Positions 1 through 64,000 of a stretch of 64,000 nucleotides of DNA are shown one piece after another (positions within the stretch are counted from its first letter, which is position 1; every line of letters starts with the position of its first letter). Both the position numbers and the translations under genes were made by a program. Source of the DNA: a virus; IMG/VR virus record IMGVR_UViG_3300032116_000025; one strand, written 5' to 3'. The notes under the pieces are model-generated. The model did not search any database, was not told where the DNA came from, and worked only from the letters and a program-made list of their open reading frames with translations.

Positions 1-414
1 GCACGGGATGAAGTGCATGTCTACCCCGGGCCTTACCCGACCGTCTGGCCCCCAAACGTAGCCGGACGCCCGACAAAGCCTAGGATTTGTCGCGGCAGGC
101 AGCGTAAACATCGACGCTGTTACCACAAAGTTGTTGGCTGCGGTTGGCGCTAGGGCAGGCGGAGAAAATACGTCAACGTACTGAGGAGACTGGATGGCTC
201 CTCCGTTTACGTAAAAACGGAGCTGGTACGTCACCGGGAAGGGTCCGTCTCCGTTGAGCGTTAGCATCACCTGGCCAGGCAGCGGGGCGCCGGTTGTTGC
301 CTGTGTGATGAACGTAGTGCCCGTTGCGTCAAAGACGCGGACGACCACGTTATTTACAGGTTGCGGTACTACCTGGTCGTCGTTGACCGATACTAAAACG
401 GTTTCTAGGGCCAT
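1..414 (-). CDS. Putative virion structural protein (partial, runs off window)
   Basis: Hand-translated open frame from ATG 414 (MALETVLVSVNDDQVVPQPVNNVVVRVFDATG...); beta-rich; TAACAT 6 nt upstream. Confidence 0.7.
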   Translation of the reverse strand, partial: MALETVLVSVNDDQVVPQPVNNVVVRVFDATGTTFITQATTGAPLPGQVMLTLNGDGPFPVTYQLRFYVNGGAIQSPQYVDVFSPPALAPTAANNFVVTASMFTLPAATNPRLCRASGYVWGPDGRVRPGVDMHFIPC

Positions 415-454
415 GGCCAGATGTTAACTCAAATGCCGGGCGGCGGGCAGATCG

Positions 455-2386
455 TCATACGCCGTACTCAGACCGACTCACGGTGCCCAACGCTTCCTCT
501 AAGTCAACGTGGTCCAGATCCTTATACTGCTCAGGCTTTGACATCACGTACTTGGGAAGTACCCGGTGAGCAATTCCGGCAGTACCGTGGCCCCTAGCTG
601 GCCGTAGGTAAGTAGACCCAGGAATGATAGAGTCTGGTCGCCGAATTGCGATCTCTGTCCCTTCAACCTCATAGTCGCGCGATGGCTCTAGGTGCCTAGC
701 CAGCTCTTCTTGGAACTTTTCCCGACGGTATGCTGCAAGAGCCCCAGTAGCCGCTCGGTTTAACCCGGCGGACTTTGTATACATAGGTTGCCGCGCATAC
801 TCAGCGCGGGGAGGCTTATCAGCATTTGGAGTCCGGTTCTTTTCCGAGTACAGCGCCCGGGATAGCTGGCTATCCCGATACGGGCTAACCGGATCGTTTT
901 CCTCTACCTCTCCCTGTTCTTCTCGACGAACCTCTTCAAGCACCCGGTCAGCCAGCGGAGCAAACAGGTGCTTACTGGCCGCAGCCGCCTTTAAGCGTCG
1001 GTGTGCATCATGACGCTCGGGGTTCTGAAACAAGACTACCCGCTTAGTCTTGTCCGACTTTGCGAGGTCTTTTGGCATAATGACGGCCCGGATCTTTTGC
1101 GGATTGAAGTTTACGTCCTTGTACGCGTGCGCAATGAAGTTGGAACACATGACCGTGTTCTTGTCGATCCGCTTGTTTAGCTCAGTGCTCGGCTTTAGCC
1201 CTGCCTTCTCTGCAAGGTAAACCTGGGCAAAGAACGGGAAGTTTTCGTACTTAAACTTGTCGCCCTTAGCCGCAAGCTCTACTGAGCGGCGAACTGCTTC
1301 TTGACGGGTTTTTGTGTCTACCTGTGGACGGACTACAAGAGCGTCGAGCCCTTCGACTGTCTTTGCAAGGGGTCGCGTGTGCAGCTTGTCGTTGAGCATT
1401 TCAACGACCTGCCCCTTGCCAACGTAAATCCCCGTGTGAGCGTGATCCTTGTTGACCGAGTAAGAAAAGGTCCGAAAAACCTTGTCTTTTGCTCGGTCTA
1501 AAAGGCTTCCTTCGGTCAGAGGACGGCCCATCGAAGTTACAACGATGTCGCCGGGCTTAAGCTTCTTGTGGACGTCCGAAAGGTCGGTAGTGATCTTAAA
1601 CCCGCCTACGTCTGCGGCAGACTTCTGGCCTTCTTGCCGTTTAGCCATTTCAAGAAGACGCGTTCCTTTTGCAGCGATTGCGCGCGCCTGCTGCTCGTTC
1701 TGGGGCACAGGCTCGCCCCACGCCTTTGCTGTGAGGGCCAGACGAGTCGGCTCGCCGTTAGGCTTCTTCAAGGGAGGCAGCGGGCTCTGCCCGTAGAAGC
1801 GGCGGGCCCACGAGCCCTTTCGCTTCATGTCCTTCGTCGACATCTCATCGACCGGCTTCTTTACGCCGGGCTTGAGGTCCTTGCTTTCGCCGCTGCGCTC
1901 AAAATGACGACGCCCCGCTTCGGTAAGACCGCCCTCGGGGTTCTTGTGCTTGGCAAGCAGGGCAAGCTTTTGAAACATGGTATTCATCCCAGCCTCTTTG
2001 CGAGCTTCCTGTGCGGCGTCGGTGTTCGCCACAAACTGCTGCCCTTTGCGGGACGCCTCGACCTTCTTTTTGTTGGTGGCCGCCTTCTGCCCCGGGGTGA
2101 GCTTGTCCCATGCCTTCTCGGGCAAGTACCGCCGCATAGTGCCGTCCGGCTTCTCGGCGGGCTTACCGTCTGAGGTCGTCCACTTCTGATCGGTCCACTT
2201 TGCGAGCGACTTCTGCGCGCCCGTGCGCGGGCCCTTGTAGCCACCGCCAGCCGCTTCGTACTTCTGCGCCACGAGCTGCGCCTTACGCGCAGACCACTGG
2301 CCCGGCTTACCGCCGTCTCCAGAAGCCATGACCTGGGACTTGATGCGGTTGCGAAGCTCAGGCTTCGTGTAGTTCTTTTCCGTCAT
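455..2386 (-). CDS. Multidomain protein: DUF5872-like + DUF6321-like + permuted papain-like (YiiX/YaeF, NlpC/P60) domain + unknown tail
   Basis: GGKPGQWSARKAQ and KNPEGGLTEAGR..PTRLAL..KAWG motifs (family names from recall); PGDIV..HTGIYVG..VVE..MCS.FI..AY His-before-Cys catalytic order. Confidence 0.75.
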   Translation of the reverse strand: MTEKNYTKPELRNRIKSQVMASGDGGKPGQWSARKAQLVAQKYEAAGGGYKGPRTGAQKSLAKWTDQKWTTSDGKPAEKPDGTMRRYLPEKAWDKLTPGQKAATNKKKVEASRKGQQFVANTDAAQEARKEAGMNTMFQKLALLAKHKNPEGGLTEAGRRHFERSGESKDLKPGVKKPVDEMSTKDMKRKGSWARRFYGQSPLPPLKKPNGEPTRLALTAKAWGEPVPQNEQQARAIAAKGTRLLEMAKRQEGQKSAADVGGFKITTDLSDVHKKLKPGDIVVTSMGRPLTEGSLLDRAKDKVFRTFSYSVNKDHAHTGIYVGKGQVVEMLNDKLHTRPLAKTVEGLDALVVRPQVDTKTRQEAVRRSVELAAKGDKFKYENFPFFAQVYLAEKAGLKPSTELNKRIDKNTVMCSNFIAHAYKDVNFNPQKIRAVIMPKDLAKSDKTKRVVLFQNPERHDAHRRLKAAAASKHLFAPLADRVLEEVRREEQGEVEENDPVSPYRDSQLSRALYSEKNRTPNADKPPRAEYARQPMYTKSAGLNRAATGALAAYRREKFQEELARHLEPSRDYEVEGTEIAIRRPDSIIPGSTYLRPARGHGTAGIAHRVLPKYVMSKPEQYKDLDHVDLEEALGTVSRSEYGV

Positions 2387-3345
2387 GTGGTCCTAATCGC
2401 AAAGTCAATCTGCGGCTCTTGAATACCAAACTCGTCTTGAACCACAAGCGCGGGGTCAAGCAGATCTACTACGTCTCCGGTCGAAGGCACAAGGATGCGT
2501 CGCACAAATCCGGTACCGTCGATGCTGATGTCCACGGACATTCCGCGGATGAGGCGGATCTCGGCGTAGCCGTTGCGGTCGGTTTCGATTTGCGCGTAGT
2601 GCCGAAAGATGCCCCAACGCCGAGTCTGGTCAACTACGGTGTTCGGCAAAAATGGATTTGCAAAGGTAATCCGGCGCTGCTCAATTGCGTAGCCAGACAG
2701 GTCTGCAAGACGCACGTACCCAACGATTGTTTTTGACGTGGGGATCTTCTGCGCTTGGTTGGCAGGAAACGGAACGCCAACACCCGTAGTCTTTAAGGTT
2801 ACGTTGTGTCGAAACTCTATTCTGTACCAAAAATCTCGGTCGCTATTTTGGTCAGTGTAGAAATACTCGTGCGTGCCGCCCACCAAGATTGTGTCTTGAT
2901 CTTGGCCTACAGCAGCCGCGCCGGTTAGCCCAAGAAATGCCGCCGCTGCGCTTTCTAGGGCTTCTACGCTGGCAGAAGATCCGGTCGTAACCGTAGAAAT
3001 TTTTAGATAACCACCGTCGTCAACTGCCGTAAGAAGGGGCGTAGCCGCAGAAATTGCGGCGGCCGCCTGTGCCGTAGTAACTGGGTCCGGGTCGGCAAAC
3101 GTCACGTTAACCGTAGAGACGCCGTTTACTTTCAGCGTGAGCGTTTTACCGTTGATCTGGTGAGGCGTTGCGGCAGTCCCTTTTATTGAAGCAACCGCGG
3201 GTAAGTCTGCGGTTGCTTGCTCGTAAATCCCGTACTGTCCTGTTCGGCTTCGATACCAGCGAATACGGTTGTACGTCAGGAGCGCCGAAGCGATGTCCTG
3301 CACGAAGTAGCTAAGCTGAATCGGTTGGTTGGTTACGACAGCCAC
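2383..3345 (-). CDS. Putative virion structural protein
   Basis: 320 aa, Thr/Ala beta-rich, GGAGG RBS, in structural cluster. Confidence 0.6.
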   Translation of the reverse strand: MAVVTNQPIQLSYFVQDIASALLTYNRIRWYRSRTGQYGIYEQATADLPAVASIKGTAATPHQINGKTLTLKVNGVSTVNVTFADPDPVTTAQAAAAISAATPLLTAVDDGGYLKISTVTTGSSASVEALESAAAAFLGLTGAAAVGQDQDTILVGGTHEYFYTDQNSDRDFWYRIEFRHNVTLKTTGVGVPFPANQAQKIPTSKTIVGYVRLADLSGYAIEQRRITFANPFLPNTVVDQTRRWGIFRHYAQIETDRNGYAEIRLIRGMSVDISIDGTGFVRRILVPSTGDVVDLLDPALVVQDEFGIQEPQIDFAIRTT

Positions 3346-3356
3346 GGCGTCCTCCG

Positions 3357-3761
3357 TTACTTGGTCCGCTTCTCATCAGGACGGAACTGTAGCGTAGGGT
3401 CCGCCTGTGGATCTAGGTCTGTGCGCGGTGTCTGCGGGTTCTCGGGCCCGTCATCATCGCGCATTGCCTGCATCGGCGTATCAAGCGGTCGCAGCAGCGC
3501 GGGGTCCGCTTGCGGGTTCAGGCCGGTAGCAGTTGTCTGCACCGACGCCGGGCCGGGATCGTCTTGGTGGTAGCTGCTTACGTCCGGGCTGAAGGCAAAA
3601 CCTTCTGGCAGGAAAAGGACAACCTGCCCATCAGCCAAGGTAAAAACTTTTACCTCGGCAAGCCCAGCGACGATAAAGACCTGTAATGGCTGGGGATTTA
3701 GGCCGTAAGTGTTCTGCGTCCCGCGCTGGTTCAGCCCCGCCGTGAGCGTAGTGAACATCAT
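3357..3761 (-). CDS. Hypothetical protein with duplicated DD.GP...L.PQADP.L..RP motif
   Basis: ORF track; ATGA overlap with upstream gene. Confidence 0.65.
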   Translation of the reverse strand: MMFTTLTAGLNQRGTQNTYGLNPQPLQVFIVAGLAEVKVFTLADGQVVLFLPEGFAFSPDVSSYHQDDPGPASVQTTATGLNPQADPALLRPLDTPMQAMRDDDGPENPQTPRTDLDPQADPTLQFRPDEKRTK

Positions 3762-4246
3762 GGCGGTAAGATCGGGGCCTTACGCTTGGTCTGAACACCA
3801 GCCTGCGTTGTAACGGTGTCGCCGGGCGGGCCATTGTCTGTCTCTAGCGGCCACCGCTGACGGATCGTGGTGCCGTCATCGTCGTAGAGCACAAGCTCCT
3901 GTGTGCTGAGGTTGACCTCAAGGCGGTTGATCGCCGTCTTTCGCAAGACGGCAACCGCGTCAAGTAGGTCATACTCACCAACCAGCACGTCGCAGGCAAA
4001 CATATCCTGGGCGGGAGTCAACACTGTCGCGTACCACAGACCGGTCTGGTCCGGGGTAAACTCGGCGTAGTAGTACCCAGAGCCAATCTCCGACACCGTG
4101 AGCGGCTGCGCGGAGAGCGCGTCTTCTCGAACCAGCGCCTTTGTAAACGAGGCGTTTGCTAGGCCAGTGAGCGGGCTGATGCCGTCTACGTCAGTGACGT
4201 AAAACGGAACCTTCAGCGTCTCGTTGATGCCTGCTGTGAGGGCCAC
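3758..4246 (-). CDS. Putative virion structural protein
   Basis: 162 aa; EIGSGYYYAEFTP and LYDDDGTT motifs; GTG start 6 nt after TAAGAT. Confidence 0.6.
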   Translation of the reverse strand: MALTAGINETLKVPFYVTDVDGISPLTGLANASFTKALVREDALSAQPLTVSEIGSGYYYAEFTPDQTGLWYATVLTPAQDMFACDVLVGEYDLLDAVAVLRKTAINRLEVNLSTQELVLYDDDGTTIRQRWPLETDNGPPGDTVTTQAGVQTKRKAPILPP

Positions 4247-4267
4247 GGCGACATCTTACCGCAAATA

Positions 4268-4924
4268 CTAGTACTTGCCTACGCCGCGCGGGTCCCACTC
4301 AGGAGGGATCGTCTTGCCGTCACGCCAGACCTTTTCGGGCTGCGTCTTGAGGCCAAGCACGGCAACTCCGTACTCCATCACCACGCGCTTCCAAATGCCC
4401 TCACCGGGGTCACTTGGCTTTTGCCCGTTGGACTGCCGATGTCCCCAGATGAACTCGATGGGCATCCCCGCTGCGCGGCCGTTGTCCACAAGCCACTTCA
4501 GCGCAGCGCGGAAAGTGTCAACAGCTTCATCGGTAAGTGGGCTTGGGTTTCCACCCCATACCGCAGTGGGCTTACTGAGCTGGCCCGGATAGCTGCCTTC
4601 GCATTCCAACCCAAGAGAGAAGGCGTTTAGCTCGTTGCCGTGGTAAAGGTACCAGTCCAGCGGGGCTGCGGCAACAAACACCCCATCACGAAAGGCAGTT
4701 ACGTGCGCAGGGATATTGAGAGCGCGGCGGTGCGCTTTGGCTCGGTCAGCGGCAGGCCCGAAGACACACGCTGTCTGATGGATGCCGATTCCGGTGATCG
4801 TCTTGGGGTTACGAACAGCCGTCTTGCCCGCGACGACCTTCGACGTGTTGACGACCTTTCCGTTGACTTGTTTAGCGGGGAACGGATTCTTTTGTTCTGA
4901 TCGAAGGTCGAGAAGGGTAGGCAT
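4268..4924 (-). CDS. N-acetylmuramoyl-L-alanine amidase (Amidase_2-type endolysin)
   Basis: IGIHQTA, YHGN.LN..SLGLECEG, IWGHRQ, KPSDPG zinc amidase motifs; start taken at MPTLLDL with GAGGG RBS. Confidence 0.85.
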   Translation of the reverse strand: MPTLLDLRSEQKNPFPAKQVNGKVVNTSKVVAGKTAVRNPKTITGIGIHQTACVFGPAADRAKAHRRALNIPAHVTAFRDGVFVAAAPLDWYLYHGNELNAFSLGLECEGSYPGQLSKPTAVWGGNPSPLTDEAVDTFRAALKWLVDNGRAAGMPIEFIWGHRQSNGQKPSDPGEGIWKRVVMEYGVAVLGLKTQPEKVWRDGKTIPPEWDPRGVGKY

Positions 4925-4925
4925 T

Positions 4926-5846
4926 TCAGTTCCCCTCGTTGATGGTCTGGCGCGACAGAATATCGCAAGAGACAATAGCCGGTCGGTCGGAGAGCGTGGT
5001 GTGCGCGGGGTCAAACCCGATCTCAAATGAGACGTAGTACCCCGCCACAAATCCCGCGGCAGCCGCGTTTCCTGTACGGTGGACAACCCGCGTCAGGAGC
5101 CCGGCATCATCGTAGGTGTCGTCAAGCGTAAGAGTGCCCGTAGGCGGCGCTGTTACGTCTTGAGAGCCACCGTTGAACACGGTGTAGTTGATGACCCACC
5201 GTACGGTTGCGCCGGACTGGTTGGTGTTGACGTTCTTCGTCCAATGGATGTGGAACGAGGCGTCGGAGACGTAGGATGTCGGGATCTTGCAGTACCCGTA
5301 CACCTTGTCGATGTCCTTCTTGTAGTGAAGGACGACCAAGGTGCCCATCAACTCGACATCCGGAGCAATGCCAGGCACGAAAGTCGCGCTGGTTGGGGTA
5401 ATCCCTGGGGTGTGGATGACGCGCGTTGCACTCTCGGTGGCGAGGTCTCCTACCGCTTGGTACGTCCACTTCGTGCCGTCCCACTTCAGCAGATCACCAA
5501 CCGCCGGGGCAGCCGCGTCTAAGGGGCGGGTGTCGAGCCCCTTTACAGTCGCCGATTGGATTCCGGTACCGAGAGCGGTTTCGACATCGTTCGTTAGCTG
5601 GGTGATGCCGCCAGCCGCCCCGCCAGCAACCTGATCCGCGAGCCAATCAAGGGCGTCGGGAACGTTGTCGGGCGGAGGAGCGCCCCAGTCAGAGGGGTCG
5701 TCTGGAGTGTAGGGAAACGGGTCGAATTGCGCGCCCCAGGTGTCGATGTCTACCCGCAGATCAAAGATTTCGCTCTTCAGCCCGCTACCCGGACGAAGTA
5801 GATGCGGGTGGATGGCGCTGTATTCGCGAAACCGTTTGATCGTCAT
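4926..5846 (-). CDS. Putative fibre/decoration protein
   Basis: ITQLTNDV, P..GDLLKWDGTKW fibre-type motif, C-terminal beta-sandwich-like region; GAGGAG RBS before MTIKRF. Confidence 0.6.
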   Translation of the reverse strand: MTIKRFREYSAIHPHLLRPGSGLKSEIFDLRVDIDTWGAQFDPFPYTPDDPSDWGAPPPDNVPDALDWLADQVAGGAAGGITQLTNDVETALGTGIQSATVKGLDTRPLDAAAPAVGDLLKWDGTKWTYQAVGDLATESATRVIHTPGITPTSATFVPGIAPDVELMGTLVVLHYKKDIDKVYGYCKIPTSYVSDASFHIHWTKNVNTNQSGATVRWVINYTVFNGGSQDVTAPPTGTLTLDDTYDDAGLLTRVVHRTGNAAAAGFVAGYYVSFEIGFDPAHTTLSDRPAIVSCDILSRQTINEGN

Positions 5847-5856
5847 AACGCACTCC

Positions 5857-6300
5857 TCACGACGCGACCTCAAACCACCTGTAGGTCACACCCAGCGCGC
5901 TAGGAGCCCCGGTGTGTACGATCTGAACTCGCAGATACAGGCCCGCCGCGATCTGCCCGGCGGTGGTCGCGTCTAACGTGCCGTTGTAGTCAAACGGAGC
6001 CAAAGGCATCTGATCGACGTACGTGGTTAAGACGGCTCCCGCTCCACGCCCGAGGATGTCATCTACATCCACTACTTGGAGAGTCACGGTGTCGCCTACA
6101 GAGGCACCCCGTGACCAGAAGAACCCGCCCTGAAGCCTCACCGCCTGTTCTAGGCGCAGGTCAAAGGAGTAGGTGCCTGCGGCAGGGACGGGACACAGTT
6201 GCCCACAAAACCGCGCACCCTCCGCAGAGTAGGCGTAGGCGCTCTGAGCGACTACCGGAGCGCCATCTTGGCCGCGCAGCCCGCCAGCAATAGTGCCCAT
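5857..6300 (-). CDS. Putative virion structural protein
   Basis: 147 aa beta-rich, translationally coupled. Confidence 0.55.
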   Translation of the reverse strand: MGTIAGGLRGQDGAPVVAQSAYAYSAEGARFCGQLCPVPAAGTYSFDLRLEQAVRLQGGFFWSRGASVGDTVTLQVVDVDDILGRGAGAVLTTYVDQMPLAPFDYNGTLDATTAGQIAAGLYLRVQIVHTGAPSALGVTYRWFEVAS

Positions 6301-6938
6301 CAGACGAACTCCTGGTATCCACGAGCAATCGCGTACTGTCGCGGGGTGGCCGTAGAGACAAGCGCCGTAATCAGGTTGTCTCTAATCCGCATGATCAAGC
6401 GGTCCGTAGACCCCTCAGTCAAAACGATAGGCGTGTCAAAGGTAAACGTAAACTGCAAGTAATCAGACTGCGCTGAGATTGCGTTTACCAAGTTAACAAA
6501 GTCGTCGGCGTAGTTCAGGTAGTCGCCTGCTATCCGAATAGGCTCTGCGGCAATCGGTACGGTGTTACCGCCCTGCACCGCCTCGATTTGAATACCGTTA
6601 GTAAGGCCCGTGGTAGTAGCTCCGTACTCGCGGAAGTCAGAGGTGGCTAACTCAAATCCGTCAGCCTCAATGACTACACGAAATCCCGTGATCCACTTAG
6701 TGGCACCCGCCACCGCATTAATAGAAAACTCTACCGGGGTGACGGACCCGTTTACTCGCTGATCAGACGAACCGGCGTTTGTGAGAAACTCTCGAAACAG
6801 CCGAAGGTTTGATAAGTCCTCGGGTGGCACGCCTTTGCTGGTTTCAGGGAGTACCTGCACTAGCAAAGCATTAGACGGCGTGACTACGGCTGTGCGCCCC
6901 GTCCCGGTCCCGTCATGGATTCGCGTTTTTACACTCAC
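6300..6938 (-). CDS. DGTG-motif paralogue (putative structural)
   Basis: N-terminus RIHDGTGTGRTAVVTPSNALLV. Confidence 0.6.
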   Translation of the reverse strand: MSVKTRIHDGTGTGRTAVVTPSNALLVQVLPETSKGVPPEDLSNLRLFREFLTNAGSSDQRVNGSVTPVEFSINAVAGATKWITGFRVVIEADGFELATSDFREYGATTTGLTNGIQIEAVQGGNTVPIAAEPIRIAGDYLNYADDFVNLVNAISAQSDYLQFTFTFDTPIVLTEGSTDRLIMRIRDNLITALVSTATPRQYAIARGYQEFV

Positions 6939-6943
6939 GGCTG

Positions 6944-7549
6944 TCAGGTGTCGGGGCGGTAGTACGTCCGCGCTACAATGTTGATGTTTGCTGCGGTTGT
7001 TCCCGCTGGAGGCTGTACAAGCAGGCCCACGCTTGATCCTGTTGTAAGGATGCGGCCCGCCTCAATAATGAGCTGGTTTTCCCCCGTAGACTTAATCGGG
7101 AACTGTGATCCGGTGCCGCCGGTCAGGGTGTCAAAGTTTACTGCTGTGATGGTGGCAAAGCTGCTCTTGTAGAACAGGCCTAACGGTGTTTGAGCAGAGC
7201 CGTGGTTAATGTTTGTAAGTCCCGCGGCGCTAGCGTTTGTGATGATGGTGCCTGCCGTGGGGTTGCGGCTGATTGTAAACAGCCAGTCTCCCGTGCCACC
7301 AGTCACAGTTCCAAACATTACTCGAAAGCGGTCTATGATGAGATCGCGCGGGGAGCTGTTGACAATGTAAAGCACCGCCGCGTTAGACACGCCGGTATAA
7401 GAGAGAAGTCCCGTCCCAATAGCAAACGCCTCTCCCTTTAGGGCAGCCTCCCGCTCCTCTTCCACTGACGAGGCGGCGACCTCAAGCCGGTTGGTGCTGT
7501 CTACTTTTGCGGCGTAACCAAAGCCGGTGCCGTCTTCAATGCGGGCCAT
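6944..7549 (-). CDS. DGTG-motif paralogue (putative structural)
   Basis: N-terminus RIEDGTGFGYAAKVDSTNRLEV. Confidence 0.6.
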   Translation of the reverse strand: MARIEDGTGFGYAAKVDSTNRLEVAASSVEEEREAALKGEAFAIGTGLLSYTGVSNAAVLYIVNSSPRDLIIDRFRVMFGTVTGGTGDWLFTISRNPTAGTIITNASAAGLTNINHGSAQTPLGLFYKSSFATITAVNFDTLTGGTGSQFPIKSTGENQLIIEAGRILTTGSSVGLLVQPPAGTTAANINIVARTYYRPDT

Positions 7550-7552
7550 GGT

Positions 7553-8128
7553 TCATTCTCCTGCGACGTACCCGGTAAACCCGGTGTAGATGTTAGCGGT
7601 CTGCGCGCCGTTAAGCTGGCAGGTTACGATCAGGCTTGCGTTGCGGGGGAGAGTAAGATTGACCGTACCAAAGACTCGGCTAGAGGCGGTCTGCGTCTGG
7701 TACAGCACCGGAGTACCGGCAGGCGTCCATGTGGGGCTGGACTTGGCGTCAAACGCAAAGATGCGGGCGTCACCAATCCTTCGGTTGGTGACGGTTACGT
7801 TTGTGCCTCCCGTGACGCTAGACGGGTTGCCGTAAACGCGCATTAGCGCGTTTTCCGTAGGCGACCCACCTGCCACACCGATGCCGATAAACCATGCAAC
7901 GACAACCACATCGGAGGCCTCGTTGTTTTTGAAGTAAAATAGAGGAAACTCTGTGCCCACCGTAACGGACACAAACTGAGTGTTGACGTTGAACGACTCG
8001 CCCGTCATGGAGGCGTCGTCATACGTAGTCTCACCCACGTTCCGAACGCGGAGACGGTTCGACGAGTCTACCTGGGCAAAGTAGCCCTTCCCCGTGCCGT
8101 CCTGGATGATGCCGCCGATGCTGCTCAT
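7553..8128 (-). CDS. DGTG-motif paralogue (putative structural)
   Basis: N-terminus IIQDGTGKGYFAQVDSSNRLRV. Confidence 0.6.
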   Translation of the reverse strand: MSSIGGIIQDGTGKGYFAQVDSSNRLRVRNVGETTYDDASMTGESFNVNTQFVSVTVGTEFPLFYFKNNEASDVVVVAWFIGIGVAGGSPTENALMRVYGNPSSVTGGTNVTVTNRRIGDARIFAFDAKSSPTWTPAGTPVLYQTQTASSRVFGTVNLTLPRNASLIVTCQLNGAQTANIYTGFTGYVAGE

Positions 8129-8391
8129 AGGGGGTCGTCCTCTTCTGTAATGGCCTCAAGGTGGCGGCGGATCGCCCCCAACTCCGTGAGTATCTTGCTT
8201 AGTAGCATAGTCGAGTTTATCGACTCAACTGCCTGCGCGTTCAGGTTCCCTTGGGTCAAGATGTCCGCGCTGATCCCCTCGGAATTGACGATGGTGGCTT
8301 CAACTTGAAGCCGGTACACGGAGCCGTCGTAGACAACGCCTACGAGGTTCCCTGTTGAGTCTACGAGGACACTCGCGGGGCTCCGGCTCAT
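8125..8391 (-). CDS. Hypothetical protein
   Basis: ATGA overlaps at both ends; C-terminal amphipathic helix. Confidence 0.6.
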   Translation of the reverse strand: MSRSPASVLVDSTGNLVGVVYDGSVYRLQVEATIVNSEGISADILTQGNLNAQAVESINSTMLLSKILTELGAIRRHLEAITEEDDPL

Positions 8392-8873
8392 ACCCACGTC
8401 CTAGTGCGGTTAGTCTCAAACACGCCGCTGTACGAGATGGCGTCTGTCAGCGTTAGAAGCACGGTGACTCCATCCATGTCGTACATCTTCCAGACCTCGG
8501 TGACCGGGAGGATACCCGTGTATGAGGTAGTCAGCTCGACAATCTTTTGTGTCTTGCCGCTGTCCTCGTACCAGATCTCCGACGTAGGAAGGATGCCTGA
8601 GTACACCGTCTCTTTGTAGGCTCCGCTGACAAATCCATCGGCGGGACCGTCATCAATAAAATGGATCAGGTCTCGAAGCGCCTTGTGCTGCGCCTCTGTA
8701 ATGCCGCCCCCAGCACTCCTCGGATTGAAGTTTCCGATAGAGTCGCGCATGACGAAGCTGGTGCCGTCGTAGTTGAGGGCACCATCCTGCGTCGGGCCGA
8801 TGGCGTTGGTGATGAGGCGGATCTCCTCATCCTCAATTAGCGCACCGGGGCGTCTATCGGGGGTCCTAGGCAC
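8388..8873 (-). CDS. Putative virion structural protein
   Basis: GTG start (VPRTPDRRPG); internal repeats YSGILP/YTGILP/YSGVF; YDMDGVT motif. Confidence 0.6.
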   Translation of the reverse strand: MPRTPDRRPGALIEDEEIRLITNAIGPTQDGALNYDGTSFVMRDSIGNFNPRSAGGGITEAQHKALRDLIHFIDDGPADGFVSGAYKETVYSGILPTSEIWYEDSGKTQKIVELTTSYTGILPVTEVWKMYDMDGVTVLLTLTDAISYSGVFETNRTRTWV

Positions 8874-9426
8874 GCTTGCTCTTCTTCTTTCGCGGCTCTT
8901 CCGGCAAAGGCTCCGGCGGCGCTTGCGCGGCAAGCTCTTCTGCTAAACGACGCTCTTTGATGGAAGCTCCGGGGCGGAGTCCCACGGGGCGCGGACCTTC
9001 GTCAGCAACCGGTGCCTCGGCTTCTGCGGCGCGCGCCGCAAGGGCTACCCGAAGGGCCTCGGCTTTCCGTTCCTCGTCGTCCCTAAACTTCTTGACGAGC
9101 TGCACCGCCGCTTCCGCGCCGGATACCTTCCCCGTCTGAGCCATGCGATTGTTGTCCGCCTGCATGGTGAGGTTGGTCATCATTTGATGGGCACGCTCAA
9201 CGTACTTCTTGATGAGCTTTGCCGTCTCAAGATCAAACTTGCCCTCGTCCATCTCGCGGTCGACGTGCTTGGCAAGACCCTCCACGGACTGCGCCGCTTG
9301 GCGGAAGGCTTGTGCAGCCCCCTCCAAGCGGTACAGATCCTTGGTTGCGGCTTCTAGGGCGTCGTCAAGACGGCACCCGATCTCGTGTGCCGTCCCGACC
9401 TTTACTTGTGCTTTTTCAATGCTCAT
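8866..9426 (-). CDS. Coiled-coil hypothetical protein
   Basis: 186 aa helical, basic C-terminus. Confidence 0.65.
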   Translation of the reverse strand: MSIEKAQVKVGTAHEIGCRLDDALEAATKDLYRLEGAAQAFRQAAQSVEGLAKHVDREMDEGKFDLETAKLIKKYVERAHQMMTNLTMQADNNRMAQTGKVSGAEAAVQLVKKFRDDEERKAEALRVALAARAAEAEAPVADEGPRPVGLRPGASIKERRLAEELAAQAPPEPLPEEPRKKKSKRA

Positions 9427-9432
9427 TGGTTA

Positions 9433-10986
9433 TCAGGGCTGGCGATACGGGATCACGCAGAGCACGTCGCCCAGTTTGACGGAGAACTCAAACTTGAGTT
9501 GCGCCGCCGTCGCAAGGCTGGTGCCGGGGTAGTAGTCGTTGTTTGCTGAAGCATCAGCGCCTGGACGAAGAAGCTCACCGTTGAGGTAAACATCGTAGTC
9601 GAGCGTAAAGCTACCGGTGCTCATGTCCGGCAACGCCGTGTCGAGGTTGCCGTCAGCGAGGCTTACGTCGGCGTCGGCAACGGTAGTGACCGTAACGTTA
9701 GAGTACACCTTTGCGGCGCGATCCTTCGCGTAGGATGCGTTGATCGCAGCGAGGAGGGACACCTCACCAAAGTTCGCCTCAAATGCGTTCCACTCCGCCG
9801 TGGTGTCAGACAGCTTGATGCCGCTGGTCTGCGCCCACGTCGAGCCGGTCTGGTTACCGTCATCGAGGTACAGCTCACCCGCGCCAAGGATGCGAAGGTC
9901 GTTCGTGGTGGTGCTCTCGATGAGACCCGCCGTCTCACCTACGTTGATGCGCTGACCGCCGGTGTCTACCCGGATGCCCTGGTCGAAGTCGTTGATGACC
10001 GCCGACGAGTCGAAGGTATCGACATCGCCCGACACAAGAAGTGTGGTCGTGCCGCCAGCGCTGCCCTCAGTGATCCGGAAGAGGGTCGCCTCAAGGTCGT
10101 CGCGGATCTCCCAGTAAAGGCCAGCACCCTCGATGTCGAGGATGGCATTGGTGGTGAGGTTGACCGGAGTCGCGCCTTGGTTGTCGTACGCGACCTGGCG
10201 CGTCTCAGACGACGCCGACGGCACATCAACCTCAGCGCCCTTCAGGAAGTCCTGCTCGGTAAGGTCCTCAAGCGCCTTACGCGTGACGGAGGTGTAGTTG
10301 ATGACCTTGTTCTCAACGTCCGCAAACGGAACCGCCTCAAGGTCGTCACCGGTCGCGTTGATGCGCACGAACGAGAGCTGCGCCCGGTTCGGCGTCGTTC
10401 CCGTCATTGTTGAGCCGTCGGTACTCGACTCGGTCTGGAACAACGCGTACACGACGCGGTTGCTCGACAGGACAGGATCACGCGTCGAGGCATCATAGAC
10501 GCCACAAAGGTTCTTCGGGCTGATGGCAGTCGACCCGGCTACCTCCGCCAGATCGTGAGCGCCAAACGAAGCGTTGAACGCGGCAACAGTGCCCGTTGTC
10601 GTGACCGCACCGATGGCCGCCGTCGTATTTGATGGCAGCTCTCCGAGAGCCAGCACGACGAAGTTGTTACCGGCACCCACCGTAACGTCGGTCAGGCTGG
10701 CTGTGGTAACAAGGACACGCTTACGCTCAAGCGCATGCAGGTCCGTATTCAGGTCGTTGACACCACGCTCTGAGCCGAGGTCAAGCGCCGACGGCGTATT
10801 GAGGTCGTCGTACCATTTACCCGCAAAGTTATTGAGGAGGTTGTGGACCTGCGACCGCAGTGAGTTGAGGTCGTCCTCGATGTTGACCGTGTTGGTCTCG
10901 TAGTTCGCCAGAGACGGGGTGATGTTGTCCGTGTAGGCATCGGACTTACGGATCTGCGTGTCTTGACGAATAAATGTACGGGCCAT
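9433..10986 (-). CDS. Putative tail fibre/baseplate-associated protein
   Basis: 517 aa acidic Thr/Gly/Asp-rich; C-terminal DVYLNG..L..G...NDYY module; GGAGGAG RBS. Confidence 0.65.
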   Translation of the reverse strand: MARTFIRQDTQIRKSDAYTDNITPSLANYETNTVNIEDDLNSLRSQVHNLLNNFAGKWYDDLNTPSALDLGSERGVNDLNTDLHALERKRVLVTTASLTDVTVGAGNNFVVLALGELPSNTTAAIGAVTTTGTVAAFNASFGAHDLAEVAGSTAISPKNLCGVYDASTRDPVLSSNRVVYALFQTESSTDGSTMTGTTPNRAQLSFVRINATGDDLEAVPFADVENKVINYTSVTRKALEDLTEQDFLKGAEVDVPSASSETRQVAYDNQGATPVNLTTNAILDIEGAGLYWEIRDDLEATLFRITEGSAGGTTTLLVSGDVDTFDSSAVINDFDQGIRVDTGGQRINVGETAGLIESTTTNDLRILGAGELYLDDGNQTGSTWAQTSGIKLSDTTAEWNAFEANFGEVSLLAAINASYAKDRAAKVYSNVTVTTVADADVSLADGNLDTALPDMSTGSFTLDYDVYLNGELLRPGADASANNDYYPGTSLATAAQLKFEFSVKLGDVLCVIPYRQP

Positions 10987-11013
10987 GGCTCCTCCGGAAG
11001 AAATGCTAACACA

Positions 11014-11709
11014 TCAGGATGCGGGTTCGAAGTCGATCCAAACCTTGTCTCCGACCTTCGGAGCAAAGGCAAACGTTACGGTGTCGTAGCCCGTGGTGGG
11101 ACCGCCAGACTCTGATGTAGTGTAGTCGTTTAGAGCCCCGGGCTCCAACTGCATCCCGTTGTAGTACACGGACTCTTGGGATGGGCCCGAAGTAACAAAC
11201 TTTAGCGCCGAGGCAAAAACAGTGTTTGCTCCGTCAATCGCCCCCGTTAGCTGCTGGCGATGGAGGCGTACGCCGCTGGGGCTAGGCGCAGCCTCAAAAG
11301 ACGCGAGCGGCTGAATAAACAGTTCATCGTCGGATGTAGCTACGCCGATCTGCTGAAATGCGTCAGCTCCACCAGTCGGAGGGTAGTTGGCGTCCCCCGG
11401 AGCAGCGGGTTTGCCGTCAGTGCCAACGACGTAAACCCTGCCGGGCTGAAGCCCGCTGTAAACGGTGAACGGCGCGGTGCCATGAAACTGGGCAAAACAA
11501 ACTGTCGGAGACAGTTTCTTGATGATCACCCCAACGGCGGGAATACCGGCGGTGATTGTAGCGGAAGTAACCCCCGCCACACGCCAAAGATTCCCGCTTC
11601 GAGGAAGGGTAATCCGAACAGCCTGACCGACAGAATCACTAGGCGCGCATGTCGCGCGCCTAACGATTCGTTCAGATCTGGGTACGGATGCCGGGTTTGC
11701 CTTGTACAT
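11014..11709 (-). CDS. Putative virion structural protein
   Basis: LTGAIDGANTVF and VYYNGM.L.PG..NDYT module shared with 9433..10986. Confidence 0.6.
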   Translation of the reverse strand: MYKANPASVPRSERIVRRATCAPSDSVGQAVRITLPRSGNLWRVAGVTSATITAGIPAVGVIIKKLSPTVCFAQFHGTAPFTVYSGLQPGRVYVVGTDGKPAAPGDANYPPTGGADAFQQIGVATSDDELFIQPLASFEAAPSPSGVRLHRQQLTGAIDGANTVFASALKFVTSGPSQESVYYNGMQLEPGALNDYTTSESGGPTTGYDTVTFAFAPKVGDKVWIDFEPAS

Positions 11710-11712
11710 GGG

Positions 11713-12159
11713 TCAGCACTGCGTCAGGGCAAAGACCCCGTTAGGGTCGAACTCGATGACGTAGTTTACCCCGGTCGGCGGGGTTGTTGGAAAGTCAATG
11801 AAGCAGATGAGGGGGTCGTCGCCCGGCGTAACGTCGCTTCCGCCTATCTGCTTATAGATGATCAGCCCGCTTGGGGCTGCGGACACGCCAGACAACAGCG
11901 GGAACACCACGCTGTCTGCTCGGCACAGCGCTCGATTACCCGGAAGATCTAGCTGGGCACTCCGGTTAACAATGTTAACTCGCTGGTACGTTCCCCCAGA
12001 GACCTCAAACCCGAGGATGTCCGCCACGGTAGTCTGGACATGGTTGAACGCGTATACCGATCCAACCAAAAGCCCTCTAAATACGACAGACGGGCTCACC
12101 CATCCGAGTGAGTCCGTCGCCATCAAGAGCTTAGCGTTGGCGTATACAGCGGAGGACAC
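11713..12159 (-). CDS. Putative tail-associated protein
   Basis: VYANAK..LV..Y..N..H..EVSGGTY.R..LI..IDF pattern common in phage tail regions. Confidence 0.6.
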   Translation of the reverse strand: MSSAVYANAKLLMATDSLGWVSPSVVFRGLLVGSVYAFNHVQTTVADILGFEVSGGTYQRVNIVNRSAQLDLPGNRALCRADSVVFPLLSGVSAAPSGLIIYKQIGGSDVTPGDDPLICFIDFPTTPPTGVNYVIEFDPNGVFALTQC

Positions 12160-12163
12160 GGGA

Positions 12164-12400
12164 TTACGCGGGTGTCCCGGCTAGAAAGCTGTTGATGTCA
12201 TCGATGACCAGCACGCGCGCCTCAGTTGTATTGCTACGAGCTAGGCGTTCTGATCCCGTTCGTCCACGAAGAACCGACTTCGCGAACGTTACCTCGTCGT
12301 CGATCCGTTTAATTTCTCGCTCGTGCCAGTCGTCTAGCGCAGACTTTAGCTCATCGAGGAGAGCATTTCTTGCCTCTACAGACGCTTGAGAGTCCGGCAT
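12164..12400 (-). CDS. Hypothetical protein
   Basis: 78 aa, tightly packed between neighbours. Confidence 0.6.
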   Translation of the reverse strand: MPDSQASVEARNALLDELKSALDDWHEREIKRIDDEVTFAKSVLRGRTGSERLARSNTTEARVLVIDDINSFLAGTPA

Positions 12401-12402
12401 TG

Positions 12403-13221
12403 CTATTCCTTCTTAAGCACAGGGCCAATGATTCGCTCTACGCGCGTTTTTAGGTCATAGGCTCGGTGCGGCGGGATGCCCATCTTCTTTGCGATCTGCT
12501 GCGGAGTAAGCTGAGAGTCGCCCGCGGCGGGAAGATGAAACTCCGCGTACTGCCGTTCTTCCGGAGACATTTTGCTCTTCATAAGGAGAAATGCGTCCCG
12601 AGGAGACGCTACGTCTAGCTCCTCAGTAAGGTCTGTCCCCATGTGCGTATGCACTTCCGGAGAAAATCCCGTCTTTAGTTCCTTGATCCTCTTGATAGAC
12701 ATTCCTGGCAGCTTTTGCTGAAGCTCCAGAGCCGTGGGCTCTCGCCCGTAAAGATCAACAAACTCGTTTCGAGCGTTAGAAAACTCGCTGTATCGTCCGA
12801 TGTTTTCTTTGCTCATGTAAAGTGCGTTTCTGTTCTGGGCTACAAAGTCAGAAACGCGCTGAAAGTTGTTGTTGATGTGTGTGCTCAGCTGTGTCTTCTT
12901 TGCCGGATCGTAAGTCTGAATGGCTCTTACGGTTGCGTTGCGAAGCTCGTTCTTCATCGAGTCATAGGGGATCGCTCCGCCTAAGCTCTTCATGCGCTTG
13001 TTCGCCTCCCTAGAGATCATTGGATCAAGAGAAGTGAGAAGCGGCTCTAGGTGCTCAGGGGTCCTCCCACCTTCGTGCCACGTACGCCACTGGTCTAGTT
13101 CCTGCCCTCGCCTAGACCGCAGCTCCGCATAGCGCTCCTTGGCTTGACGCTGCCGAGCCTCGGTCATGGCGCCCACGGCGGACGCTGACTCCTTGATGAA
13201 CTCGTCAATCGGCTGATTCAC
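12403..13221 (-). CDS. Phage-encoded sigma70-family sigma factor
   Basis: Region 2 RAIQTYDPAKKTQLSTH, region 3 GREPT..EL...L, region 4 MSPEER..LTPQQIAKKMGI HTH; GGAGG RBS. Confidence 0.8.
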   Translation of the reverse strand: MNQPIDEFIKESASAVGAMTEARQRQAKERYAELRSRRGQELDQWRTWHEGGRTPEHLEPLLTSLDPMISREANKRMKSLGGAIPYDSMKNELRNATVRAIQTYDPAKKTQLSTHINNNFQRVSDFVAQNRNALYMSKENIGRYSEFSNARNEFVDLYGREPTALELQQKLPGMSIKRIKELKTGFSPEVHTHMGTDLTEELDVASPRDAFLLMKSKMSPEERQYAEFHLPAAGDSQLTPQQIAKKMGIPPHRAYDLKTRVERIIGPVLKKE

Positions 13222-13236
13222 AGGGTCCTCCGCAAG

Positions 13237-13244
13237 CTGATAGG
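13237..13244 (-). promoter_or_regulatory. CCTATCAG element (upstream of sigma gene)
   Basis: Exact motif 15 nt before GTG. Confidence 0.7.
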
Positions 13245-13634
13245 CTAGAGCCCGGTGTTCATTGGACCAACGCCAGACAGCCCTTGGGGTTGGGTAGCCG
13301 GTGTGTTCTTGCGTAAGGCGTTCTTTGGAGAAATATCGGGGTTGATTACCCCATCTACAGGCTTTACCGACTTTACGCCCGGAGCCTGAAGCGTCGGCTT
13401 GCCCACGCGAGGAGCAGGCATGGTGCCGGGAACGCCTTTTTGAGACACAAACTTGCCCACGCTTTGAGAGGGGCTTGCTGGCATCTTAAGAGACATCGCG
13501 ATCTTCGCAAAGAAGGGGGCTAGGATGTCCTCCGCAATCTTGTGCTTCCTTTTCTTGTGACGCGCGTTGACCCGCTTTCCGCTCTCGTAAAGGTACTTGA
13601 CAGTCGTTGGCGTCATGATCCTTTCAACGCCCAT
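13245..13634 (-). CDS. Basic, Pro-rich hypothetical protein with KIA motifs
   Basis: HKIAE, FFAKIAM. Confidence 0.6.
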   Translation of the reverse strand: MGVERIMTPTTVKYLYESGKRVNARHKKRKHKIAEDILAPFFAKIAMSLKMPASPSQSVGKFVSQKGVPGTMPAPRVGKPTLQAPGVKSVKPVDGVINPDISPKNALRKNTPATQPQGLSGVGPMNTGL

Positions 13635-14115
13635 TTGAGTGCTCCTGAACGTAGCGTTTTACTGTTTTTTGATCTTCGCCGCGATCAATCATTTCGCGAA
13701 TTGCCTGGATAGCAGATCCGCTAAGTGCTCCACGGGTAACGTTCTTCCCTAGGTCTCCGCCGGTAAGCTGCTTTGTGACTCCCTGCATCGCGCCAGCACG
13801 ACCGCCTTGGATTAAGCCCTTAACCCCCTCGCCTGCGGCAGCCACAAGAGGGTAGGCAACCGTCATTACCCCGGTGGTTTTTGCGTAACGACCAAGCGTT
13901 TTCTTCTTGGATAGCCGCTTAGCTGCGTCCAGAGCTTCATCGTCGCTGATCTCCTCAGCAGCAAGCTTTAGCTCTTCAAAAAACGCAGACCAAGCCGGTC
14001 CTAAGCTGGCTTTCTTTGCGTGACTCATGTGTCGCCTTCCCGCGCCGTGCATACGGTCGATAAGCGTCTGGGCAGAAATGCTTGGGCTTCCGGACCGCGG
14101 TACAAACGTCGGCAT
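13624..14115 (-). CDS. Hypothetical protein with AFFEELKLAA motif
   Basis: 163 aa; KKAS and KLAA motifs, Gly-rich C-terminal helices. Confidence 0.65.
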   Translation of the reverse strand: MPTFVPRSGSPSISAQTLIDRMHGAGRRHMSHAKKASLGPAWSAFFEELKLAAEEISDDEALDAAKRLSKKKTLGRYAKTTGVMTVAYPLVAAAGEGVKGLIQGGRAGAMQGVTKQLTGGDLGKNVTRGALSGSAIQAIREMIDRGEDQKTVKRYVQEHSNGR

Positions 14116-14137
14116 GGTTTCCGATTGTACGACAGAC

Positions 14138-17100
14138 TCAGCCTAGAACGCCACAGGTAGCAAACATGGTGTAAAGGTACCGAAGCACCGCCACCCGTTT
14201 TTCCTTTCTGGTGTCTAGGCGAGCTGAAATAGCCTGGTCCCGCCTAGCCCGTGTTGCCTCAGCCCCCGTAGTCTCATCTGGATCCCGAATAGTTAGCCCA
14301 AGGATCGTTTGCGGGCGAGTGCCGTCGCCCGGCCCGATGATTCTTCGCAGATCATCAAAGTCTCCAAACGCTCGCGAGTGGAACCCCTCCACTCCTTGAG
14401 TCACAGAACCATCATCTGCAATCTGAAGGTTGGCCGTGCCAAACAGATCCACCATTGAGGCGATTGGGCGCCAAGTATACGCCTTGATAAACTGGTGAAC
14501 GTCAAACTGGTTTAGCTTGACGAGGCTGTAGATTCGCACCAGCTCTTCAGTAGCTTCGCTGATGACACTCCGCTCTTGAGATCCCAAAATAGCGGATCTT
14601 ACGACGCGGTCCTCTGTGGTTGGCGGAGTTCCGGCTGGCCCAAGGATCTCTCCCTCTGCCACAGCAGGTTCTGACGTACCTGGTTGGGGACCAGACGCTG
14701 CCGGGTCGTTAAACTCTCCACGCGCCAACGAGCTGATTAGCGTAGAGAACTCCTCGTTCATGGTTACACGAAGGGTTCTATCTACTCCATCGGCTGGCGT
14801 TGCCGCTCCTGGGTCTGCCCGAGAAGAGTCAGCGCTTCCGGCTACTACGCGAAGTGGGTCTGTGATAGCGCCTACGCTAAAGAAGTAAGCGTACAGGCCG
14901 CCTACCTGCTCAGACCGCCACTGATCCCCGTACCACGGCGGGAAGGTAAGAACCTCGGGGGGCAGGTTAACCGACTCACGCCGGTACGCCCCTAGGTTTT
15001 CTACAATCCGGTACGCGCGGAAAGTAACGAGGGTTTCTGTAGTTACAGATCCACCGCTTCCCGCTGACGCTGACGCATCCCACGGTGCACGGTTTACCGT
15101 AGAAGAATTGTAGAGCCCCCCGGCGCCTACGTAGGCTACGACCTCCGGGCCGTAGTTAGCCGCAGGCTGCTCTATTCCAACACGAACGCGCGTGCCACGG
15201 CGAGCCCGTCCTCGGAATGCAACGTCGTCAATGTAGAGCGGAACAGTGCGGTCAGAAGCTCTGCGGCTTGCTGGAGGCAGCGCCGTGCTGCCAGCCAAAA
15301 CAGTTGTTCCGGTAGCACCGGTGGTCCCTGCGGCACCGGTGCCGGGGGTACTGCTAGGCCCACTAGTCTCCGTTCGGCGCGCGGTTCTTGCCCGAGCTAC
15401 CCTCCGCAGGAACTCAGAGGTGATATCTCTAACCTCTACAATCGTTCCACCCCGAAACCCGACCCCCCCAACCTGCGGCGGGCGTAAGGCCCCAACTTCT
15501 GTGACTACCCGAACGTTGCGGTTTCTTCGGCCTGTTGTTCCTACGTTATCGCCAAGAAACTCCGTGCGCTCACTTGTTGTCCGGGCGTACGACATCTGAA
15601 TCTGCGTCGTGCCCCCAGACTGAGTGTCCAGACTATGGGAGATAAGCTCTGGCGTTCCTAGGTAATGCGTATTGGGCCGAGCTTCCAATACGTCAGAAAG
15701 CACCTCGTAGATTCGGGCGCTTTCCGCGGCCAGCCTTGCGTCTAGCTCAGCTTGCGGAACGCCTGACCGAATGATGCCCTCACCGTCTGCAATCGCTTCT
15801 GCAAGACGCGCGGCTACCGCTGAAGAGTAGGTACTCTCGCGAAGAGAGTCGGTGGGCAAGTACCGGTCAATAACCAGCATGGGAAAGCCCAGCACGCAGT
15901 ACGGGTTGAACTTTCCCGCAAGCTGTAGCTGTCGGCTTTGGAACCGCTGCTGGAAAAAGATGAAGTTGCAGGCTAGCTGGGCATAGCCAAGCCGAACGTT
16001 CTCGACATCGTAGTAACCCCCTCGCAGTGCGTGAAGGTTTAGGTCGCTCATGCGCTCAAACGCTGGAATGATCCCTGTGTAAAGTTCGTGATCCATGAGA
16101 TCACGGCGAATATGCAGGGGATAGTCGGCGTTTGTAAGCTCCGGGTCCCGCGCAGTAACCGGCGGACGCGTACCAGACCGCGCCCCCGACAACCTTGACG
16201 GAGCCATGTAAAAGCCGTCAAACAGAATATCGCTGCCAAAGAACGCAGAGTGCGTCCGAAGCAAGAGGCGAGAAGTCTCCTGCATGTAGTTACGGCTGTA
16301 GCTAAAGTTGCTGTACAGCTCGGGGAAGATGACGTTGCACCGGGGAGGTGCAACCATCCAAGCATTGGGGCGGTAGATCTGAGTAAGTAGCCTAGGCGGA
16401 GGATCAGGCTGCTGGGTAGTGCGCTGGATCCTGCGGCGAACGCTTGCGCGCAAGACGTCTTCCATAAGCCCAATGATCTCGTCAAGGATACGAGATACGT
16501 CGCTGGAGGTTGGGCTTGTGTTGACGGGGAGAACCCGGCGGTCTCCCGGGACGCGAAGCATTGAGCCAATGCCCCCGGTGCGCCCTCCCCACCGCTCTGA
16601 CGCAGTCTCAAAGTTCGCAGCGACTGTCGGTATCCCCCAGAAGTCTGTCAGAGGACTTCCCGCCCGCCCTCGGCCGACCGCGCGAGCTAGGCGCGACGCA
16701 CGAACACACACCCTGTTCTGGTTTAGCAACTCTGCGCGGAGTCCACCTCGGAGGTTGCTCTCACGCAAAGCATCATCCGCGGTGTTACAGCGAGCTAGGC
16801 GCTCTTTTAGGTCTAGCGCCCTGCTCTTTACCCGATCCGCGATCCTAGCAAGCGGGGCGGTTTCCTCGTCTTGGTCAATGGTGTGCGTTTCGTAGCGAGG
16901 AATGTTGGGATCGTAAAGCGGCGGAATATACCGGGGCGAGGTGATCGGAATAATCTCGTGAAAGATGTAGCGCTGAAGCGCTAGCAGGATTTGCCTGATG
17001 GATACAAGGCGGCCAAGCCCGGCTAGATTCCGACGAAATAGCGAGCCAAAGCCGTTGGCCCGCATGAGGCGCTGCTCATCCCGGTTTGTGTAAGGGCTTG

Positions 17101-17854
17101 CTCCCACCATTTGGGTCAGGTGGAGTCGGATTTCAGCAAGACTAAAGAAATCGTTTACGCCACGGATCGCTCGCCTACCGTAATACACGCCACCGATCGC
17201 CTCAATGACGTGCATTAGTCCGGCCATGAGCGTTCCGCTCATGTTCGGGTACGAACGTGGAGGGGTGTTCATGATGCGGCTGACGATGTCCGCGCTTCCC
17301 TCAAGGAAGTCGTTAAACACCGTAGTAGACGCGCCCGTAAACGCTCCCCGAATACCAGCCCCGCCAAGGCTAAAACCAGAGACCTGGTACTGGTAGGCAA
17401 TGTCCCAGTAGCTAGACCAATCTAGGCACTGAAGAGTGATGCTTCGGGACATGGGTGACTTACTAAACCCAAACCCAACAACCTCTCCACCAAAGATCAG
17501 CTTGTAGTTCTCGTTTAGTAGATCTGTCTCGTCTTGATCTGGCGTGCTTTCAAACCGCTCAGGGGGAAAAAGGCCAGCCAACTCTGGATCAACCCCGTCC
17601 TCCCGTGCAGACACGAATGTCCCAGGAGCCCCAATGCTAACGACATCTGCCGGCGGGACGCCGTTGTAGATGTCGTACATAAACAAGTGTACGAGGGTCC
17701 TAGGCCTTAAGTCTAAGGCATAGTCATTTGCTGGAATCTGGATAGACGCTACGGCGGGTGAGTTCTTTTGGGACTGAATCTGTGCCGATACAACAGGCAC
17801 CTCAACGCCCTCAAGAAACAGCCGCAGTCGAAGTAGGTGTCCGTAGACGGCCAT
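14138..17854 (-). CDS. Large tail/baseplate hub-like protein
   Basis: 1238 aa, downstream of tape-measure-like gene; LRLFLEGVEVPV N-terminus; call is positional inference. Confidence 0.55.
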   Translation of the reverse strand: MAVYGHLLRLRLFLEGVEVPVVSAQIQSQKNSPAVASIQIPANDYALDLRPRTLVHLFMYDIYNGVPPADVVSIGAPGTFVSAREDGVDPELAGLFPPERFESTPDQDETDLLNENYKLIFGGEVVGFGFSKSPMSRSITLQCLDWSSYWDIAYQYQVSGFSLGGAGIRGAFTGASTTVFNDFLEGSADIVSRIMNTPPRSYPNMSGTLMAGLMHVIEAIGGVYYGRRAIRGVNDFFSLAEIRLHLTQMVGASPYTNRDEQRLMRANGFGSLFRRNLAGLGRLVSIRQILLALQRYIFHEIIPITSPRYIPPLYDPNIPRYETHTIDQDEETAPLARIADRVKSRALDLKERLARCNTADDALRESNLRGGLRAELLNQNRVCVRASRLARAVGRGRAGSPLTDFWGIPTVAANFETASERWGGRTGGIGSMLRVPGDRRVLPVNTSPTSSDVSRILDEIIGLMEDVLRASVRRRIQRTTQQPDPPPRLLTQIYRPNAWMVAPPRCNVIFPELYSNFSYSRNYMQETSRLLLRTHSAFFGSDILFDGFYMAPSRLSGARSGTRPPVTARDPELTNADYPLHIRRDLMDHELYTGIIPAFERMSDLNLHALRGGYYDVENVRLGYAQLACNFIFFQQRFQSRQLQLAGKFNPYCVLGFPMLVIDRYLPTDSLRESTYSSAVAARLAEAIADGEGIIRSGVPQAELDARLAAESARIYEVLSDVLEARPNTHYLGTPELISHSLDTQSGGTTQIQMSYARTTSERTEFLGDNVGTTGRRNRNVRVVTEVGALRPPQVGGVGFRGGTIVEVRDITSEFLRRVARARTARRTETSGPSSTPGTGAAGTTGATGTTVLAGSTALPPASRRASDRTVPLYIDDVAFRGRARRGTRVRVGIEQPAANYGPEVVAYVGAGGLYNSSTVNRAPWDASASAGSGGSVTTETLVTFRAYRIVENLGAYRRESVNLPPEVLTFPPWYGDQWRSEQVGGLYAYFFSVGAITDPLRVVAGSADSSRADPGAATPADGVDRTLRVTMNEEFSTLISSLARGEFNDPAASGPQPGTSEPAVAEGEILGPAGTPPTTEDRVVRSAILGSQERSVISEATEELVRIYSLVKLNQFDVHQFIKAYTWRPIASMVDLFGTANLQIADDGSVTQGVEGFHSRAFGDFDDLRRIIGPGDGTRPQTILGLTIRDPDETTGAEATRARRDQAISARLDTRKEKRVAVLRYLYTMFATCGVLG

Positions 17855-17858
17855 TAGA

Positions 17859-19088
17859 TCAGAGCCCCAGGTTGGCTACGTTTTGTGCTTGAGCAACAGC
17901 CTCTGGGCTTAAAGACCCACCAGCCTGCCGGTACCCAAACGCCCCAAAGGTTCGTCGTGCTGCAAAAGCTCCTGCGCCTAGCAGCATCGCCGAGACGCTA
18001 CGACCAGTAGCATCTACGCCAAACTTCTTTAGTACCTGCTGAGCCTTTTCCTCAAGCGCCTCTGGAGAGTTCAACCTAAGCTGCTCCTGAACTCTGGCCG
18101 TTTCGGCGTCATCAACCAGCAGCGGCGAAGGCTCTCGAACCACATACTCGTCAAAGTTCTCGTAATACGGCACGCCTACCGGAGGAGCCGAAAACTGCGC
18201 TTGGTTTGCAAGTGTGTTGGCCCTGGACCAAATGCCCCGCGGGTTAGTAAGCGGATCGGGCGGATTAAAGAACGTGTCCCGGTACTGCTGAACTGTCCGT
18301 TGAATAGTCACGGAGGCATCCAACGCAAACCGCCGCATCTGCGCTAGGTTTGCGTTTAGGCCCGCGCTTCCCGGAGAGTTTCTACTTGCTGCCGCAGCAG
18401 TTGCTGCTGCTCCTTCTGGCGTATCCGGGGCAATCCCGCCTTCAGGAATAGGGGAAGCCCCAACTTCTTCTTCCGTAAACGTCATGTCCGCGTTACGCCA
18501 GTTAGTGATTCCAGGGCGGCTCAGGTCCGCGTACTGGCACACGTACATCTGGAACTGAAACTGGACGTGATACGGAGAGTCTGAAGCGTAGTTGACGCTT
18601 GATTGCAGAATGTAGCCCTCTACGACGAGATCATCAAAGTACAAGTAAAGACGAGCGTTTTGCTCCACAAGACGTGTACCTCGAAGGTGCCTCTCGTAGT
18701 TCTCCAAAAACTCGTTTTTCCAGTTGAAGTCTTTGGTGTTGAGCAGCACCCCGGCAAACGTCATGATCCGGGGACGCTCTCCAAAGAAGAAGATGTAGTC
18801 CTCGCCAAAGGTTTCTACGATCTGCTGCTTCTCTACCCGCTGCTCAGAAACTTGCTGAAGAATGAAGTTTGAGTACCTGGTGCTGTACCCGACCCCGTCT
18901 TCGCTGTCAGCGCTGGAGCTGTCAAAGATAGGGATCTCCTCGCCAGTAGCCTTGATGACCCGGATGACCGCGTACGTGTCTTCCTTGATCTCAATTCCGC
19001 GAAGAGGTCGGCGGACGTTCTCGTAGGTCTGTGTCTCTCGGCCTACGTCGGAGAACGCGTCGGTAGCCACCGTAATGTAGACAGCCAT
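17859..19088 (-). CDS. Putative tail/baseplate protein
   Basis: 409 aa; EKQQIVETFGEDYIFFFGERP beta-rich domain; between tape measure and hub-like genes. Confidence 0.55.
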   Translation of the reverse strand: MAVYITVATDAFSDVGRETQTYENVRRPLRGIEIKEDTYAVIRVIKATGEEIPIFDSSSADSEDGVGYSTRYSNFILQQVSEQRVEKQQIVETFGEDYIFFFGERPRIMTFAGVLLNTKDFNWKNEFLENYERHLRGTRLVEQNARLYLYFDDLVVEGYILQSSVNYASDSPYHVQFQFQMYVCQYADLSRPGITNWRNADMTFTEEEVGASPIPEGGIAPDTPEGAAATAAAASRNSPGSAGLNANLAQMRRFALDASVTIQRTVQQYRDTFFNPPDPLTNPRGIWSRANTLANQAQFSAPPVGVPYYENFDEYVVREPSPLLVDDAETARVQEQLRLNSPEALEEKAQQVLKKFGVDATGRSVSAMLLGAGAFAARRTFGAFGYRQAGGSLSPEAVAQAQNVANLGL

Positions 19089-19096
19089 GCGTGTAG

Positions 19097-19104
19097 CCTA
19101 TCAG
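19097..19104 (+). promoter_or_regulatory. CCTATCAG element
   Basis: 9 nt before ATG 19114. Confidence 0.7.
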
Positions 19105-19113
19105 CAGGCGGAC

Positions 19114-19692
19114 ATGACTACCATGACTAACTCAGAAAAGCCCGCAAGGCATAACTGCCCCTGGACCGAGGAAGAAGACCACCTACTTCACTTTTACTGG
19201 GGAGCTAGAGCCGTACCGTGGATCGCAAACAAGCTCAAACGGTCGGCCTGGTCTGTCACGCGTCGCGCCTTAGAGTTAGATCTTGGGCCGTTTGAGCGCG
19301 GAACTCTTAGCATGAAGCAGTTTTGCGAAAGAAGCGGGTTCCTACAGCATCAAGTGCTGCGCGTAGCTAGAAGCCTGAACATGATCATTCGCAGAGCGCA
19401 GCCCGGAAGCCCCCTAGCGCCAAGGCCAAAGCGGAGATACGCGATCGACGATGATCAGCAAGAGGCGCTTCTTGAGGGGCTTCTCAAAGTTACAGAAAAA
19501 TCATCCCACGTATACAGGGACAAACCCGGCGACGCACGATCCACAAAAGGAAAGTGGGGCGTAGGCAAGAAGCCACCAGCGTGTCTCCGATGCGCCACGA
19601 ACGAGCGTCCCCACTGTAGCTTAGGCTTGTGCTCCAGCTGCTATAACCGGCGGTACAAGAGTCCTAAACCGTCAAGTTCGTCCGGATCATAA
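19114..19692 (+). CDS. Myb/SANT-like HTH protein with C-terminal Cys/His cluster
   Basis: WTEEED.LL....IA..LKRS..SV..RA..L; CLRC..HC..GLCSSCY; start chosen after CCTATCAG. Confidence 0.65.
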   Translation: MTTMTNSEKPARHNCPWTEEEDHLLHFYWGARAVPWIANKLKRSAWSVTRRALELDLGPFERGTLSMKQFCERSGFLQHQVLRVARSLNMIIRRAQPGSPLAPRPKRRYAIDDDQQEALLEGLLKVTEKSSHVYRDKPGDARSTKGKWGVGKKPPACLRCATNERPHCSLGLCSSCYNRRYKSPKPSSSSGS

Positions 19693-19870
19693 AGTCTTTT
19701 ACTTCTCGGGGCACGGGAGTCCAAAGGTCTTCCCGCGTCACCCTGCGATGCAAAGAAGCCGCGATGGCTACGTTGAGCGTGTCTTCCGGGCCAATGGCAT
19801 CCATGGCCTGGACTGTCACGCTTCTTTTGCCTACAGCAAACTTTAACTGAAGAAACGTTCTTTGCGTCAT
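19664..19870 (-). CDS. Hypothetical protein
   Basis: 68 aa; ATGA overlap with tape measure stop. Confidence 0.5.
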   Translation of the reverse strand: MTQRTFLQLKFAVGKRSVTVQAMDAIGPEDTLNVAIAASLHRRVTREDLWTPVPREVKDFMIRTNLTV

Positions 19871-22800
19871 GGCGCTGTCCCCGGCGGTACAGGCGGATCG
19901 CGAGGAGGATCATCCTCTCCGCCAAACCACGAAGTTGCTCTAGCAACCTCGCGACCAACTGTGCGGGCCAACTCGGCGTTCTCCCTCGCGCGCGTAGAAG
20001 AGTCTGCCATTCTGGATTCGATGCCAGCTTGAATCTGCCTAAGCAAGTCATTTCGCTCTGCGTCAAGCGGAGACGAGGCCCTTGCCGCTTGCAGAGAGTC
20101 TTCTGCGGCGCCCTCCCTAACCTTGCTCATGCCTTCGACGTCACCGACACCGCCAACAACCTCGCCCGCAGCGTTACGGCCACCAATCAGGTTGACAATC
20201 TCCTCTTGCGACAAGCCGCGTCCGCCGTCGCGAAGCGATCCAAGAGCAGACTCCAGCCGACCCCGAATGTCGTTCACCGAATCGGCCGACATCGTGCCGT
20301 CGCTCCGGTTTGTCAGCGAGGTCATCATCTGCTCGATGATCTGATTTGCGTTGCCACCGCCCCTCATAAGCATATCCATGGCGCGGGTGCCGCTGACAGA
20401 CGTCTCTTCGCCGTTACGTCCACGGACTGTAAAGTCCATTGAACCGAAGGTGTTGCCGGTGGCTTCTGCAAGAACGGTCTCAATTGCCTGCCGGCGGCCA
20501 CGACGACCGCGACCCGAAAGCGCCCGTTCCCGCTCTCTTCGGTTCTCTGCGGCCATCGATATGCCGCTGATAATTCCGCTACCGGCCTCGTCGTCTCCAA
20601 CCGACGCGCGCATGCTACGCATAACATCGCGGTAGGCGGATTCACCTTCCGACGTAGTTCGATCGGCGTGGGCCAGCTCAAGTATAAGATTGTTTACGGA
20701 CGCGTTACCAGACCGATCGCTTTCTTCCGTCCCTAGGCCAGCTGCGGCTAGCCCGAAAGCTTCGCCTGCGCGACCAGCAAGGCCCCCTATCCGTGCCGAC
20801 AGAGAGCCCTCTGCTCCGCGCATGTTGCGCATCGCACTTTCAATCGCGCGGTAAGTACCTCCTGTTTGAGACTGTTGCCGCCGAATAGCAGCTTCCCGGG
20901 CTCTGCCCTCTGGACCGCGCGCGATATAAATTGCCTCTGAGCCAATCCCTCCCCTAACATTAATGTTTTCTTCCATTTGTGCATACATAGCAAGGGCCGC
21001 TTGTTGCTGCGCAGGATCCTCTAGCCGCATAGCGGCTTCCCTTGCGGCCACAAGTTGCTCACCAAGAGCCTCCCTGTTACCGGTAAGGTTACTCATAGTT
21101 GCAACGCGCGACCTAAAGTCTTCAGAACTAGCAAAGGATTCTAAAGCTTCGCGATTTACACCCCTGAGCCTATGAAGAAGCTCTGTGTCTCCCCGCTCTC
21201 CAGTGGTCATGCGACGCGTTGCAGCTTCGCGAGATCTGCGAAGCGTGCTTGCAAAAACTACGTGATCGCCACGCACGGTATCGCCAAACTCGTGCGCACC
21301 GGTCACCATGTCTCTAGCGCGCTCAACTCTTGATTGAAACTCGCTGCCTAGCCTTCTTCCAAGGTGTCCACCGCTAGCCACAAAGTTCAGCGCGTTTGTG
21401 TAATTAGCCTCTCCCCCAGCAAGACCCTCCATAAACGAGTCCACCATGCCGGGACCGCTAGACCCAGTAACTTCGCTGGTACCAGTGGGCATCGTGTACC
21501 GAGAACCACTCATGAAAGCCAAGGCGGCCCTTCGATCCATTCCAGCAGGGAGGTAGTCAAGCATTCTATTGCTATCCGTACCCCCCGCTAAGCGGGCGCG
21601 CGCAATTGCGTTAACCGTACCTGCACGATCGCTCATCATTCCTTCTAGAGCTGTGCGGGCTTCGTCGTAGACGACGCCTTGACGCGCAAGGCTGCTTAAA
21701 CGTAGTTCCTCGCGAACGCGGGTGTCGTCCATGCCGGCCGTGTACCCGGCGATTCTGCCTCCTCGGCCTCTGACAGTTCTTGGCCCAATGTTTATTCCCT
21801 CGTGAGCCAACACTTCGGCCCCGGTCTCCCGCGTATGGAACCCCATGCCGTGAAGTAAGTTTTCCCCGAGAGACCTACGAGATAGGGATTCTTGAAGAGA
21901 GTACCCGCCCCCAGAAGCAGTGGCGCCAGCAGACCCTGTGCCGCTGGTCATAAACGCGATGTTTCTGATGTCTTCAGCGGTAGCCCGACCAACAGACATC
22001 CGTGCCAACGCCCCGCGATCTGAAGCAGTTAAGCTGTCTGAGGTAATCCCCAAAAACGCGTTACCAGCACGCTCGAACGCGCTAGATAGACGCGTGGCAA
22101 ACCTGCGCCCCATCTCTCGTGCGGCAGTTAATCCCGTAGCGTCCGACAGGCCGTGCTCAATGTTACGCGTGAACGCCTCAAAGCTGCGGTTCTGCTCAAT
22201 GTCGGTCCTCATCGCTACTTCTCGCGCTGATGAGATCCGACCAATGTTTTCCTGCTCAGCGATGACCCCTTGATTCCGCATCAAGCCCATCATCACTCCG
22301 GCCTCAGACCGGCTCATCCGAAAACGCCGCTGCATTACTAGCTGAGCTAGGTCATCCCCAGAGTCTAGGACACGGTCTCCTACTGTAAGCCGCATCATTC
22401 CGATTTGAGCGGCGAGTCCTCCCTCTTCCATGACCGCGCCACGAAGTAACCCTTCGCGGTTTAGCGCACGAGCGCGGCCCATCCGCCCTACGTTTCTGTG
22501 GGCGGCGCGGGAGACTTCGCTAACAGACAGATCTCCCGACCGGAATCGGTCCATCATATCTTCGTCAAGGCCGGTACCGTTTGCGTTAGACAGCGCAAAT
22601 AGGCTGTAACGCCCCATGGCCCGACGACTAAACGCGCCGGATCTGCTGAGAATGTTGGACGTAAAGGCGGACATTGCGTCGGTGCCCGTGAGTCCTCCAG
22701 TAGCTTCTGAGAGCATTTCTTGGTTGATCGCTCCGCTTTGAACGGCAGCACCAAGAGTCTGAGCAACCCGGACAGCGCCCATCGCGCCTTGCCTACCAAC

Positions 22801-23721
22801 TCCTCCGTAGGCTCGGGAGATCTGAGACCCCTGCGCAGCTAGCGCAACCAGCTGGTTACGATCCATGCCAGAAACGGCTTCGGCAGTTCGGATCTCAGCA
22901 GCAAAGTTGACTCGGTCTGCGTTCTGAAAGATGCCTGCCTGCTGAGACGATCGCACAAACTGCAACGCGTCGGTCAACGTGCCGCCCAGCTCGCGCTGCA
23001 CGTTTTTCAGCGTATCAAGCATCCTTCGGAAGTTTTGAGTAAACTGCTGAACGTCACGGACGCCGGTAAACATGCCAGCGTCCGCACCCATAGACACCAG
23101 GTTATTCAGCTCACCCATGTTTGTGACGCCGCGAGATCGCGCAACTTCACTTGACAGCATTCCGCCAATCTGACCCATTTGGGCTTGACCAAAACCTCGG
23201 CCAAACGCCCCGCCTCCTCCGTAAAAGTTGAAGTTGTTACGAAGGACTGAGTTGGTGACGGCTTGGTCGTTGATACCGCCAGTAAAAGCGTTGTAGTACG
23301 CACCAGCTGCTTTGGTTGCTCCGTAGATGCCTAACCCAATGGCGCCGCCCAACGCTGCTCCGCCTAATGCCCCGCCCGCACCAGCGGAAAGGCCGCCCAT
23401 CAAAGCTCCGCTAAGCGGGTCCATAGGAATGCCCGCAAGCATCCCAACGGTGCTGAGGCCAACGCCTCCTACGGCACCGGCCGTCCGACCATAGTTGGCT
23501 AGGCGCATTGCCGTCTGTTCGCCGTACATGCCGTGCTGCCCCGGCCCGGTCGCCATGAAAGACGTTGGCGGCGGAGGAGCCCTATACGGAGACGGCCCCA
23601 TTCCATAGCCGCCGGTCATGGCGCCTGGGCCAAAGCCCGACGCATACCCACCGTATCCCTGGAACATGCCGAGCTGCTGCCCGACCATTCCGGAGATCAT
23701 GCTAGACGTATAGACGGTCAC
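19867..23721 (-). CDS. Tape measure-like protein
   Basis: 1284 aa Gly/Ala/Met/Arg-rich helical protein upstream of baseplate-like genes. Confidence 0.7.
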   Translation of the reverse strand: MTVYTSSMISGMVGQQLGMFQGYGGYASGFGPGAMTGGYGMGPSPYRAPPPPTSFMATGPGQHGMYGEQTAMRLANYGRTAGAVGGVGLSTVGMLAGIPMDPLSGALMGGLSAGAGGALGGAALGGAIGLGIYGATKAAGAYYNAFTGGINDQAVTNSVLRNNFNFYGGGGAFGRGFGQAQMGQIGGMLSSEVARSRGVTNMGELNNLVSMGADAGMFTGVRDVQQFTQNFRRMLDTLKNVQRELGGTLTDALQFVRSSQQAGIFQNADRVNFAAEIRTAEAVSGMDRNQLVALAAQGSQISRAYGGVGRQGAMGAVRVAQTLGAAVQSGAINQEMLSEATGGLTGTDAMSAFTSNILSRSGAFSRRAMGRYSLFALSNANGTGLDEDMMDRFRSGDLSVSEVSRAAHRNVGRMGRARALNREGLLRGAVMEEGGLAAQIGMMRLTVGDRVLDSGDDLAQLVMQRRFRMSRSEAGVMMGLMRNQGVIAEQENIGRISSAREVAMRTDIEQNRSFEAFTRNIEHGLSDATGLTAAREMGRRFATRLSSAFERAGNAFLGITSDSLTASDRGALARMSVGRATAEDIRNIAFMTSGTGSAGATASGGGYSLQESLSRRSLGENLLHGMGFHTRETGAEVLAHEGINIGPRTVRGRGGRIAGYTAGMDDTRVREELRLSSLARQGVVYDEARTALEGMMSDRAGTVNAIARARLAGGTDSNRMLDYLPAGMDRRAALAFMSGSRYTMPTGTSEVTGSSGPGMVDSFMEGLAGGEANYTNALNFVASGGHLGRRLGSEFQSRVERARDMVTGAHEFGDTVRGDHVVFASTLRRSREAATRRMTTGERGDTELLHRLRGVNREALESFASSEDFRSRVATMSNLTGNREALGEQLVAAREAAMRLEDPAQQQAALAMYAQMEENINVRGGIGSEAIYIARGPEGRAREAAIRRQQSQTGGTYRAIESAMRNMRGAEGSLSARIGGLAGRAGEAFGLAAAGLGTEESDRSGNASVNNLILELAHADRTTSEGESAYRDVMRSMRASVGDDEAGSGIISGISMAAENRRERERALSGRGRRGRRQAIETVLAEATGNTFGSMDFTVRGRNGEETSVSGTRAMDMLMRGGGNANQIIEQMMTSLTNRSDGTMSADSVNDIRGRLESALGSLRDGGRGLSQEEIVNLIGGRNAAGEVVGGVGDVEGMSKVREGAAEDSLQAARASSPLDAERNDLLRQIQAGIESRMADSSTRARENAELARTVGREVARATSWFGGEDDPPRDPPVPPGTAP

Positions 23722-23753
23722 GGCAGTAAGTGTAGACGAACTGGAGCGGTTCG

Positions 23754-23761
23754 CCTATTAG
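23754..23761 (+). promoter_or_regulatory. CCTATTAG variant element
   Basis: 16 nt before ATG 23778. Confidence 0.6.
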
Positions 23762-23777
23762 ACATTGAAGGAGTTTT

Positions 23778-24065
23778 ATGTCCGACACCCAGAACGCCGA
23801 AGAGAAGCCCACCCAGCAGCACCCCACGTTTGTGCCCGTTGCCCTGTTTGACTCGGGAGAGACCCGGTTACTTATGGGAACGTACGACTCAGAGGGAGGC
23901 ACTCAGGCATGCTTCCAGATCATGACACTTCGCCGACCAGACGTTCCTGAAAGTTCTTACACCGTGGCTGAGCTTGCCGCGTTACGAGAGCTAATCAACA
24001 TCGCGCTCCGAGAGGCGGTAGCAATGACCTCCCAGGTGTTTCGCCAAGAGACCAAGGAAGGTTGA
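23778..24065 (+). CDS. Hypothetical protein
   Basis: AAGGAG RBS, CCTATTAG upstream, terminator downstream. Confidence 0.7.
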   Translation: MSDTQNAEEKPTQQHPTFVPVALFDSGETRLLMGTYDSEGGTQACFQIMTLRRPDVPESSYTVAELAALRELINIALREAVAMTSQVFRQETKEG

Positions 24066-24073
24066 GTAAAACG

Positions 24074-24106
24074 GAAAAGGGCCCCCGTGGGGGGCCCTTT
24101 TCTTTT
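24074..24106. terminator. Bidirectional intrinsic terminator
   Basis: GAAAAGGGCCCCC-GTG-GGGGGCCCTTTTC hairpin between convergent genes. Confidence 0.85.
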
Positions 24107-24110
24107 GCCT

Positions 24111-24389
24111 TCAATCTTGTTCGACCTGGATTTCGGTCTGCTCTCTGAGCGCCGACTGGTGCTTGGGTCGCTTGCCTACGTTTTCTACGTAACGCACAAC
24201 GATAGATCGGCAGACTTCGCAGAGGTCTTCAAACTCAACAAGAGTCTCCCCGTCGAGGCGAATCTCAAGCGCGGAAGCCGGTTTCTTTCCCGACTTTGCC
24301 TGCGCAACCGCCTCATCAAGGGTAATCGGCTTCTGCTCTACGCGGGGACATCGGGCGCACTGCTTGTTTAAGCTTAGAGAGAAGCCCAT
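24111..24389 (-). CDS. Zinc-ribbon-like hypothetical protein
   Basis: CARC and CEVC. Confidence 0.65.
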   Translation of the reverse strand: MGFSLSLNKQCARCPRVEQKPITLDEAVAQAKSGKKPASALEIRLDGETLVEFEDLCEVCRSIVVRYVENVGKRPKHQSALREQTEIQVEQD

Positions 24390-24390
24390 A

Positions 24391-24606
24391 TCACTCTCCC
24401 CGCGCCGTCGCGCAGTAAAGGATGTACGCCTTTACGACGCCCCTCTCTGCTCCAATAAGAGGCCCGGCTTCCAGCCCTTTAGCCCGCTGCCGGTCGATAA
24501 ACCAACGCTCAAACTGGACAAGCTCGCCATCGAGCATCTCATCTAGCTTGCGTACGTCTAACTCCGACGGGGGCGGGCTGATCTTGATTTCTACCGATAG
24601 CTGCAT
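24391..24606 (-). CDS. Hypothetical protein
   Basis: ORF track; packed in operon. Confidence 0.6.
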   Translation of the reverse strand: MQLSVEIKISPPPSELDVRKLDEMLDGELVQFERWFIDRQRAKGLEAGPLIGAERGVVKAYILYCATARGE

Positions 24607-24919
24607 CTTCGTCCTTCCTGTTGGTTTTCTTGCGGATCTTCCCGCCCTCTAGCGCTTCTTCAGCCTCAAGAGACAGGTTCTCCCAGTTTTCTAGCTCGTC
24701 TCGGGCTTCGCTAATCTTGACTTCGATTTCGTTGATCGTGCTCTCTACGTGCACCTCTGGAACCGTTGCGTAGTCAGACCGCGTAAACCGCATCTCAGCG
24801 TCGCCTGAATCAGACGACAAGTAGTTTGTCCGAAGATACAGGATAAGACCTTCTAGCACGGAGATCCTTGAGCGGATCTCCGAGATCTTATCGATTACGG
24901 TTCCAGCCTTTACGCCCAT
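24539..24919 (-). CDS. Hypothetical coiled-coil protein
   Basis: ORF track. Confidence 0.6.
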   Translation of the reverse strand: MGVKAGTVIDKISEIRSRISVLEGLILYLRTNYLSSDSGDAEMRFTRSDYATVPEVHVESTINEIEVKISEARDELENWENLSLEAEEALEGGKIRKKTNRKDEDAAIGRNQDQPAPVGVRRTQAR

Positions 24920-24921
24920 GG

Positions 24922-25617
24922 CTACGCCAGAAGGAATGCCCGGAGACGCCCTTCAAGCGTTGCACCGGAAGAGGTGTCTTTGAGGATGTTTGCGAGGGGG
25001 TAGGCGATCCGCATACGGCGGTTCCTGACCTTGTCGTATACCTCACCGCCCCGATCACGCTCCATCTCTTTTTCGTTAGCGCGCCGAATATCACCCTCAA
25101 CGTGCTCTAGGACAATGTCCGCGTTGCAGTCTAGGCGGGTAAACATCTTGTAGACGAGCGTCACCCAGTGCTGAAGCGGGAGCCTTGCCATGACCTGCCC
25201 AACGAGGTCGGTTGGGTTGTGTACCGACTTGCACTTCGGGCACACGGCAACCCGCTTAGAGACAAACTGAATGTGAAGCGGCTCACCACACGTAACGGTT
25301 GACCCGTCCTTGCCGTCTTCCTTGCTGGGGCAAAGGTAAACAACCTCGTCGCCCCCGCCGTGCAAGAACCCTCCGTTAGTCCACACGCTGACCATTCCGA
25401 AGAATGGTCGGTGAAGAGAGCGATCTTGCGAGAAGCAAACTTCCAGCTTGAACCGGGCCTGCGCCTCGTCCAGATCTGTCAAAAACATCTTTGACAGCTT
25501 CTCTTCAACCTCCTCGTCAAGAACGGCATCGCGGGCAAGCTCCGCCATGTCGTAAAGGCCCCCGGACAGCGCACTGCTGCCGTCGGCGCTTACCATGCCC
25601 TGAGCGCCACGAGTCAC
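24922..25617 (-). CDS. Zinc-ribbon-containing hypothetical protein
   Basis: YLCP..TCG..VCPKCK. Confidence 0.65.
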   Translation of the reverse strand: MTRGAQGMVSADGSSALSGGLYDMAELARDAVLDEEVEEKLSKMFLTDLDEAQARFKLEVCFSQDRSLHRPFFGMVSVWTNGGFLHGGGDEVVYLCPSKEDGKDGSTVTCGEPLHIQFVSKRVAVCPKCKSVHNPTDLVGQVMARLPLQHWVTLVYKMFTRLDCNADIVLEHVEGDIRRANEKEMERDRGGEVYDKVRNRRMRIAYPLANILKDTSSGATLEGRLRAFLLA

Positions 25618-26045
25618 GTGCCCACCTTAAAGTGCTGTGCAACCAAGCCGGAGGCCGCGCCGATTGAGTGTGCGCCCTTGGTGCTTCCGGGCGCTGTATC
25701 TACCCTGCCAACGAGCGGTTGGCTGGTGACCTCAACGCCTTGACTAAGCACCCGGATTACCGTTTGGCCAAGTACTTCTGCTGCGTCCTTAGGCGCGCCC
25801 TTCATAACGACTCGCCAGAGGTACCGGACGCTCTTGGATGTCGTGTCTAGGAAGTAAACGCGGCTAATGTCTACAGACCACTTCTTGTCTGCAAGCGAGT
25901 CCTGCGTAATCAAATATTCCCGAACGACCTCGGCCCAAACCGCCGGGTCCTTTACTCGGAGCATGAGGGTTGCTGATCCCGCAGAGTCTTGCTTCTGGGT
26001 GACGATCTCAGTGCTGCAACGGCCAAGCGCTTGATCTAAACGCAT
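25614..26045 (-). CDS. Hypothetical protein
   Basis: ORF track. Confidence 0.6.
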   Translation of the reverse strand: MRLDQALGRCSTEIVTQKQDSAGSATLMLRVKDPAVWAEVVREYLITQDSLADKKWSVDISRVYFLDTTSKSVRYLWRVVMKGAPKDAAEVLGQTVIRVLSQGVEVTSQPLVGRVDTAPGSTKGAHSIGAASGLVAQHFKVGT

Positions 26046-26046
26046 C

Positions 26047-26592
26047 TCAAGCTCCCATGTCGATGATGATTGCGTGTGTCACGTCGGCTAAGAGGTTGGT
26101 TGGCCCGCCCATAACGACGAGTTTGTCCTCAAACGCCGGGGTATCGGAGTAAATAGCGGGCATCCCAAAAACGCTTTGGGGCCTTGGATCCTCAAGCGCC
26201 AAGAACGCGCTAAGATCCTCGGCTTTTTGCGCTGCCAGAAACGTGGGCTTTACGCGGTACGCCGAGAGTGTTCGAGTTGCTAGCTCTAACGATAGGTACG
26301 GGTGCCGTTCAGGGTCAAAAGGCAGCGATGACAGGTTCCCAGACGCCTCTACCCGCTCCAGCACAAAGGCTGCGTCTACGTGTTGAGCAACCTCAACGCT
26401 TGGAATGACCTGTTCGCCGTCGGCTACGAGCCTTTGGACGTTAAACTCAGTCGGAGTGATGCGGATCTCAAGGGTGTCCGGCAGCTCCACCACGCGCTTA
26501 AACAGCGCCACGATCTCCTCGACCGTGCGAGGAAGGGGCTGGCTGTGCGTACGCAGCCTACGGCCTTCATCCTGGGTTGCTGCTGATTCCAT
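26047..26592 (-). CDS. Hypothetical protein
   Basis: ORF track. Confidence 0.6.
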   Translation of the reverse strand: MESAATQDEGRRLRTHSQPLPRTVEEIVALFKRVVELPDTLEIRITPTEFNVQRLVADGEQVIPSVEVAQHVDAAFVLERVEASGNLSSLPFDPERHPYLSLELATRTLSAYRVKPTFLAAQKAEDLSAFLALEDPRPQSVFGMPAIYSDTPAFEDKLVVMGGPTNLLADVTHAIIIDMGA

Positions 26593-26773
26593 CGAGGATC
26601 CTTTCGCTCTTCGCTTCGAGCTTTTCTCGATACAGGCGCACGGCGTCGTTCACCACTCCGGCTATTCCAGCCTCGTGGTGTTGAGCTGCTGCGCGCAGAA
26701 ACTCCAACGTGTCCTGGCTAAACCGGACCGTCGTAGGAGCTGCTTTTTTTGAACCGTCTCTCCGACGAGACAT
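26567..26773 (-). CDS. Ribbon-helix-helix-like regulator
   Basis: PTTVRFSQDTLEFLRAAA....IAGVVNDAVRLY pattern; ATG 6 nt after TATTCT. Confidence 0.6.
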   Translation of the reverse strand: MSRRRDGSKKAAPTTVRFSQDTLEFLRAAAQHHEAGIAGVVNDAVRLYREKLEAKSERILDGISSNPG

Positions 26774-26779
26774 CGCTTG

Positions 26780-26821
26780 AGAATACTTAGCGAATACCAA
26801 TCGTCAAGAGAATACTTACTC
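26780..26821 (-). promoter_or_regulatory. Sigma70-type promoter TTGACG-16-TATTCT with GAATAC direct repeats (putative operator)
   Basis: -35 at 26802-26807, -10 at 26780-26785; GAATAC at 26781, 26792, 26810. Confidence 0.6.
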
Positions 26822-26827
26822 GACGGC

Positions 26828-27100
26828 TCAGAAAGTGTTGCTTGTCTCCGTAATCGACGAGAGAGCCAAGAGCGCTTGCTCAAGACCAACCAATCCGGGG
26901 AACCGAACTTGGATGCGGCGGCAGGCCACCCGGCTCAATGCGCTAAGATCTTCAGCGCTGGTGGTCAGCCCGTTAATAAGGGCTACGTCGCGCAGCTCAA
27001 CCTCTAGCTCAGCGCGAAGCCTTTGGTTGGCCCCTAACCAATACGGGAGCCAACTCCAGCGAAGCTCAACAGCCCCCTCAATAAGCTCGACTAGCTTCAT
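26828..27100 (-). CDS. Hypothetical protein
   Basis: ATGA overlap with upstream gene. Confidence 0.6.
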   Translation of the reverse strand: MKLVELIEGAVELRWSWLPYWLGANQRLRAELEVELRDVALINGLTTSAEDLSALSRVACRRIQVRFPGLVGLEQALLALSSITETSNTF

Positions 27101-28779
27101 GAGGAGCGGACGGTGGCCTGTAAGAAGTGAACGGTTGCGTCAAGCTGGTCATCCGGGTGAGACCAATCCCGCTCCAGCGAGATCCACACCGGAGCATTGG
27201 TAGCCAAGCCGGGTAGTACCAGCGGAAGCTCGTACACTGTGTTGGCCGAAACCATGTTGACTGTGCCGCTAACACTTAGCGGCAGCGGGCCGCCCGGAGA
27301 TCCGGTAGCCAAACCGTAGTTCACCTTAAACCGAGCCGTCTTGCCTACCGACCCGTTTGAGTCTGAAGTCAGGTAAAGCCGTAGCTTTGGCGCAGAAACG
27401 GGTGCCGCCGTGTGGAACCTAGCGCGGATGAACCGCCCATCGGCAGCAATAAACGACCGAAGGTACGCCGTAAACGACAGAGAACCGCTAACGTGCCCGA
27501 ACCGGACACGAAGCTCGTTGGCTGCTGACAACCCAGCTGACCCAAAAACTCCAGGATCGAAGGTTACAAAGTCTAAAATCGACAGGCTTTGATAAACAAC
27601 CTCTTTACCGCCAGTTTCCACGGCGCCGCCAACTGAGGCCCATACAGACGGCACAGGGAACGGAATAAACGAACTCTCAGCTAGTCCTGAAAGCTCTGTG
27701 TAGTAAACCGTGTTGTCCCTGAAGTTCAGCCTTACGCCTTGGTATGGGGAAGCTACCGCCGCGTAAACGGCTTGAGCTTCAAATCCAGAACCCACCGCAC
27801 CCGAGGGAATGTCCTCAGACAGCACCGTGGTGTACGCGTAAACTTTTGTTGGGGCAGCCGCTGTCGTAACGGCCTTTTCGTAGAAGTTGATGTCCGGCGC
27901 AGTAGCTTGCAGAGCTAGCGCGCCGCCCGGCGTTAATGACCAAGCAGCAGGTGACCCGGCGCCAAACCTGGTCCAGCCCTGCGCATCTGGAAACACCCCG
28001 TCTCGAGCGTCGTAGTCAATCACTACGTTGCACTTGTCAAACGGGATCGATACCTGTCCCGGGCCTGCCGGCTGTCCGGAGTAGGTAGAGAGGCGGCTGC
28101 CCGTAAGCCACTGGCGTGGGGCCCCTCCGATGTCTGCGTCGTTGGGAGAAAGGATCATGGCCGGAGCCTCCAGCGTGATTACAGCAACGGCGCTCTCACA
28201 ACCGCAGCAGCGATCTACGACAGTTACCGTGTAAGAGCCAGTGTCGGGTACTTCGGGCAAGGGCGCCCGCAGCATTGTGTCTACCGTTGGCGCTCCCGAT
28301 GGAGGAGCTACGGCTACAACAGGCGGCGGAGCAGCAAATACAGAAAGAGGAGTCCCAGGAACGTAAGATAGCGGTATCTCATAAGTTCCTCCGGGCCCGT
28401 CCACTTTAAGTGAGTAGCAGGTGATCGGGATCAGCGCGTCTGACGCTACTACGTAAAAGTAGCCGTCAGAAACAAATCCACCAAACACTGCGATGCCGCC
28501 GAGACGCTTTTGCGTTCTTACGCGCGAGCAGCTCTCACAAGCCACTTCTAGCTGTGAAGCCCGAAACGTACCGGAGAACAATCCCCACTGGGTCCCGGGG
28601 GCTCCGCCACCGAAGTACGTACCAAACGGCGTGGCACCAAATCCGCCCGGAGGGTAGATTGGATCAAACTGCATCCAACGTTCTACCGTGGACGTAACCG
28701 CCAGGCGCTTTTCACGAAAGCGGTTGAACCCGCACGTACAGCGCTGGTTTGGTACTAAAGCCACGTACGTCTCACGCAA
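27097..28779 (-). CDS. Putative virion-associated protein with Cys clusters
   Basis: 560 aa; CTC, CESC, CCGC; GFGATPFG motif; beta-rich. Confidence 0.55.
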   Translation of the reverse strand: MRETYVALVPNQRCTCGFNRFREKRLAVTSTVERWMQFDPIYPPGGFGATPFGTYFGGGAPGTQWGLFSGTFRASQLEVACESCSRVRTQKRLGGIAVFGGFVSDGYFYVVASDALIPITCYSLKVDGPGGTYEIPLSYVPGTPLSVFAAPPPVVAVAPPSGAPTVDTMLRAPLPEVPDTGSYTVTVVDRCCGCESAVAVITLEAPAMILSPNDADIGGAPRQWLTGSRLSTYSGQPAGPGQVSIPFDKCNVVIDYDARDGVFPDAQGWTRFGAGSPAAWSLTPGGALALQATAPDINFYEKAVTTAAAPTKVYAYTTVLSEDIPSGAVGSGFEAQAVYAAVASPYQGVRLNFRDNTVYYTELSGLAESSFIPFPVPSVWASVGGAVETGGKEVVYQSLSILDFVTFDPGVFGSAGLSAANELRVRFGHVSGSLSFTAYLRSFIAADGRFIRARFHTAAPVSAPKLRLYLTSDSNGSVGKTARFKVNYGLATGSPGGPLPLSVSGTVNMVSANTVYELPLVLPGLATNAPVWISLERDWSHPDDQLDATVHFLQATVRSS

Positions 28780-28945
28780 TCTTGGGCGGCACTAACAGGC
28801 GCTCTAACACGTAGTCTGTCGTTGGCGGAGGAGCAAACGATTCCCTAAGCCTCGCCTGCGTCACTGAGACGGTCTTTACCACCTTCTCAAACTGCTTCAG
28901 AGACTCTCGCATCTGATGCACTTCTTCAGGGTCGTGCTTTTTCAT
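28772..28945 (-). CDS. 57-aa hypothetical protein (not in ORF track)
   Basis: Hand-translated MKKHDPEEVHQMRESLKQFEK...; AGGAG RBS, ATGA overlap; fills the gap. Confidence 0.55.
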   Translation of the reverse strand: MKKHDPEEVHQMRESLKQFEKVVKTVSVTQARLRESFAPPPTTDYVLERLLVPPKIA

Positions 28946-29277
28946 CGCCGCACTCCTTTGGGGTGGGTGTCGCGTACGGCGTCCTCCAGAATCTCAATGC
29001 GCTTTTCAACTCGATCGAGGGTCTGAAGAGTGCGCTCGTAGACGTTCTTTACCTCGGTAGACGTACGCACCTGCTCGCGCAACGCACCGTTAAACTCGGT
29101 GGTTACTGCAAGCAGAGTGTCGCGCACCTCGCGAGCGTCTTGCACGCGAGCCGACTGAACTTCGCCAAGCCTTTGCGAAAGAGACTTGGCGTAAAGAGCC
29201 AGCGGGATTGTTACCAGGACAAAGAAGGCTCCGAAGATGCCGCCTTGGGTAATTAGCGTACTCGTTGCAGCATCCAC
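28942..29277 (-). CDS. Holin-like membrane protein
   Basis: One N-terminal TM helix (GGIFGAFFVLVTIPLALY) plus coiled coil. Confidence 0.5.
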   Translation of the reverse strand: MDAATSTLITQGGIFGAFFVLVTIPLALYAKSLSQRLGEVQSARVQDAREVRDTLLAVTTEFNGALREQVRTSTEVKNVYERTLQTLDRVEKRIEILEDAVRDTHPKGVRR

Positions 29278-29315
29278 GGGGTTTCCTTACTAGTAGTCTA
29301 ACTACCGCTGCTAGT

Positions 29316-30305
29316 TCAGAACGTGCCGGTAACTGTCCAGCCAAAAAGACGGGCAACGAGCTGAATGCCCGTGTTGGCCGGTACGGTTACAGCAGGAACA
29401 ACGCCGCCGACGGGGCTGATGATAGAGCTTACCGTTGGCCCAATCGGACTAGCGAGCGAAATTGAGTTTGCCCCGTCTACGTTGATCAACGTAAGCTGCG
29501 TGCCGCGCGGGTAGTCAGCGGAGCTGGGAAGCGTTACGATAACGCCCGCACCACCGGGGACTAGCTCAATAAACGTCGGGTAAGACGTGTCGAGCGTAAG
29601 GTCTACCGCGGCGCCACCGGCGTTGACCAAGGATGCAGAGCACCGAGCTACTGCCCCGATGTTTACGGAGCCCGACGTGACGCGAACCTGCGGGTTATAG
29701 TGGCTGCCCGCGCCAGGGTCACCGATGATCTCTACACGTGAGGTGCCGCCATCCGCTAGAACCACGCGGGGCGTCTGGACATACTCGCCGTTTACTAAGC
29801 TGGTCCCAGAAGCCCCGTTAACCACAATACCAGCGTTGCCACCGTTATGGTCAACGGTGACACCGTCTCCCGCTCCAGCCGCAGAGATATAAGCCCCGTC
29901 TCCTGATCCTGACGCGCTGATAGAAACGCCTGGACCAGACGACGAAGCAAGCAGGCCAACAGCAATGCCCGGGCCGTTCGCGGACCCAAGCATCGCAATC
30001 TCAATGCCGGGCGCCCCGAGAGTAGATACGTTTGAAATCTCTAAGGGGGTAACCTTGTTGCCCGCAACTGTGTTTTGCAGAGTAATAGCTCCGCTAACCG
30101 GAACTACGTCAACAATCCGACCTGAGTCGTAAACGTCTTGGAGCGTGGGAACACTGCCACCGCCGCCAACAGGCCCAACGGTGTTTCCCGCAGCATCAAT
30201 GACGTAAAGCTGGTCGTCGCTCTGATCAAAGTAGAGCGCGCCCTCCCCAGCGGGAACGGTAGGAGCGGTGCCGGCACCAAGACGAATGTTTGCAGCAGTA
30301 GTCAT
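29316..30305 (-). CDS. Putative tail fibre/spike-like protein
   Basis: GALYFD..D.QLY N-terminal module, TLQDVYD, G.G.GV.I beta-helix-like repeats, LP.S..YP.G C-terminal domain. Confidence 0.6.
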   Translation of the reverse strand: MTTAANIRLGAGTAPTVPAGEGALYFDQSDDQLYVIDAAGNTVGPVGGGGSVPTLQDVYDSGRIVDVVPVSGAITLQNTVAGNKVTPLEISNVSTLGAPGIEIAMLGSANGPGIAVGLLASSSGPGVSISASGSGDGAYISAAGAGDGVTVDHNGGNAGIVVNGASGTSLVNGEYVQTPRVVLADGGTSRVEIIGDPGAGSHYNPQVRVTSGSVNIGAVARCSASLVNAGGAAVDLTLDTSYPTFIELVPGGAGVIVTLPSSADYPRGTQLTLINVDGANSISLASPIGPTVSSIISPVGGVVPAVTVPANTGIQLVARLFGWTVTGTF

Positions 30306-30396
30306 CTCTCACTCCTCACTGTGGAACTTGGGTGGGTCACCACTTGTAAATATAATTGCGCCTGACGGGTTTGAAGGGCCAGCCATGTTGATCTCC

Positions 30397-30693
30397 TCAG
30401 GGAATGACCATGAGCTGCGCGCCCGGAGATAGCGTAAACGACGCACCAGGATCTACAATTAGGCCCGGCGCTTTAACAATGTACTGGTAATCCGCAGGAA
30501 TGACGTACGCGTCACCAGTGCGAAGATTAAACTTCGTACCCAGCTGCGTTGCTCCGCCAACCCCCAGCGGACCCGTCTCGGTACCGGCGTCGTCCTTGGT
30601 GTAAAGGAAGCCGTCTGTTTTTGCGTAAACAGCGACTTGGCCCGGATCAGGGGTCGAGGCCGCAGGTCCCGTCGTTAGCTTAAGCTGCGCCAT
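30397..30693 (-). CDS. Putative fibre adaptor protein
   Basis: N-module like 29316..30305, C-module like 30703..31362. Confidence 0.6.
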   Translation of the reverse strand: MAQLKLTTGPAASTPDPGQVAVYAKTDGFLYTKDDAGTETGPLGVGGATQLGTKFNLRTGDAYVIPADYQYIVKAPGLIVDPGASFTLSPGAQLMVIP

Positions 30694-30702
30694 GTGGTCC
30701 TC

Positions 30703-31362
30703 TCAGATGATGACGATCTGCCCGCCCACGTCTGCGGTAATAGCCCCGCCGCCGTCGATCAGGATAGTTCCCTGAACCAGATACTGGTAGCGGGAGGGGA
30801 CGATAATATCGTCGGTGCTTTCCAGCCACCACTTTGTTCCCGTACTCGGGGAGCCTCCGCCGCTTAGCGACTCGACGGCGTTAGTCAGCTCCCACGCCCA
30901 TTCAGCCCATCCACGCCAGTTTTGTCCAGATACGCCAAGCCCCGCCCTGTTGGCGTAAGCGGCGTTGTCTGTGCTGGTGTCGGGATTATTCGACGAGATC
31001 TTGTTCGACGTTGGGGCGGTTTCAGGAAACAGGGGAACCCGCAGGTTCGTGCTTAGCGTACGAACCGACGCAATTCTAGTGGTCTCTGTAACTACGCCGC
31101 TGGCGTTTGCTGTGAGCCTAACGAGGAACGCACAGGGACTAACAACCCCGAGCGCAGGGCCAATCGTCACGGAAGAGCCAGAAGTGCTGCTTAATGAAGC
31201 TGCGGACCCTACCTGGTCGAGAATCTCCCAGGTATACGTGACGCCTACCCCAATCGGACTAACAACAGCAAGCGTAATGACCTCACCGGGCACTAGGTCG
31301 TGACGAGAACGACCGTCGATGCCCGACCCAGGAGTCGCTTGGTCAATCCGAAACTCGGCCAT
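30703..31362 (-). CDS. Putative virion structural protein with Ig/PKD-like domain
   Basis: ITL..TYTWEIL..FLVRLT pattern; C-terminal GTKWWL..YQYLV module. Confidence 0.6.
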   Translation of the reverse strand: MAEFRIDQATPGSGIDGRSRHDLVPGEVITLAVVSPIGVGVTYTWEILDQVGSAASLSSTSGSSVTIGPALGVVSPCAFLVRLTANASGVVTETTRIASVRTLSTNLRVPLFPETAPTSNKISSNNPDTSTDNAAYANRAGLGVSGQNWRGWAEWAWELTNAVESLSGGGSPSTGTKWWLESTDDIIVPSRYQYLVQGTILIDGGGAITADVGGQIVII

Positions 31363-31399
31363 GACGCAAGGATAGCATTACCCCGCGCGGCAGAGAATC

Positions 31400-31756
31400 T
31401 CAAACCCCCGGTTTGTCGGGAAGCTCAAAGAGCACAAGACCTGGGAGAATCCAGCGGACCATTGCTTTGGAGCCCGGAAAGAAGTTAGCGGCTACCTGCT
31501 CAGCTTCGTCGCTAGCTATTGGGATGCCGCTAACCTCTGACAGCGTGGCCCAACAGGCCATGCGAAGCGGAGATCCTTGCAGGTAAAGCCTGTACCGGTC
31601 GTTAGTGAAAAGGCGCCCGTACACAGCACAACTTCTGCCGGTAAAGCTGGCAGGTTCAGCAGCGTCTTTAGCGGAAAACCAGCCAGGTGGAAGGGGCTGC
31701 GGAGTCCAGGAGTTGATAAGCTCCACGATCCGCAGCTCCCCCTGTATGCCAGGCAT
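31400..31756 (-). CDS. Hypothetical protein
   Basis: ORF track. Confidence 0.55.
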   Translation of the reverse strand: MPGIQGELRIVELINSWTPQPLPPGWFSAKDAAEPASFTGRSCAVYGRLFTNDRYRLYLQGSPLRMACWATLSEVSGIPIASDEAEQVAANFFPGSKAMVRWILPGLVLFELPDKPGV

Positions 31757-31757
31757 C

Positions 31758-32135
31758 TTACCGCAGGATCTTATCGTGCTCCGAGGGATCGTACATCAGC
31801 TGCACGTCGCTTGGAGCAAGCTGAATCAGGTCTTTACCCAGCGTGTGACGAATGTTCTTGTTTGTGTGCTGTTCAGCAAGGAAGCGCACGAACACGATCT
31901 TCTGCCCAACTTCTAGGCCGGGGATGGGAATGCGCTCCGCCCCCTTCCAGATCGTGCCAAACGCTAGGATCGTGCCTGTGTTGTTGGCGTGTTCCATAGC
32001 GCCCGACGGGTACAGGATCAGCCCGTTGGCAGAAACAGAAGGTGGCTCGTCAATCTGTACGAGCAACCGGTTGCCAAGGATGCGGATCTTTGTCCCGTCG
32101 GGCGTTACGTAGGTGTCTTGCGGGTGGCTGCTCAC
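31758..32135 (-). CDS. groES: Co-chaperonin GroES (Cpn10)-like
   Basis: IRILGNRLLV, S.NGLIL, GTILAFG, LEVGQKIVF. Confidence 0.75.
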   Translation of the reverse strand: MSSHPQDTYVTPDGTKIRILGNRLLVQIDEPPSVSANGLILYPSGAMEHANNTGTILAFGTIWKGAERIPIPGLEVGQKIVFVRFLAEQHTNKNIRHTLGKDLIQLAPSDVQLMYDPSEHDKILR

Positions 32136-32329
32136 TCCACCTTCTCCAGATTTTCAACCTCCACGATCTCGCGGCGCCCATCCGGGAACTGGACGTAAAT
32201 GCTCCCGCCGGTCGGATGCACCGCGCGGGCAATACCCTCTTCGTTAGAGGCGGTCTTGCCGGGGGCACCCCCAGTCACTCGGACACGGTCACCGGGGAAA
32301 AACGTATTGCTGTGCTTAGTATGGCTCAT
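32132..32329 (-). CDS. KOW/SH3-like small protein
   Basis: PGDRVRVTGG..EG....V.FPDG...V...NLE. Confidence 0.6.
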   Translation of the reverse strand: MSHTKHSNTFFPGDRVRVTGGAPGKTASNEEGIARAVHPTGGSIYVQFPDGRREIVEVENLEKVE

Positions 32330-32344
32330 AGAGTCTCCTTGCGT

Positions 32345-32710
32345 TCAGCCTACAGGAGTCTTGCTGATATCGCCAACCGACCCGTCGTCAACCGACAAGA
32401 TCGAGGCGGGGATGTTATCTGCCGTTACAGGCTGCTGGGCGGCCATGAACCGGCGGACGGCATCTCGAACAAGAGGTCCGGCAATCTTGAGCTGCTCAGT
32501 CATCTGAACCTGCTCTGCAAGAATGCAGACAAGCTCACCGCCGTCTTCCTTGTCCTTGCCGAACGAGATGGCAAGGCACGCGCTGATGCGGCTGTCACCG
32601 TCGGTGAACTTCACCGCAAACTGCTGCACGGGGACAACGCCAATGACCTGGTTTGGTCGGCCCGGAGCGTATTCCGGAGCCTGAGTACCCTGCTGAATTC
32701 GACCCGCCAT
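32345..32710 (-). CDS. Hypothetical protein
   Basis: AGGAG RBS. Confidence 0.6.
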   Translation of the reverse strand: MAGRIQQGTQAPEYAPGRPNQVIGVVPVQQFAVKFTDGDSRISACLAISFGKDKEDGGELVCILAEQVQMTEQLKIAGPLVRDAVRRFMAAQQPVTADNIPASILSVDDGSVGDISKTPVG

Positions 32711-32719
32711 GTTTCTCTC

Positions 32720-33001
32720 CTACTCGGCCAGTAGATCGGCCGTAGTTAGCTTTCCGTCTGCGATCATGCGAACTGTTGATGATGAAAGTTTGTGAAGGTT
32801 GCCGCCGATAACTACAAACACGCGCGTAGGGCGGGAGTTAACGACGGTCTGACAGATGAGATCTACGGCCTTAACGCGACCCGTGGTTGAGTGTGCCTCG
32901 TTGAACTCTTCTCCATCACGCACGTACGAGAAGGAGATTGAGTCGTCAGACCTCTCAATCAGAAGGTCCCCCGGCTCAACCTTGGCGGAATGGGTCGTCA
33001 T
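32720..33001 (-). CDS. Hypothetical protein
   Basis: Start taken at MTTHSAKV to limit overlap. Confidence 0.55.
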   Translation of the reverse strand: MTTHSAKVEPGDLLIERSDDSISFSYVRDGEEFNEAHSTTGRVKAVDLICQTVVNSRPTRVFVVIGGNLHKLSSSTVRMIADGKLTTADLLAE

Positions 33002-33569
33002 CCTGAATCTCCGGTCGCTCCAGCATTCGAACCGTCGGTGCAGGGCCGTTAACCTGGTGGTTTGCCGGAACGACGGGGTTTCCCACGTCATCTACTTCCA
33101 GAGTCCGCATGGGGGCCCTGCGGGCAATCTCGCGGCGTCGAGCTTCCTTCTCCTCCGCGATCTTTGCCTTAGTGCGAGGACGAGCGTCTAGGCCCTTCGC
33201 AATGAGTTCCTTGCGGAGAGACTCGGACGATTGCTGCTGGTTTGGTCGAGAGGCCACCACATCTTCCGTGGGGTTCTCAAACATTACGGGAGGGTTCACG
33301 GCCACATCTTCGGGGCCAGAGAACATCTCGTGCTCTAGGTCATCCTCTTCATCGTCTGAGGGCGCACCAGAGACGTTAACGGCCCGAGTCGTTGGTCCCG
33401 GTGTGACGCCAAGGGCCTGCGCCTCTCGGATGGCGTTGATGATGTCCGCCTCTTCGCACAGAACCCTGTGTTCTTGGCCTCCAAAACCAAATACTAGGTA
33501 GTTCTGCTGAGATCCCGTATCCGGCATCCAGTGCTGCTCGGCTCGGATAAACTCCACAAGAATCTTCAT
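32976..33569 (-). CDS. Hypothetical protein with acidic linker
   Basis: ORF track. Confidence 0.6.
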   Translation of the reverse strand: MKILVEFIRAEQHWMPDTGSQQNYLVFGFGGQEHRVLCEEADIINAIREAQALGVTPGPTTRAVNVSGAPSDDEEDDLEHEMFSGPEDVAVNPPVMFENPTEDVVASRPNQQQSSESLRKELIAKGLDARPRTKAKIAEEKEARRREIARRAPMRTLEVDDVGNPVVPANHQVNGPAPTVRMLERPEIQDDDPFRQG

Positions 33570-33751
33570 TACTTGTACTCCAGGTGGATCTGCCCAACGG
33601 GCGTCTCCGGCTTGTAGGAGATCTTGACCTCTCCGTGCTTGTAAACGAGGGAGACCTCGTGAGAGAGGTTGACCCGGCCCTTCTTCACGTCTTCTGACAG
33701 AAGGTTCAGCGCAGAAAGCAGAGCATCCCGGTCTTCACTAGAGATGCTCAC
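33569..33751 (-). CDS. Hypothetical protein
   Basis: GGAGG RBS; coupled. Confidence 0.55.
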   Translation of the reverse strand: MSISSEDRDALLSALNLLSEDVKKGRVNLSHEVSLVYKHGEVKISYKPETPVGQIHLEYK

Positions 33752-34077
33752 CGGTTACCTCCAATACCCGGAGGGGGCGGAGCCGCTGGAGTTCGAGACG
33801 CTGCCTGAGCGCGGGTCATTAGCTGCACAAGATTCGTGCTGTTGGTGCCCAGTTGGCCCAACAACACGACAAAAATGCACTTCTCCGGGCCTTGCACGGG
33901 TGATCCGTACTCATCCAGCTGGTCCGTGTTGAAGGCGATGCAGTCTGCGCCGCACACGCGTTGCGCGTTGTGCCAGCAAATCTCGCCGTCTAAGAGCTTT
34001 CGCTCGTCTGGAGTCTCAATCTTACGACGAGATCGGTTCTCCAGCTCTCGCAGGTCTGCCTCATTGTCGTCAATCAT
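33748..34077 (-). CDS. Cys-containing hypothetical protein
   Basis: CW....R.C..DC.AF...C. Confidence 0.6.
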   Translation of the reverse strand: MIDDNEADLRELENRSRRKIETPDERKLLDGEICWHNAQRVCGADCIAFNTDQLDEYGSPVQGPEKCIFVVLLGQLGTNSTNLVQLMTRAQAASRTPAAPPPPGIGGNR

Positions 34078-34615
34078 GCAGTTTACCCCGCTTTCGATCG
34101 ATGGGAGTCACGTTCCCACCAAACGACTTGGGTTCTTCGGCCAGTGCAGGGTGCACCTCGGTGCCCAACTTTGCTGCGTAGGCACGGTGGGCACGCTCCG
34201 CTGCCTCAAACCCACCGGTAATCGCTCCGCTCAGCATCGCCCGAACCACTTCTGAGCGCATTTCGTCCACAATCTCGTTGTGGGCAACCCTGGCGGCCTC
34301 GTCCTTATCGTCTCCAGGCTCCCTACGACGAGGAAGAAGGCCCGTAAACTCCATAACCTGGATAAACGGACCCGCCGCGTGCTTTGAAACTACGCGCAGG
34401 AGCACTTCGCCCACACGCTCGATGTCCCAAAACTGCTCGCTAGAGACAGCCCCGACGGTTTTAGAGAGAGGGCCCTCCCAACCGCAGTTTGGGCACCGGG
34501 CAGAAGCCCCAGTGTCCTCAGCTTCCGCAAGCAGAATGTACTGCCGCTGAACCTGAAGGTCGATCCCGCCACATTCTGGGCAAAAGTGACGTGCATCAGG
34601 CGTCGTATTCGACAT
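34070..34615 (-). CDS. Zinc-ribbon hypothetical protein
   Basis: CPECG and CPNCGWEG; GGAGGAGG RBS. Confidence 0.65.
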   Translation of the reverse strand: MSNTTPDARHFCPECGGIDLQVQRQYILLAEAEDTGASARCPNCGWEGPLSKTVGAVSSEQFWDIERVGEVLLRVVSKHAAGPFIQVMEFTGLLPRRREPGDDKDEAARVAHNEIVDEMRSEVVRAMLSGAITGGFEAAERAHRAYAAKLGTEVHPALAEEPKSFGGNVTPIDRKRGKLHD

Positions 34616-34796
34616 CCTGCTCCTCCTCCTGAGCACCTTCGTCAGAATCGCTCAGATCGTCGTCTGAATCGCCGTCAAAGCCTTCGTCGCCAACGCCTTC
34701 ATCGTCCCCGGGACCGTCCTCGGGATCCGGGGAAAAGGCGTACTTCATGAGGTTGCTGTCAGACAGGAGAAGAACTGCATCGGTAGTCGTGGTCAT
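34596..34796 (-). CDS. Small highly acidic protein
   Basis: MTTTTDAV.. with Asp/Glu-rich C-terminal half; GAGG RBS. Confidence 0.55.
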   Translation of the reverse strand: MTTTTDAVLLLSDSNLMKYAFSPDPEDGPGDDEGVGDEGFDGDSDDDLSDSDEGAQEEEQDVEYDA

Positions 34797-34809
34797 GGCG
34801 TTAATCCTC

Positions 34810-35082
34810 TCAGGAATCAGAGTTTCTCTGCATTTCAAGCGCACGAACTGCCACGTCAAGATGGGTCCGTGCCTCGATAACCTTCGCGAAGATGGTTCCA
34901 AGGGACTCGGTGCAGATCTGGCCCTTGATCCGATCGTCGAACGTGGACTTGGGGCTGGACTCAACCGCTGCGCCCAGAAGGAACCGAGAGCGGGTAGCGT
35001 CCTGCTGCAACTGGTTGAGTTGCTTGTCCATCTTCTTCAGCAGATCGGCCGTAGCGGACATTACTTCTTGAAGCTCAGACAT
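34810..35082 (-). CDS. Hypothetical protein
   Basis: ORF track. Confidence 0.6.
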   Translation of the reverse strand: MSELQEVMSATADLLKKMDKQLNQLQQDATRSRFLLGAAVESSPKSTFDDRIKGQICTESLGTIFAKVIEARTHLDVAVRALEMQRNSDS

Positions 35083-35618
35083 CAGTGACCTCTTGCTTTC
35101 ACAATCCGGGCTAAACCAGCGAGCGCCGAGATTGGGTTATCCGCCCTAACAAACAGCTCTCCGATAGTTGCGGTGTACGAGGTAACCTTCCCGCGCTCTA
35201 CGACTAGGACTGGGTTGCGGCCAACAAGCATCGTTGGAATCACCCGATGAGCCCGTAAATGAGGCAGGCCCGGATCAGGCTCCACAGACCAGAAGTCGTG
35301 GGTCATCCACTCTGGCAGCGGGAAGCCCGCAAGGTTCTGACGCAGCAGTTTCGTCAGAACCTCGTAGTACCCATCCGCGTTCTTGTCTGTCTCCTTCAGC
35401 GCCTTAAGCATTGACTGGTGAATGGCCTGGGCGACGTCAACAGCTGGAGCGCCGTTAAGCAGCCTGACCCACTCATCTTCCAGCTCTAGCTCTGGGACTG
35501 TGACCGGGGGTAGCTTGCCGGATCGAAGTGTGACGACTCCGCTGACGGACTCGGTGACTTCCCACGGGGTTCTGCTTCGGTCCGACTTCTGCGCCCACCA
35601 GTCTCCGCGCTGAACCAT
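35082..35618 (-). CDS. Hypothetical protein
   Basis: GGAGG RBS. Confidence 0.6.
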   Translation of the reverse strand: MVQRGDWWAQKSDRSRTPWEVTESVSGVVTLRSGKLPPVTVPELELEDEWVRLLNGAPAVDVAQAIHQSMLKALKETDKNADGYYEVLTKLLRQNLAGFPLPEWMTHDFWSVEPDPGLPHLRAHRVIPTMLVGRNPVLVVERGKVTSYTATIGELFVRADNPISALAGLARIVKARGH

Positions 35619-35851
35619 GCGCCACGCCTCCTCTGGTACGCCGTCTCCTCTTCAGCTAGCTCAGACAAGCGTTCCGATAGCTCTGCGGTTACTTGATCTT
35701 TGGGCAGAGCCGAAGCAGCCATCAAGATGAGCTGCCGGATGCCCGAGGTTGTCTTGCCGAGAACGTCCAGGGCAGTGACGGCCTTCCTTGAAGGATCCTG
35801 CGCCCCGGGGCGGACTCCTCGCGCCTTACCCTTGTGCTTCGTAGGTTTCAT
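35486..35851 (-). CDS. Hypothetical protein
   Basis: ATGA coupling at start; long 3' overlap. Confidence 0.45.
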   Translation of the reverse strand: MKPTKHKGKARGVRPGAQDPSRKAVTALDVLGKTTSGIRQLILMAASALPKDQVTAELSERLSELAEEETAYQRRRGAWFSAETGGRRSRTEAEPRGKSPSPSAESSHFDPASYPRSQSQS

Positions 35852-36252
35852 GTTCCTGGATACCTCGGCTTGACACGAAGGTGCTTGTGGGTAGCGAGCT
35901 TCTTCTGCTGGTCGGCTTGCGCCTTGAGGATGGGAGCAAGGGCAATCGAGGCCCGCGTCTTGACGAACTCGGCAAGGCGCTTGTGCTGATCTTCCTTGTC
36001 TGTATCTCCAGCGCGCTCGATGTACGGGAACATCCTGTCGCAGTACTTCTGGAACGCCTCAATGGCGGGCTTGGCTGCCCCGCCCTCAGGCAACGTGCTT
36101 TGTACGATAGCCCGTGTCGCCAGAAGATGCGCTTCCTGGCGGGACAGGAAGACCAGGATAAAGATCGACTCAAGAAGACTCCCGCGCGGTGGCATGCCTT
36201 GAAAGCGGTCGTACCACATGCCGCTCATGGCCCAGCCAACCGGAGTCTTCAT
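35848..36252 (-). CDS. Hypothetical protein
   Basis: ATGA coupling. Confidence 0.6.
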   Translation of the reverse strand: MKTPVGWAMSGMWYDRFQGMPPRGSLLESIFILVFLSRQEAHLLATRAIVQSTLPEGGAAKPAIEAFQKYCDRMFPYIERAGDTDKEDQHKRLAEFVKTRASIALAPILKAQADQQKKLATHKHLRVKPRYPGT

Positions 36253-37208
36253 CCAGTTTTTAGCGCCTCGTGGCTGAACGCCTCCCGCGTGCGCTGCTCA
36301 AACCAGTAACCGTGCGTCCCGAGAGCGTGAAGGAGCACGGTAGGGTAGCGGATGAACAACTCGAACTTGCGCTGGAACGCATCCTCATCGAAGGTCTTGC
36401 TGTAGCCCGTGCCCAGCATGTGCGGCGGAAGCTCTTGGCCGTTGATGCGGTAGACGGTGCAGACCGTCTGCATCAAGCCGTAGATCTCCGGCGCGATGTT
36501 CTCCTTGCGCTTGTCCTTCTCAATCTCGCGGGCAAGGATGAGCCGCAACGCCTGGTTCTCAATCGCTGAGATGCTCCGGTAGTAAACAGTGAGCTGCCCG
36601 GGAATGATGGGCACCTCCTGGCGGAACTCTCCCTCTGCAAGCACGGACACCAGGTCAAACGCGGAGACACGGTCCCGCACAGCCTTGCGCGCCGCTTCGT
36701 TGTTGATGGCGTCGAACTGGATGTTCCGGAGAACCCGATCGAACTCCAGGTCGTCCAGCTCGTCCATTCGGTTACGGAGCTGCTTCTTGGTCTCCTCGTC
36801 CGTAGGAATGGACGCCTGCTTGGGTTTCTCTTTGACTTCCTCTGGCTCAGGCATCTTTGGGCTTTCTGGGGCAGACGGTTGCTGCTGCTGCTTTACAGCT
36901 TCCTGTAGAGCCTTCAGACCGGCGATAGTCTCTGGACGCAGACCGGGCGCTGCACGGGTTGGGTCGTTCACGGCTTCCTCCACACGCCTATTTGCCTCCC
37001 CAATTGTGCCAATCGTCATCGGCGGATCCTTGCCGGGTTTGTAGGCAGAGTTAGCCGCAACCAAGTCAGGCATCCGGGGCAACGCCGCACGCTGCTGCGC
37101 TGCACGTTCCGCCACGCCCTTCTTGTAGTTAGACAACACCGGGTCAACGCGCATCGCATCCGGTGTGGCTTTGACGACCTGCGGTGGCTTGTTGGGTGGC
37201 TTATTCAT
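36249..37208 (-). CDS. Hypothetical protein (disordered N-terminus, globular C-terminus)
   Basis: 319 aa; first gene after TTGACA promoter. Confidence 0.7.
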   Translation of the reverse strand: MNKPPNKPPQVVKATPDAMRVDPVLSNYKKGVAERAAQQRAALPRMPDLVAANSAYKPGKDPPMTIGTIGEANRRVEEAVNDPTRAAPGLRPETIAGLKALQEAVKQQQQPSAPESPKMPEPEEVKEKPKQASIPTDEETKKQLRNRMDELDDLEFDRVLRNIQFDAINNEAARKAVRDRVSAFDLVSVLAEGEFRQEVPIIPGQLTVYYRSISAIENQALRLILAREIEKDKRKENIAPEIYGLMQTVCTVYRINGQELPPHMLGTGYSKTFDEDAFQRKFELFIRYPTVLLHALGTHGYWFEQRTREAFSHEALKTG

Positions 37209-37210
37209 GA

Positions 37211-37248
37211 GAATACGATAAGAATACTTACTCAGTTGAGGGTGTCAA
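37211..37248 (-). promoter_or_regulatory. Sigma70-type promoter TTGACA-16-TATTCT with GAATAC repeats
   Basis: -35 at 37243-37248, -10 at 37221-37226; GAATAC at 37211 and 37222. Confidence 0.65.
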
Positions 37249-37301
37249 GGAGAAAGAGTCAACAAGCAGAAAGAAGATGAGCAAAACGTCTTGCTGATCC
37301 T

Positions 37302-37309
37302 CCTATCAG
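37302..37309 (+). promoter_or_regulatory. CCTATCAG element
   Basis: 16 nt before methyltransferase ATG. Confidence 0.7.
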
Positions 37310-37325
37310 TAAATGAGGAGGAAAC

Positions 37326-37889
37326 ATGAACGAACTGTACAAAATCTGGCGATCATACACGATGGACAAAACCTGGTACGTACCGGGGTCGTGGGAGGCT
37401 CGCGCTCACGCAGTGCGTGTGTACTCGTGGGCCGTGCCCACAAACACCGCTATTCACGTTCTCACCCGGCAGCCAATCGTAGAGATTGGTGCAGGGACGG
37501 GATACTGGGCAAGACTTGTCCATGAGGCAGGCGGCGACGTCGTCGCCTACGACCCTGAGCCGTACCAGAACCGGTACGTCAGCGGAAAACACTTCCCCGT
37601 CCGCAAGGGCGGGACCAGGTCGGTAGCGCAACACGCCGATCGGGCACTCTTCATTTGCTGGCCGCCTTACAATGACGGAGTGGCCGCGCTTGCTCTCCGG
37701 ACATACCGGAGGGCAGGTGGAAAGAAGCTGTTCTACGTAGGTGAAGATAGGTACGGGTGCACCGCCAACAACCAGTTCTTCGACGAGTTGGAGAAGCACT
37801 GGTATTGCGGCGAATCGCTTTCCATCCCGAGATGGGATGGGATATACGATGGGTTCAACGTATACGACTTGGCTTCTACGGGCCGGTAG
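37326..37889 (+). CDS. Class I SAM-dependent methyltransferase
   Basis: YSWAVP, VEIGAGTGYWA, VVAYD, LFICWPPY, YVGE...CTA; GAGGAGG RBS. Confidence 0.8.
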   Translation: MNELYKIWRSYTMDKTWYVPGSWEARAHAVRVYSWAVPTNTAIHVLTRQPIVEIGAGTGYWARLVHEAGGDVVAYDPEPYQNRYVSGKHFPVRKGGTRSVAQHADRALFICWPPYNDGVAALALRTYRRAGGKKLFYVGEDRYGCTANNQFFDELEKHWYCGESLSIPRWDGIYDGFNVYDLASTGR

Positions 37890-37952
37890 CTCAACGGTGA
37901 GAGCCCCCGCCTTATAAGCGGGAGGTCACGGGTTCAACTCCCGTCCGGCCTA
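37880..37952 (+). tRNA. tRNA-Ile(UAU)
   Basis: Cloverleaf: GGGCCGG/CCGGCCT acceptor, GCTC/GAGC D arm, CCCGC-CTTATAA-GCGGG anticodon arm, ACGGG-TTCAACT-CCCGT T arm, A73; no encoded CCA. Confidence 0.9.
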
Positions 37953-37953
37953 C

Positions 37954-37990
37954 TATGGGGATCTTGCGAAAGTAGGATCCCCATACTTTT
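37954..37990 (+). terminator. Intrinsic terminator after tRNA
   Basis: TATGGGGATCTTGC-GAAA-GTAGGATCCCCATA then CTTTT. Confidence 0.8.
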
Positions 37991-38024
37991 GCCCAGCTTT
38001 GGCTGACAGACCGGTTTTGTAAGC

Positions 38025-38056
38025 AAAAAAGAGGGCGGGGTGTTCCCCGCCCTCTT
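38025..38056 (-). terminator. Intrinsic terminator
   Basis: AAGAGGGCGGGG-TGTT-CCCCGCCCTCTT hairpin with U-run on minus strand. Confidence 0.85.
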
Positions 38057-38060
38057 ACCC

Positions 38061-38276
38061 TCAGCGGAGTAGCCTTCGGCTGACCCGGCTGTCGAGCCGC
38101 CGAAGCCGCTCCTCGTAGGAGAGAAGATCCATCATCAGTCCAATGACGGCCCCGGGCGAGCCGATTTCAAGCAGCTCGCGCGCCCGCTCAACAAAGGCTG
38201 CGGCGGTGTACGGGGACTTCTCAAACGCGAGGGGTGCCACCCTCCGCATCTCTTCTACCAATCCATCTGCATTCAT
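38061..38276 (-). CDS. Hypothetical protein
   Basis: ATGA coupling. Confidence 0.55.
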   Translation of the reverse strand: MNADGLVEEMRRVAPLAFEKSPYTAAAFVERARELLEIGSPGAVIGLMMDLLSYEERLRRLDSRVSRRLLR

Positions 38277-38653
38277 GACAGGTCCTTGTTGTTTTTGACG
38301 GCGATCTCGTCGATGGTCGATGCTACTGCGGAAAGCTGCTGAACAGCCCGAATGAACTGAACTGAGAGGGCTTGTTGCCAGCTGGCTTGCGGTAAGAGGT
38401 CTTGTAGAACAGCGATGACCCCTGAGACGGCCCTGAACGCGACTACGGGGTCAAGCTCCTCCCCGCTGCTCTGCTTTGCGACAGGGACGATGCTCATACT
38501 CCCGTCGCTCCCGTGCATCAGGGACAGAAGGAGCAAGTCGTGCGAGGCGCCTACGTCGGCCCCCAGCTCCTCGACCTGCTTTTCGGTAAGCCCCTTTGGA
38601 TGAACGTTGTAGCTGTACGTGACGTAGTACCTATTGAGGTCCTTCGGAGTCAT
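38273..38653 (-). CDS. Hypothetical protein
   Basis: GGAGG RBS, ATGA coupling. Confidence 0.6.
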   Translation of the reverse strand: MTPKDLNRYYVTYSYNVHPKGLTEKQVEELGADVGASHDLLLLSLMHGSDGSMSIVPVAKQSSGEELDPVVAFRAVSGVIAVLQDLLPQASWQQALSVQFIRAVQQLSAVASTIDEIAVKNNKDLS

Positions 38654-39144
38654 ACAGTGTCCTCCGAAATCTCAAACCATCCGGTTACGATGGTCGCGCC
38701 GTTTTCGTCGATGTAAGGCTCGCTTCCGAATGAGATCTCATCCCATCTTACGAGTGTCGCCGTACCCGTGCGGTCGAAGCGGACCGTGACTGTCTCCTTT
38801 TCAACGTGCACGATCTTGCCCGTGTCACCGCGCATGGCATGGATGTACTGGGGGTGAGGGAACTGCGCGCTTGTATCGCCAAACTCTCCACCCTCAGTGA
38901 TCGTGCGTTCGGCAACTACGCGGTCACCCTCATCAACTCCGTCTTCTTCGACCTCGATAAAGCCGGGACCGCCGCGAGGAGAAGAGAGAGACCAGGCGAT
39001 GACGTAGGTGTTGTCCTTTCGCATGATGACAAGCCCGTAAGCCGGGGGAGATCCCCCGTCATCCACGATGCCGACGATGACTCCGTTCTGGAGAGATCCC
39101 AAGTGCTTCTTCATGTAATCCATTGGACGTTTGTCCTCCTTCAT
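38650..39144 (-). CDS. Hypothetical protein with SH3-like C-terminal half
   Basis: GDRVVA..GDTGKIV....TVRF; CCTATCAG upstream. Confidence 0.6.
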   Translation of the reverse strand: MKEDKRPMDYMKKHLGSLQNGVIVGIVDDGGSPPAYGLVIMRKDNTYVIAWSLSSPRGGPGFIEVEEDGVDEGDRVVAERTITEGGEFGDTSAQFPHPQYIHAMRGDTGKIVHVEKETVTVRFDRTGTATLVRWDEISFGSEPYIDENGATIVTGWFEISEDTV

Positions 39145-39147
39145 TCA

Positions 39148-39155
39148 CTGATAGG
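39148..39155 (-). promoter_or_regulatory. CCTATCAG element
   Basis: Just upstream of 38650..39144. Confidence 0.7.
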
Positions 39156-39171
39156 AGAGGGGTGAGCCCTT

Positions 39172-39582
39172 TTAAGGCTTTCCTTTTTTGATGCCCAATT
39201 TTTGCTGCCAGGACCAGATGAGGCTTGGGCTGCGGTTAATCGCTCGGCCGATTTCCCGCATGGACGAACCAGCCCGGGTCATCTCAGCGATGACGTTTTG
39301 GTCCCGCTTCTTTATCCGGCGCCTGGATGCTTTTGGGGCGGCAGGCTCCCGAACCAGCTCCTTTTCCTTGCTCTCTTCCGGTGGGGCGGGAAAGGACTGG
39401 TTGTAGTACTTAACTACACGGTCTTGGATCTCCATGGTGTGAAGCTCCACCGTGAGAAGCATGGCGGCCCCGACGACCTCTCGAAGATGCTCTCGGGCTT
39501 CTTCAAAGCTTCCCTTACTGATCATTAACTCGACGCGACGACCACCGCTGCGAATGGTCCTTAAGTTTTGTTTGTATCCCAT
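39172..39582 (-). CDS. HTH DNA-binding protein
   Basis: AGSSMREIGRAINRSPSLI; start taken at MGYKQ. Confidence 0.65.
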   Translation of the reverse strand: MGYKQNLRTIRSGGRRVELMISKGSFEEAREHLREVVGAAMLLTVELHTMEIQDRVVKYYNQSFPAPPEESKEKELVREPAAPKASRRRIKKRDQNVIAEMTRAGSSMREIGRAINRSPSLIWSWQQKLGIKKGKP

Positions 39583-39842
39583 GCGCGCGTTTTCCTTTCT
39601 GTTGATCGCGTTAAAAGGCGCTCTAGCGTAGTCCCGTACGATGCCCGCAACTCTTGGAGTCCGGGAGTAGTTCCTGAGCATGGGCCGCGAGATCCTTCCC
39701 AAGCGGGACGGGTTCCGCATCGAACACACTCTTTGTTTCCTGTGTTCAAGTTCTTTGCCCAAAGGTGGATCACGAAAGCCTCCGCCGGTGTCAGCACCGA
39801 AAAAGAAAGCCCCGATATTACGCTCGGGGCCACACGTGTCAC
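39561..39842 (-). CDS. Hypothetical protein
   Basis: Fills gap; CVRCG. Confidence 0.45.
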   Translation of the reverse strand: MTRVAPSVISGLSFSVLTPAEAFVIHLWAKNLNTGNKECVRCGTRPAWEGSRGPCSGTTPGLQELRASYGTTLERLLTRSTERKTRAWDTNKT

Positions 39843-40009
39843 TCGTTTTCGGATCGAGGCTTAGTGCGGTGCCCGCACACGGGACACTCAGTTTCTCGTC
39901 CCTTTTCGATACGATCTAGCGATTCCACCAGCTTTTCAACTGCACGAACGAGGCGCGGCACTGTTCCTTCGTAGAACTTGTGCCCCATGATGGTTTTGTA
40001 GAAGTCCAT
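39839..40009 (-). CDS. Small hypothetical protein
   Basis: MDFYKTIMGHKFYEGTVPRL; GGAG RBS. Confidence 0.6.
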   Translation of the reverse strand: MDFYKTIMGHKFYEGTVPRLVRAVEKLVESLDRIEKGRETECPVCGHRTKPRSENE

Positions 40010-40013
40010 GATG

Positions 40014-40271
40014 TTACTCCGGATCAACAGCACCGAAGAAGCAGACGCAGGTCAGCCCTTCTGCTGAGCCGTGGGCTTGCATCTCTACCAGTTCCCCGTC
40101 TGCTTCGCGGCAGAAGGATTCGCAGTATTGTCTTGCCGCCCTGGGATCGGAGAACCGCGCGCTAACGTTACCAGACGAGTAAGCTCCCACCATCCCGGCG
40201 GCTACTAGGAACACAACAAAGACAACTGCGGCGGTAACTGCCCTGTCTCCCATTTTGTAGACGAAACTCAC
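40014..40271 (-). CDS. Small membrane-anchored Cys protein
   Basis: TM helix, CESFC, CVC. Confidence 0.55.
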   Translation of the reverse strand: MSFVYKMGDRAVTAAVVFVVFLVAAGMVGAYSSGNVSARFSDPRAARQYCESFCREADGELVEMQAHGSAEGLTCVCFFGAVDPE

Positions 40272-40325
40272 TCGCCACCCAGTTTCTTGAAGCGGGGCTT
40301 TGTAAACGCTGTGCGCAGGAAGTAC

Positions 40326-40505
40326 TCAGCCATGTTTCTTTTTCTTGCTCCTGATAATGATCGCCTTACGACGCAGACTGGGCACGACGGCGTTAAGGAT
40401 GTGCCTTCGCTCCTCATCGGTTAGCTGAGGGTGCGGCCGTCCAAACGTCTGTTCGAGAAGCTCGGCCGCGGTATCCCACGACCGAGCTTTTGACTCTGTG
40501 TTCAC
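40326..40505 (-). CDS. Hypothetical protein
   Basis: GTGA coupling. Confidence 0.5.
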   Translation of the reverse strand: MNTESKARSWDTAAELLEQTFGRPHPQLTDEERRHILNAVVPSLRRKAIIIRSKKKKHG

Positions 40506-41737
40506 GCTCCGACCTTGTACGAGTGACCTACGACTTCCGTAGGAAGGTCCGCGCCGCGTACGTGGGGCTCGATCCACTTACGCGTGCGAAGGGTGTAACC
40601 CGGCCCGTGGGCTTGGTTGCGCCAGTGTCCTCGCACAAGAGTGCGGTACGTCAGCTTGTAGCCGCCGGTGCCTTCGGTGCGAATGATCTCCCGCATCTCG
40701 GCGTCTACCGAGACGTTGGTGCCCACCGCAAACACACGATCGTCCCGAAGCTGTTGAATCTTCTCTTGAACCCGCTTACGCAGGTTCTTGAACTTTTTGT
40801 TTCCGTGCAGCCGGTCAATCTCATCAGCATGCACATGCTTTACGGCCGCCTTCTCCGAGCCCATGTAGATGCACAGGTTCAAGACGAACCTGAGCAGCAG
40901 GTTTCGGATTTCCAAGCCGTCAAGGGTGCGCTCTCCTAGACGGCCGCTGTTTAGCGTCCGTTCGTATTCTGCGATATTGACGGTCCTGTCGCGCAGGCCC
41001 ACAAGGCCGCGGGTAGACCGCTCAATAGCAGATTCGACGTCCTCCTCTTTGTTATCGATCAGATACGTCTTGAACAGCCACGTATCGTCGAACGGATTTG
41101 AGGAGTTTTCGTTAGGCTCTCCGTAGGCTTCGATGAGGAGCCTCTCTCCAAGCTCGGGAGTCTTTGCGGTCGTATCGCCTTGCCGCGCGGCGATCTCAAG
41201 CGTGCGAGGGGTAATGCACCCCTGAGCGACTACGAGAGACCGGACACAGTGCCACCCCGTCTTCGCGTCCTCTAAGTAGAAGAGGTTGTCGGGCAGCTCA
41301 ACGTAAAATGCCTTCATCGGGAGCTTTAGGTCCCCGACGACTGCACCCTTCAGCTCCGTGGCGAGGAGCTTGTAGGTAAGCCCCTCGCTCGGGGCGAACC
41401 AGTTAGACGTCGCGCTGATGGTGCGCAACTTTGCAGTTACCCATGCGACAAGGCCCGAATGCATATCGGAGCCGCGCCCGTGAAGGGCGAGCATCGCGCG
41501 GAACTGCGGATCCTCCGCCAGTTCGGAGAACCAGTCTAGGTCCCGTCCCAAAGACCAGTTCTGCGACGCCTTCTCACGAAAGTCTGCGGACAAACGGAAA
41601 ACGGGCCGCTTTGCTTTGAACGCGCGCATGATCCTCTGCGCGTCAGCAATGAGGGTGCCCCTTCGGAACTTCTCCTTGGACTTGGCGTACTCCTCAAGAG
41701 CTGCCACGACCTCTTTCACTTCTTCTTCGTCATGCAT
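40502..41737 (-). CDS. Phage hypothetical protein with C-terminal VRGHWR motif
   Basis: LVRGHWRNQAHGPG...KWIEPHVRG; GGAGG RBS, CCTATCAG upstream. Confidence 0.7.
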   Translation of the reverse strand: MHDEEEVKEVVAALEEYAKSKEKFRRGTLIADAQRIMRAFKAKRPVFRLSADFREKASQNWSLGRDLDWFSELAEDPQFRAMLALHGRGSDMHSGLVAWVTAKLRTISATSNWFAPSEGLTYKLLATELKGAVVGDLKLPMKAFYVELPDNLFYLEDAKTGWHCVRSLVVAQGCITPRTLEIAARQGDTTAKTPELGERLLIEAYGEPNENSSNPFDDTWLFKTYLIDNKEEDVESAIERSTRGLVGLRDRTVNIAEYERTLNSGRLGERTLDGLEIRNLLLRFVLNLCIYMGSEKAAVKHVHADEIDRLHGNKKFKNLRKRVQEKIQQLRDDRVFAVGTNVSVDAEMREIIRTEGTGGYKLTYRTLVRGHWRNQAHGPGYTLRTRKWIEPHVRGADLPTEVVGHSYKVGA

Positions 41738-41754
41738 GTGTGCGCCTCCAAAGG

Positions 41755-41762
41755 CTGATAGG
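41755..41762 (-). promoter_or_regulatory. CCTATCAG element
   Basis: After a terminator, 17 nt before ATG 41737. Confidence 0.7.
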
Positions 41763-41771
41763 GCACAATGC

Positions 41772-41805
41772 AAAGAAAAACGGGGAGGCCGTAGCCTCCC
41801 CGTTT
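41772..41805 (-). terminator. Intrinsic terminator
   Basis: AAACGGGGAGGC-CGTA-GCCTCCCCGTTT with U-run on minus strand. Confidence 0.8.
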
Positions 41806-41818
41806 CCCTGACAACCGC

Positions 41819-42217
41819 TCAACCCTCGGTCATCTGGGCGCTAGCGCCCTCATCCAACTCTACAGCGTGCGTAGACGCCCCGTTAGTCACCGAAACCGCA
41901 GGAGGCGGAACGAAGATTGCGGCGGGACGCGGCTGCGAGATTGTGGCTCGCGCCTTTCGACCAGGCTTTGACGCAGCCTGAGCGGACTTAGGAGGACGAC
42001 CTCGGCGGACCTGCTTCTTAACAGGCTTGGCCGACGACTTGGACTTCGCCTTTGCCTTAGGCTTTGTAGCGCCCGAGTACTTGCTAAGCGCCTTGTCGCG
42101 CGAGATCCCCTTGTCCATGAGGTTCTGCGCGGCTTCCTTCTCCTCGATTCCGCGGGCCTTCGCCATCTTGGCGATGTAGGCGATTTGCTCGTCTGTAAAA
42201 CTGTATCCCTTTGCCAT
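41819..42217 (-). CDS. Basic DNA-binding protein with AT-hook-like motif
   Basis: Lys/Ala/Pro-rich, RRGRPPK; GAGG RBS before MAKGYSF. Confidence 0.6.
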   Translation of the reverse strand: MAKGYSFTDEQIAYIAKMAKARGIEEKEAAQNLMDKGISRDKALSKYSGATKPKAKAKSKSSAKPVKKQVRRGRPPKSAQAASKPGRKARATISQPRPAAIFVPPPAVSVTNGASTHAVELDEGASAQMTEG

Positions 42218-42338
42218 CTCTACCTCGTTCTTATTCAGCGCAGAGCCTTGTTCTCCACCGCGGAGGCTGGCTGAGCACGCTGCTGATCCCAACGGTTTAG
42301 TGATGCGCCCTCATCAGATCTTTGTCAAGACCGATCTC

Positions 42339-43004
42339 TCAGAAAAGTTCTGGAAAAGGGCGCTCCGGGTCGTCCTCTATGTCAACGGGGGCAACAATCA
42401 CCTTCCAGTTATCTCCTACGAACTGGACTACTTCTGCATCCCCGTCCCCGCTTACATGCGGCCCCCGGTAGATGAACACGTCACAGGTACCGCTGGAGAC
42501 CCCGAGCATCTTTAGAACGATGTGGATCCGGCGCCGGTCAACTCTTACACCAGATATGCGCCCAGTGTGGGCGCCAATCGCCTTCGGATCGTTGTCTCCT
42601 TGAGACGTATATCTTGGAAACATACACAGCTTGTGTCCCTTGCACAGGGGGCAGTCAGCAGTGTCAACGCGGCACCACTGCTCAATGTGGTCTATTGAAA
42701 CATCCTCTTTGAACTCGATGTAATCAGTCCCAAACAACTCTACGATCCGGCCCACACCGGTCTGCACGTCTTCCTGCCAGTCTATTTCTTCTGGGTCAGG
42801 GAGCCCGTTCTCCAGCAGTAGGAGAACGAGCACAGAGCCGTCGGTAATACACAGATACGGATCGTCGCCGATGTAGAAGATGTGTGGGCACCGGGCGTAC
42901 GGGGAAGCCCCGTCGTGCCCTACACACAGCCTCAACAGGCTACGGACTGACTTGGGATCTATGCCAGGAATGCTGGGCACTTCGATTAGAGCCATGTTCA
43001 CCAC
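42339..43004 (-). CDS. Hypothetical protein
   Basis: 221 aa; CPLCKG. Confidence 0.6.
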   Translation of the reverse strand: MVNMALIEVPSIPGIDPKSVRSLLRLCVGHDGASPYARCPHIFYIGDDPYLCITDGSVLVLLLLENGLPDPEEIDWQEDVQTGVGRIVELFGTDYIEFKEDVSIDHIEQWCRVDTADCPLCKGHKLCMFPRYTSQGDNDPKAIGAHTGRISGVRVDRRRIHIVLKMLGVSSGTCDVFIYRGPHVSGDGDAEVVQFVGDNWKVIVAPVDIEDDPERPFPELF

Positions 43005-44110
43005 CGCTTGTTCTTGTGAAACACCTTGACCCTCGGAAACCGAGGGATTCCATCTGGCGTAAGGTGGAAGTATTCCACAGTCGCCTCTTTGCCCAGGTAG
43101 CTCGGGACATCAGCCAATAGATCGCGCAGGTACTCCCAGCTTCCCGTAATGTTTGCCCGAAAGGTTCTTCCGTCAGGCAGAGACAGTACGGCGTACCCGG
43201 CCATTCCAGACCGATTTCCTTCACCTTCATAGATCCCAATCACCGGGAACTCGGAGTCCATGCACTCTTTTCTCTTGAGCAGGAGCTTGCTCCTCTTCTG
43301 CTCATACGGACCTTCGAGTCGGATCATGGTGCCCTCAAAGCCATCGGAGATCCAACACTCATGGATCTCATCCAGCTCTTGCAGATCTTTCGGCGCTAAC
43401 GTGGGAACCATTACAACGCCGGAAACGCCCACCGCTGCGGCGCGGCGACCCATAACGCGGGCTTTGGTATCTCCTTCGCCGGGGGCGTCGTACACCCAGT
43501 ACTCGATGATGCGGGAGTCCTCTAGGTCTTGGGCAGTCGGCTTCTGCTTCTTTACCTTGGATACCAGCGCTGGAAAGTTTGCGCTGAAGTCATGGTTGTA
43601 AAGCTCACCGTCTAATACGAGTGACGGGTCCTGCTCGAACAACGGCAGAAGAGCCTTGTGAATATGCGGAACCGATACGATCGGGTTGCCAAGCCGAGAC
43701 CACAGCCCTCGGATGTTGGCTATGCAACGGACACCGTCCAGCTTTGGCTGGACGTATACTTGTCGTGTCCCTGAAGCCAGTGCGTTGGCTACGTCCTTGG
43801 CGTAGTCCTCGTACACCTTGGCAAGCATCGGGCTGAAACGATCAGACTCTCTAGCTCCGCTCAAAGTCTCTTGGTAGCCAGACTTTAGCTTGAGCGTGTA
43901 GTTTGAGGCGATCTCTAGTTCTGCCTGCTGCTCAGGCGTGGTCTCATTGGACCGGCCTACGTTTTTGGGTCGAGCAACCGTCCAGTTTGACGATACGATC
44001 TGACCACCGTCTTGTCCGCTATGGGTGCGGTACGACGATCCTTCTCGTTCTTGCCACCAAACTTGAATAGCGTTTGTAGCTGTCTGTTTGTAGAGCTTCT
44101 TGTGGTGCAT
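42998..44110 (-). CDS. ATP-dependent DNA ligase
   Basis: PMLA, QPKLDGVRC, LDGELY, YD, EGTMIR, KRS..LLK.K, PRFP. Confidence 0.95.
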   Translation of the reverse strand: MHHKKLYKQTATNAIQVWWQEREGSSYRTHSGQDGGQIVSSNWTVARPKNVGRSNETTPEQQAELEIASNYTLKLKSGYQETLSGARESDRFSPMLAKVYEDYAKDVANALASGTRQVYVQPKLDGVRCIANIRGLWSRLGNPIVSVPHIHKALLPLFEQDPSLVLDGELYNHDFSANFPALVSKVKKQKPTAQDLEDSRIIEYWVYDAPGEGDTKARVMGRRAAAVGVSGVVMVPTLAPKDLQELDEIHECWISDGFEGTMIRLEGPYEQKRSKLLLKRKECMDSEFPVIGIYEGEGNRSGMAGYAVLSLPDGRTFRANITGSWEYLRDLLADVPSYLGKEATVEYFHLTPDGIPRFPRVKVFHKNKRW

Positions 44111-44116
44111 CAATAA

Positions 44117-44124
44117 CTGATAGG
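44117..44124 (-). promoter_or_regulatory. CCTATCAG element
   Basis: 6 nt before ligase ATG. Confidence 0.7.
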
Positions 44125-44126
44125 CG

Positions 44127-44504
44127 CTAGCGGTCTTGCTCTAAAGAACGAGCAAGCCGCAATCCACGAGACAAAAGATCAGAGATGCGCACCTCCGCCG
44201 TACCCGGTAGCGTCGCTACCCAGTACTGGATGTCGGGGTTACCTGTCTTAGGGAGAAGAAAGTCCCCTGCTATCGTAGAAACCTGACACTCGTCTTGCCC
44301 AATAAGGACGCGAACGCCGGCGAACGTAGACAGCAGGGACTCTCCGTGCTCCATCATCCCCACGGCAGACGGTTGTGACAGCCGTATGCGCGGGGAAACG
44401 ATCAACGTGTGGTCTTTGACCTTCTCTAAAGCCCAAACCGTTGCGTACCCAATGTACCCACGGTCTGAGAATAGACTCAGCTTCATCCTGGCTTCTTTAC
44501 CCAC
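44127..44504 (-). CDS. Hypothetical protein
   Basis: ORF track. Confidence 0.55.
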   Translation of the reverse strand: MGKEARMKLSLFSDRGYIGYATVWALEKVKDHTLIVSPRIRLSQPSAVGMMEHGESLLSTFAGVRVLIGQDECQVSTIAGDFLLPKTGNPDIQYWVATLPGTAEVRISDLLSRGLRLARSLEQDR

Positions 44505-44758
44505 CCAGACGGTGGAGGTGGAGGAGCGGGAGGCGGAGGCTCGTTTAACACCTCAAGCCTTGCCGCTCCGCACTTGATGCAGCAAGCGTCCTGCCCAAAA
44601 CCATCAACGGGCAGAAGACTTCCGATGGGCAGAGGGAATGCCGGGACGAGTAGCCTCTTCCGGATTCCGCACCCTTGGCACTTCAGCTGTAGGTAGTGAC
44701 ACCCCAGAGGCAGCGGCGGCTCGTATACCATGACCATTACCCCCGAGAAGTAGACCAC
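44483..44758 (-). CDS. Zinc-ribbon hypothetical protein
   Basis: CQGCG, CIKCG, poly-Pro tail; true start probably later. Confidence 0.55.
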   Translation of the reverse strand: MVYFSGVMVMVYEPPLPLGCHYLQLKCQGCGIRKRLLVPAFPLPIGSLLPVDGFGQDACCIKCGAARLEVLNEPPPPAPPPPPSGWVKKPG

Positions 44759-44936
44759 CCTGTACGATGTGCGTTTCTAGCCAGTTATGGGCAAGAGAAC
44801 GGGCGCGGGAGATTGTAGACTCAACCTCCCGCTCCGCGTTCTCAGCCATAGCGTGGCACGGCGCGCACAGAAACAGGTGGTTAAACCGCTTGAGGTTTGT
44901 ACCACTGTGCTCTGTGTTGCAGCTCATGCACCGCAT
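44604..44936 (-). CDS. Zinc-finger hypothetical protein
   Basis: CMSC, LCAPC. Confidence 0.55.
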   Translation of the reverse strand: MRCMSCNTEHSGTNLKRFNHLFLCAPCHAMAENAEREVESTISRARSLAHNWLETHIVQGGLLLGGNGHGIRAAAASGVSLPTAEVPRVRNPEEATRPGIPSAHRKSSAR

Positions 44937-44944
44937 ACGGCCTT

Positions 44945-45349
44945 TTAGATCTTGACCCGGCTCAGGTCAAGGTTTTGTGTAAGCCCCGGGGGCTCACCAA
45001 CGGTCGAGCGGGGCGTGGAACGCGCCTCGTCCACCGCCTCTCGGGCCATCCGCCTCGTCTGGTCGAACGACTCCTCGTCGTCATGCGGACGACGAAGAAT
45101 CGGAATGAACTGGATGTCCTCAAGGGACATCCTTTCGACCGGAATCGCCGGGCAGATTGCCCAGCCATCCGTGTAAGAGTACCGGAGCACCCCCCGGATA
45201 CTCTCACAGATCGCCGTCGCGCAGCGAACTTCAAGGTCCCCTTCCTTGTTCCTGTAGGACCTGAGGTTCCCCGTCACGACGGAGATCATCTTGAAGTTGT
45301 TGTCCTTCTTGTTGCCGTTATTGTGCACTGTTCCTCCTGCAAGGGACAA
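44945..45349 (-). CDS. Hypothetical protein
   Basis: AGGAGG RBS before internal GTG; CCTATAAG upstream. Confidence 0.6.
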   Translation of the reverse strand: MSLAGGTVHNNGNKKDNNFKMISVVTGNLRSYRNKEGDLEVRCATAICESIRGVLRYSYTDGWAICPAIPVERMSLEDIQFIPILRRPHDDEESFDQTRRMAREAVDEARSTPRSTVGEPPGLTQNLDLSRVKI

Positions 45350-45365
45350 GGATCCCTTGCAGAAG

Positions 45366-45373
45366 CTTATAGG
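45366..45373 (-). promoter_or_regulatory. CCTATAAG variant element
   Basis: Intergenic, upstream of 44945..45349. Confidence 0.55.
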
Positions 45374-45382
45374 CTGTAAAGA

Positions 45383-46024
45383 TCAGTCTTCCGGGCCCTC
45401 GGACGCGTCTCGGCAACCGATGTCCACCCCGGGTCGGCAGTAAAAGTCGTTTGCCGTCTCCCCACACTCAATCTCTACCAGACCGATGCGCGCTGCTCGG
45501 TCGCGATCCATAGACCCACCCCAGTCATGCACCGGGGACTCGCAACGGCTCCAGTCTTCCACGTTGTCAAGGGACAGCGATACTACCTCTCGGGCTCGCT
45601 CCATCACGGATCGACACGAGTCTACGTAATGCGACCACGGCGGGTGCTCAACAACTCGGACAGAACCACCAACCCTACGAGTAGAGACCCGGGGCCACGA
45701 GGGTGGTTCTGTGCAATCGGGGGTTAGCTCCCCAACCCAATGCATGCGGCTAACGCGGTGCGGTCGTGCGCCAAATAGGCGGCCCGCGTATGCCCGGGCA
45801 AACCCCGCGTATGACATCCGGTTTCGGTGAGCGCCACGCAGTAACACCTCGTGGATTGCAAGCCCGTCTCCAGACTCAAAGCAGTCCCACCCTGCCTCGT
45901 TAATGCAGAGCAGAGCCAACGCGAGAGCTGAGGACATAGGCCGTGCTCGACTACCGGTATCCTGGCCCGCAGCCAACGTAGTGGCGAGCAAACACAGCAC
46001 GACGGTAACAACAAACCGATTCAT
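45383..46024 (-). CDS. Secreted Cys-rich protein, possibly cell-wall-hydrolase-like
   Basis: Signal peptide MNRFVVTVVLCLLATTLAAG; LA.LC.NEAG..AI..VL. Confidence 0.5.
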   Translation of the reverse strand: MNRFVVTVVLCLLATTLAAGQDTGSRARPMSSALALALLCINEAGWDCFESGDGLAIHEVLLRGAHRNRMSYAGFARAYAGRLFGARPHRVSRMHWVGELTPDCTEPPSWPRVSTRRVGGSVRVVEHPPWSHYVDSCRSVMERAREVVSLSLDNVEDWSRCESPVHDWGGSMDRDRAARIGLVEIECGETANDFYCRPGVDIGCRDASEGPED

Positions 46025-46653
46025 AAATCTTCCTTCCAACCTAATGCCGCAACCTTGACGTTGCGGTGCTGTGGTGATCTACCGTACCTCTCGATCGCCG
46101 CAGCGTGTTGCTTGGTTCCATAGCCCTTGTTTTCTACCCATCGGTAGACTGGGTACTCTTGATGCAGCAAAGCCATGAGGTTGTTTCGTGTTGTTTTAGC
46201 AACCACGCTGGCTGCGCCCACCGCAGGTACCTGATCTTCGGCGCTGGTAAGAAACCTTACGCTCGATATTCCAAGCTCCTTGTTGATCTTTCTTTCTGTC
46301 TTTACATCCAACAACCCGTCAATAACTATCTCTACAGAGGACTTCTCTATACCATGATCGAGTAAGCACTCAAGCACATATGCAACCGAGCGTAGGATCG
46401 CGGATCTCCATGCTGCGTGCTTACTCTGATCAATCTCCTCCACGCTGACGACGGTTGTTTTCGCGAACAGCGCAATCTCAGAAATTGCAGCCATTGATCC
46501 GCGCCTACGGATGTCGGTCATGCTCTTAGAGTCACGACCACCCGCGCTGCGCAGTAAGCTTGCGTCCTTTTCATAGCAAGCAAGCGCGGTCACCGTGTAC
46601 GGGCCCGCCCAAGCCCCGGTTCCACTCTCGTCAACCCCAACGATCACCTTCAT
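46021..46653 (-). CDS. rnhB: Ribonuclease HII
   Basis: GVDESG.G..AGP, RDSK, IDG, AAS.VAK..R, NKGYGT..H, HR. Confidence 0.92.
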   Translation of the reverse strand: MKVIVGVDESGTGAWAGPYTVTALACYEKDASLLRSAGGRDSKSMTDIRRRGSMAAISEIALFAKTTVVSVEEIDQSKHAAWRSAILRSVAYVLECLLDHGIEKSSVEIVIDGLLDVKTERKINKELGISSVRFLTSAEDQVPAVGAASVVAKTTRNNLMALLHQEYPVYRWVENKGYGTKQHAAAIERYGRSPQHRNVKVAALGWKEDL

Positions 46654-46832
46654 GACAGGCGCTTTGGGTCACCCATCAACGCCCTTTCCAAGAGCGTTTG
46701 CCACCCAGGGTCTAGGTCATAGACGGGCACAACGGTCACTTCGTCATCTTCGTTAGCAAACCGAAAGCAGATAATTCCGGCGGGACCGACGTCAACAGAA
46801 AGCCCCGGACCCAAAACCATAGTTTCAATCAC
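46650..46832 (-). CDS. Hypothetical protein
   Basis: Coupled both ends. Confidence 0.5.
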   Translation of the reverse strand: MIETMVLGPGLSVDVGPAGIICFRFANEDDEVTVVPVYDLDPGWQTLLERALMGDPKRLS

Positions 46833-47218
46833 GAGAGTGCCTCCAGAATTTGCCGCAGTAGATCTTCGCGCTCGTCGTCATCATCTAAGCACTTGGACGA
46901 GTTGCGTAGGAGGATCTCGGCAATCTTGTCCCGGCTAGGGCGTAACCCGGGGTCCAGCAGGGATACGTCTTGATCGGTAACAAGCATACTTGCGTCCGCA
47001 GGGGTGTCGTAGTTGCCGTCTTCCTCATCCAGAACAATGATTTGTCCGCTTTCGCTAAGCAGCCCGGCGGAGTCCTCTAGTTTCCACCCGTTCAACCCAC
47101 AAGCCTGCGCGTAAATAGCGGCCTGTTTGGATTCCAAAAGGCTTCGACTTTCAGCGGTAACGCTGATCGTTAGGTGTTCGCGTAGGTGATGGATTACTTC
47201 TACTCGGTACGTCGGCAT
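46829..47218 (-). CDS. Hypothetical protein
   Basis: GGAGG RBS, CCTATCAG upstream. Confidence 0.65.
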   Translation of the reverse strand: MPTYRVEVIHHLREHLTISVTAESRSLLESKQAAIYAQACGLNGWKLEDSAGLLSESGQIIVLDEEDGNYDTPADASMLVTDQDVSLLDPGLRPSRDKIAEILLRNSSKCLDDDDEREDLLRQILEALS

Positions 47219-47231
47219 ATACCTCCAAATC

Positions 47232-47239
47232 CTGATAGG
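47232..47239 (-). promoter_or_regulatory. CCTATCAG element
   Basis: After a terminator, 13 nt before ATG 47218. Confidence 0.7.
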
Positions 47240-47250
47240 CGATCAAGAGT

Positions 47251-47287
47251 AAAGGTATGAGGGCGGGCCCCGGCCCGCCCTCATACC
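47251..47287 (-). terminator. Intrinsic terminator overlapping stop codon
   Basis: GGTATGAGGGCGGGCC-CC-GGCCCGCCCTCATACC hairpin. Confidence 0.7.
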
Positions 47288-47727
47288 CACCTAATCGTCC
47301 CATCCCTGTGTACGGTTATGATCGGTATACCCTGGCAGACCGCTTGACGGATCACTCCGAGATCCGCTGACTCGGGCGGGTACCGCCGCTTGCCGTCAGC
47401 ATCTTCTACGGGGAAGGCCACGACGAGAGAAACCCCAACGGCTAGGTATGGGTCTCTTTCGTACGTGGCGGTCAGTCGTTTGTCCTTGTCGGGTCCTACT
47501 AAAGTTGCTGGCGCGCCGAGTTGCTCGGCTACCTCTTCAACTACTTGGTCGAAGGGGAACTTACCAGCGTGTACCACTTGGTAAGGCCGAACCAAGAACA
47601 GGTCAGCCATCACGTCCCGAACTAGATCTCTGTCTACGTACCACGTCCGGCACGCAGGACCTACTACGAGCAGTACGGGGTCTTCAGCCTGTAGAAGCGC
47701 GTAAACAGCGCGTCGATAGTCGTCCAT
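47281..47727 (-). CDS. Divergent SLOG-like protein
   Basis: LLVVG..VVHAG..D..A..VVAFP..I.QA..GIP Rossmannoid pattern. Confidence 0.5.
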   Translation of the reverse strand: MDDYRRAVYALLQAEDPVLLVVGPACRTWYVDRDLVRDVMADLFLVRPYQVVHAGKFPFDQVVEEVAEQLGAPATLVGPDKDKRLTATYERDPYLAVGVSLVVAFPVEDADGKRRYPPESADLGVIRQAVCQGIPIITVHRDGTIRWV

Positions 47728-47733
47728 CTGTGT

Positions 47734-47741
47734 CTGATAGG
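47734..47741 (-). promoter_or_regulatory. CCTATCAG element
   Basis: 6 nt before ATG 47727. Confidence 0.7.
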
Positions 47742-47745
47742 CGAC

Positions 47746-48321
47746 TCACTCAGACAACTCCAAGAATCTCCGGCGCACCATGCTCCAGGGAAGCCTCCCG
47801 CCGGTAGATTCAATCTCCATGAACGTTGCCCGGTTTGATACAGAAAAGACCGGGCGAATCCAGAAATCTTTGTCCCTTGTGGGAATGATCTTTAGAGAGA
47901 CTTGAACTTCTCCCCCGTCTTCTCCAATGAGGTCTGGATCAGTCCCGAGCAGTTCTTCTAGCTGCGACCCTTTTACAAACAGTAGGTCTTGATCCTGCTG
48001 CACTGCCCTCTGGAGGGGCATGCCGGAATAATGGTCGCTTCCAGGGTATGGCGCCCCGTCCCAGTCATCAGAGAACTCTTCAAGAGCCAGGTGCAACGCC
48101 ATATCGTCAAGCGCTGCACCTAGCCCAGAAGATAGGGCAACCTGGTACTGGGTAACTAGAAGACAGCTTGTCTTCTCTGGAACGTTCTCAAGCTCAGAAA
48201 CGAGCTGATCTAGTTCTTTGCTTACCCGAAGGTCTATGACTATGTGTGTTTGTAAATCTGATCCTGTGTCCGCAGCGCGAAATAACGCGTAGTAGGTGTT
48301 TGGATCGATACTAAAGTACAT
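47746..48321 (-). CDS. Hypothetical protein
   Basis: ORF track. Confidence 0.6.
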   Translation of the reverse strand: MYFSIDPNTYYALFRAADTGSDLQTHIVIDLRVSKELDQLVSELENVPEKTSCLLVTQYQVALSSGLGAALDDMALHLALEEFSDDWDGAPYPGSDHYSGMPLQRAVQQDQDLLFVKGSQLEELLGTDPDLIGEDGGEVQVSLKIIPTRDKDFWIRPVFSVSNRATFMEIESTGGRLPWSMVRRRFLELSE

Positions 48322-48733
48322 GTTGAAGATGCTGCTCCACTACGTTGTAGACGTGCCCAAGGTCTTGGTGGTCCACGTCTTGATCCAACAAATCTCTAAG
48401 TAGCGCCCGTACCGCAAGAAGAACATCCCTAGGGCTGTTTGGGTCCTTCACAGACACGTTGGCCGCATCTAGCTCTCTACGGCGCTGTAGGATCCAAGCC
48501 TTTAGGTCTCCGTACTCTACCCGCTTAAAGACCAAACTCGCGTGGGTTCTTGACCGCCAGCTACGGTACTCACCCCTAGGCATGGGAGACCCATCCGAAC
48601 TTCGTCGGTCTCCCGGGGCAAGTTGCTTCTCGATGTTCATGATGTCGATCAGAAGCTCACGCATACGGGCCTGCGCAGCGCTGATAGACTTAGGGGGATC
48701 AAACTCGTATTTGTGTGCATGTGGGCTTGCCAT
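48311..48733 (-). CDS. Hypothetical protein
   Basis: ORF track. Confidence 0.6.
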   Translation of the reverse strand: MASPHAHKYEFDPPKSISAAQARMRELLIDIMNIEKQLAPGDRRSSDGSPMPRGEYRSWRSRTHASLVFKRVEYGDLKAWILQRRRELDAANVSVKDPNSPRDVLLAVRALLRDLLDQDVDHQDLGHVYNVVEQHLQHVL

Positions 48734-49064
48734 AGTCCTGCTCCATTTTATGCACGCTAACTAGAAGCCGGTGGCTTCTGGCCGCGTTCACGAGAATCTT
48801 AGTGCTAACACAGGTTCCATCGCAAATCGCGATGAGCCCGTCCGCGTGACGAATCATGCCTTGGTATTTAGCGCCGACCTCATCGTCGGAGAACCGGTGT
48901 AGCCGCAGTTTGCGGCTACGTGCATACCGCTCTACCGCCCCGTCAACGCCATGTACACCTCCGGTGATCACTTCGGTGACATCGTACTGAGAGGCAGCTA
49001 CCGCGTTTTCTACAACCGTCAGTGTGGGCTCAAACGAAAGGCTGCCAGCAATGATCACGCGCAC
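48699..49064 (-). CDS. SLOG family (YspA/DUF2493-like) protein
   Basis: MRVIIAGS, VITGG..GVD...ERYA, M...AD.LIA..DG...T. Confidence 0.7.
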   Translation of the reverse strand: MRVIIAGSLSFEPTLTVVENAVAASQYDVTEVITGGVHGVDGAVERYARSRKLRLHRFSDDEVGAKYQGMIRHADGLIAICDGTCVSTKILVNAARSHRLLVSVHKMEQDYGKPTCTQIRV

Positions 49065-49423
49065 GTCTTTCGCTCCGACAGAAGCTGTTGCACATACTGA
49101 GGCGTGTAGCTCAGTCCTACTGCTTCATCTGGGAAGAGCAGAAACGGGTGGGATTGGGATCCACCGGAAAACAACATCCACACGTTCCCAGTCTTTGAAT
49201 CCACCAAGACGTGGATCTCTGAAAAGTCTAGCGGCTTACAGGAAAAGTCTTTGAGCACGTGCCAAAAGCTGATCCTTTCGTTCTCTCGGTGAAATCCGAG
49301 CCAGCCCATCCCGCCGTCAGGGCTGTACACCTCTGCACCCCTCAACCAACTGTGCGGCGCAGGAAGGTTCTCGTATCCTCCCAGTGGGATCGCCTTCTCT
49401 TGTAACTTGTGCATGTAGGGCAT
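49055..49423 (-). CDS. Hypothetical protein
   Basis: GGAG RBS. Confidence 0.55.
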   Translation of the reverse strand: MPYMHKLQEKAIPLGGYENLPAPHSWLRGAEVYSPDGGMGWLGFHRENERISFWHVLKDFSCKPLDFSEIHVLVDSKTGNVWMLFSGGSQSHPFLLFPDEAVGLSYTPQYVQQLLSERKTCA

Positions 49424-49503
49424 TTATCTCCGCAAAAGAACAAGCGTCGTGTGCCTACTGGTTTGGTAGTAGGAGGACTTGGCACACGACGCTCGTTCAA
49501 ACT

Positions 49504-49511
49504 CTGATAGG
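49504..49511 (-). promoter_or_regulatory. CCTATCAG element
   Basis: Intergenic after thyX. Confidence 0.65.
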
Positions 49512-49526
49512 CGAAAACTAAGATTT

Positions 49527-50408
49527 TCAGCCGATTCTGTAGATGCTTTCTCCCGGCATCATCTTTCGGTACTGGAACCACGGCACCGCAAAGTTGCCGA
49601 TGCACACAGGCAGATGCCTACCCCGCTCTTCGTCCCAGAGGTGATAAGCCACCCTGTTGATCTCCTCTTGTGTAGCTACGCGCGCCTGGTGCTCAAAGGG
49701 GCTCCAATGCCCACTAGCCTTCAGCGCATCATGTCGCGCAACGTACTCCGTTAACGACTTCTCTACGCGCTGCCGCTCGTAGCTAACGGCCGCGCATCGC
49801 GCGACGCTAATAGCTACGATGCGAATGTCGGGGTCATCGTGGTGGCCGTAGCCCATTTCGGAGTGCTCAACGTACGGGGCGTGCCACTCCCCTACGTTTA
49901 GCTCTTTAGGTACGCTTGCATCCATGGCGTCCTTCATTGCTTGTGCTGTCCTCTGGATCTCAGGGGCAGCATCCGGATGAAGACGCAGCGCGAAGAAGTT
50001 GTCCCACTCGGTCGCGGTAACGACTACCGTGTGCCAAACGTACGGCTCTAGGACTCGGTTAGCTTGCTGCTTGTGAACTTCAACACTCGCAAGGCTTTCG
50101 GCAAACTCAGCCGCCATATTTGACGCGCCGATCCAGTATGCGCTGGCGTTGCGTGCGTCGCTCTCTGCAAGAAGAACGTCCGCCTGCATTCCAGATTTGT
50201 TCTTGGTGAACTCTGGAATAAACGGGTTATCTTGTACCTGCTGGACCCGGGTCTTTACCGGGATCGCACGGCTGCTTGCTGAGTTCCTGCTAAACACTCT
50301 GTGGGTGTTGAACTCAGCGAGAATGTAACGAGGGAAGGTGACTTCCAAAGTAGTAAGGCGGACTCCCTGTGCGAGGGAATCCGCCACAACAACCGCGCTA
50401 TAGCTCAC
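49527..50408 (-). CDS. thyX: FAD-dependent thymidylate synthase
   Basis: PRYILAEFNTHRVFSRNSASSRAIP, KQQANR.LEP, FF.LR..A.PEI, H.SPFEHQA. Confidence 0.9.
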   Translation of the reverse strand: MSYSAVVVADSLAQGVRLTTLEVTFPRYILAEFNTHRVFSRNSASSRAIPVKTRVQQVQDNPFIPEFTKNKSGMQADVLLAESDARNASAYWIGASNMAAEFAESLASVEVHKQQANRVLEPYVWHTVVVTATEWDNFFALRLHPDAAPEIQRTAQAMKDAMDASVPKELNVGEWHAPYVEHSEMGYGHHDDPDIRIVAISVARCAAVSYERQRVEKSLTEYVARHDALKASGHWSPFEHQARVATQEEINRVAYHLWDEERGRHLPVCIGNFAVPWFQYRKMMPGESIYRIG

Positions 50409-50704
50409 TTCTTTGCCTGACGCTTCTTTGCGGGAGTTGGACGAGTAAGAGTTTTTGCGGGTCGCAGGTAGAACTCCAACTCGCTGCGGATCAGGTGCCG
50501 GAAGCTGTCGAGGTACTGAGCGTCGAGCAACTCCTGCTGCTCGACTACTGCTTGGGCGCGCCGAAGCTTGGTTTCCAGCTCACTAACTTTCTGGTTGAGT
50601 TTAGCCCGCTCCAAGATCAACTGCTTGTTTTCGTGATCAAGCTCCTGTACGCGCTTGAACACCGCATTCATCGCTGCCCGCTGTTCTTCAGTCATTTCTT
50701 CCAT
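50405..50704 (-). CDS. Coiled-coil hypothetical protein
   Basis: ORF track. Confidence 0.6.
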   Translation of the reverse strand: MEEMTEEQRAAMNAVFKRVQELDHENKQLILERAKLNQKVSELETKLRRAQAVVEQQELLDAQYLDSFRHLIRSELEFYLRPAKTLTRPTPAKKRQAKK

Positions 50705-51309
50705 TGCTTATTCTCCGCGTCTGGGCGTGCCTCTGTTACGCCCTGCTGTCCCTGGTACTTTGAGCGAAGCGCTGGATGTCCATACGGGCGCTCAACACGG
50801 CCGTCTACCCTAGAGAAGCTGAGCTGGCAGATCCGCATGCCCACCGTCAGGTCAATCGGCCTGGGGCTCAGGTTCATCATCTCTAACGTAATCGTTCCGT
50901 GAAATCCAGGGTCAATGAACCCCGCTGTCACATGAACCAGGAGCCCAAGGCGAGCTAGGCTGCTCTTTCCCTCTACGCGGGCGACTAGGTTGTTTGGGAT
51001 TTTTACCCGCTCAAGGGTCGTTGCAAGCGTAAATACCCCTGGGTCTAGTATGAAGGCCGCGCTGGCCTCACCAAGCTCTGTGGGAATCTTTGTGGTGGAT
51101 ACCCAAGAGTCAGGGTACGAAGACAGTGGGTCTAACGGCTCAGCATTCCGCGCGTTGAGCGGAACGGAGAACTGTTTGAACTCACCGCCTAGCCGGAGAT
51201 CAACAGAAGCTGGCTGGAACTGGGTATCGTGTGGGAACGGGTCAATCACCAGCCGAAAGGACTGCTCCTCTTCGGACAACGCGTGACGGATCATCGTGTC
51301 TGCTAACAT
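50692..51309 (-). CDS. dcd: dCTP deaminase
   Basis: QPASVDLRLG, EGKSSLARLGL.VH.TAGFIDPGF.G.ITLE, ICQL.F, KYQGQ. Confidence 0.95.
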   Translation of the reverse strand: MLADTMIRHALSEEEQSFRLVIDPFPHDTQFQPASVDLRLGGEFKQFSVPLNARNAEPLDPLSSYPDSWVSTTKIPTELGEASAAFILDPGVFTLATTLERVKIPNNLVARVEGKSSLARLGLLVHVTAGFIDPGFHGTITLEMMNLSPRPIDLTVGMRICQLSFSRVDGRVERPYGHPALRSKYQGQQGVTEARPDAENKQWKK

Positions 51310-51779
51310 TTTGCTGCACCTCCAAGGCCGTACCTGAGCGTGTGGAAGAACGGTGGCAGCTTGGACCAGCTGCCCTTGCTGACTAAGTCCCAATCACCAA
51401 CTGGAATGTAGTTAGGCACGTCAAGTACCCACGTTTTTGTCCCGTCGGTAACGTGCTCCATGTGCAATACCGCTACGCTTGCGGATCCCTCTGGCGGGAT
51501 ATTTAGTAGTTCACAGGCAACCTTTCGCGGAACAAGCGCAACCATTCCCGAGGCGAAGCAGTCCCTAGACCGCAAAGACACTTCTTCTGCGAGGGAGTGA
51601 ACGTCCTCAACGCTGTGGATGGGGTACCCAAGACTAGTGCGGGTAATTTCGAAGCTTTCGTCGCACATCCCCCTGCGGATGGAAATGCCGATCGGCATCG
51701 GGCGCTCGCCTAGTGCAAGAGCACCCTCAAAGCCACCTTGGTAAGCCTCAGTAAGGCACTCAATCTCGTCCCAGTCCAT
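51303..51779 (-). CDS. Hypothetical protein
   Basis: AAGGA RBS before MDWDEIE. Confidence 0.6.
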   Translation of the reverse strand: MDWDEIECLTEAYQGGFEGALALGERPMPIGISIRRGMCDESFEITRTSLGYPIHSVEDVHSLAEEVSLRSRDCFASGMVALVPRKVACELLNIPPEGSASVAVLHMEHVTDGTKTWVLDVPNYIPVGDWDLVSKGSWSKLPPFFHTLRYGLGGAAKC

Positions 51780-51792
51780 ACCGTTCCTTGGC

Positions 51793-51837
51793 AAAAGTTG
51801 CGGGAAAAGGGGCTTTGTAAACCACTCTCCCGCAACT
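51793..51837 (-). terminator. Possible terminator hairpin
   Basis: AGTTGCGGGA...TCCCGCAACT inverted repeat, UUUU on minus strand. Confidence 0.55.
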
Positions 51838-51839
51838 GG

Positions 51840-52415
51840 TCACTTTGACTCTACAAGGATCTCGTAGAGCACTTCCGCGTCTAGTTCTCCTAGCTCTGAG
51901 CGGGGCACCTCACGTCCCTCATGTGTAAGCACGCCCGTCGAGGTTTGCTTCGCCAAGAACTCATACTTGTCCGCAGACGACAGGTTGGGTTGTGGCTTCT
52001 GGTACCCCGCGGTCTCTACGGCCACCATGAAGTCTGACTCCGACTTCGACAGTCGGTGAACCACATCTGCAACCTTCATCACAGGTCGAATGTCAGACCT
52101 TGTCTGAGCACGGAAACGCGTAGGGGTGGGGGCCACTTCTTCTTGCTTCCAAGAGGTCACTAGATCTGTCAGGGCATAGTAAGCGTTCAGTGGGCTGATG
52201 CTTTGAACGCTCACGTCTCCAACGTGGCCGTCGCGCTCCTGCACAAGCGAAACCCGCGTCTGGCCGGAGTTCTTTCCGGTACCCCGAAGAACCACGAGAA
52301 ACACCTCGCCGGGAAAGACCCCAACGTCGAACCTTCGCTCGGGACGCCAACCCTCCGGTTGGGCGGGGGGTGCTGCTGTACGAGGCTTAACTACCGGAAT
52401 GTTTTTGATGTCCAT
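51840..52415 (-). CDS. Hypothetical protein
   Basis: AAGGAG RBS, CCTATCAG upstream. Confidence 0.65.
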   Translation of the reverse strand: MDIKNIPVVKPRTAAPPAQPEGWRPERRFDVGVFPGEVFLVVLRGTGKNSGQTRVSLVQERDGHVGDVSVQSISPLNAYYALTDLVTSWKQEEVAPTPTRFRAQTRSDIRPVMKVADVVHRLSKSESDFMVAVETAGYQKPQPNLSSADKYEFLAKQTSTGVLTHEGREVPRSELGELDAEVLYEILVESK

Positions 52416-52451
52416 GTACGTCTCCTTACGGAAGTACGACTCCCGCAGAAG

Positions 52452-52459
52452 CTGATAGG
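52452..52459 (-). promoter_or_regulatory. CCTATCAG element
   Basis: 36 nt before ATG 52415. Confidence 0.7.
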
Positions 52460-52464
52460 AGGTA

Positions 52465-52905
52465 TCACTGCGCCTTTACAAGGTGCCCAGGAACCGCCCA
52501 CAACTGCTCAATCGCCGTAAGCACCGAGTAAACGGTGTCTGATCGTATGATCGCGGACGACGCCTTGCCGCGCTTATCATACCGCCCCTCAATGTGGTTC
52601 TTCCACCTAGAGAACGGGGGAGGGCAGCAGCGGCTAACAAAAGCGGGAGAGGCAGCGCAAGTGCAGGACATACGTCCGCCTTCCGGAGGCGCATGCACCG
52701 CTAAGTACACAGCAACCATGCTCTCCGCAAAGTCGTGCCGCCGCTGAATAGGGAGATCACGAGAGAAGCGACTAAAGCCGCCACACTTTTCCCGAGTTTC
52801 CGGGTTAAGCACGATGGACGACAACACGGACAAGGTGTCAGCAGGGGTAGCTTCCTCCCCCTGAAGCTTAAATAACGAAGATCCAAAGTCCTCGTTGCTG
52901 ATCAT
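52465..52905 (-). CDS. Hypothetical protein
   Basis: ATGA coupling. Confidence 0.55.
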   Translation of the reverse strand: MISNEDFGSSLFKLQGEEATPADTLSVLSSIVLNPETREKCGGFSRFSRDLPIQRRHDFAESMVAVYLAVHAPPEGGRMSCTCAASPAFVSRCCPPPFSRWKNHIEGRYDKRGKASSAIIRSDTVYSVLTAIEQLWAVPGHLVKAQ

Positions 52906-53225
52906 GAAGTTACTTTAAGCTCCAGTTTTGGGGTGGTGTGCACGGCCTCACTCTCCGCCTCCAGAACAAGCTTGAGCTGGTTGGGAGATACCTCTGAGAT
53001 GCGAATCTCAAAGTCAAAGTATTTCTGGCGGCTTGCATACTCCACCCAGGCAATCCTGCCTGCGGGTTCGCCAGAGCGAAAGATTACGGTTGTATAGATC
53101 AACTCGTCGTTACCGAACGTTTTTAGCAGATCTTTAAGCCCCCCGACACCATTTGTAGGACTCAGCGTCCACTGGTGCAGGGCGGTAATCTTCTCCATCG
53201 TTTGGGCCGAGACTGGATTACTCAC
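52902..53225 (-). CDS. Hypothetical protein
   Basis: GGAGG RBS. Confidence 0.55.
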   Translation of the reverse strand: MSNPVSAQTMEKITALHQWTLSPTNGVGGLKDLLKTFGNDELIYTTVIFRSGEPAGRIAWVEYASRQKYFDFEIRISEVSPNQLKLVLEAESEAVHTTPKLELKVTS

Positions 53226-53594
53226 TCATCCTCCGTTTGCGAAATCGTAGTCGTCAACGAGGCTCCAACCCACGGTAGCAAGCGGGTCCGGGGTGACCAT
53301 CACAGAGACGGGATTGCGAGCACTAGTGCGCAAAACGTCATTCACGTCTGCCCTAGTGATCTTCCTCTCTAACTCAAGAAAATAGGTCTGGTTCTCGGGC
53401 CACCCCTTGCCTAGCTCAATCCGCGGGGGTGGTCTTCCACCAATGTCCTGCCAACGGATCCACAAGGAGTACCTAGTGATACCGTTGGCTTGGTCAATGA
53501 TCGTACGAAGCCGCTTGACTTCAGCGGAGTTACCCGCAAGCGCGGCGCTGATTAGGGCATCGTATTGAGGGCGGCTTAGGGTCACGCTGGGCAT
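53226..53594 (-). CDS. Hypothetical protein
   Basis: AAGGAG RBS; TGcTAAACT upstream. Confidence 0.65.
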   Translation of the reverse strand: MPSVTLSRPQYDALISAALAGNSAEVKRLRTIIDQANGITRYSLWIRWQDIGGRPPPRIELGKGWPENQTYFLELERKITRADVNDVLRTSARNPVSVMVTPDPLATVGWSLVDDYDFANGG

Positions 53595-53642
53595 AAGGCT
53601 CCTTAGAAGCCCAAGTTTAGCACCCTAAGCCGCCACCATCGT

Positions 53643-54005
53643 TTACTTCGGCTCGTCGTTAGCCTTTAACGCAATTTTTAGCAGGACTAAGTAGCCCATC
53701 AGATCAAGTATGACGTCCTCTCCCGCGTCGCTACCCCGTGATAGGCGTGACAGCTTGTCGTCAAGGCGAACTAGTAGCTGCTCGACAGTGGACGCCTTGG
53801 AGAAAATACGTACGGGCTCTAGGGCAGAGTTGCCGTAGGCCGCGTTCTTCTGAATAAGCACCTCAGCAATGGCTAGGCATTCCTCTAGGATCTTCGTTCC
53901 AAGAGGAGCGCTCTGCGCTGCTTGGATAACATCGGTGATCTGGTTTCGCACGGGGTTCAGCGACACGCCGCCTCCTCTAGTAACCAATCTTTGAAAGCGA
54001 TCCAA
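53643..54005 (-). CDS. Nucleotide-modification-associated (Nmad1/DUF1599-like) helical protein
   Basis: KNAAYGNS, RLDDKLSR, ED..LDL.GY. Confidence 0.65.
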   Translation of the reverse strand: MDRFQRLVTRGGGVSLNPVRNQITDVIQAAQSAPLGTKILEECLAIAEVLIQKNAAYGNSALEPVRIFSKASTVEQLLVRLDDKLSRLSRGSDAGEDVILDLMGYLVLLKIALKANDEPK

Positions 54006-54580
54006 CCTCTTGTATCAAAATCTGATCCGAGCTTTCCGTTATTCCAGGCATATTCAGTTGTGATCTCGTTAGCCAGCTGCCTAAGATCGTCCACGCTTAA
54101 GACGTGCTTATGCGATTTAACTAAGTCTTGGATCAACCCGGGCATATAGGTTTGTCGCCCAACGGAGTATCGGATAGAGCAGAAGAAGAGCGTGCGGAGA
54201 TCCGCGTTCCAGACTTCTGTTGCTCCCGGGCTCAGCCTAGGCAGCTTGGCTCGTTTTGGGGCGGGCGCGCTAACTGTCTCGCCGGTGAGAACCCAAACTG
54301 CTGCCCTGTTACCCGAGGGTGTGGTGCGGTAACCGCCGCTGTCCTTCACAAGGCCCGCAAGCACGAGGCCGCGCCGACGCGCCGATGCAGTGGATTGGCG
54401 CAGGTTGAGGGCCGATTCGATCTCCCTATCGGTCAAGCCTGACGAACCCGCGGATTGAAACAGCTCTAAGATCCTCTTGTTGTCAGATACCGCCTTTGTA
54501 GCCTCGTTCTTCGCGGCATCTTCGCTGGTACCAGAGCCAACTACGTAGGGCAGAGTTACTTGTTCCACCTTATTTACCAC
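53957..54580 (-). CDS. Winged-helix protein fused to second domain
   Basis: GLTD.EI...L..STASARR..LV..GLV.DSG..R.TPSG..A.VW; RYSVGRQTYMP. Confidence 0.65.
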   Translation of the reverse strand: MVNKVEQVTLPYVVGSGTSEDAAKNEATKAVSDNKRILELFQSAGSSGLTDREIESALNLRQSTASARRRGLVLAGLVKDSGGYRTTPSGNRAAVWVLTGETVSAPAPKRAKLPRLSPGATEVWNADLRTLFFCSIRYSVGRQTYMPGLIQDLVKSHKHVLSVDDLRQLANEITTEYAWNNGKLGSDFDTRGWIAFKDWLLEEAACR

Positions 54581-54767
54581 CTGTCTGAAAGGCGCAGAAC
54601 ACCAGCCCTTTGCCGTCAGGGGACAGCATCATAGCTACCTCCTGATTTTCAGGCAGCTTCCACGCCTTCTTGAGAGTCGCCATGTAGCGGACGACCTCGT
54701 CATGTCCGTGCTCGCCAAGGAGAGCCTTGGGGCTCAGGTGGTAGACCTCTTCCTCTTTCATGTTCAT
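54570..54767 (-). CDS. Hypothetical protein
   Basis: Coupled. Confidence 0.55.
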   Translation of the reverse strand: MNMKEEEVYHLSPKALLGEHGHDEVVRYMATLKKAWKLPENQEVAMMLSPDGKGLVFCAFQTGGK

Positions 54768-55339
54768 TTCTCTCCTCTGATTGCCTTTAACGCGGCGTAG
54801 TACACAAGACGCGCATCCTCAGCGTCTTTGAGCGCGCTGTGACTGCCCTCCGTAGGCATCGCGAGGTGCTTACGGAGTTTGTCGAGGGACAGACCGGGTC
54901 CCGTCCCAGTCGCGTTCCACGCGGCGTAAGCCATCGTTACCGTATCCAGCCTGTGATACGGGATACGGACTTTTCGCCCGATGCGGGTGAACGCCGCCTC
55001 GATGAACCCAACGTCGAACCCAACGTTGTGCCCACAGATAATGCTGCCGGAGGCCAGCAGCTTCGCCAGCTCGTCAGCGATTTCGTTGAATGGCCGAGCG
55101 TCCTTCCACTTCTCCGGCGTGTAGCCGTTGACCTCAAGGGCCCTGGCATCAGCCGCCTCGATGCGCTCAGGGGCAATCTTAGCAGACCACCCGCCTACGA
55201 TACTGCCGCTGCCGTCTGCATGCACTGTCTCGGTTACGACGGCGACTTCAATGACTTCGTGCTCAGACGGGTTGAGGCCAGTCGTCTCCGTGTCAACCCA
55301 TAGCCTGCGCGGATTTACAATCTTGTGCGGTTCATTCAT
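54764..55339 (-). CDS. DEDDh 3'-5' exonuclease (DnaQ-like)
   Basis: VDTETTGL, GHNVGFD, LDT, HSALKDA. Confidence 0.9.
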   Translation of the reverse strand: MNEPHKIVNPRRLWVDTETTGLNPSEHEVIEVAVVTETVHADGSGSIVGGWSAKIAPERIEAADARALEVNGYTPEKWKDARPFNEIADELAKLLASGSIICGHNVGFDVGFIEAAFTRIGRKVRIPYHRLDTVTMAYAAWNATGTGPGLSLDKLRKHLAMPTEGSHSALKDAEDARLVYYAALKAIRGEK

Positions 55340-55608
55340 GGCTTTGCCTGTAGTTTGCTGAGACGCTCGATCGCTTCTTCTGCCTGCTGCACCTTATTGC
55401 TGCGGATGTCCTCGCGGGTCTGCGCGGGCTCCGGCCATACAACGAGGTCGTGCGGGTACGGGCTGTCGGTGCCGTGTGTTTTCCGCTGATTGAGCCGTGC
55501 ATCCTCAGTCAGGCGCATCGCTAGGTACGCCTCCATTTGAGACCTGTACGGCCCGGACCGCGCGAGCCCCGCGCCTGAGGCGTACCAATGAACATCTGCG
55601 GGCCTCAT
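55336..55608 (-). CDS. Hypothetical protein
   Basis: Start taken at MRPADVHW. Confidence 0.5.
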   Translation of the reverse strand: MRPADVHWYASGAGLARSGPYRSQMEAYLAMRLTEDARLNQRKTHGTDSPYPHDLVVWPEPAQTREDIRSNKVQQAEEAIERLSKLQAKP

Positions 55609-55747
55609 TTCGGATCGTTCCCTTTCCCGAGCAATATGTCCCAGATCGCTCCAAACATCGCCGCCACGAACACGAAGGGCATCCACAGCACCTCGGGCGC
55701 AGTGACCAAGAGCGCAAGGATGACCAAACCCAGCGTGGAAAAGGTGA

Positions 55748-56023
55748 TCACTTCACCACCTCTTTTAATGTGTCGTTAACCAAGTCTCGGATTGCGTCTA
55801 CTTTGTCCCTCTTGGCAGGATCAGTCGGACTCACGCCCACCCACGGGCGACACTCTACGAGGCGCCGACGAAGCTGACGGCGTTCACTGCGCAGTACAGC
55901 AGACTCGTTGCGAGACTCATTGAGTGCTACTTCCAGGCGTGCTACATGCATTTGGAGGCTAGTCACCTCTTCGGAGTAAAGCGCTACCCGATCTTTTAGC
56001 TGCCTGATCTCAACTTTGCTCAT
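55748..56023 (-). CDS. Modular coiled-coil protein
   Basis: RRRLVECRPWVG module. Confidence 0.6.
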   Translation of the reverse strand: MSKVEIRQLKDRVALYSEEVTSLQMHVARLEVALNESRNESAVLRSERRQLRRRLVECRPWVGVSPTDPAKRDKVDAIRDLVNDTLKEVVK

Positions 56024-56139
56024 CGCTCGTGCTCTCCGCCTTCAAACGTAGTGATGCGCGTCCTGCCGCACCTCCACGCAGCCTGCGCGGCTGCACGTCG
56101 GCCCGCACGAGTGAATGTCATCGGCGTGTTGTTCAGTCG

Positions 56140-56703
56140 TCATTCCGGCACCTCGTCAAGCGTGTCTTTCGCAAGGTCGCGGCACGCGATCATCTCGTTG
56201 AACCCCGGCGTATTGGGGTAGGGCGTGCAACCCACCCATGGGAGACACTCCGCGATGCGACGCCGGAACATCCGGCGTTCGTAGCGCAGCTTGTCCACTT
56301 CGCTGCGAAGCGCGTTGCGCTGGTCTTCGACCTCTTTGACCTTCGCGCGCCATGCGTCCGCGACGGTGCGGTCATACCCGGCACGGATGCGCGCGTGCAT
56401 CTGGTACTCTGACTCTTCCTGCGCGGCGCGAAGGCTGCGGATCACGCCAGCCGCTCGTTCAGCGGCGGCATCCACGTCAGTGGGCCCATCTGCGCCAACT
56501 TCTGCGATCAGAGTCTGAGCCGCTTGCCTAGCCTTCTCCTTTGTCTCTCTGAAGGAAGCCCTCGCCTCGTCGAACGCCGCCAGAAGGTCCTCGGCCATCG
56601 CCAGCGAGAGGCGCGTCGCGGGCTGCGTCACATTGAACTCCGCAAGCCGCGCCCGCATCAGCCTGATTGTTTCGCGGATCTCTGCTTCACGTTCAGCGTT
56701 CAT
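56140..56703 (-). CDS. Modular coiled-coil protein
   Basis: GAGGAG RBS before MNAERE; GADGP and ECLPWVG modules. Confidence 0.65.
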   Translation of the reverse strand: MNAEREAEIRETIRLMRARLAEFNVTQPATRLSLAMAEDLLAAFDEARASFRETKEKARQAAQTLIAEVGADGPTDVDAAAERAAGVIRSLRAAQEESEYQMHARIRAGYDRTVADAWRAKVKEVEDQRNALRSEVDKLRYERRMFRRRIAECLPWVGCTPYPNTPGFNEMIACRDLAKDTLDEVPE

Positions 56704-56918
56704 TGCTCCTCCTCTGTGTCGTGCAGCGACGCGATCCCGTCGTCCACGCGCACCTCCAGCGGAGCGCCGCACGCACAGGTGCCCGTGTCGCCTTCCTGCC
56801 ACCACGGATGGTGACCGGGATGCTGCGGCGGGTACGGCGGCATCTCGTGGCACCAGTCCCCGCATCGAGGGCACGGCAGCCACAGCCACCAGCCGTCGTC
56901 AGTCTGCGGTGCCGTCAT
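56700..56918 (-). CDS. Zinc-ribbon small protein
   Basis: CPRCG, CACG. Confidence 0.55.
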   Translation of the reverse strand: MTAPQTDDGWWLWLPCPRCGDWCHEMPPYPPQHPGHHPWWQEGDTGTCACGAPLEVRVDDGIASLHDTEEEQ

Positions 56919-57127
56919 CACGCCTTCTTCGGGGCGACCTCGAACACGTCGAAGTCGTCTCCTCCAAGGTTCCACTCATCAATGACGCGCAGGATGCCGC
57001 CGCTGTCCTCGATCAGCTCCCGCACCTGCTCTGCGTTCGGCTCCTTGGGCATATCGCCGTCAGGCCACAGCGCTCTCGCATTGAGCGTCACGTCAACCTT
57101 ATAGACGATCTGAAATTTCTTGTTCAT
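56918..57127 (-). CDS. Hypothetical protein
   Basis: Coupled. Confidence 0.6.
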   Translation of the reverse strand: MNKKFQIVYKVDVTLNARALWPDGDMPKEPNAEQVRELIEDSGGILRVIDEWNLGGDDFDVFEVAPKKA

Positions 57128-57600
57128 TCATCACCTTCCCTCAAAATCGACGGTTTCCACCCCGCTTCGCGACAGAACCGCAGCAAGTGCTCGGCGCTCT
57201 CTGGATCGATCTTGCGAAGACGCCCCGCGATCATCGCGATGTTGCGGATTGATTTCATCGCGCGGTCATGTTCTTGCTCGGCTTCGCCTGCTACCCGATC
57301 CTCATCACCCTGATCAATACGGCCGAGAAGCCGCAGGGCCTCAGGCATTGTGCTCATGATCGAAAGCAAGCCCAAACTCACGCGGTATCCGCGCTTCTCT
57401 TCAACACCTCGGCGCACATCCTCGACTGCGGACGACAGCAAAGAACCCAACGCTCCGAGCCGCTTCCACGTGACCTCATTCTGGCATGCCTTGCGCGTCT
57501 CAGGTGACTTCTTTCCCGCGCATAGCTGGGGGCGCACCCCGTCGTCGGCCATGCCGCACTTCACGCAGACGCCCTCTACGTATTTATGCAGAACGATCAT
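57124..57600 (-). CDS. Hypothetical protein
   Basis: H....CVKCG N-terminus. Confidence 0.6.
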   Translation of the reverse strand: MIVLHKYVEGVCVKCGMADDGVRPQLCAGKKSPETRKACQNEVTWKRLGALGSLLSSAVEDVRRGVEEKRGYRVSLGLLSIMSTMPEALRLLGRIDQGDEDRVAGEAEQEHDRAMKSIRNIAMIAGRLRKIDPESAEHLLRFCREAGWKPSILREGDE

Positions 57601-58126
57601 TTGCTTCTCCCGGGCGCGGGAGGGCTTCCAGCGCAGAAGCGATCTCCTGGTACGCGTGTTCAGTCATGCCGTCTGCAACGACGTGCAGACGACTGCGCGC
57701 CACCTCGCACATCTGCTGCGCTTCGCCAGCCCTTGAAACCCAGTCATCCAGTTCTACCAGTAACGCGTCTACGCGCTGAGCAAGAGAGTCGAAGACCACG
57801 GCCCTACCGACCATCACCTCGATCACCTCGCGCAGTCTCACGTCTTCTGGTTTTGCCAGTTCCTCCGCTAGGCTCTCGATGCGCTGTGCCATGGCGTCCA
57901 CCTGTCGCGACAGGGAAGCGTTCTCCGAGCTAAGCAAGTCGCTGTTCGACCGGAGGACCGCATTCTCTCGAAAAAGCTCTTTGACCGCCGCGCGCTGCTC
58001 TCTCCATGCCTGCGTAATGACAGTGAAGGCATCCTGATCGCGCGAACACTCTGGACAGAGAATCGGTCCAGCGCCGCTCCATCCCACGAGCCTCACGCCG
58101 TGACAGTAAGTGCACGTGTCGGTCAT
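57584..58126 (-). CDS. Zinc-ribbon plus coiled-coil protein
   Basis: CTYCHG..CPEC then heptads. Confidence 0.6.
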   Translation of the reverse strand: MTDTCTYCHGVRLVGWSGAGPILCPECSRDQDAFTVITQAWREQRAAVKELFRENAVLRSNSDLLSSENASLSRQVDAMAQRIESLAEELAKPEDVRLREVIEVMVGRAVVFDSLAQRVDALLVELDDWVSRAGEAQQMCEVARSRLHVVADGMTEHAYQEIASALEALPRPGEANDRSA

Positions 58127-58362
58127 TTGCTTCTACCCTCCTTCAGCCAGTCCTCAACTGCCCGCATCGCGGACACGATTCGATGAGACCCGGCCTGACC
58201 AGCCACAGCATACAAAGCTTGAACGGACAGCGCGTCAGCCGCGTTGACGCCGCTTGCTCGCAAAGCATCGCCCAGCCGAGAGTCGAGTTCTCGACGCCTT
58301 TGATGCTCGCGAAGGGCCCGCTCACCGATTGACTGATCCTCGTGCCATTGAGAGTTGCTCAT
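58123..58362 (-). CDS. Hypothetical protein
   Basis: ATGA coupling. Confidence 0.55.
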   Translation of the reverse strand: MSNSQWHEDQSIGERALREHQRRRELDSRLGDALRASGVNAADALSVQALYAVAGQAGSHRIVSAMRAVEDWLKEGRSK

Positions 58363-58619
58363 CGCTCAATCACCTTCACCGAACGGTTGGAGTAGAAGTT
58401 GATCGAGTAATCGACACCGACGACCACATCGAAGAGCGCGCCGTCGGCGTCTCGGACTCGCACGTCGATGCTGTCGGGCATCGGATCGCCAGCCCAGCGG
58501 CCCTTCTCTTCCCATCGCTCGCACGCATCCTGCGCCGCGTCCTCCGCGTCCATCGCCTCGATCTCGATGGCGTTGTCCTCGTCCTCGTAGTCAGGAACCC
58601 AGCATAGGTGCTTCATCAC
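58359..58619 (-). CDS. Acidic hypothetical protein
   Basis: IEA.DAEDAA motif. Confidence 0.6.
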   Translation of the reverse strand: MMKHLCWVPDYEDEDNAIEIEAMDAEDAAQDACERWEEKGRWAGDPMPDSIDVRVRDADGALFDVVVGVDYSINFYSNRSVKVIER

Positions 58620-59065
58620 TCGTGCTCCCCTCGGTGGATTGCGTCGCAGATCGAAACCAGTTCATCGAGCGTCTGCATGGATGCGTTTGTCTTGTGGACC
58701 ACGCGATTTCGCATCCACGCCACGATCTTCATACGCTCGTTGAACGCCTCGTTGTGTACCGCCTGCTCCGCGTCGGCCTCGGCGTGCGCGAGGCGCGTCT
58801 TGAGTTCGTCGCGCTCTGTGCGAAGGTCCTCCAGTTCCCATATATGTCGCTCTGAGGAGCAATCTAGAGACGTGGATAGATTTGCTACGGTTCCACGCAG
58901 TTCGATTCGCTCTGCCTCAAGGGCCATCTTCTCCGACAGAATCCGCATCGCCGTCCGGTACACGGCGTTGAGCGCCTCGCGGTACTCGTAGACCGACACG
59001 CGGTCTGCGTCGTCGTTGGCACGGTCGAGGACCGCCTTGATGTCGTCTAGGTTGAGTTGGATCAC
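58616..59065 (-). CDS. Modular coiled-coil protein
   Basis: ERDEL, ER.KIVAW, DAI.RGEH. Confidence 0.6.
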   Translation of the reverse strand: MIQLNLDDIKAVLDRANDDADRVSVYEYREALNAVYRTAMRILSEKMALEAERIELRGTVANLSTSLDCSSERHIWELEDLRTERDELKTRLAHAEADAEQAVHNEAFNERMKIVAWMRNRVVHKTNASMQTLDELVSICDAIHRGEHE

Positions 59066-59814
59066 GGCTCATGCTTCCTTGCGAAGTCGCACACTTCCAA
59101 TCCGGTTAGCGATCTCACGTTGATGTTTGCGCGGTCCTGGTCAACCGCCCACACGACTTCCTTGTGTGCCGCATCAAGCGCCCACTTCGCGCCGCGTTCC
59201 TCGGCGCACCGGAGGCACACGCCGCAGGGGCCGCTCTCGGGCTCGCCAGCCTTTGCTTCGCGGCATCCGACGCCTCGGAGCATCTCGACCTCGGCGTGGA
59301 GGCGCGCAATGCTGCAAGCGGTCGCCACGACCTCATCGACGCGTGCCACCTGACCGATGCGCCCGGTGTCGTCTGTGCTGACGAGGCCGAGAGCATCGGC
59401 CACGCGCACGAAGTCTCGCCGTGACTCTCGGATCTCGGCGGCGGCTCGCTCGGCAACCGAGTCCACGTCGGCGGGGCCGTCCGCGCCGATTTCCGCGACG
59501 AGCACCTGGCAAGCTCGACGGGCGCGATGCCGTGCCTCGTCGCGCTCCTTCACAAGCTGCTCGTAGTGTGACCGCAGCATCACTACATTGGTGTCTGTGA
59601 TGAACGTGTAGGTATGCCTGATCTCGTCCGCCATCTTCGTATCCTCAGTTTTTAGAGGGCACCAGTAAGGAGCGCTGACGACGCTATCTGCGCCGACCCT
59701 AAGTTCTAGTAGTGACTCTTCTGGCGCGTTGTTGTGGTCACACCGCGCCGACATCTCTCTGTGCTGCAATGACCAAGTAGAGTCGCGGTAGTAGCAAGCT
59801 CCGCAGTTTTTCAT
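59062..59814 (-). CDS. Modular coiled-coil protein
   Basis: ERDEAR, GADGP, RGAKWAL modules. Confidence 0.65.
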   Translation of the reverse strand: MKNCGACYYRDSTWSLQHREMSARCDHNNAPEESLLELRVGADSVVSAPYWCPLKTEDTKMADEIRHTYTFITDTNVVMLRSHYEQLVKERDEARHRARRACQVLVAEIGADGPADVDSVAERAAAEIRESRRDFVRVADALGLVSTDDTGRIGQVARVDEVVATACSIARLHAEVEMLRGVGCREAKAGEPESGPCGVCLRCAEERGAKWALDAAHKEVVWAVDQDRANINVRSLTGLEVCDFARKHEP

Positions 59815-60875
59815 CGCTTCTCCCTTGCGTATCGACAGATTTCTTGGGCGTACTGATCTAGTGTCTTGCTATCGAACGGGTTGTCGTGACGCTCCAAGGC
59901 CCACTTCGCGCCCCGCACCTCAGCAGCCTCAATGCTTGGGCGCGCCTTGTTTGCGAGGTTCTCTTGTAGCTGCGCCAGCAGCGTCTCGCGCTCAACTCCT
60001 GGCTGGACGTAGAGGCGCGGGTAGCTCCATTCCTGGATGATGTCGCGCAGCCGCTCAACCTCGGCCCGCGCCTCGTCGCGCTCCTCAAGGGTGCGCAGCA
60101 CATCGGCCAGCCCGCAGACGTGCTCCTGACCGCGGGCGTGGCGCTGCTTCATGACCGCTACCCAGCGGGCTTCGTCCTCTCGGTGGGGATCCCAGTTTAT
60201 GGCTGCGCCCGCGCGAGTCAGTCGCGCCAACTCAGCCCATGCCTCGTTGCGTTGGCGGATCAGCGCATCCACCGGAGTCTCGTCTTGCCGCCACCGGAAG
60301 TCGAAGTCGGTACCTTCAACGCGCGTGACCACCGCCGTGCGGGCTTTATTAGTCTCCGTGCGCGATGTGTCGCGCTCAGCTACCAGAGCTGCCCAGACAG
60401 CGTGCGCGTCAGAGACGCTCTGTGAAACGCCGACGGCTTCGGTGTGATGTCCGCCGTCGCCGTGAATGACTGCCAGTAGCTCACCTAGCCAGTGCCGTGC
60501 CTCGTCGCGTTCGCCCCGCGCGGTTTCCATGCGTGTTAGGTCGGCAGTCGCAAACTCGGTCATCATCTGCAATCCGTTAAGCGCGCGGTCCTGCGCTTGT
60601 CCTTGCTCAGTCGCAAGAATCAGCTTGGTGTGCAGGTCGGTATTCTCTTTGGACAGCTTTTTGCTCCATTCCAGCATCTCTACGATGCTCATGTAGCGGA
60701 CTGGAAAGCCGTAGTACGACTTCTCGTATTCCGTACCCGTCTTTAGGCACTTATGCCGGACGGTATCTTCTTCCTGGGAGATGTATGTGATCTCCCCGAC
60801 GTACGAGCTGCCGTCTGCGGGGACGACCAGGTCTCCCACCTTGTACTTCATCTCCAGCCCCCGCTTTTCAGTCAT
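59811..60875 (-). CDS. Modular coiled-coil protein (Ead/Ea22-like mosaic)
   Basis: ERDEAR x2, ELLAVIHGDGGH, RGAKWAL; start uncertain (60899/60875/60851). Confidence 0.65.
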   Translation of the reverse strand: MTEKRGLEMKYKVGDLVVPADGSSYVGEITYISQEEDTVRHKCLKTGTEYEKSYYGFPVRYMSIVEMLEWSKKLSKENTDLHTKLILATEQGQAQDRALNGLQMMTEFATADLTRMETARGERDEARHWLGELLAVIHGDGGHHTEAVGVSQSVSDAHAVWAALVAERDTSRTETNKARTAVVTRVEGTDFDFRWRQDETPVDALIRQRNEAWAELARLTRAGAAINWDPHREDEARWVAVMKQRHARGQEHVCGLADVLRTLEERDEARAEVERLRDIIQEWSYPRLYVQPGVERETLLAQLQENLANKARPSIEAAEVRGAKWALERHDNPFDSKTLDQYAQEICRYAREKR

Positions 60876-61054
60876 CTTCCCCTCCGTCTTGTTGCTCATG
60901 CTCCCACTCCTTCTTTGCGCATTTGGCGCAAAAAACAGCAGGCGGGAGCCAGTCATAGACTCGCACCCGCCTGCCGCAAACTGCACATTTGTACGTGCCG
61001 ATAAACTGCTTGGCTGTTTGTTTGCCCAGCGATCCCCCTAGTGATCTAGCAAAG

Positions 61055-61125
61055 CTCGGGGCCGTGGATTCGAACCACGATTCACGGATTCAAAGTCCGC
61101 TGTCCTGCCCTTAGACGAGCCCCGA
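61055..61125 (-). tRNA. tRNA-Gln(UUG)
   Basis: Minus strand TCGGGGC...GCCCCGA-G; GCGGA-CTTTGAA-TCCGT anticodon arm; GGTTCGAATCC T arm; U1-A72 and G73 fit Gln. Confidence 0.92.
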
Positions 61126-61129
61126 TTAA

Positions 61130-61561
61130 TCACTTAGCTCCGTCTACGCGGAGTTCACTCCACCATGGCAGGGACTTCTCAAACCTCCTGGCCATCGCTT
61201 CGATCTTCTCCCGCGTAACTCCGTGGGTGTTTCTTGCTGCCGCCACCTCAACAGAAACGTCCACGCGGACAAATGACACTCGATAGCCGCGAGCTTCGGC
61301 AACCGCGACGTAGGGCGATGCCTCCCACAGAGACACGTTCGTGTTGTCCACAACCACGGTCGGCGTACGGTTCATTGTGGCGACCAAGAACTGCCTCATG
61401 CAGTGCTGGTGCGCTTCGTTAATCCGTGAGGCGTCGTACTTGTAAACCCCGTTGTTCACGAACAGGTTGTCCGCCGAACATACGGTGGCGTCGGGGTAGT
61501 TCTTCTTAGCGTAAGTGGACTTTCCGCTGCCCGGAAGCCCTCTCATGATTACGCAGATCAA
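61130..61561 (-). CDS. P-loop kinase (AAA_33 / N4BP2-like)
   Basis: MRGLPGSGKST, SAD, VVDNTN, RNTHGV. Confidence 0.85.
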   Translation of the reverse strand: MICVIMRGLPGSGKSTYAKKNYPDATVCSADNLFVNNGVYKYDASRINEAHQHCMRQFLVATMNRTPTVVVDNTNVSLWEASPYVAVAEARGYRVSFVRVDVSVEVAAARNTHGVTREKIEAMARRFEKSLPWWSELRVDGAK

Positions 61562-61563
61562 GG

Positions 61564-61923
61564 TTACTCTCCCTTCACAACAGCGTATCCGCGCTCACAC
61601 GCCTTAAAGTATGACCCCAGCCGAAGCGGCTTAGCCGACTTGGTAACGTAGTAGTGCTCGGACATGCAGTCCAAACAGTAGATCGGACCACGCAAAAGCT
61701 TTGTCCCATCGTCGTCCTTGTCAGACACCGGAACTGGCGAATCTGTGATGGTGCGGGAGATCCACTCCCAGCCCTCGTTTGAGTTATTCCAGCTTTCGGT
61801 AGCGTCCACCTGCCCGACCTTCAAGCCTCCGATCTTGATTGACCCGCCTCGGTCAGCAAGAGGGATGAGCTTCACGATTGGGGTTACTCCGTACAGGGTT
61901 CCGCCACAGTTCAGACACTTCAT
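61564..61923 (-). CDS. Zinc-ribbon hypothetical protein
   Basis: MKCLNCG, CLDC; GGAGG RBS. Confidence 0.65.
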   Translation of the reverse strand: MKCLNCGGTLYGVTPIVKLIPLADRGGSIKIGGLKVGQVDATESWNNSNEGWEWISRTITDSPVPVSDKDDDGTKLLRGPIYCLDCMSEHYYVTKSAKPLRLGSYFKACERGYAVVKGE

Positions 61924-61959
61924 AAATACCTCCAAATCCTTATACGACGATCTTTGGCG

Positions 61960-61967
61960 CCTATCAG
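61960..61967 (+). promoter_or_regulatory. CCTATCAG element
   Basis: 14 nt before ATG 61982. Confidence 0.7.
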
Positions 61968-61981
61968 TGTGTGGAGGCAAT

Positions 61982-62743
61982 ATGCTGATCCACACACCAG
62001 ATTCTAATTACGTAACCAACTACTCGTCCCAGATCATCAAGGGTGCAGACGACCCTCAGTACGGCATGCCGCTCGTGGTCATGGACTCTCGGTTTCTGAC
62101 GCCCCATGACGAAGAGCTGATGCTGGCGCTCTCACAGTACAGCCCGCGAACTCGGTTCAAGCCGGGCGATCTAGCCATGCTAGACGGGGCGGTTCCAAAG
62201 AAGCTCGTGGTAACGCAAGAGAAGATCCCCAGAGTATGGGAGGTTCGCTTTGTGGTATCGCGGTGGGCAATGGAGGCCATGCTCACTATTCACTCAAAGC
62301 TAGACGTGCATGGCATCGACCACCTGTTCGAGATCATCAGGTCTCACGGTGGCCTCCCACAGCACACGTACAACAGCCCGGTCATTTACGCCCATGGATA
62401 CCCTCACGGTATCTATCCCAACACAGCAGCTTGGCTGTCGGACTGGAACCTGAAGAAGCTGGCAATCCGCGATCCTATCGTGGGGTGGCACGAGATTGTG
62501 GAAGAGGCCGGAGCGCCGTTTCTCGGCTACGACACCTCAGGGCTTGTAGCGCCCTTTCAGTTCGAGGTTGCTCCCGACAAGTACAGCGTTGGCAACAACC
62601 TAAAGCACCCGTTTATGCACGAAGAACCTGGGGTTCATACCCTGTGCACAATGGGATTTGAAGAGCAGCTGTTCGACCCGATCGTTGTCGGGTCAAATCG
62701 ACGACTGAAGCCAATCGCCAAAGACCACGACATCTTCCGGTGA
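61982..62743 (+). CDS. Hypothetical protein
   Basis: GGAGG RBS, CCTATCAG upstream, terminator downstream. Confidence 0.7.
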   Translation: MLIHTPDSNYVTNYSSQIIKGADDPQYGMPLVVMDSRFLTPHDEELMLALSQYSPRTRFKPGDLAMLDGAVPKKLVVTQEKIPRVWEVRFVVSRWAMEAMLTIHSKLDVHGIDHLFEIIRSHGGLPQHTYNSPVIYAHGYPHGIYPNTAAWLSDWNLKKLAIRDPIVGWHEIVEEAGAPFLGYDTSGLVAPFQFEVAPDKYSVGNNLKHPFMHEEPGVHTLCTMGFEEQLFDPIVVGSNRRLKPIAKDHDIFR

Positions 62744-62746
62744 TCT

Positions 62747-62775
62747 GAATGGGGGCAAACGCCCCCATTCTTTTT
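62747..62775 (+). terminator. Intrinsic terminator
   Basis: GAATGGGGGC-AAAC-GCCCCCATTC-TTTTT. Confidence 0.85.
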
Positions 62776-62776
62776 G

Positions 62777-63361
62777 CTATTTTACCCAGTCTTCGCTCAT
62801 CTTCGTGAAGCTCTTTCCAACCTCTTTGCCGCGCATGAGGTGGCGAGTCACCTGAGCAAGTAACTGAGCGTCCGTCTTTGCGTCGTGAAGGTCCTTAACG
62901 CTGTAGTCTAGCCTAAAGAAGTTTGCCAGATCAGCCAGCTTGTGTCCCCTGTGGTACTTCATCTCAACGTGATGCTTTTTGGCGTATGTCATAGAGCACA
63001 GCGTAGGGATTCCACGCGGCCATCGTTCTGTCGGGATCTCTCGAAGGAGCATCTTTGCGTCAAACTGTAGGTTGTGAGCCACCCATGGTGCGCGAGTTAG
63101 CTCCTCCAAGACCTCATCCATTACGTCTTGAAACGACGGGGCCTTCGCCACCATGTCATCGGTAATGCCGTGAATCCGGGTAGCCTCTGCGGGGATGGAT
63201 TTCCCCGGGTAAACCAGCCAAGACTGCGTCTTGAGCCGACCGTCTCCAAAGAAGGAGGCTACGGCAACCTGGCAAATGCGATCATCGCGCCCAAGCCCCG
63301 TGGTTTCCGTGTCAATCGCTACAAACGGGATCTGATCCCAAAAAAGTTCATCCCAGTTCAT
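62777..63361 (-). CDS. DEDDh 3'-5' exonuclease (DNA pol III epsilon-like)
   Basis: IDTETTGL, IHGITD.MV..AP.F, AHN.QFD, HDA..DA. Confidence 0.9.
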   Translation of the reverse strand: MNWDELFWDQIPFVAIDTETTGLGRDDRICQVAVASFFGDGRLKTQSWLVYPGKSIPAEATRIHGITDDMVAKAPSFQDVMDEVLEELTRAPWVAHNLQFDAKMLLREIPTERWPRGIPTLCSMTYAKKHHVEMKYHRGHKLADLANFFRLDYSVKDLHDAKTDAQLLAQVTRHLMRGKEVGKSFTKMSEDWVK

Positions 63362-63999
63362 GGCTTCTTCCCGTGGATAATCTCGTGGTTGGCGTCGTTT
63401 GGATGCTTAAACGCCAGAAATAGGGCAATAGACAAAGATCGACACACGTCTTCGAGGGCAAAGTCGTTCAGAGACCAAATTGTTGTTGGGTTTCCGTCAG
63501 GAGCCACGCCCGGTTGAGCGTCCGCCTTCTTGCGGATCAGGTCACGGGCAGCCAGGGCAACGACAGCAAGCCGGTCAGACACTTCTGGATCGTCAATCTG
63601 CCCCGGGACCGACAGTGTCTCAGAAATGGGTGCAGCGAAGCCGGCAAGCCATTGCTTACACATCTCAGAGACTAGGTACTCAGGGGCAACAAAACGGGAA
63701 GTTAGGGGGTTGCCCCCTTCGTGGTACTCACGGACGACGTCAACAATTTCTGCCTCGACGGCCATTGCAAAGTCTTGGCTAGGCTTGCCAGCGTTTGCTG
63801 CAACGCGTCCAGCTTGGATTGCTTCAGACAGAAGCACCTCTGCAACGCTCTCCAGAACAGCTTGCTCGTGCCCCGCAGCTAAAAGCTTCCTGAGCACCTT
63901 TACGCTTGCGGCACTTCTAAGTCCAGCACCCTTTAGGGCTCCCGTCAAAGACGAACTAGGGCCAGCCTTTTGCGCTGGCGTCTGTTTCTTACTATTCAT
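63358..63999 (-). CDS. Hypothetical protein (start at window edge)
   Basis: ORF track. Confidence 0.6.
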   Translation of the reverse strand: MNSKKQTPAQKAGPSSSLTGALKGAGLRSAASVKVLRKLLAAGHEQAVLESVAEVLLSEAIQAGRVAANAGKPSQDFAMAVEAEIVDVVREYHEGGNPLTSRFVAPEYLVSEMCKQWLAGFAAPISETLSVPGQIDDPEVSDRLAVVALAARDLIRKKADAQPGVAPDGNPTTIWSLNDFALEDVCRSLSIALFLAFKHPNDANHEIIHGKKP

Positions 64000-64000
64000 A

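Follow-up and report, generated by a model that had tools for sequence, protein, structure and literature searches.

The stretch of viral DNA analysed here (64,000 nt, the window) belongs to an uncultured 161-kb phage in which the octamer CCTATCAG recurs at the heads of genes. An earlier note had proposed that the word marks promoters for the phage's own sigma factor, which raises the question of what kind of signal it is and which enzyme reads it. Our analysis showed that CCTATCAG is a genuine promoter element heading non-structural genes and the sigma gene. The genome (160,725 bp) contains 16 exact copies, 11 of them in the window, at exactly the coordinates and on the strands given in the earlier note. 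The three variants named there (CCTATTAG, CCTATAAG and CGTATAAG) are also present, and all three were recovered by a weight matrix that was trained on two other genomes only. The sites are as follows.

13237..13244, minus strand: CCTATCAG heading the sigma gene, in a 23-nt gap right after the upstream gene's stop; GGAGG lies 5 nt downstream and the GTG start 15 nt past the motif.
19097..19104, plus strand: CCTATCAG heading the lone plus-strand gene 19114-19692 (weak match to a D5-like regulator), with 9 nt from motif to ATG; the relative G001 has an equivalent divergent copy at 161933.
23754..23761, plus strand: variant CCTATTAG heading the lone plus-strand gene 23778-24065; weight-matrix score 15.5.
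37302..37309, plus strand: CCTATCAG heading the lone plus-strand methyltransferase-like gene 37326-37889; GCAAAACG at -35 to -28 and the genome's highest weight-matrix score, 27.5.
39148..39155, minus strand: CCTATCAG heading gene 38650-39123.
41755..41762, minus strand: CCTATCAG heading the 411-aa gene 40502-41737, whose G001 orthologue is likewise motif-headed; directly after terminator hairpin 41763-41815 (-31.3 kcal/mol, z = -6.6, then a U-run).
44117..44124, minus strand: CCTATCAG heading the DNA ligase gene 42998-44110, with the ATG 6 nt on (leaderless geometry); in front of the orthologues stand CCTATAAG (G001) and GCTATCAG (G002).
45366..45373, minus strand: variant CCTATAAG heading gene 44945-45328.
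47232..47239, minus strand: CCTATCAG heading gene 46829-47218, directly after the 16-bp terminator hairpin 47253-47288 (-35.1 kcal/mol, z = -5.2).
47734..47741, minus strand: CCTATCAG heading gene 47281-47727, with the ATG 6 nt on (leaderless geometry).
49504..49511, minus strand: CCTATCAG ahead of gene 49055-49423 via an 80-nt leader; hairpin 49424-49498 (-34.7 kcal/mol, z = -6.5) begins at the predicted +1, with a U-run after it.
52452..52459, minus strand: CCTATCAG heading gene 51840-52415 across a 36-nt gap with AAGGAG.
61939..61946, minus strand: variant CGTATAAG heading gene 61564-61923 (G001 orthologue headed by CGTATCAG), divergent from the 61960 copy at a distance of 13 nt.
61960..61967, plus strand: CCTATCAG heading the lone plus-strand gene 61982-62743 (G001 orthologue headed by CCTATAAG).

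The signal carried by CCTATCAG lies in its position and orientation rather than in its raw count. None of 100 dinucleotide shuffles reached 11 copies (mean 1.13, maximum 5); 8-mers of the same composition occurred 4.4 times on average and up to 20 times, so the raw count is not extreme, and one-mismatch variants taken together showed no enrichment (35 found vs 36.5 expected). Position was assessed with a gene model based on codon usage and Shine-Dalgarno sites. Under this model, 15 of the 16 genome copies fall wholly between genes (intergenic fraction 7.1%), and for 12 of the 16 a co-oriented called start follows within 60 nt (null 3.7% per site, binomial P = 1e-14). All 11 window copies are intergenic and aimed at the next gene, as had been claimed. 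In an unbiased scan, CCTATCAG was the top-ranked start-proximal 8-mer in this phage (G000) and two relatives (G001 and G002), and the top words in the Arash-like relatives were GGTATAAG and GTTATAAG. Orthologues in G001 were motif-headed for 5/7 motif-headed genes vs 0/93 control genes, and the flanking sequence diverges.

The surroundings of the copies indicate that the word acts in transcription. Each of the four plus-strand genes that stand alone (starting at 19114, 23778, 37326 and 61982) carries it, the second in a variant with T. The 41755 and 47232 copies are each immediately preceded by a strong hairpin, which confirms that two copies follow terminators. Because every lone opposite-strand gene has a copy and two copies follow strong terminators, we interpret the word as a transcription signal. 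Moreover, a tRNA-Thr/Leu/Pro cluster follows 21 nt after a variant copy, CGTATAAG; because this cluster is without a ribosome site, the word is not a ribosome-site signal. The relatives Arash (a cultured phage) and D69 have long leaders of varying length; a T-G followed by TAA is fixed 6-7 nt past the word, and a -35-like box is located at -35 to -29. Since leader length varies in these phages while the T-G step stays fixed, this result again points to transcription and not translation.

We then placed the word in a promoter register. The earlier reading of its last six bases as a -10 hexamer fits, because with TATMAG at -12 to -7 the conserved T-G and purine fall at -2/-1/+1, and the stretch from -32 to -29 is A-rich. 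T at -12, A at -11 and T at -10 are all invariant, as is G at -7 (57/57, 31/31 and 19/19 sites), and C and A swap at -9 at orthologous promoters; CCTATCAG and CCTATAAG form one promoter class and are interchangeable. The claim that there is no fixed -35 was right only in part, since about 60% of the 57 sites pooled have A at -32/-31, which constitutes a weak -35 signal in this lineage. Downstream, R-A-G-G at +1 to +4 is conserved, although this conservation partly reflects the ribosome site itself. These features suggest that CCTATCAG/CCTATAAG form the extended -10 of a class of promoters specific to the phage, with CC at -14/-13, TAT(C/A)AG at -12 to -7 and a weak A-rich box at -32 to -29. 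The architecture resembles sigma-28 promoters more than plain sigma-70 ones. From geometry alone, transcription would most likely start at the conserved G/purine 6-7 nt past the word, and many mRNAs would begin directly at the GGAGG ribosome site. The motif-to-ATG distance at 44117 and 47734 is exactly 6 nt, as had been stated, and the two corresponding mRNAs (DNA ligase and gene 47281-47727) would be leaderless.

The candidate reader is encoded in the window.

12403..13221, minus strand: sigma factor gene, 272 aa, divergent sigma-70 family, regions 2-4.

The 272-aa product is a divergent sigma-70-family protein, nearest to FliA/sigma-28 (FliA/WhiG) and far below that family's cut-off. Its family profile matches RpoD/SigA regions 2-4 (E = 2e-13); a Pfam search with the window's own 272-aa protein did not recognise it. 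FliA_WhiG is the best NCBIfam model for 26/26 members of this protein's own family, and because the score is 21 bits vs a cut-off of 189.6, the phage sigma is not a FliA/WhiG family member. A Foldseek search returned sigma factors only, with SigD first. No other sigma gene was found in the whole genome and no T7-type polymerase was detected in it; the phage encodes its own bacterial-type fused beta-beta' RNA polymerase. The beta, beta' and sigma proteins were detected by mass spectrometry in virions of Arash (PMC10585845), the only phage for which virion packaging is known and whose sigma is 31% identical. The copy ahead of the sigma gene is present as described and is kept in all six genomes of this promoter type (also in G001, G002, G005, G006 and G008). 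We infer that the promoters are read by the phage sigma, most likely with the phage's own fused beta-beta' polymerase.

In sigma-28, recognition of the extended -10 depends on a basic residue, which is R97 in P. aeruginosa and R91 in E. coli (PMC12784957). Lys138 of the phage protein aligns with FliA R91 in an alignment at 15-25% identity. Across ten genomes spanning GC backgrounds of 44-66%, Lys or Arg in this column goes with CC-TATMAG promoters and Glu with TG(G/T)-TATAAG, and the reverse was never seen, although this correspondence spans two clades and is effectively one evolutionary split, read through the same low-identity alignment. With Lys/Arg sigmas, G000-G002 contain 14-26 nCC-TATMAG copies, and G005, G006 and G008 contain 15-17 vs 1 for the reversed control; the promoter type of G004-G008 had been predicted from the sigma alignment ahead of checking.

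Overall, we consider it probable that these sites form an extended -10 class read by the phage sigma with its own polymerase and driving non-structural genes and the sigma gene. Alternatively, they could be promoters for a host sigma (FliA/sigma-28, or sigma-70 on an extended -10), with the phage sigma doing something else. The word resembles the sigma-28 -10 consensus GCCGATAA, GCCTATAA matching the sigma-28 -10 element in 7/8 positions in register alongside an A-rich -35; because of this resemblance, host FliA stays a candidate reader for this lineage. The Arash/D69 word TGnTATAAG likewise matches the sigma-70 extended -10 in 5/6 positions. Nevertheless, we regard a host reader as unlikely. 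Sigma-70 requires T at -7, where all sites have G, and -12 is T, where the sigma-28 core has G. Furthermore, the Arash word is unlike the consensus for sigma-28 in Salmonella, the host of Arash; the bases at -14/-13 vary together with the phage sigma residue across the ten genomes, which a conserved host factor would not predict; and the phage has a sigma and polymerase of its own, the sigma gene itself carrying the promoter.

It is distinctly improbable that the word is instead the site of a phage DNA-binding regulator overlapping ordinary promoters, a repressor or activator that is stoperator-like as in Cluster A mycobacteriophages. The copies are asymmetric, oriented with transcription and confined to short intergenic gaps, like stoperators, and two window genes weakly match a D5-like transcriptional regulator. 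On the other hand, the word reads as a -10 in both sequence and register, with the hexamer's first three positions invariant, a start-site step at a constant distance and a -35-like box spaced as for a sigma factor; no other promoter-like signal was found in motif gaps as short as 23-58 nt; and the base change at -14/-13 tracks the sigma residue that in sigma-28 is known to read this position. A role in RNA, as a processing site or a translation-initiation enhancer comparable to the start-associated sequences found in Cluster K mycobacteriophages, would account for the constant spacing to GGAGG in this lineage (5-6 nt usually separate the word from GGAGG/ATG in G000-G002), but it is very hard to reconcile with the copy preceding the tRNA cluster, with copies directly after terminators, with the lone opposite-strand genes, where a promoter is obligatory, or with Arash/D69, in which the start-codon distance varies widely and the word-to-TG distance is fixed.

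We found no published description of this promoter class. Among its closest counterparts, the sigma-28 promoter of P. aeruginosa fliC consists of (-36)TCTAAAG(-30) and (-15)GCCGATAA(-8) (PMC12784957). The phage promoters share this register: positions -15/-14/-13 read G-C-C, -11 is A, -10 is T and -8 is A, and the -35 is A-rich. Their sigma resembles FliA in its Lys/Arg at the R91 column and its best family model. The promoters differ in their T at -12, where sigma-28 promoters have G, in a G at -7 that never varies and lies outside the sigma-28 element, in tolerating C at -9, in a much weaker -35 and in a partner core that is probably the phage fused beta-beta' enzyme. Compared with extended -10 sigma-70 promoters (TGnTATAAT), TATAAG matches 5/6 positions, two specific bases lie just upstream, and the Arash/D69 lineage has T-G at -15/-14; however, every site has G at -7 where the sigma-70 element has a near-invariant T, the present lineage has CC and not TG, and host-type matches are depleted in the motif-rich region.

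Phage sigmas with private promoters include T4 gp55 (late promoters TATAAATA, no -35), SPO1 gp28/gp34 and phiEco32 gp36, all of which use the host core enzyme, gp55 being truncated. Like these, the phage sigma here would redirect transcription to a short -10-type word ahead of a gene class. Unlike them, the phage encodes its own beta-beta' polymerase and, if the timing is as we infer, the class drives non-structural, not late, genes; unlike gp55, the sigma has regions 2-4. The jumbo phages phiKZ and AR9 have early promoters for virion-packaged multisubunit RNA polymerases (PMC7598289, PMC5312081), and jumbo-phage polymerases are split, highly diverged and without a sigma-70-family subunit (PMC7824862). 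The present phage is similar in having its own multisubunit polymerase (virion-borne in Arash) and a private word heading early/non-structural genes, and dissimilar in its bacterial-type fused beta-beta' chain, recognisable sigma and sigma-type bipartite promoter. As in N4, where the virion polymerase acts early and the host polymerase late, host-type promoters here lie on other genes.

A second promoter class lies outside the regulon. It is of host sigma-70 type (TTGAC-N16-18-TAnnCT) and serves the polymerase gene and the motif-free blocks instead of the CCTATCAG class; its sites include the following two.

37221..37248, minus strand: host sigma-70-type promoter TTGACA-N16-TATTCT, heading the motif-free block 24111-37208.
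26780..26807, minus strand: host-type promoter TTGACG-N16-TATTCT, inside the motif-free block.

Both positions are conserved in G001, and the first marks a boundary of the CCTATCAG regulon. In the motif-rich region, host-type matches are depleted (2 vs 7.5 ± 2.4). Most proteins of the motif-free blocks are orphans and are called structural because of synteny. The annotated motif-headed genes are DNA ligase, thymidylate synthase, dCTP deaminase and the methyltransferase-like gene, which bears out the earlier suggestion of a non-structural regulon. The class would drive nucleotide metabolism, ligase, small early-type genes and tRNAs, together with the sigma gene. Because the promoter class also heads the sigma gene, the sigma factor would drive its own expression from the motif copy in a positive autoregulatory loop.

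The source record is a single phage genome of 160,725 bp with 57% GC (G000), of which the window represents bases 53491-117490. A pattern search recovered all 11 exact copies of the octamer CCTATCAG (hereafter, the word) that had been claimed, at the same positions and on the same strands, whereas dinucleotide-preserving shuffles of the window averaged 1.13 copies and never exceeded 5. The whole genome holds 16 copies. This raw count is unremarkable when compared with all 1680 8-mers of the same composition (mean 4.4, maximum 20), and the pooled one-mismatch variants showed no enrichment (35 seen, 36.5 expected). The signal is in where the copies are placed.

Placement was examined with a gene model that combines codon usage with Shine-Dalgarno-based start choice. 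This model replaced an earlier start-proximity rule (any ORF of at least 50 aa), which was too loose and gave 18-23% for controls. The results showed that 15 of the 16 genome copies are wholly intergenic, although only 7.1% of the genome is, which bears out the intergenic location proposed in the earlier note. A co-oriented called start lies within 60 nt downstream of 12 of the 16 copies (3.7% expected per site, P = 1e-14), and the related octamer CCTATAAG is placed likewise in the same test on G000 (7 of 10 copies). In an unbiased scan of the 60 nt upstream of called starts in G000, CCTATCAG ranks first among all 8-mers and CCTATAAG ranks fourth. A weight matrix built exclusively from two other genomes recovered the three proposed variants at 23754, 45366 and 61939; its matches in coding regions are few and low-scoring, with broken cores. 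The finer points held as well: an ATG follows exactly 6 nt past the word at 44117 and 47734, a copy precedes each of the four lone plus-strand genes of the window, and the two copies said to follow terminators do have hairpins directly upstream, at 41755 (-31.3 kcal/mol, z = -6.6) and 47232 (-35.1 kcal/mol, z = -5.2). A DNA search of the phage collection for near-identical matches to the motif-rich region returned none. Separately, positions 24073-24103 contain a perfect GC-rich hairpin of 14 bp that has T-runs on both strands; it resembles a bidirectional terminator and separates the lone plus-strand gene 23778-24065 from the minus-strand block that converges on it.

To describe the promoter, we pooled 57 CCTAT[C/A]AG sites from G000 and two relatives, with TAT(C/A)AG numbered -12 to -7. 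T-A-T at -12/-11/-10 and CC at -14/-13 are invariant, and the base at -7 is G in 57 of 57 sites, as it is in 31 of 31 sites of the Salmonella phage Arash and 19 of 19 of the Vibrio phage D69, two distant cultured relatives. With T at -12, A at -11 and an intergenic, co-oriented placement, the word has the character of a sigma-70-family -10 element. Upstream of this core, A's occur at -32/-31 in 60% of sites and at -30/-29 in 42-47%, with no strict -35 hexamer in this lineage; an AT-rich patch covers -20 to -18, C is found at -16 in 58% and G at -15 in 49%. Downstream, the profile has A at -5, T at -2 (58%) and G at -1 (74%), and the predicted +1 is a purine in 53 of the 57 sites (93%), never T, with A-G-G next. 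In this lineage the GGAGG ribosome site starts at or beside the predicted +1, and at sites that have no ribosome site the ATG itself occupies this position, which gives a leaderless geometry. The mRNAs are predicted to begin at the ribosome site or the start codon, an unusual geometry.

Two relatives found via the DNA ligase gene, G001 (177 kb, sigma 47% identical) and G002 (192 kb, sigma 34% identical), carry 17 and 14 copies of CCTAT[C/A]AG, respectively. The orthologue test covers G001, gene-model starts in G002 having been miscalled. Five of the seven G001 orthologues of motif-headed G000 genes are motif-headed, compared with 0 of 93 other orthologue pairs, and the sequence flanking the conserved copies has diverged. 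The weight-matrix version of the test gave 4 of 7 (Fisher P = 9e-6); the ligase copy in G001, an exact CCTATAAG, falls below the matrix threshold. The base at -9 swaps from C to A between the orthologous promoters of the ligase and of gene 61982, and gene 61564 has CGTATAAG in G000 and CGTATCAG in its orthologue. This swap indicates that the two words are one class, and it ruled out CCTATCAG and CCTATAAG as two timing classes. A cluster of CCTATAAG-type plus-strand promoters is located just beyond the window (window-equivalent 65881-77027, in locus L002, G000:117000-136000). Several of them share a box like GAGCGGGC.TTCT(C/T)TTGCC about 20 nt before TATAAG, which is absent from the window's CCTATCAG sites.

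Lone opposite-strand genes need their own promoters, and the presence of the word before each of them therefore marks it as a transcription signal. Within the window, two copies stand back to back in the 58-nt divergent gap 61924-61981. Just outside the window, a tRNA-Thr/Leu/Pro cluster, which has neither a ribosome site nor a start codon, is preceded at a distance of 21 nt by a CGTATAAG copy (L002:11038-11045). The same unbiased scan applied to the distant relatives gave GGTATAAG as the top word in Arash (22 of 31 copies start-proximal, P = 4e-24) and GTTATAAG in D69 (15 of 19, P = 3e-17). Leaders in these two phages are long and variable in length, and the distance from word to start codon varies accordingly; what is fixed relative to the word is A-A at -5/-4 and a T-G step followed by TAA, 6-7 nt downstream. 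A -35-like box at -35 to -29 is also clearer there than in this lineage (TC.A.AA in Arash, TTAA.TA in D69). As read from the sequences, the tRNA-cluster copy, the lone genes and the fixed T-G step indicate that the word is an element acting in transcription, and an RNA-level element is highly improbable. The start-associated sequences and stoperators of mycobacteriophages were likewise rejected on the grounds of the tRNA-cluster copy, the variable start-codon distance and the -10-type geometry. That the word, with this geometry, is the site of a separate DNA-binding regulator seems to us quite improbable.

A rival reader of the word is a host factor, sigma-28 or sigma-70. The P. aeruginosa fliC promoter consists of (-36)TCTAAAG(-30) and (-15)GCCGATAA(-8), in which R97 reads GC as an extended -10 and the A at -11 is flipped out (PMC12784957). 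In this register, the phage consensus is A-rich at -32 to -29 and continues with G(49%)-C-C-T-A-T-(C/A)-A, which is identical at 7 of 8 positions for the A variant. However, the core G at -12 is always T here and an invariant G is added at -7, and the sites do not match the sigma-28 -10 element GCCGATAA at -15 to -8. Nor does the word have the T at -7 that is characteristic of housekeeping sigma-70 promoters, since G takes its place. Host sigma-70-type matches number 2 in the motif-rich region against 7.5 +/- 2.4 expected, and they are below expectation elsewhere in the window too. Overall, we regard a host sigma as an unlikely reader of the word. A T7-type polymerase was set aside, there being no PF00940 match, a family for which the control genomes were uninformative.

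The phage's own sigma is the 272-aa product of gene 12403-13221 (minus strand), which gave no Pfam match at E <= 0.001 and no PHROG match. Its homologues include proteins with Pfam Sigma70_r3 (PF04539), and positions 93-263 of the family profile align to regions 2-4 of primary sigma factors (best chain E = 2e-13; E = 9e-10 against E. coli RpoD residues 413-599), so that homology extends over sigma regions 2, 3 and 4. An AlphaFold model (pLDDT 80) matched only sigma factors in Foldseek (probability 1.00), with B. subtilis SigD first. Among NCBIfam models, FliA_WhiG (TIGR02479) fits each of the 26 family members best, and the phage sigma scores 20.9 bits against its cut-off of 189.6. The protein is a divergent sigma-70-family member that is nearest to sigma-28 and lies outside the FliA/WhiG family. 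No second sigma-like gene was found in the G000 genome, and searches of viral contigs with the window's sigma alone and with its homologue P0023 found no relatives. One 2067-aa chain carries both Rpb2_6 (2.5e-57) and Rpb1_2 (3e-20) by Pfam and is a fused beta-beta' polymerase. In purified Arash virions, beta, beta' and sigma proteins were detected by mass spectrometry, in a paper that makes no mention of promoters (PMC10585845). The virion RNA polymerases of the phiKZ/AR9 type lack a sigma-70-family subunit; in contrast, the phage described here has a polymerase and such a subunit.

For comparison of the phage sigmas with E. coli FliA, the latter was taken from the annotated K-12 record, the control genomes having yielded no FliA locus. 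In the column of FliA R91, which is equivalent to R97, we found Lys in G000, G001 and G002, Arg in several homologues, and Glu in Arash, D69 and the homologues P0029 and P0030. The residue in this column was used to predict the word in further genomes, which was then tested. In the Arg-type genomes G005, G006 and G008, CCTATMAG occurs 16, 17 and 15 times against once each for the reversed control, and TGKTATAAG does not occur; because the gene caller performs poorly on G005 (66% GC), counts against the reversed-word control were used there. In the Glu-type genomes G004 and G007, CCTATMAG is not enriched (9 vs 12 and 5 vs 8 for the control), and TGKTATAAG is present in 41 and 10 copies against 5 and 2. 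In G004, (T)GGTATAAG ranks first among start-proximal words. Sigma residue and promoter word partition the ten genomes without exception, as two clades that represent effectively one evolutionary event. In the alignment to FliA, which is a distant one, the residue that changes occupies the site by which sigma-28 is known to recognise these bases. The copies in the Glu-type relatives are nearly all one-stranded (38 of 41 in G004, IMGVR_UViG_3300038393_001391; 30 of 31 in Arash; 10 of 10 in G007), and the single plus-strand copy in Arash is the one before gp9 and the sigma gene gp10.

The annotated genes behind the word are the DNA ligase, a methyltransferase-like protein and small orphans, with thymidylate synthase and dCTP deaminase in the same units as word-headed genes. 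The word is absent from window 1-13236 and 23762-37301, and the proteins of the motif-free stretches are orphans for which PHROG and Pfam scans gave no annotation. A different pattern, TTGAC-N17-19-TAnnnT, has five matches genome-wide, four of them intergenic and 6-72 nt before a co-oriented gene. Sites of this type head the following:

Polymerase gene
A 503-aa gene
Motif-free block, site at 37221-37248, minus strand
Motif-free block, site at 26780-26807, minus strand

The same type of promoter is present at the matching positions of G001. In G000, G001 and G002 alike, TTGACC-N18-TAGACT stands 6 nt ahead of the start of the polymerase gene, a leaderless arrangement. Two promoter classes are therefore present in the phage. 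The second, host sigma-70-type class has the form TTGAC(A/G/C)-N16-18-(G)TA..CT, with the polymerase-gene site near genome position 7299 (locus L001). At both 37210-37248 and 26780-26815 (minus strand), two copies of GTATTCT are present with an 11-nt spacing, and G001 shows this tandem arrangement at the orthologous sites, with spacings of 9-11 nt.

Upstream of the sigma gene, CCTATCAG is found about 24 nt from the start in G000, G001 and G005, and about 325 nt from it, before a ~100-aa ORF, in G002, G006 and G008. In Arash, GGTATAAG lies 305 nt upstream, before gp9 and then sigma, and G004, G007 and D69 have no word within 450 nt upstream. A positive loop on the sigma gene, conserved in this lineage, is plausible from these positions. 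In loci L164 (G002), L221 (G006) and L220 (G008), the ~100-aa ORF abuts or overlaps the sigma start and the promoter heads the ORF. The location of the promoter between the ORF position and sigma in G000, G001 and G005 suggests that it has moved relative to the small ORF.

The 80-nt leader after the 49504 promoter forms a 22-bp hairpin (49424-49498, minus strand; -34.7 kcal/mol, z = -6.5) that starts with the predicted +1. Next comes UUCUUUUG, immediately ahead of the ribosome site of gene 49055-49423. Possible roles for the hairpin are a small RNA, an attenuator and a 5' stabiliser. Genes 19114-19692 (plus strand), which is headed by a CCTATCAG copy, and 39172-39762 (minus strand) have weak matches to PHROG 323, a D5-like transcriptional regulator (E = 8e-4 and 2.5e-4). 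Eight tRNA genes (Thr, Leu, Pro, Ser, Val, Leu, Lys, Gln) occupy L002:11067-13166, the first trio headed by the CGTATAAG copy.

In the mechanism that we consider most likely, the phage sigma, probably with the phage polymerase, would read CC-TAT(C/A)AG as an extended -10 accompanied by a weak -35 and would start transcription 6-7 nt downstream of the word. If virions deliver the enzyme, as in Arash, the word class would be a host-independent early programme; transcription of the TTGAC class, which comprises the polymerase gene and the motif-free blocks, would then fall to the host enzyme, as in the late transcription of phage N4. A more far-reaching interpretation, somewhat less likely than not, is a self-contained, bacterial-type and host-orthogonal transcription system in which a virion-delivered fused beta-beta' and a FliA-like sigma may run the early, non-structural genes and the sigma gene itself; the -10 dinucleotide would be set largely by one residue (Lys/Arg for CC, Glu for TG), and host polymerase would transcribe the polymerase and virion genes from TTGAC-type promoters, an N4-like division of labour in inverted form.

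Phage-encoded sigma factors with private promoters are already known, as are virion-packaged multisubunit polymerases. In the literature searched, we found no description of a bacterial-type holoenzyme (fused beta-beta' and a sigma-70-family subunit) with a lineage-wide promoter code. The correspondence between one residue and two bases amounts to a rule for how the extended -10 is recognised that can be tested directly, and a compact sigma/promoter pair with a non-host base at -7 could be used as an orthogonal module for gene expression. The word sites also provide a map of transcription units across a large group of uncultured phages of 150-190 kb.
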